Notes under the pieces: model-generated | Database searches by the model: none | Seen by the model: only the letters and a program-made list of their open reading frames with translations | Told to the model about the DNA's origin: nothing | In this document: in pieces, positions 1 through 64,000 of the stretch | Position numbering within the stretch: position 1 is the stretch's first letter | How the letters are laid out: the number at the start of each line of letters is the position of its first letter | Assembly: GCA_051362555.1 (NCBI GenBank) | Contig: CM120648.1 | Span: 597,721-661,720, forward strand | Origin: Lingula anatina | Taxonomy: Eukaryota > Animalia > Brachiopoda | Length of the DNA: 64,000 nt | Direction: 5' to 3' | Program-made: the position numbers and the translations under genes

Positions 1-11999
<11,999 letters not shown>

Positions 12000-13404
12000 G
12001 TGTATTATGAATCAGGAAAGCGAAACCTTGAACAGAATCGTTTCCAAAAATATGCTGAAAATCAGCTTTAACAATGCGTTAACTGACATGACTAATGCGT
12101 TGTCCAAAAATTCATGGCGCCCTTCTATCAGGATACATCTGTCCACATGCTATAAATGGTTCAAAGTTGAATTCATGTGGTTACCGAAAATTAATGATAT
12201 GTGTAGGTTGCTGTTAACTCATTAACTAATTAAATGGAATTAAATTAAATTAACATATATTTTTTTATTTCAATTTATTCTATTCATCAATTTTTTTTTG
12301 TTTTTGTGACCTTGGAGTTTCATCTGCGTACCAGCAAACAAAGATTCTGAAAAAGAGAAGTGCAGAGAAGTGTTACATTGTTTAAAAGAGGTTGCCTTTC
12401 CATTACAATGACTGCAAATGATGATTGTGAAAGTGGATAAGTGCCCCTGTTCTTGTTCTAGTATGCAGGACTGTATTGGACTGATTGCGATAGTTGCGAC
12501 AGTGACACGCACTGTGGTTGTACTGACGAACGGATATTTGGTTTTGTTTACATCAGTTTTGATTTAGTCCATAAGGGAGGAGGTGGGGGGGGGGGGGGAG
12601 TCTGGACCACCTGGTTCCCCCTAATTCCGCCAATGGGGGCGAGGTTGGCTTGGATTCTAGCAGGGTCACAAAGTGAACTTTTTCTAGATCTACATAGGTA
12701 TACTGTATGATGAAAACTAAACTACAATTATCTTCACCCCATCCGCAAGTAGTTTACACTTGGATAATTTAACGTAGACGTTATTATTTTAGCGACAAAA
12801 TAATATTTTATGACTGACGTGATCGACCCAGGGAAAAATCGCTCGATATGAATGGGGTACGTTGCCCCAGGTGTGGTATAGCTAGTTAACAAACTTATCA
12901 CAAACTAAACTTCTAGAAAGAGAAGTTCACAATTAAGTATGGTGATATGTGTCCAAACCAGAGACTCCCATCAAGGTGGGAGTGTTGACAGGACTGAGAT
13001 GTTGAACACGTCATCGGAGTAAACAAAGCTAAACAACAACTTGGGAAAGTTGCAGAGCAAGGGGAATCCCTCTGGTAAGACACGCCACTATTTCCGGTAG
13101 TATATATATTTTGAAGCGAAAACCATCAATATTGCAAATCTACTTCAGCAAAATGATAACTGAACATGTATGTTTCGAAATCCATATGGCTTTACATAGT
13201 TCCTACATGGATTGGAAAATGACTTTGTTACCAGGGCGGTAAGTCACGTACGTGCTTCTACACGCTGCTCAGTAACTTCCTCTTTCTATTTCTATTTTTA
13301 GATACCTAGGTTGTAATAAAGTTTCCAAATCATTTGGAGTGAGGCTACCAACCGGAAAGGGAAGAATAACGCCAAGAAGGATGGGGACAATAAGTCACTA
13401 AGGC

Positions 13405-13464
<60 letters not shown>

Positions 13465-14344
13465 TGCACACGTTTGGTGGTGGTCGGCTCATGCCTTGGT
13501 TTTAATACGTCTTTTCAAAAGAACACGATCTAAGGCCGGGCCCCTGGGGACTTGTTTTTGACAGTTAAAACCTTTGAGTCGGTTTATGGGATGATCAAGT
13601 TTATTTTTCTAAATACGTATTGTTGTAAAGCGAATGGCTTATACTTTCACTAATTACAGATAACAATTAAAACGGAATCAAACGAGTAAAAACATAGAGA
13701 GTTATTGAGTGTTGGTTAGGTTTCATCAAGAGTCAACAAGTGTAGAACATGTTTTTAAGGTTAGAAATAGATGGAAACGGTCAAAGTCAGTAACAGTTTA
13801 TGTGATTGGTTAAATTCATAATATATTTTAATTTCAGTCATCTGTTTAGCACATGATAACTGAGTTTCGAATAAGGTCCAAGCATGAGTAATTCAAATAA
13901 TATTTTAGATATCTTTAATTGAAAACAAGTATCTTAGGTATTACCTAATAAGGGAATGTTGCATGGTGACTTGCAACATGCGAATGGAAAATATTTTGTA
14001 ATCACGCAAAGACAAAGAAAAAGAAAACAAGTAAATGCGTGATCAGTATCAGAGAAATAGAGTATAAATATATGTGAAGTTGTTTGAAGAGAAGTTGGTG
14101 AATAAACGTTCAAAAACTCCAGATCGTTGTCATTATTCCTCACTAAAACATTATATATTTGATGTTGTAAATTCCTTGAATGTCTTTACATGTATTTCAC
14201 GTGTGAGTGAGGGAATGAAGAGAATGATTTGACTTGTCAGTCTAACAGTTCTGATCTGGTATAGGATGACCTATTGGTGGCTTGCGTGGTGTGGTAAGAG
14301 GCGTCTCGTCTCTGTGTGAGTTTGACCTAGAAAGCCAGTTGTTC

Positions 14345-14580
14345 GAGTGACGTACAGGCGGGCGGGGGGGGGGGGGGGTGCAGGAAGCACCTATCGGTCA
14401 ATAAGTGACCATCATCAGCTGCAGAGCCATGGCAATAGGGGGATAGAAGGGGAATGGTCAGTTAGTGTTGTTTTAAACGTAATGGTTTTCACAGGAAAAG
14501 AAAGCAAGTCCTGGTGTTGGGTTTTCTTATCAAATGTGTCTGGCCTTTATCAGTGAGCGTCTGCTTGTAATGAGTATAAA
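14345..14580 (+). promoter_or_regulatory. Putative RTK-2 promoter (CRE-like GTGACGTA, GC box, TATAAA at 14575)
   Basis: The same motifs are conserved in the paralogous block at 32365-32606, upstream of putative non-coding exons. Confidence 0.45.
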
Positions 14581-15523
14581 TGCACTGGGTGCCCTAAATT
14601 GATCTTACAGGATAGGTCCATCTCCACGGGGTTTCTCGCTAAATTGCTTTTAGCTTAAGTGGTTTACTAAAGCTGCTAAACAATAGTTAGTTACCCCCTA
14701 ACAGCTTCAGTAGGATTGACAGACATTTAAGTAGCTTAAGTTAATTGCAATTAAGCGATAATTCCCCTGAAGATTGTTCGATCCAAAGTTAGCACGATAG
14801 GGTCTGGGAATAGTCTCTTCTATATGTGTTTCTGCCTAGAAGATCACCACGAAAAACGTTCACAAGTGGCTCGCTCGTGGCGTATCTCGCTTTTGTGGCT
14901 GCGGTGCTTACAGATATCTAGGTTAGGTAAAATCAGTAAAAGTAAACTGAATGGTGACAAGAAATTTGATAAATGCTGGCACGGGTCGCCTTCGCACGTC
15001 CGTTTGTAGAACAGATAGTGGAAATCGAAACTTTGCATGCTTGGAAGAATATTGCTTGTTTAAAACTATCACTACGTAGGCCTACTGAGTTTGCAAATAT
15101 GACTTCTTTTTATGTAACACATAATCGATATGTACTGCAGCTTCTCAACGATTACACTTTTATTCGCCGTGGTGTTTACTTGTTACAAATGTTTTTGCGT
15201 TATTATTCTTGTCAGATATCGATTTAAGATTAACACCTCGCTTAAAATGCCAAGCATCCTGATATGAAAGATAAAATGCTGTCATGGCAAATTTGCTAAT
15301 CAACATCCTGATTTGGGCCTCTGAATGCGCGAAACGCCAAGGATGTTGACTCCTTAGTTAAATCGTTTTGTTTGTTTTTTAATGTTTTACATGCAGCACC
15401 GTGTCCAATTTCCAAATAAATGGAGTTATCAGTAAGATTATCAAAACAAAACTAATAGTCAGTAATAAACCAAAGCAAGGCGTTGTGGACTAATTAAAAA
15501 AATGTTGTAAATTAAGTAAAGCT

Positions 15524-16672
15524 CATGGCCAGAAATGCGCAGCATTCACGCGATACGCGAGGGCGCTACAGTAGGGCTTCACATGACTCAGCTAGCCAAT
15601 CACAGCACAACAATGGCATCGCACACAGACTGTGATAAGTGCTCAGCCCATTGTCAAGTAGCTTTAGTTCATGGTAACAAGCGTCTGACATGTGCAGAGA
15701 AGTTTATTGTAATATATATTGTTCTTATTGTTAAATTATTAAATCTAACTCTGTATCCAAGTAGTAACTATACTGTACCAAGTCAGGTACTGATGATGTG
15801 CAGAGGTCATATATTCCAGAATAAGCCATTACCACTAATTTATAACTTTAATTTTGTTTAATATGTTATTCATGAAAGAGTTTATGAAAGATTATTTTAA
15901 TTTGTTAAATCGTGATCTTATTCGTTTTATATTCAAATGATTGAATAATGTGGGTAAAATTGGTCTTCCACTTCTTATTTGCATTTTTCCTTTACTACAA
16001 GATTATTTTGGAACCACTGCAGCATTAAATTTAAAATAAATAGCAATCTGAAAGAAGAATTTTGCAATATTATTAAATGATGATAGGAATTTTGGATTAA
16101 AAGATTAGTTAAATACTGAGTAGTGATATTGTCAGTGAATTTATGTAGAGTCTGATAATATGATTGAAAATACTGATTGAATTCTTGGCCTTGCACTGGG
16201 CAGTTTCACATTTGTGCCAAGTGCTTTTTTTGGACTCCATTGTACAGTGGAAAAAGTTCTTAAATTGCCATGAAAGTTTTTAATCAGACTCTGTATGGTG
16301 CTGCTATCTGCTGGTGCTATCGGCAACGAATTAGTTTGCCTTTGTTTCTGAGTGAATTTACCGTCTAAAATCACTATTTCTGAAAATATGTGCGTTTTGC
16401 TGAGGGTAGGCTAGGCAATACACGGCAAACTTCTTCGTACGTGTGTACAACAGAATTTTTTATTAAACCCTAGCGAAATTTGGTCAGGAGTTGCTTGAAG
16501 TATAGCACAGCGTTGCTGTCTATCGGCATCAGGCCGTTAGTTTGTCAATTATCACGAATTACCCACGAATCGCGAACCCATTCATTTTCCTATGGCAATC
16601 TAGCAACTTATTAAAAGTGCACGCATGCGCAGTGGGCCAAGCGTGACGTCATGCAGTGCATTTCTGGGGATG
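15524..16672. mobile_element. Non-autonomous TIR DNA element in a 5' intron of RTK-2
   Basis: Imperfect TIRs CATGGCCAGAAATGCGCAGCAT / ATGCAGTGCATTTCTGGGGATG. The paralogous site at ~33630-33645 (AAGTAAAGCTATATTTT) is empty. Confidence 0.75.
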
Positions 16673-16699
16673 TATATTTTATATGTTTTTAATCTTCAG

Positions 16700-16762
16700 G
16701 GTGCTCATGAAACCAGATGGTTGGTAAAAGTAGAAGAAAATATTTTAACCAAGAATTCTAAG
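16700..16762 (+). other. Putative non-coding 5' UTR exon of RTK-2 (paralog at 33664-33725)
   Basis: TCTTCAG acceptor and AAG|GTAAAG donor are conserved in both paralogs, upstream of the signal-peptide exon. Confidence 0.55.
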
Positions 16763-17235
16763 GTAAAGTCTTTATTCTGATATAATAGTCATTAATACCT
16801 TTTATTCCCAACATTATTGAGTAAAACTTTGTGTTCAGCTTTAAAAATGTACTTAATTGGGTCGTTAGTTTCATTGCACTAATTTGAAATAAGTCTCATC
16901 GTTTAAGTAGTAAGTCTCACTGTCTGTAATGGACCCAATATTTATTTCATGTATATAAAGTTTTTGTTTCACAGTTGACTTGTTGTCAACAATATGCATA
17001 AGGCGCTTAACATGTGGTCCATTATAATATTTATATATTTGCAAAGAGACAATGATAATTGAAGGAGTTATGCTAAAATCAGGAATATTTCCTTCTCGTT
17101 TTCAAAGTGACAAAATGATAATTAAAACAGATTTAGTTTGTGTGTATGTGTGTGTGTGTGTGATTTCTCACTTGTAATGTTTCATTTTTTCATTTGATTG
17201 CTTTTATTTTAAAATTTTCATGCTAGAATAGAAGA

Positions 17236-19517
17236 ATGGCCATGATGAATACAGCAGTTGTGGTGATAACAGGTTTCTTCACCACAGTGATGGCTCAAGG
17301 TAAACGAACAGAACTGCATTGTGTGGGGAATGCTGATTGTGTTGGTTGTGACAGCAGTGGAGAGCAACTGTGTTAGGTGTGCTGATTGTGTTGTTTACGA
17401 CAGCAGTGGGGAGCCACTGTGTTAGGTGTGCTGATTGTGTTGTTTACGACAGCAGTGGGGAGCCACTGTGTTAGGTGTGCTGATTGTGCTGTTTACGACA
17501 GCAATGGGGAGCCACTGTGTTAGGTGTGCTGATTGTGTTGTTTACGACAGCAATGGGGAGCCACTGTGTTAGGTGTGCTGATTGTGTTGTTTACGACAGC
17601 AGTGGAGAGCAACTGTGTTAGGTGTGCTGGATGTGTTGTTTACGACAGCAATGGGGAGCCACTGTGTTAGGTGTGCTGATTGTGTTGTTTACGACAGCAG
17701 TGGGAGCCACTGTGTTAGGTGTGCTGATTGTGTTGTTTACGACAGCAGTGGGGAGCCACTGTGTTAGGTGTGCTGGATGTGTTGTTTACGACAGCAGTGG
17801 GGAGCCACTGTGTTAGGTGTGCTGGATGTGTTGTTTACGACAGCAGTGGGGAGCCACTGTGTTAGGTGTGGCGATTGTGTTGATTAAATGTTACTAGCTA
17901 CTTTAATATGTTGCCAGCATATATTTTTGTCTCTATCATTGATATGATGAGAAAAATGAAATCTCTCTCAGACATGAAGCTACCTCCAAGATTTATAGTA
18001 CAGCCAAATAGACAGTATTACTTTAAGGTGGATGATGCCACTTTTACACAAGAATTACCTTGTCTTGCCGAAGGAATACCTGAGCCATAGTAAGTATATA
18101 CCATAGCATACCAATGCATTTTCCTGCTACTAAATATCGATTTTTTTAAATAATGTACAATAAAAATACACGAAAACCTTTAGATATTCAGCTGTATTTG
18201 TTATCGCTCGTTTTCCCTTCTAAACAACTGTCCATCCTGAAAATTCCATAAAAATTTGCGTAGAACTTATTGAGATATCTTTTCCACTTACAATCTAATG
18301 TCAATGAAAACATAACGCAAAAACAAACAAACAAACAAAAAATTATCATTAACTGATTAATTTACTAATTAATACACTTTTATCTTTTAGCTAAATTGTG
18401 ATATGATATGATAATATAGCATGACTCGCTGACATGGTAAACTTTTCAAGAAGTTTCCGTTTTAATTTCTTATTTTGATTAACTGCTATAATCAGAAAGC
18501 CTTTTTCTTTAATTATATTTGTTTATATTTGAGCATGTAGGTGAAATGAACTATGCAAAACTATAATTCAGAATTGATTAATATTTATTTCAAATTCTTT
18601 ACAGTTATCAGTGGAAGAAAAACGGTCAATTATTGTCAGTGGGTACTAGATATATATATAGAGGCTGGAACTACAAGCCAAACAGCGGCGGCACCATCAG
18701 CATCAACGACCCCGATTTCAGTGACGAGGGGTATTACCAGTGTCTGGCCAGAAATACTGACGGAATGGTGGCTGTGTCCACAATTGCTTTCTTCCAAAGA
18801 TCGAGTAAGTAAACAAGCTGTTAGCCTCTGGTGGAAATTCTTTCTTGTTACTCCTGAGATATGAATTTTGTTTTAAAGATAGTTGAAATGCTATTTTCCA
18901 GACCCATCCCCACTGTACAATGCTTTATAAACGAAATCTTTGGAATGTAAAGGATATCTTAATAGAAAGAATATAGTTGGTGATTTTAATCAAATGTATT
19001 GAAATTTCAGAAAAAATTACAATTTTCCTTTATTAAGGTGTAACAGTTATTGTATCAATTTTAGCCTGGACATTTTATAGGGAAAAATTATATATAGAAT
19101 TCGTATCTTTTAAAAAACGTTTTAACTCTTTGTAACTCTTTAAAAATTTGTGAGATTATTTACTCTGTTTTAAAGGGGCCGGAGCTTTTCCTTACAATCA
19201 GACAGTAGAGACCAAGGTGGTCCGAGAGGGCGAGAATGTTACCGTGGTGTGTTCAGGAAAACCGCAATTCCCCTACGCGGCACCCAATCCCACCATACAG
19301 TGGGAGCTGTACACGCCTGCCTCTGGGTCTGTGAAAGAAACCCAGGCCATTCTGGCTGATGATAAGAGGAGACAGGTGGACGAGAGTGGTAAGATTAGCA
19401 CTAAGGGGATTGCGTGCAGCAGCAAGAGAGAAAAAAGAGGAATAAAGGAGAGAGAGAGAAGGGTAGAAAGAGGGAGAGAGGGTAGGAGGGAGAGAGGGGG
19501 AGAGAGAGAAATTGGTG

Positions 19518-19553
<36 letters not shown>

Positions 19554-22500
19554 TAGACCATCTTGTAGTATTGTCATGAGGTTTTTGGCACAATATGTCA
19601 TATGTATGGTGCGGTATTACAGTTAACATGCTGTAGTTTTTTTATGTCGCCGCATGAAATATATATATATAATCGAATTATAATTATACTTATAATAAGA
19701 ATATATAAGAATAATATAAGAATGGTGAGACAGGGTATACATTTCAAAATTCCGGTCGGAATATTTCTCACTCATGTTCACTATGAAAGTGAATTTTGTT
19801 TGTTTTATTCAGGAGCTTTGAGGTTTGCATTTGTTACCAGGGATGACTCTCAACCCAACCAGCAGTACAGATGTTCTGCGTATAACTCATTTCTGAAATT
19901 ATCCGTTAATGGAAGTCCAGTTAAACTTTCTGTTGACACAGGTAAGTCTGGGTTATTTCTTAAAGCTTTATGCAAAGGAGGTTCAAATTTAGTGTTGATG
20001 GTTTTGGAATAGAAGTAGATTTCTTGTTTCTTTGAGATTGCATTCTCAATACAAACGAGTTGATCCATGGACTAACAGATCTGCAGATCAAATATGGCCG
20101 ACCCACTTGAATACTTGTATTATAATTCCAGCGGTGAATCTATTCAGTATTCTTAGGCGATCAACCAAATTTTAAGTTGGTCGCCATATTTGATCCGCAG
20201 ATCAGTTGGTCCGCTATTCTGAATGCAGCCTTAAATTATGGAATTTATTTGATTATAATCATATATAAACTTTATTCATATTGTAATTTTTGTATTTATT
20301 TTTCATTATACTGGATGAGTAAAACCGTTTATTTTTCCGATACATTTGTTTTAAACCAATTCGTTCATTCTGTAAACTTCCCTGAGATCTTAATATTGTG
20401 GTCCATATTATAATTAATTATTTATCATCGCCGTCTTCATAATTGCATTTCAGCTAATTCATTGACCGACAATGCCCCAAAGCTGATGTACAAAACTGCC
20501 CCCAAGCCCTCGTCAGGACCGTCTGTTGTCTTCTTGAAGGGACAGAACAGGACTCTAAGCTGTATTTTTGCTGGAAAGTAAGTAACATGATGATGTGCAT
20601 TACAGTAGAAAGACCCGATTTTAGAAAACATGGAAGGGTCACTTTACATTACTATAACGAAGGGCATTCAATAGCTTGGCACTTGGGGCATTTTTATAGT
20701 CACATGTAGGATGAAGAAAACCAAGATAGGCAGTTTATATCTGTGCCCGTACTACTGTACATGTAGTATTATTTTTATTGGACGTCTTGTTTTTAAATAT
20801 ATAAGAAAAGACGAAATAACAAGATCTACCAACCCAAAGGGTGCTACCGTTTAACATTACTAACTATTGGTGTGAAACGGGTACTTACACTGTTATAAAA
20901 CAGGGGAGGTTTTTCTTTTTGTTTTACGCTTACGACTTGTTCTTTTCAATGGGGAAACTAAAAACTATCAGTCTCTTAGATACATAATTTTGGAATCATC
21001 AAATTTTATTTCATTTTTGCTACTTCTAAATTATAATGTTCTAATTTTAAGAATTACGATCCAAAAGCAGCACTTGTTAAATTTCACATTTTCCTAATTG
21101 CAAAGGTCAAGTGTTTACCCTAACTACCAGTGTATTTTGTATCGAATTAGACACAGATTTTGGTCTTCAATATTAGGGTAGTTTCTGGGCTATAAATACT
21201 GGAAAACATGGCATAACTGTGGTAACTGGTTACATAAAATTCTTTGACGAGGATCAGTTGGTAAAAAAGTTCTGAAGCAAGTGGCTGAAATGCCTGTTTA
21301 TTTTCAGACCTGTCCCCACCGTTCGCTGGTACAAACTGGATGCCAATGGCAGGGAAATGAACCCAGATGGAATTGTAGACAAAACCCAAAATCTGGCCAT
21401 TAAAGGTGTGACCTTTGACCACGAGGGCACTTATCGCTGCACTGGGTCCAATACGGGTGGTTCTCAGAGTGCCGAAATTCTGGTTGTTGTGGAAGGTGAG
21501 ACAATGTAATTAAAGTCTTTTCTCTTTCTTGTTTCCTGCTCCTCTCCCCTTTCTCTCATTTTCTCTCACGCACAATAAAGGGAACATTATCTCTGACATG
21601 CTGGTTTCATCTTGTCTTGCCTAGCTGCCCCCTACTGGACTAAAACTGGGAGGCCTAAAGACACCAATGTAACAGATGGTGATGACTTCACCTTTGAATG
21701 TGGCACAGAGGGGATTCCAGCTCCTGACAAACCCAAGTTTTATTCCAATGGTGTGGAATTAGGTGAGGTTTGCAGCAAGACAGGGAACAGGTTAATGCCT
21801 TACATTTGAACATATTACACTCCTCACTCGACAGCGAGAGGCGCATCCAATACCCTCTCTGCATAGAAGCTCAACAGCGTTTGATGCACTTCAAATCTCT
21901 CTGCATAGAAGAACTCGCTCGATGATTGCCGTAGTATAATTGGATGCCGATGATTGAAAAAACGTTTTTTATCACTTTTCTATAAAGATATTCGAAACGT
22001 AGCAGATAGGCCTATGTTTTCGGCAGTTGAAAAGACATCCGCCTGTATGGGACACATGTTACGATAATTTACGCGGCATCAGAGGAGATAGCGAAAAGAA
22101 AGTTTTTCCTGTTAAAAAATATAAGCATACCTATAGAAGATTATAACAGAGACTTTCAATGAAACAGTGATGTAAAAATTCCAGAGGTATTACTATTATA
22201 TGGTAAAGCTTAGAAACAGCTAGCTTTATTTGACTTTGGAATCCACTCAATTCATGGTAATTACACCCCCCCCCCCCAATCACCATCACTAGTGATGTGT
22301 TAGTAAAACGTTCACAATAGAGATTAACAGCTACAAAAAGAAAATACAATATCTAAGTTAACCCAATATTGGTAAAAGGAATATGGTCACATGAAATTGA
22401 GGTGAATCCTCACCGGTATATACACGTTCGGTCTCTGAGGCTCTGAGGAAACAAAATGCTTTTTCAGCCTTAATAAGCAAGTGTAATAATTTCACTATGA

Positions 22501-23439
22501 CCTATTTCATGTTTAATTTGAAAGATCTCAGTCAACCCAGGATATTGTATGATGAGCAGGAGCCAACTAAGTTTACTCTGAAGAACGTCAGCAAAGCTGA
22601 TCTACAGGTGTTCCAGTGTAACGTTAGCAACAAGCACGACTACCTCTACGCCAGCGTTTACCTGAACGTTTTATGTAAGTTGAAATGTCCTCTCTTACTC
22701 TGAAATGTCTTATCTGGGGCTATGGTTTCACATCCCAGTTAAGAAAGACTATTACCTTATATACCTGTATTGCTTAACTGCTACTGGACCAAAATCAGGC
22801 AAGTAGTAATCTAGGAGATGGTACAAACAGGTCATTTGTCATGTTGCAAAAGTATGATTACGTGCTCTAGCGAATGCGCGCATGCATGCACACACATCTC
22901 GCTTAGTAGAATCCCTGTTAGGCCTATTCGCGATTCAAAATGTCATATTCAATTTGACAATATTTATTGTAGCTGAATTTCTAGTTACAGTTGGTGTCTT
23001 GCTGATGTCTTCTCATTTGTTTTACTCATAATTATTTTTCTAGTGAGGACTCGGTTGCTGGTGGAACCTGAACAGACTATTTCCTATGAAGAAGACAATA
23101 AGCCAACCAACGTTAGGTTCAACTGCTCGGCCAGGGGTGACCCGATCACACCACTGACCTTCACCTGGATGTACAAGTAAGGGTCTTACCAGAACACCAT
23201 GGTCCCAATAGTGGGGTGTTCTTGAAGTTAAAGAGAGTTCATTTTCCTTGTGTTAATGACTGTGCATTATTCCCTTTCATATTCCAAAATAATATAGAGT
23301 GAATTCCTGAAACTAAATATTATTTACTCATTATATGTGATTTTTTGACATGTACTACTTACAGTGCCCCTTTTTCCTTAATGACATAAAGCACCTTGAG
23401 GATTTTAAACATGTGCCTCTATCAACTTTTATCATAATG

Positions 23440-23508
<69 letters not shown>

Positions 23509-26500
23509 TGTCTAATGCTTCGGTGGCTGTTTTAATTATTTCATGATATTTTTAGCACATGATTGTTCTTACCACTGCCTGTACACTGCTATTTCCTACA
23601 GAACACTAGATACTGCTAAATGGGTGCCTCTCCCCGCGGGGGGGCCATACACCTTCATCATGGACAATGACCATGGAGTGGACTTGGACATAAATCTGGA
23701 GGAGGATCCAGTCTTTTTCCAGTACAAATGTGTGGTGGATAACGGCTATGTGCCAGTGGAGGTGTTGGCCACTTTGTGGAATAAGGCTGCAGGTAGGAAG
23801 ACAGGACATTTGACTTGAATTTCTCTTTTATTCTTAATATTTTTGAAGTTGCCAGTTTTATAGTCCCAGTTATTTATATCTTATTTTAGATTTATGACCA
23901 GTTTAATAAATCAAGAGCTTTATATTAAAATATGCATGTTTACTGGCAGTCATTCACATATTTATTTTTATGATATCATTTTCAGTTTATTTTCAAAAAC
24001 GCATAACCCCTGCAGTGGCCATGAGACACATGGGCACACCAATTAATGTTTCCCTCTTTCGCAATGTCATAATCTCAAAGGAAAATGTGTTTTGTGATCC
24101 TATTGTCACCCATGTTTACAAGCCTGTTCCATAATCTTTAAAAGTGCAACCATCTTTTATACTTTGTACTCAACCACCCTATATATCAAGAAATATGCCG
24201 ATTTTGCTGTTTTACTTTGTCCTCTCCTGTATGTTTTGGTGGCCATTTTATTTTTTTTTCTGTAACAGTAACGTGCTAGAATGCAGTCACGTACCCTGCT
24301 GTGTTCTTCCGACAGGAAATACATACTGATAGGTAAACGAATAGATACAGCTAGGTAAATATTTACTTATGTTAATATATTTTAACTCTCTATAGATCCT
24401 GCCAGTATATCCATTGATCCAGTTGCCCCTGTATGGACAATAGTAGCTGTCGTAGCTACTACACTTCTACTTCTACTTATTTCTTCTGTGGTCATCGCTG
24501 TAATCGTCAGAAGAAAGAGACATAAACGAGATGCAGGTATATTATTTAACTTACTCGGACTTTTCATGTGAACTAAAAAGGCCAAAGTTATTGTATTTGA
24601 ACTAAAGAAACCAAACATATTGTTTTTATTTTGATTTGATTCTATTTTACTTTATTATTGTTTAAATCAAATTAATTTGCTTAACCGTATTTACTGTATA
24701 TTTATGCATATTTAAATATTGTTTATTAGCACAATATTTTATTCTTACCCGTCAGAAGGCCATGCGTAAAATAACGTGCATATAAATGTTTTTTCTCATA
24801 ATCGCGTATTTCAATTTGTTGATCATTGTTCAGAGAGTCTTCACATTTATGGTAATGGCACAAAATATATAACAAAATTCGCATTTAAAGTACATATGAC
24901 AAACTATATAATGATGGCGTGATATTTCAGATAATGAAGATGATGTTATTGAAATGAATGAAGAATCGATGCAGGTAGTTGATATTCGTATTTAAAAATA
25001 GTAACACTAACCAGTCCAAAATAACATACGCATTTAAGTTTATTGAAAGTCATTCAAGTTATTTTGAATATGGAGTGTATAGATAAATCTGTTCGCAAAA
25101 CTTGCTTCTTTGTCCTTACAGATGCCACCTGCCGAAGTATGGTCATCTAAAATGCCACTGCAAATGAATAATAGCATTTCATTGTCCAGATCATTACACG
25201 GAGAAAATGAAGTGGTAAGGCAAGCTGTATAACAAAATCATTAACTGATAAACTGAAACATTTTTCAAGGCGATGGAATAATTGTTTTTTAGAATTAAAA
25301 ATACTTAATTTATATTTTGAAGGCCGATGATGTTTCGATGTACTTAGAGGTTCTGATGCCTAACTCGGAGATTCCCAGGACACATGTTAGAGTCCATGCA
25401 GAAATCGGCAGTGGATCCTTTGGACAGGTTTATATGGGAGAAATATATAATTTTTATGGTAAAGGAGAGTGGACAGCAGCTGCAGTAAAGACAGTAAAAG
25501 GTACATTATTTTATTTATTCTTACATACCAATAAAGTATCGTATATATAAACAGGGGATTGAAATTTGAATAATTTAAGTTGAATGAATAAAAGCATAAA
25601 GTATAACTGTTACACAAAATGTACTAACTTAATATGATATGGCGCAAATACTGCACACAGTATGAAAATAATTGCATAGAATTATTAAAATAATTGAGAA
25701 ACACCGTCTTAATATATTTGATAAATAATGTATTTTTTTCGACTTTGGATGCGGCCATTGTGCTGTTTTGCTGACCTCAGAAAAGCAATATTGCCCGGGG
25801 CGGATAAAACATCTCATTCTATGAGAATTATATTATAACACATTTAACAAGACTCACTGTTGCGAATTCTTTAGATCCTCACGATTCAGCCCTTGTCAAA
25901 GATTTGAAAGATGAACTAAAAGTGATGCAGACTCTTCGACCACATCCAAATGTAGTCACTCTATTTGCGTCTTGTACGCGTGATGGAGGTAGGTTTAACG
26001 GTTATCTCTTAACTTATAAGCAACATATAAACTTTCCGTTACTGTAGTTACTTCTAATATTAAACCTTCATGTAAGTACCGGTGAATAAGGGCAAGTTAA
26101 AAGTAGGCCTACTGGAGTGTAAATAATATTTTGATTTCTTAAAAACATTTCTGTTTGATATTCGCAGTGTGTATACACAATAATAATAATTTATTCAGCT
26201 TTGAATGTTCCAATTTAATATTGTTCGCTGTCTAGGCTACTACAGAAACTACCATATTATGCTCACATAAAAAGAATTTGATTTGTTATTAAGGTGTACC
26301 AATGATTGTCTTGGAATACCTTCCAAATGGAAATCTGCAGACCTTCCTACGAAATGACCGAGCTCGAAATAAGGCAGTGTATAGCAACTTATATGGCGCC
26401 AGTGCTTCATTAACATCACGAGATCTGATGAAGTATGCTTTCGACGTGGCAAATGGGATGGCGTTTCTTTCTTCTATGTCCGTTAGTATACACCTTTAAA

Positions 26501-28591
26501 TTTTTCGGTGAAATGGGTGCACATTAAATTGGATGGTTACTATTTATTTACTGTAATTTATTCGTTTGCACATTGTGCTACATGTACGTGTACAAGTACA
26601 TATTTAACAACACGGTGCGTTTTAATTTTTTATCTTGTCTATTAGACATCTTTGCTATGATTGATAGTCCGCTAGGAACTGTATTAATTTCCACATAGCT
26701 TTGTGTACAGGGTAGATATCTCAAATAGTAACCATGATACTTCCGGTTTATCCCAACCTGTAGTAATTATATAGGACTACGTTCATTCTTCTGACATTTT
26801 TTTTTTGTCTCAAGAGTATTTCTTTTTCTTTACTTATGTCTTTTAATCAATTTTTCTCAGATTCTGCACAGAGACCTTGCTGCAAGAAATATTTTGTTAT
26901 CTGATGACAAAATATGCAAGGTTTCTGACTTTGGTTTTGCTAGGGACGTGATTGAAAGCCACCAGTATGAAATGAAGTCACAGGTATTATATACTACTGC
27001 TGGTAAATGAAGTCACAGGTATTATATACTACTGCTGGTAAATGAAGTCACAGGTATTATATACTACTGCTGGTAAATGAAGTCACAGGTATTATATACT
27101 ACTGCTGGTAAATGAAGTCACAGGTATTATATACTACTGCTGGTAAATGAAGTCACAGGTATTATATACCACTGCTGGCATCAGATAAAACATACACTTA
27201 TTTCTGGAACAAATACATAATACATTTTATTAAAGATAAGTAAATAACCACTTAATGATTAAAGTTCAGTGTTGGTGGAGAATGGATATCGAAAGCTTTT
27301 TAGTTACAAAGTGTGTGGCAAAAGAGCTTTTGATCTCAAATAACCAAGTTAATAAAATGAGACTTAAAGTCTGGGCGTTTAATAGATCCACTTGTTTACA
27401 GAATCTGTACTGGTTTTATTCCATGTGCATTTGATATGAAAGGGGTTTAAATATGTACACATAACTAAATTATTCTGACCATTCTAAATTCTTTCTAGGG
27501 TCGTGTTCCAGTGCGATGGATGTCTCCTGAAGCTCTGAATGACCACATATTTACTTCCCAGTCCGATGTCTGGGCGTATGGTGTCTTGTTATGGGAGATT
27601 GTCACATTGGGTAAGGCCCTATACAGTACGTATGTTAAATAAATACTAATGTTTTTGTGCAATATAATGGGCATCATCCAAGATTTTCCAAAATCTCGCA
27701 ACTTAGTGTAAAGCTTGGCTAGATTATGAAGGATTTCGAAGGAAGTGGGTCAGATTTAATGACAGGTTAACAAGGGCGGTGAGGTTTAAGCTGACAAAAT
27801 TTTTTCACGGATATTTTCCTGGTCGTTATATCTTTATTTTTATGAAATTATAGTTGCACATTAACACATTTGTCATGTAACTGATGTTTTGTGTGTCTCT
27901 TTTGTGTTGCTTGCTAAGTCGGCATTCCTGATGTGTAGACTTTCTAAAATGATAACGTCACTTCCCTGACTCTCGCTCGTTTTCTAGTCTCGGAAGACAA
28001 GACACATTGCCACCAGCTTCGTTTGATGCTCTTGGGTGATCCTCTTTACAAATTATCTTCTTAAAGACTCTTTTATATTTAGGCTGTATTCCTTACCCTG
28101 GTATGTCAGCTAAGCAAGTGATGAGAAAGATAACTAACGGATACCGGATGCCAAGGCCACAGCACTGTTCACAGGACATGTAAGTATATTTGAAAGTATA
28201 TAGTTTGAAAGGGTTTTAACATCAATCAATCAGGAAGAATATGGAACTTATGGAAAGTGCATGTTAGTGTTCTTTAATCAACAGTGGACTTTGAAAAATG
28301 TATTCTGTGTATTTAAGATTGCGAACGTCTTACAGGCAGCACTTTCTGCAATTACTTTGATAACGGTTATGTTGGGTTGGAAATATTATACATCATGGGT
28401 TTGATCATTTCAGGTATACTATCATGCTGTCTTGTTGGGAAGAGGCACCGGACGCACGACCTTCTGTTACGGATTTAACAAGTTCATTGAACGAATTACT
28501 GGTTGCAGATTACGACGTCTTGGCCTTTGGAGAGTTTGAAGAAGCATTGTATGCTAATATTGACAAATATGACAGTGACGAAAAGTGTTAA
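17236..28591 (+). CDS. RTK-2: receptor tyrosine kinase with signal peptide, five neuroglian/L1-like Ig domains, TM and Cad96Ca/RET-like kinase
   Basis: Exons: 17236-17299 (signal peptide); Ig1 17972-18089, 18605-18804; Ig2 19176-19388, 19813-19941; Ig3 20454-20577, 21308-21495; Ig4 21625-21762, 22525-22674; Ig5 23044-23176, 23602-23792; TM 24396-24536; juxtamembrane 24931-24974, 25122-25214; kinase 25323-25500, 25875-25988, 26294-26481, 26861-26983, 27499-27610, 28083-28179, 28414-28591. Intron phases are compatible throughout and all catalytic motifs are intact. Confidence 0.92.
17330..17880. repeat. 49-bp intronic minisatellite (~11 copies)
   Basis: Unit GTGTTAGGTGTGCTGATTGTGTTGTTTACGACAGCAGTGGGGAGCCACT, head to tail with no spacers. 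Confidence 0.95.
20035..20233. mobile_element. Palindromic MITE (copies at ~38250-38453, ~57720-57930, fragments at ~29600-30070)
   Basis: Long inverted arms GATCAAATATGGCCGACCCACTT / AAGTTGGTCGCCATATTTGATC, with termini ..TGCATTC / GAATGCAGCC. Confidence 0.75.
26972..27179 (+). repeat. 35-bp tandem repeat (6 copies) spanning the splice donor of the activation-loop exon of RTK-2
   Basis: ATGAAGTCACAGGTATTATATACTACTGCTGGTAA starts at 26972, 27007, 27042, 27077, 27112 and 27147. Confidence 0.95.
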
Positions 28592-30825
28592 ATGCCTGAG
28601 TTATCAAGAGAGCGAATCATTGAACAGAATCAGTTCCAAAAATGTGCTGAAAATCAGCTTTCACAATGCGTTAACTGACATAACTAATGCGTCGTCTAAG
28701 AATTTGTCGCGCTCTTCTATCAAGATACATCTGTCTGCATGCTTAAAATTGTTCAAAGTTGAATTCATATGACCGCCACAAATTAATGATATGTGTAGGT
28801 TGTTGTTAACTCATTAACTAATTAAATTAAATTAAATTAAATTAACAAACTTTATTTCAATTTATTCTCTTCATAAATTCATTTGTTTTTGTAACCTTGT
28901 AATTTCATCTGCGTACCAGCAAACAACGATTCTGGAAAAGATCACTGTATGATGAATTTTAATTGGATAGATTGAACCATTGTTTACGAAAGCGGTTGCC
29001 TTTCCATTACAATGACAGCAAATGATATATATGTGAAAGTGGAAAAGTGTACCTGTTCTTGTTCCAGTATGCAGGACTGTAAGATTGCGATAGTTGCGAC
29101 AGCATGAGACGCACTGTGGTTGTACTGACGAACGATATTTGGCTTTTTTCACATCAGGTTTGATTTGGCCCATAAGGGGGAGGGGAGTCTGGACCCCCCC
29201 CCCCCCCCCCCCCCCCCCCCCACGGCTCCCAATAAACTCGGGGGGGGGGGGGCGGGGGGCTTGAATTCTAGCAGGGTCACAAAATGAATTTTTTCTAGAT
29301 CTACGTAGGTATATTTTTGGCTATTCACTTAGTATGTTAATTGCTGCACTGTCTCAAAACCTTTTTACGCGAAGATGACAACATCATTTGGCTGGCCTCT
29401 GGTTAAGATAAGCCATTTTGCGGCATTCTCATCCTTAGCTGTCAACAATTTTTGTAACCAACTAGACTAAATCGGTCGTATAGTCAGAGAGTAACAAAAC
29501 ACCACGCACATTGTACTACTCACTATAGGTCACATTCAGAACGGATAAAATATGGCGAACCTTTCATGAAAGCAAGGGGACAATCAAAATAGATGATTCT
29601 AGTACTAACTGATCCGCCAAGTAAATATGGCCGACCCCACTTCAAAAGCGATGCCCATGATGGTATCCCCGCCTCCACACGTGCCGCCGCTGCAGGGGCC
29701 TAGCAATTATACCTGGGAGCGAGATTTAATCCGTTTAATGGTGGGTGTGGAGGCGGGGACGCGATTGGGAATGAGCGGCATCGCTTCTGAAGTGTGGGCA
29801 GCCATATATATAGCCAGGGGATCAGTTAGTACTCGGATCATCTATTCTGAATGTCCACCTAGACCGTCTTATCCCTTAATTAATGGTCTCTACACCCACA
29901 CGCGCCTTCCCTTGACGGGCCTAGCAATTAAACCTAGAAGCCGAAATTTAATCTTTGTGGAGGGGGGGGGGGCTTTGAATAATAAGGTGGTTTTGCTTTC
30001 ATGTAGGGTGCTCTATATTTGATCCGTGGACCAGTAGATCCCAGGATCATCTGTTCTGTATGCGGCCTATATTTTACGTAAAGATTAAACTAGTAGCTGT
30101 GCCTATATATACTGTATGTTGAAAACTAAACTACAATTAGCCTCACCCCCGCCAGGTAGATTACGCTTGGATAATTTAACGTAGACGTTATTATTTTAGC
30201 GGTCAAATAATCTTTGATCGACCATGGGAAATATCGGTCGACATGAATGGGCTACGTTGCCCCAGGTGTGATATTGTTAACAAAGACAACAAACCTAGCA
30301 CAAACATAACTTCTGGAAAGAGAAGTTCACAATTAAGTATGGTGGTATGTGTCCAAGCCGGAGACTTCCATCAAGATCGGCAGTGTTGACAGGTCTGAGA
30401 TGTTGAACACGTCATCGGAGTAAAAAAAAAACAAGACCGTGGGAAAGTTGCAGAGCAAGGGGAATCCCCCCTGCCAAGACACGACACTATTTCCGGTATA
30501 GTAGTATATTTTGTGACGCGAAAACCATCAATATTGCAAATCTACTTCAGCAAAATGATAACTAAACATCATAGAACATGTATATTTCGAAATCTATATG
30601 GATTTACATTGTTTCAGCATGGATTGGAAAATGACTTTGTTACCAGGGTGTAACGCACGAACTTCTGTACTCTGCTCAGTTACTTTCCCTTTCTTTTTCT
30701 ATTTATAGACACTTACATATATTACGAACCTTGTGATAAAATTTCCACATAAATTGTGGACAGGCAACAAACCAGAAAGGGAAGATTAACACCAAGTAAG
30801 ATGGGGACACTAAAATAACTCAGGC

Positions 30826-30827
<2 letters not shown>

Positions 30828-30913
<86 letters not shown>
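30828..30913. repeat. (CT)n microsatellite (paralog at ~13408-13465)
   Basis: Perfect CT run in duplicated intergenic DNA. Confidence 0.9.
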
Positions 30914-30915
<2 letters not shown>

Positions 30916-32364
30916 AACACACACGCGTTTGGTGGTGGTCGGCTCATGCCTTGGTTTAAATACCTCTTATCAAAATAACACGACCCAAGCCCGGGCCCCT
31001 GAGGACTTGTGTTTTGACAGCGCCCCTGATTATAAAGCATGGGGACATGGGCATTTAAATTTCAACATTGCGCCGATCTTGTGAGCGCGCTTTCCGCTTA
31101 GAATATGCATCGCACTTTGATTTATATTCATTAGTTATGGAAAATGTAACATTAAACACATACGGAAATTATCAAGAAAGAGTACACTTAACTTCACAGA
31201 GTTGGGAAAACACGCTGCGACCCTGAATCGGCGGTTAAACAGCGATGATAAGAAATGTTTTTTTTTTTTTTTTTTTTTTTTTTGTGAGCTACGCGCCAAA
31301 AAGTGTGAACCTGATATAGCCAATTTAATTAGTCTCATTAAATATTCAGGTGATTGGGTAATTACGTCATCAATGGATATTTCCACTATTTATATTAAGT
31401 CTCTAGGCCGAATTTGAATGGGGAAATGAAACTAAACAACAATAGCTGTACGTGGTTCGCTATCGTGCGTGTCTGAAGGACACAATACAGGATTGAGTCA
31501 TAACATTTGATATTACTTGCTCAGATGAAAGGTTTTCCTAACACAATGAAAAGCAGAGTGTATTTCAGTTATTTAAATCCCCAAATTGAACGATTTGTAT
31601 AGTTCACGTGTGAGATAATGCTTTGTACTGAAGTTGAAAACGGAAATGATGCTGACGCAAAAAAAAAACAACGTTTTCTTCTCCCATCAGTATTTGCGAC
31701 GGAGAGCAATTTTTGTTTTTCTGTAGTGTGTGTGCCGTAAATTATCCCTGAAATGACAAAGAAAAAAAAAAGAAAAAAAAAACATGACCGCACTATTGTG
31801 AGAACTATCTTTTCTATAATGTACAGTTGCAAAACAGACTGATATTTCTGTGTCCCAGATTTAAGCACTGTTTTAGTGTCATTTTCAGCTAAGAATTAAA
31901 ACGTTTAAAATACACATCAATGTTTGGAAACACAAAATTGTGTGTTATAATATGACAAATCCATCCCTTTTCACATGAAAATGTCCCCATTGTTATCCAA
32001 CACATGATAATATTTTGACAGAATTTCAAAGAAGATAACCCATTGTTGTTACTCAGTAACAAAGACGTGCAGATATATATTTGATGTTGTTATTCCTCGA
32101 ATGTTTTTGAATTTGTTTATCGGACGCTCGAGTTTATTTTTTTTTAAATTTTTATTTGTTTGTTGTTGTAATTCCCTTGAACGTCTTTATTTCAAGTATG
32201 TGTGAGGAAAAGAACAGAATTGTTTGACGTGTCGGTCTAACAGTTCTGATCTGCTATAAGATGACCGTTTGTAGCCGTGTACAATGTAGTCTACTATTTG
32301 CAACTTGCGTGGTAAGAGGCGCCTCGTCTTTGTGTGAGTTTGACCTAAAAAACAAGTAGTTCGA

Positions 32365-32606
32365 GTGACGTACAGGCGGGCGGGGCAGGGCGTGGGCTTT
32401 TTGCAGGGGGTGGGCTTTTCGGTCAACAAATGACCTTTATCAGCTGCAGAGTCATGGCAATAGGGGGATAGGAGGGGAATGGTCAGTTTAGTGCAGTGTT
32501 AAACGTAATGGTTTTCACAAGAAAAGAAAGCAAATCCTGGTGTTGGATTTTCTTATTAAAAGTGTCTCGCTTTTGAGAGTGTGCGTTTGCTTGTACAGAG
32601 TATAAA
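32365..32606 (+). promoter_or_regulatory. Putative RTK-3 promoter (CRE-like, GC boxes, TATAAA at 32601)
   Basis: GTGACGTACAGGCGGGCGGGGCAGGGCGTGGGC ... GAGTATAAATGCAC, conserved with 14345-14585. Confidence 0.45.
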
Positions 32607-34199
32607 TGCACTTTCACTGTATGTTCATGGACGTCTCGTCCTGACAAAGGCGTCTCGCCTGTTTCCTGTTTCTGCTTAGCAGATCACAATGAAAATAATT
32701 CACAATTGGCTCGCTCATGACGTATCCCTCTTTTTGTGGCTGCCATGTTTACAGATATCTAGGCTATTTGAAAACTTCCGCTATTTAAATAAAATCGGTA
32801 TAAGTAAACTATAAGGTGACAAGAAATGCAATGTGCATAGTGCACTGTACAAACAATAAATAAAAGCTACAAAGGCAGCATAAATGTTTATAAAGTACTA
32901 CAAAAGAAGAAACAGTACACAATGACACTAAAGAAAGGAAGGATGGATGAAAGAAAGAAAAAAGAAAGAAAGAAATAATAAAGGGAGCAAGTGTTGTGCT
33001 TAATGGAGTAAAGGCTCCACATGTGATTACACGCAAAATTACGCGCAAAAAACAGTGGTCTTTAAAACTGTTTATTTTTTGCTGGTATAAATATAAATGC
33101 AAGAAGTGTCGTTACTGATCCCTCAAGCTGCAAGGGTTCGAAACTGGGTTTCCATAAACCTATTGCACTAAAAGGATTGGTCCACTGGGAAACTCCGAGG
33201 GAATTCTAGCTAAATGCATTCAATTGAATTTAAGCGGCTTAAATATCTATCACACCCAGTGGAGCTCCTCGGGAGTAATTAAGTAATTGACTTTCGTATA
33301 CGCTTAGAGCGATCCTCCTAGTACGATAGGGTTATGGGAATGGTCCCTAAGTTCTTAAAATGCCAAGCATCCTGATATGAAAAAATAAATGCTGTCGTGG
33401 CAAATATGCTAATCATCATCCTGCTTTGGGCCTCTGAATGCACAAAACGCCAAGAATGTTGACTCCTTAGTTAAATCGGTTTGTTTATTTTTCATGTATT
33501 ACATGCAGCACCTTGTTCAATTTCCAAATAAACCGAGTTATCAGTAAGATTATCAAAACAAAACTAATAGGCAGTAATAAACGAAAGCAAGGCGTTGTGG
33601 ACTAGTTTTTTTTTAATTGTTGTAAATTAAGTAAAGCTATATTTTAATTATTTTAATCTTCAGGGTGCTACTGAAACCAGATGGTTAGTGAAAGTAGAAG
33701 AAATATTCTAACATAGAATTTTAAGGTAAAGTCTTTATTCTGATATAATATGCGTTGACACATTTTATTCCCAACATTATTGAGTAAAACTTTGTGTTCA
33801 GCTTTAAAAATATACTTAATTAGGTCATTAGTTTCATTGCATTAATTTGAAATAAGACTCATCGTTTAAGTAATAAGTCTCACTGTCTGTAGTGGATCCA
33901 ATATTTAATTCATGTATATCAACTTTGATTTTTGTTTCAAAGTTGACTTGTTGTCAACAATATGCATAAGGCGCTTAACATGTGGTCAATTGTAATATTT
34001 ATATTTGCAAAAAGACAATGATAATTGAAGGAGTTATGCTAAAATCAGTAATATTTCCTTTTCGTTTTCAGTGACAAAATGATAATTAAAAAAGATTTAG
34101 TGTATGTGTGTGTGTGTGTGTTTGTGATTTCTCACTTGTAATGTTTCATTTTTTCTTTTTATTGCTATTATTTTTGAATTTTCAGACTAGAACAGAAGA

Positions 34200-37100
34200 A
34201 TGACCATGACGAAGGCAGCAGTTGTGGTGATAACAGCTTTCTTCACTACAGTGATGACACAAGGTAAACACGCAGAACTGCATTGTGTGGGTAATGCTGA
34301 TTGTGTTGTTTACGACGGCAGTGGGGAGCAACTGTGTTAGGTGTGCTGATTGTGTTGTTTACGACAGCAGTGGGGAGCAACTGTGTTAGGTGTGCTGATT
34401 GTGTTGTTTACGACAGCAGTGGGGAGCCACTGTGTTAGGTGTGCTGATTGTGTTGTTTACGACAGCAGTGGGGAGCAACTGTGTTAGGTGTGCTGATTGT
34501 GTTGTTTACGACAGCAGTGGGGAGCCACTGTGTTAGATGTGCTGATTGTGTTGTTTACGACGGCAGTGGGGACCCACTATGGTAGTGTGCTGATTGTGTT
34601 GTTTACGACGGCAGAGGGGAGCCACTGTGTTAGATGTGCTGATTGTGTTGTTTACGCCAGGAGTGGGGAACCACTGTGTTAGGTGTGCTGATTGTGTTGT
34701 TTACGACGGCAGTGGGGAACCACTGTTTTAGGTGTACTGATTGTGTTGTTTACGACAGCAGTGGGGAGCCACTGCGTTAGGTGTGCTGATTGTGTTGTTT
34801 ACGACGGCAACAGGGAGCCACTGTGTTAGATGTGCTGATTGTGTTGTTTACGCCAGGAGTGGGGAGCCACTGTTTTAGGTGTACTGATTGTGTTGGTTGC
34901 GACAGCCCTGAAGAGCCATCATGTTATTTGTGTTGATTTTGTTAGGTATGCTGATTGTGTCCTGTGGTGACAGCAGTGGGTAGTTATTGCATTAGTAAGT
35001 GTGTGACTGAGTGGTGAGACATTCTGAACTATAAGATTGCAATTTTGGTGATTATGCATTGATTCGTATGGAAAAAGGCACTTGGTTGAATACCGACATA
35101 ATGTTTAAGACTGCTGGGAACTTTTCCTTTTGTGATGAAGAAAAATAATGCGTGACCTAATATTTTCAACTTTACTCTTATTGAAATTGTTTCATATGAT
35201 AATAACGTATTTGAGAAAGGGATTAATGGTGATGGGGGAAAGTAAATCTTAAATAAAAAGGAACAAAAATTACAGAAATAAAGTAGAACATATCTTTATG
35301 GAAACTTCTTTTTGGTTAAATTTAAGGTTACTAAAAGACATGTGACATATAAAGGCTATAACAGTGGTCCTGAGCCGTGTTATAAGTACTCAAAGAAAGT
35401 GGTTATTATTTAATATGTATAAATGTATCACGTTGGTTGTGTCGTAGATGGTGATAACAGCTGGATTTTTTTTTCTATTTCAGAAAAAAGATTTATCTTA
35501 TCAGAGAGGCTATAATCAGTGATTTGCTTGTTTGCATGAAAAACTTTAACCATAGGTTGATTAAATGTTACTAGCTACTTTAATATCTTGCCAGCATATA
35601 TTTTTGTCTCTCTCACTTATATGATGAGAAAAATGAAATCTCTCTTTCAGACATGAAGCTACCTCCAAGATTTATAGTACAGCCAAATAGACAGTATTAC
35701 TTTAAGGTGGATGATGCCACTTTTACACAAGAATTACCTTGTCATGCCAAAGGAATACCAGAGCCATAGTAAATATACACCATAGCATACAAATGCATTT
35801 TTCTGCTACTAAATATTGTTTTTTTTAACCAAAAATAATTTACAATAAAATACACGAAAACCTTTAGATATTCAGCTGTACTTAGATAATATATGTATTA
35901 GAAATTACTGAGATATCTTTTCAACTTACAATCCAAAGTCAATAAAAACATAACGTCTCTTGGCAAAAATAAATTAAAAAATTATCATTAACGGATTAAT
36001 TTACTTATTAATACACTTTTATCTTTCAGCTAAATTGTAATATGATATGACAATACAGCATGACTTGCTGACATGGTAGAATTTTCAAGAAGTTCAATTT
36101 TGATTTATTATTTTGATTGATTTATTATTCATATTTTTTCATAAATTTTGCTGCTACCAAATATTGGTTTTTTAAACAAAAGTTATATAAAATAAAAAAT
36201 ACCCGAAAACCTTTAGATATTCAGTTGTATTTGTTATCACCCATAAACCTTCTAAAGAACTGACCATCCTGAAAATTATTTTAAAAAAATTACATAAAAC
36301 TTATTAAAATATCTTTTCCACTTACGATCCAATGTCAAAAAAATTTCTTTTGGCAAAAGTATTTTAAAATTATCATTAACTTTTATCATTTAATGTTACC
36401 TAAATTGAAGTATGATATGGCAATAAAGCATGGCTTGCTGACATGGTAGAATTTTCAAAAAGTTGCCATTTTCATTTATTATTTTGATTGATTTATTATT
36501 CATATTTTATCATAAATACTATAATTATAAAACCCGCTTTTAGTTAAATTTATATTTAAGCGTAGGTAAAATAAACTATGAAAAATTATGAATCAGAATT
36601 TATTAATATTTCTTTCAAATAATTCCTATTTTAAACTTTCTTTCTTAAAAGATGAGCACATAATGCTTAAAGCCATTTTGCCATCTGAATATGTATATGT
36701 ATATGTATATACTATTCTGTAACTTTCATGAACTGATAAATATGTTTTTAAAAGTTATGAGTGGAAGAAATTCGGTGAGTTATTGTCAGTGGGTACTAGA
36801 GGCTGGAATTGGAAACCAAACGGCGGCGGCACCATCAGCATCAACGGCCCCGATTTCAGTGACGAGGGGTACTACCAGTGTCTAGCCAGAAATACTGACG
36901 GAATGGTGGCTGTGTCCACAATTGCTTTCTTCCAAAGAGCGAGTAAGTAAACGAGCTGTTAGTGGTGATTCTTTCTTGTTATTCATGAAATATGAAAGGT
37001 TTGTGGTACAGATAGATGAAATGCTGTTTTCCAGACCTATTCCAACTGTAAATGCTTAATAAATTGTAATCTTTTGAATGAAATGGATATATTAAGCGAA

Positions 37101-37840
37101 ATAATATAGTTGCTGATTAAATTTTATGTATTGGAATTTCAGATAAAGTACAATTTTCCTTTATTAGGGTGTAACAGTCATCGTAATTTTTAACCTGGAC
37201 ATTTTATAGGGAAAATGATTGTATATTATTCGTATCTAAACACGCTTTAACTCTTTGTTACTCTTAAAAAGTTTGTGAGATTATTTACTCTGTTTTAAAG
37301 GGGCTGGGGCTTTTCCTTACAACCAGACAGTAGAAACCAAGGTGGTCCGAGAGGGCGAGAATGTCACCTTGGTGTGCTCAGGAAAACCTCAGTTCCCTTA
37401 TGCAGCACCTAATCCCTCCATACAGTGGGAGCTGTACACGCCTGCTTCGGGGTCTGTGAAAGAAACCCAGGCCATTATGGCTGATGATAAGAGGAGACAG
37501 GTGGACGAGAGTGGTAAGACTAGCACTGAGGGGATTGCGTGCAGCAAGAAAGAAAAAGAGGAAGAGAAGAGAGAAAGAGCGAGAGAGTGAGAGAAGGAGA
37601 GAGAGAGGGGGAATAGGAGAGAGGAATGGCGGGAGTTAGGTAAGTAGGGAGGGAGGGAGGGACGGGAGAGAAAGAGAAAGAGAGGGAAGGGAGAGAGAGA
37701 GAGAGACCATCTTTAGTTAGTTATTTGTATTATTGCCATGAGGTTTTTTGGCACAATATGTCAGTTAACAAGTTGTATTACAGTTAACATGCTGTATTTT
37801 TTATAATATATATATATAATCTAATCTAATTATAAATTAG

Positions 37841-37892
<52 letters not shown>

Positions 37893-40800
37893 CTAATTTA
37901 TAATTATACCTATAATGTGCCACTGACGGTATAAGAATGAAGAGACAGGGTATACATTTGAAAATGTCCAACCAAAATATTTTGCACTCATGTTCACTCT
38001 AAAAGTGAATTTTGTTTATTTTACTAAGGAGCTCTGAGGTTTGCATTTGTTACCAGGGATGACTCTCAACCCAACCAGCAGTACAGATGTTCTGCGTATA
38101 ACTCGTTTCTGAAATTATCCGTTTTTGGAAGTCCAGTTAAACTTTCTGTTGACACTAGTAAGTCTGAGTTATATCTTAATGCTCAATGCAAAGGAGGTTC
38201 AAATTAAGTGTTGATGGTTTTGGAATAGAAGTAGATTTCTTGTTTCTTTGAGGTTGCATTCTCAATACAACTGAGTTGATCCACGAACTAATAGATCCGC
38301 GGATCATATATGTCCGACCCACTTTAATACTTGTATTATAATATCAGTGGAAATTCTATTCAGTATTCTTAGGGGATTAAACAACCAAATTTTAAGTTCG
38401 TCGCCATATTTGATGCGCAGATCAGTTGGTCCGCTATTCTAAATGCAGCCTTAAATTATGGAATTTATTTGATTATAATCATATATAAACTTTATTTATA
38501 TTGTAATTTTTGTATTTATTTTTCATTTTACTGGATGAGTAAAACCGTTAGTTTTTCCGATACATTTGTTTTAAACCAATTCGTTCATTCTGTGTATTTT
38601 AATGAGATCTTAATGTAGTGGTCCATATTATTATTCATCTTAATCATTGTCTTCATAATTACATATCAGCCAATCCACTGACCGTCAATGCCCCAAAGCT
38701 GATGTACAAAACTGCACCAGTGCTGTCATTAGGATCATCTGTTGTCTTCTTGAAGGGACAAAACAGAACTCTGAGCTGTATTTTTGCTGGAAAGTAAGTA
38801 AAAAGATGCTGTGCATTACAGTAAAAAGACCCGATTTTAGAAAACATGGAGGGGTCAATTAACTTTACTATAATAAAGGGCATTGAGTAGCTTGGCACTT
38901 GGGCCATTTTTATAGTCACATTTAGGATGAAGAAAACCAAGATAGGCAATTCATATCTGCGCCCGTACTTGTATTATTTTTAGTGGTCTACTTGTTTATA
39001 CATATAAGAAAAGACAAAATACCAAGATCTACCCACCCAAAGGGAGCTCCCGTTTAACATCACTTGTTATTGGTGTGAAACAGGTACTTACACTGTTATA
39101 AAACAGGGGAGGTTTTTCTTTCAATAGTTTTACGCCAACGACTTGAACTTTTCAATGGGGAAATCTATCAATCTCTTAGATACATAATTTGAGAATCAGT
39201 CAAATTTCGCTTCTCAATTATTATGTTCTAATTTTCATTTTTCCTTATTACACAGATCGAGTCTTTACCGTACTGCCAGTTTATATTGTATCGAATTAGA
39301 CATAGATGTTGGTCTTAAAGATTAGGCTAGTTTTTGGGCTATAAATGCTGGGAAACATGACATGACTCTCGTCACTGACTACATTAGATTCTTAGACCAG
39401 GACCAGTTGGTAAAAACGTTCTGGAGCAGGAGGTTGAAATGCCTGTTTATTTTCAGACCTGTCCCCACCATTCGCTGGTACAAATTGGATGCCAATGGCA
39501 AGCTAATGACCCCAGATGGAATTGTAGACAAAACCCAAAATCTGGCCATTCAAGTTGTGACCTTTGACCACGAGGGCACTTATCGCTGCACTGGGTCCAA
39601 TCCGGGTGGTTCTCAGAGTGCCGAAATTCAAGTTGTTGTGGAAGGTGAGGCGATTTTATTTACATGTCTTTTCTCTTTCTTGTTTCCCGTTCTCTAGCCC
39701 CTCCTCTCACTTTCTCTCAAGCATAATAACGGGAACAGTATCACTGACATGCTGGTTTCATCTTGTCTTGCCTAGCTGCCCCCTTTTGGACAAAAACTGG
39801 GAGACCTAAGGACACCAATGTAACAGCTGGGGATGACTTCACCTTTGAATGTGGCACAGAGGGGATTCCAGCTCCTGACAAACCCAAGTTTTATTCCAAT
39901 GGTGTGGAATTAGGTAAGGTTTGTCATCACTTCAGGGGTTACCATGAGCCTGTGGAGCTTTGCAGCTGACAGGGAAAGAGTTATTACCTTACACTTGCAC
40001 ACATACACGTCTCCATCGACAAAGAGAGACGCTTCATATGCCCTTTCTGCAGGGCAGAAACCACCAAATAATTTCCAATTGACGACCATACTAAGAAATG
40101 CCTGCAAAACTGCATGAACAAAATTACTGGGTGAAACATTTCCCATCCCGTGGACAGCAGACACACTTACATAACTCCCAATGGCCAAAAAATATACTGT
40201 CGTCAGACATTATTTCTTACCGGCATCACTTGAACATGTGCACCCCTCTGTTTGTAAACAAACCACTGCACCACTCACAGTCAGTAGCCCCCTCCGCCAG
40301 AGGTCTCACGACTGCACGGCACCTGTGCCTGGTAGGCCTACTGAAAAAAAAATGGCAGTAGTTTACACCCTGGCCTGCCAGTTGATACCAAAATTAACCC
40401 TAGCAACATACAAGAAATGCCAGGAAAAAAACACTTATTTTCTCTCACTGAACTATATACGTCTATAACAGTCGGTGATTCATTGGCTGATTTAATGGTT
40501 TCTGCCCTGCATAGAAGCTCAACGGCGTGTGACGCATTTCAAATGTCTCAGCATAGAAGAGTTTACACGTTGATGGCATAAGTATGATATTCGATGCCGA
40601 TGATTAAAAAGACGTTTTTAATCAGTTTTCCATATAAAAAAAATTGAAACGTCGCAGAATGTAAACGGCAGTTCAAAACGCTCCCGCCTGTATGGGACAC
40701 ATGTTACGATAATTTGCGCAGCATCAGAGGAGATAGCGAAAAGAAAGCTTCGCCTGTTAAACAATATAATCATACCTATAGAAGATTATAAAAGAGACTG

Positions 40801-43800
40801 TCAATGTAACAGTGACGTAAAAATTCCAGAGGTATTAATTTTTATATGGTAAAGCTTAGAAACAGCTTAAATTTGACTTTGGACTCCCCTCAATTTGTGT
40901 CAATTGCCCCCACCCCCCTCCCCACACACACACACACCACCACCACCACCACCAGTGGTACCGTTAGTAAGACTTTCACAATCTATAGAATTTAACAGTT
41001 ACAAAAAGAAAATACAATATCTAAGTTAACCCAACATTGGTAAAAAAAATACTAAACATTTATATTACCTCAGAGGTATAACATTCTGTTCCTTTATCAA
41101 AAGTCAAAGGAATATGGTCACATGAAATTGAGGTGAATCCTCACCGGTATAAACACGTTCGGTCTCTGAGGCTCTGAGGAAACAAAATGCTTTTTCAGCC
41201 TCAATTAGCAAGTGTAATAATTTCGCAATGACCTATTCCATGTTTAATTTGAAAGATCTCAGTCAGCCCAGGATACTGTATGATGAGCAGGAGCCGACCA
41301 AGTTTACTCTGAAGAACGTCAGCAAAGCTGATCTACAGGTGTTCCAGTGTAACGTTAGCAACAAGCACGACTACCTCTACGCCAGCGTTTACCTGAACGT
41401 TTTATGTAAGTTGAAATGTCCTCTCTTACTCTTAAATGTCTTATCTGGGGCTATGGTTTCACATCCCAGTTAAGAAAGACTATTACCTTATATAACTGTA
41501 TTGCTTAACTGCTACTGGACCAAAATCAGGCAAGTAGTAATCTAGGAGATGCTACAAACAGGTTATTTGTCATGTTGCAAAAGTTCGATTACGTGCTCTA
41601 GCGAATGCGCGCATGCATGCATACACATCTCGCTTACTAGAATCCCTGTAAGGCCTATTCCCGTTTGCTCCATCATAAGATTCAAAATGTCATATTCAAT
41701 TTGATAATATTTATTGTAGCTGAATTTCTTGTTACAGTTGGTGTCTTGCTGATGTCTTCTCATTTGTTTTTAATCAAAATTTTTCTAGTGAGGACTCAGT
41801 TGCTGGTGGAACCTGAACAGAATGTTTCCTATGAAGAAGACAATAAGCCAACCAACGTTAGGTTCAACTGTTCGGCCATAGGTGACCCGATGACGCCGCT
41901 GACCTTCACCTGGATGTACAAGTAAGCCTCAAATCAGAGAATAACGTTAGTAACGTGATCTTGAAATACAATTACTAATCTCTGTCATTTAAACACCCTT
42001 AATATTGAACGTGTGTGTGTGTGTGTGTGTACACACTGACTGTGCACTGCTACTTCCTGCAGTACGCCAGAAACTGACAAATGGATGCCTCTCCCCGCGG
42101 GGGGTCCGTACACCTTCATCATGGACAATGAACATGCAGTGGACTTGGACATAAGTCTGGAGAAGGGGTCAGTCCATGTCCAGTACAAATGTGTGGTGGA
42201 AAACGGCTATATGCCAGCGGAGGTGTTGGCCACTTTGTGGAATGAGAATGCAGGTAGGAAGACAGGAAATTTGACTTGAATTTCTTTTTAATTCGCTGAT
42301 TTTTAAAAATCCATTTATTCATATTTTAATTTAGATTAAGGATCAATTTAATAAATTTTTTATATTAAAATATATGCATGCTTTACTGGCAGTCATTCAC
42401 ATATATATTTTTATGACATTATTTTCAGTTTATTTTTAAAAACGCAATAACCCCTGCAGTGACCATGAGACACATGACAAACCAATTTATGTTTCCCTCT
42501 TCAGCCATGTCATAATCTTTGATGAAAATTTGTTTTGTGATCCTGTCGTCACCATAACCCAGCCAATTGCATATGAAGCATAGCTCGTAAAATATACACG
42601 TACTGTATATAGTTTGCAGTGAATCGCATTGATTTTTATGCTATTTTACGTACAAAAGTTGGTAGCCATCTTGGGTTATGAAAAATGCTCAGTGTTCCGG
42701 AGGTTAGTAAAGCCAAGCTTAGTTGACTTTTCTAACGCAAAACAATTCTTTTTCAAAAAAAAAAAAAAAAAACTTACAGAAAATAACAGAGTGTTGTTCA
42801 GATATGGGACCGATGGAAGTGACAACTGAACTATTCGGAGGGCTTACGCCCTCACTTAACATAAGTTGAATGTTTAACAAGCGGATATTTGTAGTTTAGT
42901 GTTATGGCTAACGAAAAATCACAATGAACAAAATATTAAATAAGATACCGTTAATTGCCAGTAGACTGATAATACCAGAAATATGCCGATTTCGTTATTT
43001 CATCTTCTGCTGTATGTTTTGATGGTCATTTTGTTTTATTTTTTGTAACAGTAACGTGCTAGTATACATCCACGTACCGTATTCCCGACAACAAAATACA
43101 TGCTGACAGTTTAACGGATAGATACTGCTAGGTAAATATTTACATCTGCTCATATGTTATAACTCTCTATAGGGCCTACCAGTATATCCATTGATCCATT
43201 TTTACCTGTATGGACATTGGTGGCTGCTGTTGCTACAACACTTGCACTTTCACTTCTTTCTTCTGTGGTCATCGCTGTAATCGTCAGAAGAAAGAGACGT
43301 CAACGTTATGCAGGTATATTGTTTGAATTACTCGGGCTTTTCATTTGAAATAAAAATGCCATATGTATTGCATTTGAACTATTAAAACAAGCCAAACATA
43401 TTATTTTGTTTTGATTTGATTCAATTTCACTTTTTATTATTTAAATTAAATTAATTTGTTAAACCGTAATAACTCTATATTTATGAATATTTAGATATTG
43501 TCCATTAACACAATGTCTTATTCTTACCCTTCAGAAGGCCATGCGTAAAATAATATAAATGCTATTTCTTATAATCGCGTATTTCACTGTTGAACATTGT
43601 TCAGAGAGTTTCGACATACATGTATATTGTAATGGCACAAAATATTTGACATTTCACATTTAAAGTACATATGACAAACTAAATGATGATGACGTGATAT
43701 TTCAGATGATGCTCCTGAAATGAATGAAGAATTGATGCAGGTAGTTGATATTCGTATTTAAAAATAGTAACACTGACCAATCTCAATTGCAAAACACATA

Positions 43801-46800
43801 CGCATTTTAGTTTATTGGAAATCTTTTAAGGTGTTTTGAATATGGAGTGTATAGACAAATCTGGGTGCAAAACTTGCCTCTTTGTCCTTACAGACGCCAC
43901 CTGCCGGAGTAGGGTCATACGAAATACCTCTGCAGATGAATAATGGAACTTCATTGTCCAGATCGTTACACGGAAAAAATGAAGTGGTAAGGCATCTTTT
44001 ATAACAATTTTATAAGTTGATAAACTGAAACCTTTTTCACGGCGAGGAATTGATTTTAAAATATTAAAAAAAATTAATTAAATAAGTACTCTTTAGTTAC
44101 TAAAATAAATGAAGAATGGACGAAGTTTGTTGAGATTTGTGTTTAGTTGCAATAACGGATCTAAAAAAACATACGCATGTTATAGTTTATTGGAAAAGAT
44201 TCAAGTTATTTTAAATATAGGGTGAATCAGCAGATACCGACAAAACTTGCTTCTTTGTCCTTACAGACGCCACCTGCCGGAGTAGGGTCATACGAAATAC
44301 CTCTGCAGATGAATAATGGCACTTCATTGTCCAGATCGTTACACGGAGAAAATGAAGTGGTAAGGCATGCCGTATAAAAAATTATTAGCTGACAAACTGA
44401 AAGCTTTTTCAAAGCGAGGAATTAATTGGTTTTTTAAATTTAAAACTACTCAATATATATTTGGAAGGCCGATGATGTTCCGATGTACCTAGAAGTTCCA
44501 ACGCTTAACACGGAGATTCCCAGGACACATGTTAGGGTCCATGCAGAGATAGGCAGTGGATCCTTTGGACAGGTTTATATGGGAGAAATATATAATCAGA
44601 ATGGCCAAGGAGAGTGGACAGCAGCTGCAGTGAAGACAGTCAGAGGTACATTATTTTATTTTTTCTAACATCTTAATAAAGTATCGTATATATAAACAAG
44701 ATGGCGATTTAGGATGTTCTCTATAAGCAATTACGAGTCACGTAAGATGTTGTGGTGTATATTTGTGTTCTGTGCATCATGGGGAAATGATACAGTAAAA
44801 GTAGAGAGATTGATATTGTGAATAAGTTAGGGGATGATTATACATGTAAGCATAAAGTATAAGTGTTATATAGAATGTACTGTTATAAGATGAAATAGCG
44901 CATATATATTGCATATACACTGTAGTATAAAAATAATTGCATGGAGTTATAAAGATAAGAGAGAAACACCATCTTAATATATTTGATAAATAATGTATAG
45001 TTATCGAATTCGGATGCGAATAATGTGTTGTCTTGCTAAATTTAGAAAAATGATCCGAGGTAGATAAAGCATCGCATTCTGTGCTAATTAAAGAATAACA
45101 CGTTTTACAAGATTCACTTGTGTGAATTCTTTTAGATCCTCATGATTCAGCCCTTGTCAAAGATCTCAAAGATGAACTAAAAGTGATGCAAATACTTCGT
45201 CCTCATCCAAATGTAGTCACTCTATTTGCGTCTTGCACGCGTGATGGAGGTAGGCTGTACAGTTATCTCTTTACTTTTAAGCGACATATAAATCTTTCCG
45301 TTATTGTGAAAACTTCTAATATTAAATCTTCATGTAAGGACAAGTTAAAAGTGCTGGAGTGTAAATAATATTGTGATTTTTTAAAAACATTTGTGTTTGA
45401 TATTCGTAGTGTGTTTATAAACATGCCGCATAATTACTATACACAATAGGATTTGATTTATTATTAAGGTGTACCAATGATTATCTTGGAATACCTTCCA
45501 AACGGAAATCTGCAAACTTCCCTACGAAATGACCGTGCTCGAAATAAGGCAGTGTATAACAACTTATATGGCGCCAGTGCTTCCTTAACGTCACGAGATC
45601 TGATGAAGTACGCTGTCGACGTGGCAAATGGGATGGCGTTTCTTTCTTCAATGTCCGTTAGTATACGCTTTTAAAATTTAGTATATACCTTTAGTATTCC
45701 GATGAAATTGGTGTTTGGTTTGTATTTACCGTAATGTTTGCACACTGTCCTAACAACACAGGGGCTTTTGATTTCTTATCCCGTTTATTAGACCCTCGCC
45801 AGAAATGGTAGTCCGCTAGGAACACAGTACATTCAGTTCCATATATATCACAAATAGTAAACATGATACTTACTGTTTATCCCAACCTGTAGTACCTGTA
45901 ATTATATAGAACTCCTTTCATTCGTCTGCCAATTAACTTGCCTCAAGGCTGTAGATTAGCTACCGCTAACTTTAGAAATTTATACATCTTTCCTTATTTT
46001 TATCTGTTAATTAATTATTCTCAGATTCTGCACAGAGATCTTGCTGCAAGAAATGTTTTATTATCTGACGACAAAAGATGCAAGGTTTCTGACTTTGGTT
46101 TTGCTAGGGACGTGATTGAAAGCCACCAGTATGAAATGAAGTCACAGGTATTATATACTACTGCTGGTAACAGATAAAACATCACAAACGTCTCTTTTCC
46201 TTTTGGAAGAAAAACATACTTTGGTAAAAGATAAGTGAATAAGTGAATAACCACTTCATACTAAAGTTCCACTTTGGTAGAGAATAGATATCAAAAGCTC
46301 AAAACGTGTAGCAAAAGAGCTTTTGACCTCTAATAACTTGGTTACAGAATCGAAACTTGTTTTTATGTCATGTGAATTTGATATGAAAATGGTAAAATAT
46401 GTAGACCTTGTTAAATTATTCTGACCATTCTAAATTCTTTCTAGGGTCGTGTTCCAGTACGATGGATGTCTCCTGAAGCTCTAAATGACCAAATATTTAC
46501 CTCCCAGTCTGATGTCTGGGCGTATGGTGTCTTGTTATGGGAGATTGTCACATTGGGTAAGGCCCTATATGTTGAATAAATACTAATGTTTTTGTGCAGT
46601 ATAATGGGAATCATCCAAGATTGTCCAAAGTCTCGTGTATGGTGATTTCTTGTGGGAGATTGCGACAATGGTTAGGGTCTTATATATGAAGTGAATACTA
46701 GAGGTTATGAAGTATTTGGAGGGAAGTGGGAGAGAGATAATGACAGGCTAACAAGTGCGGTGATTTTCAAGCTTACAACATATTTCTACGGATATTTTTC

Positions 46801-47665
46801 TGGCCGTTGTCTCTTAACATTTTATGGAATTCTATTTTAAGGAAGTCTATTGCACTTTAATACAAATTTATGTTTTGCGTCTCTCTTTTGTGTTGCTTAC
46901 TAAGTCGGCATTCCTGCCGTTTAGAGTTTCAGCGTTATCGCTAAAATGATAACGTCACCTCCCGCGGATTCTCGCGGATTCTCTCACTTTTCTAGTCTCG
47001 TATGACGCGACGCATTGCCTCCAACTTCGTTTATTTTTTGTATCTTTTGTGTTCCCCTTTGCAAATAATATTCTTAGAACTTCTTATATTTAGGCTGTAT
47101 TCCTTACCCTGGTATGTCAGCTGAGCAAGTGATGAGAAAGATAACCAACGGATACCGGATGCCAAGACCACAACATTGTTCACAGGACATGTAAGAATAT
47201 GTGGCAAAATAGTTTGAAAGGATTTCAACATTAATCAACCAAGAAGAATAAAATTCATGAAAATGTAGGATTCAAAACCATTTGGTGTTTGTTTATCAAC
47301 ATTATGCGCCATTTGTTCGTTTATCAATAATACACGCAATAAAAATATGGCGAACGCTTCTGTTTGAAAAATGCATTCTTTGTATCTATAACTGCGTACC
47401 ACTTTATAATTTTTTCTGCAATCACTCTGATAACGGTTACATATGTATGCCAATTTGGAAATATAAGTCGTGGGTTCGTATTTTCAGGTATGGTATCATG
47501 CTGTCTTGTTGGGAGGGGGCACCGAACGCACGACCTTCTTTTAAGGATTTAACAAGTTCATTGAACGAATTACTGGTTGCAGATTACGATGTCTTGACCT
47601 TTGGAGAGTTTGAAGAAGCATTGTATGATAATGTGGACAAATGTGATGGTGACGAAAAGTGTTAA
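34200..47665 (+). CDS. RTK-3: receptor tyrosine kinase with five neuroglian/L1-like Ig domains and Cad96Ca/RET-like kinase
   Basis: Exons: 34200-34263; 35651-35768; 36755-36942; 37301-37513; 38029-38157; 38670-38793; 39457-39644; 39776-39913; 41256-41405; 41789-41921; 42063-42253; TM 43173-43313; juxtamembrane 43706-43740, 43894-43986, 44267-44359; kinase 44468-44645, 45136-45249, 45469-45656, 46025-46147, 46445-46556, 47094-47190, 47488-47665 (DEKC*). Confidence 0.92.
34295..34980. repeat. 49-bp intronic minisatellite (~13-14 copies, degenerating at the 3' end)
   Basis: Same unit as 17330-17880, in the homologous intron. Confidence 0.95.
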
Positions 47666-49252
47666 ATGCATTATCCATCAAGTAAGCGAATCCTTGAACA
47701 GAATCAGTTCCAAAAGTATGCTGAAAATCTGCGTTCACTATGCGTCGACCAAGACTTCATCTCGCCCTTCTTTCAGCATGCAACTGTCTACATGCCAAAA
47801 AGAGTTTAAAACTGAATTCATGTGACTATCAAAAGTTTATGGTCTGCGTAGGTTGTCGTTAAATGGATAATAACTCTTCGTATGAGATCTATATTTCACA
47901 ATAAAAACATTGTGAACAACTCATAAAAATATAATATATTCTGTTGTACAAGAAAAACGGCAGTTACAGCTATTATTCTGATATCCGAGCTTGTCTTTAG
48001 ACCATGTGACCTCCCTTGATGACAATACTGTGTTATAATCTCTTAAGAGATTATTTAAAAAAAACAATCTTTTTAGAAAAAAAAAACAGGGACTAACTTT
48101 GAATGTAAAAATGGATGTACTAACCTACGGGAAATTTGTTGTTTACTCCAGGAAAATTCAATTTTTGGCCAAAACGAAGAGTTATTATCCCTTTAACTTA
48201 GTTTTACCTTATTGAATTTAGTAAGATAAATGTTACCTTACAGAGTGCCGTATTAAGAGTAGAACCTTCTATCCCTCTCCTAGGAAAAAACTCATTGTTG
48301 TGTTTAATGGTACTTTTAGCCTAAGATCTAATATACTCTGTTTATTAGATCTTAGATTTAAGTAACCCTGTTCTTGTTCCAGTATGCAGGACTGTAAGAT
48401 TGCGATAGTTGCGACAGGAAGACGCACTGTGGTTGCACAAACGGACCAATTATTGGCTTTGTGCATATCAGTTTTCATCCGTATTCAGAGCGGTTTTGGT
48501 TGAAATAAGATGTTTTAATCATGCAGTATTAATCATGCAGTATTACTCAAGTAGAGAAAAGAGGGAAAGAACAAACATTCGACATAATTTGGGTATAAAT
48601 TTTAAAGATTGACATTGAGTCCATAGGCATACTCATCAGCTAGTTTAAAGAAAGTACAAAAACAAAGAAAGTGGTTAAAATGTCTGATATATTCCACTTT
48701 ATTATTTCAAAACGTATGGCATATTATCATTCAAACTGTTTGTAAGTACATGATTTTAGTGCATGATCTGTGGAAATCTAAAATTAAATAACTCAAATTT
48801 CTACATCAAATGGTTTAATGCTGTTCTTGTCTAGCGATGAGATAGCATGTTACAAGTACTGTTTCACTTAAATTTAGTTTTGAGTTTGAAATTAAGGAGC
48901 ACAGACTATTTATTAAACGTTATGGCATTTATGTACATGGCTTTGTGTTGATATATTTGCTTTATCTATCATTTCGTTTTTATTTATCAGTTTTCATACA
49001 CGAAAATGTCCTAAATTGTACATTCCTTCATTTTAAACAATATAGAATGGATCACTGGATTATGTACTGTGCTTTTTCTAAAATTCTACAACACGTGCTG
49101 TAGATTTTGATGGCGTTAGGATAATTGCGTGCAATCATTTTGTATACAATGGACTTCAACTGTACTCATTTTGTGCTGAACACCTTCATAATAAATCGAT
49201 TTTATCTACAGAAATATAAACCCATGTTATTACTGGTTGAAGTGTGATATCC

Positions 49253-50062
49253 TCAGTAACATGTGATGCTGTTCTTCAAGGGTGTGTATTCAAATGCAAT
49301 CAGCTTATTAGAATGAAGAATTCTGGATGTTTCGTTATTGAAACTTTGGATGGGTTCTGCAGCATCAACGGCATCAGGCCTGTCGTCTGCTTTTGCTTTC
49401 AGTGTCATTTCAACACGTCTCGACCGACGTGTAATTCTGGTGATCTTTGTGATCAGGATAATGAGTTCTGCTTCCGTCATTCGGTATGTTCGCACGAGCC
49501 TTGTTGTAGTGGCGACCGTAGTGAGATGTAACTTCCGGTTTCCGTTGGCCACTTTCCTTACTCCCTTCAGATAGTAATAGTGCCTAAAACGTCTCACCTT
49601 CTGAGGCAAACCATACTCTTGTGGGTTTATCAAAAGTCGGGATTCAGGATATAAATCTTTGATTTTTAAATTTGCTGCCTCAGTGTCTGAAAAATCGGCT
49701 TCAAATCGAAGACAACCAATATCTCCCATCAGTCCATTTCTCGGTAAATTTATGTCCAAGGGAATGAAATGTCCATCATCTGTCGCGCCGTTTCTTACTA
49801 ACTCTGTAGCAGGATTGTCACACGTGTCCTTTGGTACTAAATCTGTACACTGCCCTTGGCCATTCGCTGTCACACTGGGTTGAAGTAACAGAGTAACCTC
49901 AGGCGTGCTGCTTTGAGATTTTTCACCGTTTATATTTTTGCCATTTTTTACAGGGCCACTGCCATTCGTTATCATCCCCCGACTCTTTATTGTTGTTGGT
50001 GATTTAGTATAGAACCCAACGTAGGTATTAAGGATAGAAACCAATGAATATCGTCCACCCAT
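49253..50062 (-). CDS. Uncharacterised 269-aa protein, single coding exon
   Basis: An 810-bp non-repetitive ORF in AT-rich DNA with a good start context (AAAATGG). Upstream minus-strand acceptor at ~50166 (TTACAG), donor at ~50522 (AG|GTAAG), TATA-like element at ~50621-50628, and an AT-rich 3' region. No domain recognised. Confidence 0.65.
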   Translation of the reverse strand: MGGRYSLVSILNTYVGFYTKSPTTIKSRGMITNGSGPVKNGKNINGEKSQSSTPEVTLLLQPSVTANGQGQCTDLVPKDTCDNPATELVRNGATDDGHFIPLDINLPRNGLMGDIGCLRFEADFSDTEAANLKIKDLYPESRLLINPQEYGLPQKVRRFRHYYYLKGVRKVANGNRKLHLTTVATTTRLVRTYRMTEAELIILITKITRITRRSRRVEMTLKAKADDRPDAVDAAEPIQSFNNETSRILHSNKLIAFEYTPLKNSITCY

Positions 50063-53000
50063 TTTAATACAGTGTTGTTATCAGTGGTTTAGGTTCGACA
50101 TATATCTAGATTGCCTCCATAGCTCCAATCGATTTATGATAACGTTGACTGTGCCAAGGTAATCATCTGTAATGAAGAAAACAATAAGTCGTTACTCAGT
50201 ATATTGGTTATAATTCAATCGCTGCATTGATTGTGCAGGTGACCATACATTACCTTTTACATAACATTTTCGCCTGTGTGTGTGTGTGTGCGTGTGCGTG
50301 TGCGTGTGCGTGTGCGGTATGTCTGTGTGCGTGATTTTTAAGTACAGACGTACCTGTATATTTGTGCCTTTGCTGATGCATATGCGTATTTGCATACCTG
50401 TGTTTCAGTGCATCCTACCTGAGCTCAATCGGTATAAATAAACCAGATCTAGGAACCACATGCGTGAAAATACAAATAAGCAAACTCAGGTATAACATCC
50501 TTAACCAATGTCACTGCATCTACCTTGCTAATGTTTGATGGAACTCTTGGCGTTCACTAAATAAGCAAAATGAGCTTCCAACAGCAATGAAGACTCGCAA
50601 GGAAAGGTAGGCAACACAGCTTATATAAACGCGAGCTACTAAGAGCCTTCTGCAGAGAAAATCGATCTTTATTTTTCTGAGCAGACTTCCGTTTTGCGTG
50701 GTCGCTCCAAGGCATTATAACACCTCGGCGTATACTCGGTGCATTTAACTTATGAACATCTGCTCAGCTTTCAGAGGAAAAGGATAACGTTGTGATAGGA
50801 TATCACGTAAAGATGCTCCCTGGATGCCAGGATTTATTTTAACATCTGTCTATGGTTAAAATGGCATCTAGTTGATCTTAGCTTCCGTATTACGTTTTTG
50901 ATTCAGCTTGAGCGAGATGATTTAATGACTTTCGGTTTGAAATCTCACCTCCATATCTTAAGTGAAGTCACTTTTGTTTTACACACCTAGTTGCGAAGAG
51001 CCCTTTTTCAGTGCTCTAAGCTACATCAGGTCCGAAGCTAGCAATTTTAAAAGGGGCTATTGATCTTTTAATAAACAAACCATTTTACCTTCTTAGTCGA
51101 ACATACTTGAAGAACGTCATATAGAACCTAGATCTAAATAAAGTTTTAATTCAGAGCGCATAAGATTCAGCGAAAAGAGAGGTTCGTTTGACACCCACCC
51201 CCGAACTCCCCTTTTCTACAGACCTGTGCGTCTATCATGTTTTTAATATTATATTTATTTCACTTACCTTTTTATTTCTTAGTTTTTCCTATATAAAATG
51301 TTCAATATAAATTCTGAGGTGGTCTAACCGTAAATTACAGTTTAAAATATGAGAACGGCCCAAGAACTAATTTGTTCAGGTTCAGTTAATGCATCTCATT
51401 CTCCCCAAAAAGCACCTCTGCAAGTCTATAATTTCTCACCTGGTCAAATGAGTTACATTTGCATCACACATCTCAACTTGCACACAATGCTATTACTGTA
51501 TTAACTATCTGATACTGCGTTACATGCGGTAAAATCACGAGGGTCTTTGTTAACTGCTAGGTTGGAAGCCAACATTTTCAAAGATAAGGATTTTTTTTCT
51601 AAGGAAGCGGACTTTTATTTTACCGCGAAACTTACGTATAGAACGTAGATATAATGGAATAGAACCTAGATAAAATTTAGATTTAGCTAACGACATTTTA
51701 ACTTATTGATCCATCCTTACCTTTAAAATAAAGCTACCTGTAAATAATTCCTGGTCAAATTTTAGCCTGGAGTAAGTACTAGTACAACGTACATGTAGCT
51801 GCGAACGTTTTACAATGGTAGCAGATATTTCTAACCTCAGATCTAGTGCTGTACATGTACACTGCACATGTATTAAATTGTGCTGTACAATCTTGTCCTA
51901 GCTGCCAACTCAACGTGACACCAGGGTCCTTGTGTTGACGTGTTCACGCTCTGGTGACTGTAATTAGTAGCCGCCAACACAGACGTGTGGTCAGCTGCCT
52001 AATTATCTACCTGGAGCTACTACACCTGAGCTTGTTCAGTTACTGATAGGGTCATTACACCAACTGTGAGAGACGCGCATATGTATCAGGCGTGCGTGGA
52101 GCTATTTAAATGTGTGTGGTGGGTGTGCATTAATAAAGAAGTGAGTGCGCACGTACATGCATATTTGCATGGGGCGCGTGCCTGTGTGTTTGCGTGCGTC
52201 TGTGTGTTTATGTGTGTTTTGGGGTGGGGAGTAACGGCAATGACAAGGTCCTTACATGTATTTCAAATAGACAGGGACTCTTCACCCCACAGCCCGACCT
52301 CATCCTGCGCTTAGGACTGACTTGGTATAAAAAATTCAAGGGCCTCGCCCCCCCCCCCCCCGCCCCCCCCCCCCCCCCCCCCCCGCCACCCACACACACA
52401 CACATAGCTGTAGCCTTCCTCCGACTCCTACGCCTATGATTTATGTACTAGTAAAACCCTATTTAAGATTCACATTTACAGGTGTATGACTTATTTGAAA
52501 CCTGTGTTCCCCCACCGTGCTGAAAGAACATTATATAACAGGTGGAAGGGACTTCATCATGTCTTTATTATCGACCAACCGTGCTACAGGTAAATATACA
52601 TTCCGCAGTCTTACTTCATTACCCAGATTGCTGTCAGAAATACAGTGGAGTAAATACAATGTGAATAGGTGGATAGGTCTTCTGCGAATAAAATGGCCCT
52701 ATTCAATCTTGCTTGCCTTCTCCGACCATTTCGTTACTAATTAAATCACAAAGCTGCAGCACTATCTTGGCAAAAATCAGATAGTGATCGTGCCGAGTTT
52801 GAAGGAATATTTTTTTCGTTCGCACTCTAGTTGACTTTTGGAAAATCATTCAAACAAATACACAAACACACACACACACACACACACACAGACACACGGA
52901 ACCATTTACTCATTAACACAAAAGCGACCAGGCTTAGCCTGAATGTTTGAAACTTTAAATAAATATTTACTACGACAGCAAATTTTAAGTCTCACCTACT

Positions 53001-54969
53001 GCTCCGTGTCAACCTGAACTTCAGCTGTGGAATGGGCAACTATCCCTTTAGCAAGCTGTTGTTTTGATTCCCCCCTCTCCGCGAATGGCCTCTTGTCACG
53101 AGAGTATTGTTTGTGGGCGTGGGGGGTATAATTAGAGCATCGATGTCAATGTCATTCGCCCTTATCGGAACAAGCTATTTATCTCAGCTATCATTTCGGC
53201 AGTCGAGTATTCTCTTTTGTCTCTTCTCACAAATACCTGTGCAAGCCTCACTGAGTCAACAACTTAAGCCAGTGTGCTATATTAAAAAATATTTGCGATG
53301 ATAACCAGGAAACTATATTGTTAACTGGTACTATTTTGGAAATGAAGATATCTTAATACAGTCATTAACCGCGACTGGAGGGTATTTATTGTTGGGCATG
53401 GACTATGCTCTGATATCCGGGCCCCACTAAAATACTTATAAAATCACACTGTGGGACAGAATTCATGTAACAGACTACTATAGCCTACCCTGCAGTCAGA
53501 GAGTAGGCACGTACGATGTTCAGGTTTACGACCACTGTTTATGACTGGGCAGAGTTACATAACATGATGTCCTTATCTTTATGATACTTTATTATAAATC
53601 GGGCTATACATTTGTATCGGTATAGCGACGAATGGACGGCAGAGCGACGAATAAAAGCCTTTTGGGCACAAGAGACATGACTATGAGTAGGTGTCACTGG
53701 TTAGATTAGATTCAAGAAGCCAAACGCGATTAAAATGAAATTATATCTGTAAACAAGATGAATGAGGAGCATTAAATGAAAATATTAAAATATTAATTCA
53801 TTCAACGAAGGAGATGTTACGCGAATAAGTATATTGCAAAATGTTCCAAAAAATTAAGTAGAGTTTTTTTTCATAAAACCAAGGCGGTTTAAGAGACTTC
53901 CTCGATAAAACTAAAATTATTCCATAATTAACATGCCTGTGTGTTTTAAAGTCACCATAACGCGTGAACTATGCCGAAGAGACTCCATATCAAATTTACG
54001 TACCTGTGAAACTACATCCACGGCGGTAGAGCTACACCATCGACCGCAGCTCTTAAACAAAGAAAAAATCTATCCGTAATCAAATGAAACTCTCACGATT
54101 ACACTAAAAAGGAGACTCGACCCTTTCGCATAAATATCGATCTCTTTATTAGTATAATAGCCGTATAATTATCAGCGTCGCTCGATTGAAGCCCCACGGG
54201 AGTTTCTTTATGGAATATCATTAAGTATTAGCTCACTTAATCCTTTGTTTTGCTATTGCCTCTTGTCTTTTATATCGACAGAATTTGTTTTCCGTTAGTG
54301 TTGGATAACATCTAATTAGATTAGTACAATGAGACTGCCAATCATTGGTGTGTGTTTTAGCTACGTTAATAGTATTTGTTTACTAGTTAAAGGCATAAGT
54401 GGTGAATTATTGGAGCAAAACATTCCATAAAACTGAATTTGATCGGGTTAGCGATTCGTAAGCCCTTTTTTTCCCATAAGGACTAGCAATGATGTTAACC
54501 TAATGTCATTTGGCTAGCCGTTCAACTTGCTTCTCGTATGTATTATAATGGATCAGGTTTCTTTTCTTTTTTTTTTTTTTTTTTTTTTTTTGTTGTTGTT
54601 GTTGTTGTCGGGAGGAAATCAAATAACAAACGGCCATTAAAATTTTAGAGGTGATCCATTCACTAATTAAATGGTTAATTTATAATAATTAGAATTGAGG
54701 TTGCTGAGGTTTGCGTAATCTGAGTGCTTTTCAAGGTCAGCACTGCACAGTGCCATTGAATCTATTTTTCTCGAGAGGAGAGTTTAAATTATTTTAATTC
54801 CAAAGGAGTTTAAATAAGTAACGCGCGCCTTGCATGTGACCTCAAGGCATGCTTGAGAAGGGTTTGTCGTTTGCCAACTGAACGGTATGAATCAAGAGTC
54901 GAATTTTGAAATGAGCTGTATGAGCTAGAGTGTGTTTGTGTATGCGAGTTTGTGTGTGTGTGTGTGTGC

Positions 54970-55018
<49 letters not shown>

Positions 55019-56262
55019 TCAAAGTTTGATTACACTTTACCAATGTTGCGTGTAGCACTATTACATGTGGATTTCACGTTATTGGTAGACTGCATGCATG
55101 CACATGTACCAGAAGGTCTGCACATCTCTTGTTGTCTCTCTGTGTTTGTGAACATACAGTGTATGTACATGCACGTGCGCACGTTATGGAATGGTGCACG
55201 CGTACCCGTCTCTATGGTGATCATACACGTGAATATCAGATTATCCCGACATCACAGTCAATGGCCACTGCGGGAGGGGGAAGAAGAGGGAAATGATGTG
55301 TAAGACCTATAATACACAATGCACGATACGTACATGCATATTTATATCAGGGGCGTAACCAGGCATACGCACGGATGCACTGTGCGTACAATTTTTGAGC
55401 CAACCATGATATTATTCTCCATAAATTTAGTGTATTTTTCACGGAATATAATCGTACCTGAGAATTTTCAAAATCTGTGCGTACAATTTTAAAAGGTCTG
55501 GTTACGCCCCTGTATATGATAACTGCATATGTATAAAATGAACTTTTATTGAACACCACTATCCAAGAAATACTTTTAAATAGTTTGTTGACCCTTACCC
55601 CGAAATGTGTGACCCCTCACTGCGAGTATTAGTATAATGAGAACAAGGACACCTGGCTGGCAAAACCACTGGGTGCAAGATTTAGGCCACAGGAAATGAA
55701 CACAGTTTCTGGTCTTCCCGCACGTCACGCAGTTACCTGATACAACAACATACTGGGATGAATACCTTTACTATCTACTAGATTTTAAAGATATCTACAT
55801 TTTTTGGCAGTAATATTCTGTGATTTTTTCATGGTTCATGAGCATTCATAACATTTTATTGTTGACAGAGTTTATTATATACTTGTTCAAAGTACAGCAA
55901 TACACATGTAGGTCAAATAAATAATTATAAAAGGTTGAAAATATAGTTTACACCGAGTGAAGTTTGATAACGTCCAACTGAAAGACTGTCCACTATAACG
56001 TCGAATAATTGTGTCCGGTGTAACGTGACAGAGAGTCCCCCATGACAGAGAGTCCGCTTCCCATTCATTTGCACAGGTAAGCCTCGCACTAGATTTTGAC
56101 CCACTTAGCTCAGGCTAACCCTAACCATTATAACTAACTGGAGGGCGGACTTTCTGTTACAAGGACCCTCAGTTTTGTCACACCTGGCTAGCCTAATCCC
56201 CGTCTCTAAGCATGTGTTTAGGTGATATCCAGATATCATATCAGCATTGACAAAACCCCACG

Positions 56263-56741
56263 ATGACTCGCGATAGTAAGTCGTCGTTGTCTTCTGTTTT
56301 ACCAAAACTGGTTCTGCTTTTAACTTTTCATACAATAGTATCTGGTGCAACCGTCCCGAAAGATGTTTACGACAAGAAAATGCAGCTGTCCCATCTTTTG
56401 TTTTGGATAGAAGATTTAACTCAGATTCTGCACGCGGAGTGCCCGTCATTTGTTGGAGCCATCGCCGGGCAAACGTTAATCGGCAGACGACAGTTGCAAA
56501 GCGCAGGAAACGACCTCGTGCGCCTGGAGCTTGAGATTCGACTGGCTGAAAAACGACTGGATTATTTAATGGAGGAATACACAAAGTGTAAAGGATCGCA
56601 AACCGTGAAACCAGCCGCGAGTGAAAAACCCTCACCTCAACCCGTGACGGCAGCTACTACTACGACCTCCCCCAAAACAGGTAGAAATATGTCGTCTTTA
56701 TTTTTCTAAAATATATCAGTTATAGGAATTAGCCCATCCAA

Positions 56742-56797
<56 letters not shown>

Positions 56798-58840
56798 GAT
56801 GATGATAAAGAAGAAGAAGAAGAGAAAAAAATCGATGATGATAATGAAGAATAATTAAACACTTAGCACTGCATTTTGATTTATCCTCCAGCATGGCCTT
56901 AAAATATGTTAAAAGAACTTCCTCGCTGTAACCATTGGCTGTAAGAAGCTTTTGGTGTTTTAGTCGAACAATTTTTTAAGATTTGTCATCAAATAGGTGA
57001 AAAAGCAATTCTGTTCTTTGACTACAAAAATCGATTCATCTGTAAAAAGCCTATCCCTTTAACATTGCACTTTGATTTAGAAAAAAAGTTAGGTAGATTC
57101 TGTAGGGGATTTTCAAACACTTCAAACACTTCAAACACAACTTGAACTAAAATTGTACAGGTATTTCAGGTATCCGTCATCACAGAGTTTACTATGTTGG
57201 CATCGTGGAGACATATTGGGATTACGCTCCAAATGGTAACCTGGTCAGCCAGAAACTAGACAAGTGAGCACATGCACATTTACACTCTAGATTATCTTTC
57301 TAAAGGAAAGAATATTTTAACGTACTAATGGCCGACTCAAATTGACAAAATAGTCAGACTTATGTCATTTTATAAACCGTCTCAGAAACTTTTTTATCTG
57401 GCAAAACTTCTTTTGTGTTTCAATTATTAATTAATTAATTATTTGTGAACAGGGCTGCCAACAAGTACCTCAATAGCTCTGCATACCTGGGTAAAGTTTT
57501 CAAGAAGGTCGTCTACCGGGAGTATGAGGACTCCAGTTTCAGCAAGCAGAAGCCCCACCCTCCCCACCTTGGTGTACTGGGGCCCATCATCCGCGGCGAG
57601 GAGGGAGAGAACGTCACGGTCTACCTGAAGAACATGGCCTCGCGTCCGTACTCGATGCATCCCCACGGTGCCGCCTACCTGAAAAAACACGAAGGTAATC
57701 ATCTTGAAGCGTCCTGACTGAGGCCGCATTCACAACAAAAGTTGATCCGCGGACTAAAGGATCTGTGGATCAAATATGGTCGACCCACATGAAAGCTTAC
57801 CTCGTAACTCCCCGGGAAATCTCTTCATTGCCTATTAGTCGATTTTGCGACAAGCTTTTAAGTGGGTCGGCCATATTTGATCCAAGGATCTGTTAGTACG
57901 CGGGTCAATGTGAATCTGAATGTGCCCTAGGTAAGTTACTTGTGACCACACGGTCCGGGCACTGACTAGGATAAATCGACAAGAGTACCCAAGAAATGTG
58001 GCGCTGTCCTCAAACATCCCAAACACACGCGTACCTATCAAAGCGGCGTGGGAACGCGGCACATGTCATCGAAGACCTGTGGCCCAGTAATATTGCCCGT
58101 TTAAAGTAATCTTAAACGGGCAAGATTACTTTAAACATATATGAAGTTAGACTTAAGTAAGAAGTGGACTTAATTCATCTTAACGGTCCCTTTAGCTTGT
58201 CAGGTTTCGAAAAAGTCAGCAATAGGCGGAAATGCTCCATATAGCGGATACCAATACCCATCCCTTAATGCTCTATTTCAGCGTTTAGATAAGCCTATCC
58301 AATTATTCAGTACGTATCATCCACACGTATTTGTTATGTCCAAATATTGTTTGGTCCCCTGCGTTGACACCAAAGCGGATTATCAGATTTCGCTCCCTTT
58401 TTACTTAGTTTTAAATATGACATACGCTAATCTACTAACTGTGATGAAGCTCGTCTTATTCTTGACACTAGAACATGAGAATCACATTCTTTGTATTTAA
58501 TTGAATAAGAAATACATTTACATATTAACGTTTTCTACATATTGGTCACAACCTTTATGATTTCAGGAGCTCTCTACATAGATGGCACCAGTGGTCAAGA
58601 CAAACTGGACGACGGTGTTAGGCCGGGGACAGTGGTCCGACTGGACTGGCTGTTGCGATCAGAGACGAAAGGGGAGCCCGCTACTGGTGATGAAAACTGC
58701 GTTCCCTGGGTGTACCACTCACACGTGAACCCCATTAGAGATGTGGCGGCCGGCCTTAAAGGATTGCTGTTAATCTGCAGACCGGGTGGGTATAATGTTC
58801 AAATCATCGAAATAAATGAATGAATAAATAAATAAATGAA

Positions 58841-58879
<39 letters not shown>

Positions 58880-60613
58880 ACTGACGTATGTCTACATGTA
58901 CACATGGAGTTAGACTTTCTCAACAGAACTCACGTGATGTACAACTGTAATTTTCTCTAAAGACATGTTTTGACAAATCAAATATGTACGATTTTTAAGA
59001 ATACGTCATTTGTTGTAGCAGTTGAGAGGCGCTATTAAATCAAACTCACCAATACATCCCATATTTTAATTGTAAAGCATGTTTGAAAAACAAACTCTTT
59101 TTGAATCTATCCAACATATAACGTCATCATATCATTAATGGTTGTATTTAATCTTAAGGTACGCTTGATGCTAATAATAAACGCAAAGACGTCGACAAAG
59201 AGTATCTGCTCTTATCCCACATTATTAACGAATACACAAGTTGGTATCTGGACGAAAATATCGGCGACAGAGCTGTCAATCCCGAAAACGAGGCTTTCCA
59301 AGAAGCGCTTCACTTTCATACCATAAATGGGCGTATCTATGGCAACGTGCCAGGTCTTGACGTCTGCGTCGGCGAGAAGGTTGCTTGGTACTTTGTTGGC
59401 CTTGGCAACGAGGGAGACATCCATACTCTGTCGTTCAATGGACAGACACTGGAGTATAACCACCACAGGTTGGCCCAATATGTTATAACACACACACAAA
59501 AAAAAAAACATATAGTTTTTATTATGATAAAAAAGTAGTTAAGAATTACGAATTAGGATGACAGTGTTATAAATTAAAACAATTTGGCCCTAGCATAACA
59601 GCACAGTCACCAAAAACCCTTTTAAAAATGAGCATTTAATCTTTGAGATTTAACATTTTAGAAACCAGAAGGGCTTAACCCATGTCTTCCAACTCTTGAA
59701 TAACACGTATCTTAGTCTCTTGGATCAAACATATTTTGAAAATATTAAGATTGTTATATACACAACTGTTTTGGCATTCAGAACTGACATCGTGGCGTTA
59801 TTCCCTGCAAAGTTTGCCGCCGCCACCATGGTTCCTAGTGAGCCCGGAACGTGGCTAATCAAGTGTCAGATGTCAGACCATTATGAAGGTTAGTATCCAA
59901 GTATAGTTTGCTTCAAAAAATTGTCAGGTCATCAGATACCTTCAGATATTATCAAGAAAGCGCCTTGTGTGTCTACTCTCATGTTTAGCCGTGGTTATGT
60001 TTTGAAATACTCCGCACCAGTATACTCTAGATTATAGTGATTTTTCTTCCATTTTTTTGTATTGGTTGAACAACTTTTATGCGAGGAATATAATTACTTT
60101 AGAACTATAAATACCTCTCGTTTTTCTTTTTCGCTCCCACTGCATTAGTTTGTTTTCTAATCTAGAGTCACAGGGCTAAATGATTACGTTTTCATATCCG
60201 GAGAGTTCCTTACTAGTTCGACTTCCAATAAACGCACCTTTGGTGGTAAAAGAATGTTTTCAATTTTTAATTTTTTTGTTTTTCTAGCTGGAGAGCAGGC
60301 ATTTTTGAGGGTGACTTCATCATGTGGTGCGAAGAGACAAGGCCAGGCGCAGCTAGGAGGACAGACGAGGACATACTACATAGCCGCTGAGGAAGGTGTG
60401 TGGGACTATGGTCCATCCGGTAGAAACGAATACGAGAGGAACTCACCGCCCCTTGCCTCACCTGGGAGGTAAACTTAAATGATAGTTATGCCCAAAGCAT
60501 TTTGCATTTTGAACGGAAAAGAAGAGGGTAGTTATTATTTGCTTCATCACAGGTCATTCTTATATATATTTGATGACTTGATAAGTTAATTAAAAAAAGT
60601 TAACCCCCCCCCC

Positions 60614-60644
<31 letters not shown>

Positions 60645-63600
60645 CCACACATTAAAAAAGCTGCTGCGTTATTATTTAAAGTATGGTACTTTGGCTCATG
60701 GACAATTCTGTTATCATATTCTGACCAGCAAAGTATTGTTAAAACTTGTTAGCGATGTTATCATTTAAACTGAGATTCAGATAGCCCATAATTGGAATTA
60801 TGAATAATTACATATTAATAATTATTAATAATTACATTAAAGAGACAGCCGTCGATCAAAAATTTTGGAATTCCATTTCATTTTCAATTTCTTTAGTTGC
60901 GATACATTACTAAAAATGATCAGAGCTGTAAAGACATAATTCTCTTTCCATCTAGCCGCTCCCACATGTACTTTGAAAACAGCGACGTCAAAATTGGCGG
61001 GAAATACTGGAAGGCGAGATTCCACGAGTATGAAGATGCTTCTTTTACTAAGAAACGTAGCAGATCTGCAGCTGAGCAGTACCTGGGTTTTCTGGGTCCA
61101 GTCATTCAAGCCGAAGTTGGAGATACTATAAAAGTAGATAGTTTATATCATCCATTCAGATTTTAGTGGAACTCATCGTGTGCTTTTTGATTGTGTTATA
61201 CATTTCGCTGTCTTATTGTACTTCATCTTGTTCTCCTTTTTTTCCCTCTGTGATCGACATTTTTGTCCAACCAGTTTTGTCTACAAGGGCTGAAAAGAGG
61301 TGCATTGATAACCTTTTTCTGTTATGGAAGTAAATTCGAAAGAAATAGAGAGAAAGTTTATCACGGAGGGACAAGTAAAAATGGCTTATTTTCACGTCAA
61401 ACCGCCGAGGAAGTAAATTCAAAGCCATTCTTTCAAAACAATAATGATCATAATGTGAAAATAATAATAATGAAAAAACGGTCTTAATGTTTTAATGTAA
61501 AAAATGTCTAAATACCATCTACCCGGGCGATTTCATCTCTATCATCTCAGTGCAACTTTTTCATCTACATCTACATCTAGATACACATCTAGTACATTTT
61601 GTTGTTCTTTTTCTCTTCAGGTTGTCTTCAAGAACATGGCGTCTAGACCGTACAATATCCACCCCCGGGGCGTTCGGTATACGAAGGACAACGAAGGGGA
61701 GGATTACTCTGATGGCAGAAAGGGTAGGGATTATTGCGAATATTGTTTTTATATATTTATGTATGATTATTTTCTTGCACGCTGTAAGTGACGGTTTTAG
61801 ATACATATTTGTCTGCTGGCAAATAACATTTGTGAAATCATTACTGCATAACACGATTAATATGGAAAACATTTCACCATTCCTCTACTTTCGAAACCTC
61901 AGATAAAGGCAAAGGTAACGTAGGCGTGGCACCCAGGGAAACATACACGTACACGTGGACAGTGCCTGATTCATACGCACCGACGTCAAAGGACACCGGC
62001 TGTATCACGTACACGTATCAGTCCGCGGTGGACCCGGTGAGGGACATGTATTCGGGACTGGTGGGGCCGCTTGTGGTGTGTAAAAAAGGAGCACTGAAAC
62101 AGGTAGAGCATCTACATACCAGTGTACACTGAGTGCAGTCTTATAAATACATGTAGTGCGTAAAAGTTGTACATGGCCAAACTTATATGTCTACTATTAA
62201 TTTAACTGCTGTGTAAAATTTTGAGACCAAAGCGACAGGTTTAGTGCCGATGAAAAATAAAATTGTTTTGTACCCTTGTCAAATGGCCTTGACCCAAATG
62301 CTGTCTCGGTGAATCAGAATCATTACACATTTCCACATTTGTCCACTGTACTCTATCTTTTAATGGTGGTCCAAGTCTCGGGCGTAAATCTGTTTTATTC
62401 AAGAATAATTTTCTCTTTCATAGCGCGGCAAGGATTATATCCTTCTATTTGCCGCCACGGACGAGAACCAGTCATGGTATATAGAGAAGAATATGGCGGA
62501 ATCTACTCGACTGAAACCAGGTGCCAAGCTGCCGGCTGATTTTGAAGAGTCCAACATAATGAGAGGTATCTGAACTGAAGGCATCTATCTAATGTTCATT
62601 TTGAAGAAATAGAGTTTCGCCTTTTCGGTTTATTTTTTAATTTGTGTGCAGACATTACAAATCTGAACAATATTCTGCTAAAAGAAGGTAAACATTTATC
62701 AAAAATTTATACTTTTCATATTCATGATATTTACTCTTAATGAGTGTACTGCCCTCTAGTGCATTTCCTTTTCAACCAAATCCCCTTTGATTACAGAAGT
62801 TTGTCATTTTGATCACGTGTTCTTAGAGATGGAATAAATGCACTTCAATATTTTAAAAAGGCCGCGATCGCCATTGGTGTGCAGATCAGTAGATAACAAT
62901 CATAAAATAAATAAATTATAATCTTTTGTCTGTTTCATAATGTACAGGCATCAATGGGTTCTCGTTTGGGAACCTGCCTCTCTTGAGTACATGTGTCGGA
63001 GAACATGTCACCTGGCGCCTTCTATCGGTGGGAAATTTACTGGATATGCACACGCCCACTTTTAACGGAAATACTTTCTTGCGGTTTGGTGGCAATACTA
63101 AGGACTCGGTTTTTCTATTCCCTGGAACTTCGGAGACGTTGGAAATGGTACCAGTTAATTCAGGTAATGCAACTGTATTATCATTTTTTGTCAAGTGCAT
63201 TTCAGGCGCCCCATACATGTATATATCTCTACTGGTTTGCAAAAAAATGCATGTGAATATTTTTCTGTTTTATTGGGTCTGGGTGTTACCATTATCATGT
63301 GGCTGTGAGTGTTGAAGATCATGCAAATGCTTAATTTTTAGATATATGTGTTTATACTTTACTACTTCCTACTTTACTTACTTTAATATGGCATTTTTCA
63401 GTTATATAAAGATCAATTGATTTTTAATGAGAACTGTGGCCATTTAGAAACGACAGTGTATAATAAATGCCACATTTCAGGTACATGGAGTCTTGTGGAC
63501 GGTAACAATGAGAACTTTAATGCCGGGCTCAGTGCATTATATAAAGTGTCCACATGCACCAGGGTTTCTAATATGGGAAAAGCAGCAACAGCAGCGGCAT

Positions 63601-63715
63601 CTTCAGGTGGGAGTGGCGGGAAAACGCGCACCTATTTTATTGCCGCGGAGGAAGTGATGTGGGAATATGCGCCGTATAAATATGATCTGGTTTTCAATAG
63701 AAGTATCTTTTATTC
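56263..63715 (+). CDS. Ceruloplasmin/hephaestin-like multicopper oxidase (cupredoxin domains 1-4 and start of 5; continues beyond the window)
   Basis: Exons: 56263-56680; 57161(or 57170)-57263 (RVYYVGIVETYWDYAP); 57453-57694 (LGVLGPIIRGE, YSMHPHG); 58567-58785 (WVYHSHV); 59159-59468; 59782-59888; 60288-60468; 60956-61133; 61621-61723; 61903-62102; 62424-62565; 62948-63163; 63481-63715 (TYFIAAEEVMWEYAP). Confidence 0.92.
56742..56798. repeat. (AAT)n microsatellite in intron 1 of the oxidase gene
   Basis: Perfect AAT run. Confidence 0.9.
57720..57930. mobile_element. Palindromic MITE, same family as 20035-20233 (possibly Tourist/Harbinger-like)
   Basis: GGCCGCATTCA..GGATCAAATATGGTCGACCCAC / GTGGGTCGGCCATATTTGATCC..TGAATGTGCCC. 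Confidence 0.75.
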
Positions 63716-64000
63716 GTAAGTAGAAAAAGAGCAATATTTTAAGCTCACTTTAAAAATGGAGATTACTAAAACTGCTCACTTAGTGAAGTAAGAGAAATAT
63801 CCATCGTATTTTTCCTGTTTCACCGAATTGTGATTCTTTTAGATGTTCTTTTAGTTTGAGGGAAAATATAAATACCTATCGTCAGATATTGATATCAAAG
63901 CAACAATAACGATCGAAACGCACTGTAGACCCATATATCATTTCTCAATTCAGATTTCATATTAAATCAAAATAATCCTGTTGACGCACATTGATTTTTG

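Follow-up and report, generated by a model that had tools for sequence, protein, structure and literature searches.

Gene structure at the locus

The window, the whole 64,000-nucleotide stretch of Lingula anatina DNA analysed here, contains the tyrosine kinase genes RTK-1, RTK-2 and RTK-3 on the forward strand. RTK-2 (17236-28591, 971 amino acids) and RTK-3 (34200-47665, 964 amino acids) are each modelled as 21 coding exons, with 20 of 20 introns bounded by GT-AG and a sole, terminal stop codon. Both encode a signal peptide, five immunoglobulin (Ig) domains, a transmembrane (TM) segment and a tyrosine kinase, in that order, and these open models bear out in the DNA the in-frame splicing that the original prediction had claimed for two copies. 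The junctions between the final Ig exon and the TM exon (23792 to 24396 in RTK-2 and 42253 to 43173 in RTK-3) keep the reading frame, both in phase 1. Random pieces of the same lengths, drawn from positions 48000-56000 of the window, gave a stop-free join in 0 of 20,000 cases. The features are listed below, with identities to P0003 (Lingula XP_013411031), the product of a short neuroglian-like gene that has an L1-family FIGQY tail and no kinase.

1-11999, +, RTK-1, 5′ end beyond the window; same kinase family, non-L1 state of the kinase gene
332-474, +, RTK-1 EGF exon (PF00008, E 5.3e-6), immediately preceding the TM exon
903-1025, +, RTK-1 TM exon
17236-17299, +, RTK-2 signal-peptide exon, 15/21 identical to P0003
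17972-22674, +, RTK-2 Ig1-Ig4, two exons each, 89-97% identical to P0003
17972-18089, 18605-18804, 19176-19388, 19813-19941, +, RTK-2 Ig1-Ig2 exons
20454-20577, 21308-21495, 21625-21762, 22525-22674, +, RTK-2 Ig3-Ig4 exons
23044-23176, 23602-23792, +, RTK-2 fifth Ig domain, Ig6-type, 80-82% identical to P0003
23793-24395, +, RTK-2 phase-1 intron with the putative fusion point; RTK-1-like sequence from about 24331
24396-24536, +, RTK-2 TM exon, of kinase-gene origin, 79% DNA identity to the RTK-1 TM exon
24931-24974, 25122-25214, +, RTK-2 juxtamembrane exons, of kinase-gene origin
25323-28591, +, RTK-2 tyrosine kinase and tail, 7 exons
35651-41405, +, RTK-3 Ig1-Ig4, 88-96% identical to P0003
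35651-35768, 36755-36942, 37301-37513, 38029-38157, +, RTK-3 Ig1-Ig2 exons
38670-38793, 39457-39644, 39776-39913, 41256-41405, +, RTK-3 Ig3-Ig4 exons
41789-41921, 42063-42253, +, RTK-3 fifth Ig domain, Ig6-type
42254-43172, +, RTK-3 phase-1 intron with the putative fusion point; RTK-1-like sequence from about 43090
43173-43313, +, RTK-3 TM exon; TM/juxtamembrane 47/47 and 42/43 identical to P0002
43706-43740, 43894-43986, +, RTK-3 juxtamembrane exons
44468-47665, +, RTK-3 tyrosine kinase and tail, 7 exons

RTK-2 and RTK-3 have the signal peptide, single TM helix and tyrosine kinase domain with GxGxxG, K, HRD and DFG motifs of a receptor tyrosine kinase, and single exons of RTK-2 match the Ig and PK_Tyr_Ser-Thr domains. 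The kinase motifs said to be intact are indeed present, starting in RTK-2 and RTK-3, respectively, at 25407 and 44552 (GSGSFG), 25482 and 44627 (AVKT), 26867 and 46031 (HRDLAARN), and 26927 and 46091 (DFG). In a second assembly, the RefSeq model P0002 (XP_013393693, labelled “FGFR4-like”; PF07714, E 3.7e-87) has an architecture matching that of RTK-3, with 329 of 329 kinase-region residues and 91-100% of the residues in the ectodomain regions identical. Judged by these identities, RTK-3 is an allele of L. anatina XP_013393693/XP_013393683. An additional duplicated juxtamembrane exon is found in RTK-3 near 44268-44360 and is used by isoform X1 (P0005).

Relatives of the ectodomain and the kinase

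L1-family proteins typically consist of six Ig domains, FN3 repeats and a FIGQY ankyrin-binding tail. The original prediction assigned the ectodomain to L1-type rather than FGFR-, VEGFR- or PTK7-type Ig domains, and three comparisons agree with it. Among solved structures, a sequence search ranked neurofascin (E 4.8e-39) and contactins first, ahead of hemolin (2.5e-21), otk (1e-14) and MuSK (7e-13). P0003 residues 20-437 are collinear with neurofascin 6-415. In a tree of Ig1-4, the Lingula domains group (100/99) with neurofascin/NrCAM-like modules from molluscs and with three modules of a JGI protein. Each of Ig1-4 also scores best at its own L1 position (71, 53, 61 and 68 bits), at only ~30% identity to L1-like modules from outside Lingula. 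A word-index search of the ectodomain returned only the query, Dscam-like, DCC and contactin-like proteins (14 matches), a weak negative because true L1 proteins were missed, and an Atlas search returned generic Ig clusters only.

The numbering of the ectodomain as Ig1-5 holds for the first four domains and is probably wrong for the fifth, which scores best on the Ig6-type profile (20-25 bits versus at most 16 for the others). Searched directly against solved structures, the fifth domain matched mostly antibody chains; its L1/contactin matches were weak (E 0.05-0.8), six of them falling on Ig6 and a seventh on the beginning of a chain containing Ig1-4 only. The ectodomain is thus more likely, on indirect and weak evidence, to be L1 Ig1-4 followed by an Ig6-type domain, with Ig5 apparently absent. 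In the profile search, P0002, P0003 and P0005 had no FN3 domain at E<=0.01, and tblastn of P0003 found no FIGQY tail in RTK-2, RTK-3 or the rest of the window. RTK-2 and RTK-3 therefore resemble the L1-family adhesion molecules (neurofascin, L1CAM, NrCAM and Drosophila neuroglian) in Ig1-4, and unlike them have five Ig domains rather than six, no FN3 repeats, no FIGQY tail and a kinase of their own.

Ig1-4 is predicted with modest confidence to adopt a horseshoe fold. An AlphaFold model of P0003, rather than of a kinase gene (pLDDT 63, pTM 0.43; 5 of the 14 alignment rows are DCC, itself a horseshoe), overlays the horseshoes of axonin-1 (TMt 0.69, rmsd 6.1) and neurofascin (0.68), and overlays the extended Robo1 poorly (0.42, rmsd 46.5). 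A model based on four alignment rows was too poor to use (pLDDT 40).

From the signal peptide through the fifth Ig domain, P0003 matches RTK-2 and RTK-3 at 71-97% identity region by region; the ectodomain alone ranges from 75 to 97% by region and is about 90% identical overall. Unlike them, it has its own TM segment and ankyrin-binding tail (Bravo_FIGEY, E 4.8e-23, sequence SFIGQY), and identity between RTK-2 and P0003 is 26% (amino acids) in the TM exon and 3% in the kinase. The Ig domains of the kinase paralogues are at most 32% identical to the ectodomain, in short patches. Similarity to RTK-1, the first kinase exon of which is interrupted by an insertion, begins ~65-85 nt upstream of the TM exon, placing the ectodomain/kinase junction within the phase-1 intron directly 5′ of that exon. 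The P0003 lineage is the probable ectodomain donor, and the chimera was likely made by recent exon shuffling. The FIGQY-tailed paralogue in the same species, its near-identical ectodomain and the EGF-bearing kinase paralogue make the L1 reading stronger than it had been in the original prediction.

The kinase falls in a clade found only in Lingula, together with RTK-1, P0021, P0022, P0023 and P0026-P0029 (100/100; 60-65% identity). Ectodomains across this clade of orphan receptors are interchangeable (Ig, Ig+FN3 or EGF), with the L1-type module in RTK-2 and RTK-3 only. Comparable expansions exist in echinoderms, corals and amphioxus, where the expansion is known as “EXTK”, and ectodomain swapping in such invertebrate families is already known. 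The proposed likeness to Cad96Ca/Stitcher stands as far as the best named single-kinase matches outside Lingula (~50% identity), the Tyr...EK-type C-terminus and the lone tyrosine of the activation loop (Y831 in RTK-3) are concerned. A common clade was neither recovered nor rejected: in free trees the kinase did not group with arthropod Cad96Ca, and the constrained grouping gave AU p=0.21. The cadherin domain PF00028, present on many Cad96Ca matches, is absent from P0002. A sister relationship to RET, represented by a single row that we take to be RET from its motif, gave p=0.16. Grouping with FGFR was rejected at p=0.00015 (four rows, one named by its source, P0295, and three presumably FGFR from their motifs), as was grouping with VEGFR at p=0.008 (P0239, named by its source, and one motif-labelled row). 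The tree of 31 kinases was built by a quick method.

Selection and transcripts

Codon comparison of RTK-2 with RTK-3 shows both halves under constraint, with dN/dS of 0.21 in Ig1-4 and 0.21 in the kinase at dS 0.18-0.19. Ig2 (0.08) and Ig4 (0.05) are the lowest by domain, and the fifth Ig domain (0.88) and the TM plus juxtamembrane region (0.78) are near neutral. Gene conversion with genes of the P0003 and RTK-1 types could have passed on the low dN/dS.

RNA reads from four of nine same-species runs were mapped to RTK-3 (37950-47750) with a 92% cut-off, the animals being divergent. Spliced reads support splicing within each half, across exons 6-10 in the Ig part, and among the 15 of 20 joints listed none bridges the final Ig exon and the TM exon. 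Depth in the TM exon bin is 0.06 in X1 and 0.28 in X7. X1 gives depths of up to 13-58 over the Ig bins and ~1 over the kinase bins, so that most of the Ig reads derive from transcripts lacking the kinase. Of the 926 mapped reads, just 14 are at least 99% alike, and some kinase reads continue into paralogue sequence. The reads come largely from divergent copies, and consequently RTK-3's own expression is not proven. The chimera is confirmed at the DNA level and, as a transcript, is predicted.

Proposed activation and alternative explanations

L1 adhesion activates cis-bound EGFR at cell contacts (PMC11592701). The reading we lean towards, with somewhat better than even confidence, is that RTK-2 and RTK-3 are in-frame fusions of an L1-type five-Ig ectodomain with a TM segment and kinase, produced by recent exon shuffling and activated when the predicted horseshoe module meets matching ectodomains on a touching cell. 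Exons 1-11 at the promoter end of a short neuroglian-like gene would have been placed ahead of the TM exon of a kinase gene belonging to the Lingula-expanded clade, and the chimera would then have been duplicated in tandem. The predicted Ig1-4 horseshoe may bind its own kind or a P0003-type adhesion protein; homophilic binding may not be conserved, given the low identity of Ig1-4 to L1-like modules outside Lingula. Receptors would cluster at cell contacts, the clustered kinases would cross-phosphorylate the activation-loop tyrosine, and phosphorylated juxtamembrane and tail tyrosines would recruit SH2/PTB adaptors. One chain would thereby hard-wire a link from adhesion to kinase for which L1 proteins elsewhere bind a separate EGFR or FGFR.

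The ectodomain could instead act in an expressed chimera as hemolin or the molluscan defence molecule (MDM) does, binding microbes, a soluble ligand or one in the matrix as an immune or wound sensor, an explanation we consider doubtful. The FN3-less Ig module recurs without a kinase in octopus (P0182), oyster (P0168) and a JGI protein (P0151). Expansion with diverse ectodomains, as seen in the kinase clade, is common among recognition receptors. Like the RTK-2 and RTK-3 ectodomain, L1-related hemolin and the five-Ig MDM, likened here by description only, have no FN3 repeats; unlike the receptors, they have no kinase. MDM is described with five Ig domains and hemolin as a binder of pathogen surfaces (PMC11999971), and a table lists Cad96Ca under wound healing (PMC6982143). 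Against this sensor role, strong conservation of Ig2 and Ig4 between the copies gives no hint of diversifying selection, an ankyrin-binding adhesion tail has been kept in the donor paralogue, and hemolin scores well below neurofascin. More improbable is that the join exists in the DNA and is rarely spliced, with the kinase exons near silent and the Ig exons yielding mainly a secreted five-Ig protein. Read-through of intron 11 meets a stop 8 codons in, an AATAAA lies ~100-110 nt into the intron (23905 and 42350), both in each copy, and RNA depth drops off after the Ig exons and is almost nil over the TM exon. However, one AATAAA per 600-900 nt AT-rich intron is by our estimate near chance level, and the fall in depth is also explained by reads from the P0003-type paralogue together with the mapping cut-off. 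The kinases are moreover intact and constrained in both copies. A hidden FIGQY exon is ruled out for the window, where tblastn of P0003 found no other TM or FIGQY exon that the Ig exons could use.

It is very improbable that these genes are ordinary old Ig-type receptors (FGFR, VEGFR, PTK7 or Tie), a reading suggested by the RefSeq names and in line with the FGFR and RET chains that score highest among solved structures for the kinase. The AU tests largely refute an FGFR or VEGFR identity of the kinase, and the ectodomain is far closer to the FIGQY-tailed gene than to the Ig domains of the kinase paralogues. PTK7/Otk was rejected on the intact catalytic motifs and the rank of otk below neurofascin. 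The join is seen in assembled sequence, and an assembly artefact joining two genes is scarcely credible; it was rejected since two copies at dS ~0.18 have the same join and intron and the structure recurs in the RefSeq model, which differs from RTK-3 at the allelic level.

For the contact-activated chimera favoured above, a further proposal is tentative and rather unlikely as a whole: Lingula may have paired receptors on one L1 horseshoe ectodomain, an ankyrin-anchored and a kinase-tailed form kept alike by gene conversion, with contact firing the kinase. If so, the kinase may phosphorylate the FIGQY of its partner and release it from ankyrin, and the pair would be a natural one-chain L1-receptor kinase coupling, possibly for self-recognition or wound sensing, with both parent genes still recognisable. 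L1-family proteins signal through separate receptor kinases that they recruit, and the activation of those kinases by adhesion has so far been inferred from two-protein systems. A natural L1-ectodomain kinase permits a direct test of whether horseshoe contact alone is sufficient for activation. The protein was already in RefSeq under an FGFR-like label, and the chimera is known from one genus so far. As an example of a receptor probably born by exon shuffling it is a clear one, since the ectodomain relative, a kinase relative with another ectodomain and the junction intron are all visible.

Gene structure of RTK-2 and RTK-3

Three receptor tyrosine kinase (RTK) genes lie in tandem on the + strand of the window, whose sequence is animal DNA rich in introns (37% GC). 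The second and third of these were modeled exon by exon:

17236-28591, + strand: RTK-2, 21 exons, 971 aa
34200-47665, + strand: RTK-3, 21 exons, 964 aa

The coordinates and splice junctions originally predicted for both genes are correct: each has GT-AG at 20/20 introns and open frames with no internal stops, and none of 20,000 random joins of same-length pieces stayed open. In both genes the predicted protein runs from a signal peptide through five Ig domains (two exons per Ig) to a single transmembrane (TM) helix; a short juxtamembrane stretch then leads on to the kinase, in which the [18 protein letters not shown] and DFG motifs are intact. Exon 4 used as a query retrieved two proteins out of 30 candidates, both from Lingula anatina. 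RTK-3 has an allele in RefSeq, the protein XP_013393693 (P0002, labeled "FGFR4-like X2"), which matches it at 329/329 positions in the kinase region, 47/47 in the TM exon, and 91–99% in the Ig regions. Consequently, the chimeric architecture is already present in RefSeq, from another assembly and under an FGFR-like label. RefSeq isoforms X1 and X2 differ by a duplicated 93-bp tyrosine-bearing juxtamembrane exon, which is a tandem duplicate in RTK-1 (window 3182-3595) and RTK-3 (43894-44360) and single in RTK-2; X1 uses the copy near 44268-44360. Intron 1 of RTK-2 (17331-17886) and of RTK-3 (34295-34906) contains a 49-bp minisatellite of 11–12 copies, and in a 35-bp repeat of RTK-2 (26970-27178) the exon 18 donor is copied six times.

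Origin of the ectodomain and of the kinase

All five Ig domains of RTK-2 and RTK-3 recur in the kinase-less Lingula protein XP_013411031 (P0003, "neuroglian," 685 aa), where they are followed by a different TM and by a Bravo_FIGEY tail (E 4.8e-23) that contains SFIGQY. FIGQY is the conserved ankyrin-binding motif of L1 proteins (PMC2133023). Identity between RTK-2 and P0003 is 89–97% in Ig1–4 and 80–82% in the fifth Ig, falling to 26% at the TM exon and to 3% across the kinase; RTK-3 shows the same step. Compared with solved structures, the ectodomain matched neurofascin best (E 4.8e-39), with contactins and axonin-1 next and Robo2 and hemolin (2.5e-21) after them; scores for otk and MuSK were far lower, and FGFR and VEGFR chains were absent among the 60 of 73 structure matches listed. 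In a four-Ig tree (17 rows, long branches flagged, no full-length L1 among the rows), Lingula clustered (100/99) with neurofascin/NrCAM-like modules of octopus and oyster and with three modules from an unnamed JGI protein, separately from the stretches of contactin, DCC, Dscam, hemicentin-like proteins, and Ig-RTKs. The neurofascin match and the separation from Ig-RTK stretches bear out the L1-type assignment first proposed for these domains.

The proposed numbering, Ig1–5, holds for the first four domains, which are L1-type and collinear with neurofascin (P0003 20–437 with neurofascin 6–415), but probably not for the fifth. In the octopus module the fifth domain aligns at neurofascin 504–602, and on a profile of that position the Lingula fifth domains score 20–25 bits, compared with at most 16 on the profiles of the other four positions. 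The Lingula fifth Ig thus looks like Ig6; FN3 was not found in the ectodomain module, which would then consist of Ig1–4 plus an Ig6-type domain, without FN3. Comparable modules without a kinase are found in octopus and the unnamed JGI protein (five Ig) and in oyster (four Ig). An AlphaFold model, made for P0003 rather than the kinase gene (pLDDT 63, pTM 0.43), overlays the horseshoe structures of axonin-1 (TMt 0.69), neurofascin (0.68), and hemolin (0.62) with rmsd 6–8, and does not overlay extended Robo1 (TMt 0.42, rmsd 46.5). A third Lingula fusion, XP_013410057 (P0149), combines Ig3, Ig4, and the fifth Ig of the L1-type module (~70% identity) with another N-terminus, TM, and tail, which points to repeated reuse of the module in Lingula.

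RTK-1, at the window start, has its TM exon, juxtamembrane exons, and kinase in common with RTK-2 and RTK-3, but carries an EGF-like exon (332-474, PF00008 E 5.3e-6) directly before the TM exon. DNA similarity to RTK-2 and RTK-3 starts inside a phase-1 intron, ~65–85 nt before the acceptor of the TM exon. In RTK-1, splicing to the acceptor at 848, the homologue of the one used by the RTK-2/RTK-3 TM exon, breaks the frame, and the 903 acceptor keeps it (window 848-1025). Upstream regions of RTK-2 (12699-15523) and RTK-3 (30108-33638) are homologous (73–90%) and the downstream flanks of both are common with RTK-1, indicating duplication of whole gene units. EGF-domain shuffling has been reported for Lingula collagens (PMC4595640), and a supplement on the Lingula genome counts 553 genes that carry a tyrosine-kinase Pfam domain.

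The kinases of RTK-1, RTK-2, and RTK-3 group together (100/99) within a Lingula-only clade (100/100). The remaining members of that clade have kinases 60–65% identical to these, and their Ig or Ig+FN3 ectodomains are unrelated (at most 32% identity in short patches). In kinase trees of 27–54 rows, the Lingula clade joins Cad96Ca and orphan RTKs of echinoderms, hemichordates, and amphioxus in a group that is only loosely resolved, with FGFR and VEGFR outside. Among the reference rows given family labels, only P0295 (FGFR) and P0239 (VEGFR) were named by their source; several others carry labels that we assigned from activation-loop motifs. Placement with FGFR (AU p=0.00015) or VEGFR (AU p=0.008) was rejected. 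The kinase had been called Cad96Ca-like, and arthropod Cad96Ca does provide the best named single-kinase matches outside Lingula (~50% identity, among the best 120 of 1418 matches listed). AU tests did not reject placement with Cad96Ca (p=0.21) or RET (p=0.16), and Cad96Ca orthology is a possibility that the trees did not recover.

Expression, constraint, and novelty

RNA reads from four of nine same-species runs were mapped to RTK-3 37950-47750 at a 92% cut-off. Spliced reads cover several joints within the kinase and, among the Ig exons, joints 6-7, 7-8, 8-9, 9-10, and 10-11; reads of the stranded run labeled X1 map to the + strand. Reads at least 99% alike to RTK-3 number 14/926, some kinase reads continue into paralogue sequence, and depth in run X1 is 13–58 in the main Ig bins and ~1 in the kinase bins. 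Depth over the TM exon is almost nil, and the exon 11-12 joint of the predicted chimeric mRNA, between the last Ig exon and the TM exon, is absent among the 15 of 20 joints listed for this region in the four runs at 92%. Reading through into intron 11 would yield a secreted five-Ig form.

Between RTK-2 and RTK-3, dS is 0.18–0.19 and dN/dS is 0.21 in Ig1–4 (Ig1 0.46, Ig2 0.08, Ig3 0.42, Ig4 0.05), 0.21 in the kinase, 0.88 in the fifth Ig, and 0.78 in the TM and juxtamembrane region. The Ig1–4 and kinase halves both look to be under constraint, a signal that conversion from parent genes could also give. The chimera is real and recent, and is probably functional.

Of 328 proteins fetched, a biased set, 260 contain the TK catalytic motif, and 79 of these match a profile of the L1 module that was built without Lingula sequences. 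The match is end-to-end in two, P0002 and isoform X1 (P0005), which represent one locus (269 bits, next 89). A representative-sequence search did not list P0002 or P0003 among the best 150 of 319,356 matches; clustering can thus hide such chimeras, and the negative evidence for uniqueness is only moderate. No description of a Lingula L1-ectodomain kinase was found in the literature outside subscription journals and image-only supplements, and a term search of the main text and available supplements of the two Lingula genome papers did not return "neuroglian." RTK-2 and RTK-3 are not L1-family members; they are a new variant of the shuffled-ectodomain RTK.

Proposed role and neighboring features

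By analogy with L1 biology, contact-driven kinase activation is the most likely mode of action of RTK-2 and RTK-3. The predicted horseshoe would most likely bind like ectodomains on a touching cell, including the P0003-type protein, which appears more abundant; binding at the contact would cluster the receptor, and clustering would lead the kinases to phosphorylate Y831 and docking tyrosines in trans. At cell contacts, EGFR is activated by L1CAM only if the two proteins sit in one membrane (PMC11592701), and clustering has been proposed for neuroglian outside-in signaling (PMC2133023). The main rival is a role in immune or wound sensing, as for hemolin or MDM; the immune precedent of these proteins (PMC11999971) and the role of Cad96Ca in wound healing (a table in PMC6982143) favor it.

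A 5147-bp insertion (window 3747-8893) interrupts the first RTK-1 kinase exon. Its 14-bp terminal inverted repeats are perfect and start with CACTG, and it shows a duplication of 3 bp (GAG), which fits a CACTA/CMC-type DNA transposon. The insertion probably disrupts RTK-1 in this haplotype, and the disruption would be recent because dN/dS in the RTK-1 kinase is 0.13–0.17. An RTK-1 intron also holds a broken Tc1/mariner-like transposase (window 1750-2775; HTH_Tnp_Tc3_2 E 1.3e-6, DDE_3 E 1.5e-6). Two further features were recorded:

49253-50077, - strand: stop-to-stop open frame, 274 codons, no Pfam match found
~57160-64000 (runs off the window), + strand: multi-exon multicopper-oxidase gene, Cu-oxidase_3 E 6.2e-5 in one exon

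The multicopper-oxidase gene we take to be ceruloplasmin/hephaestin-like by its motifs.
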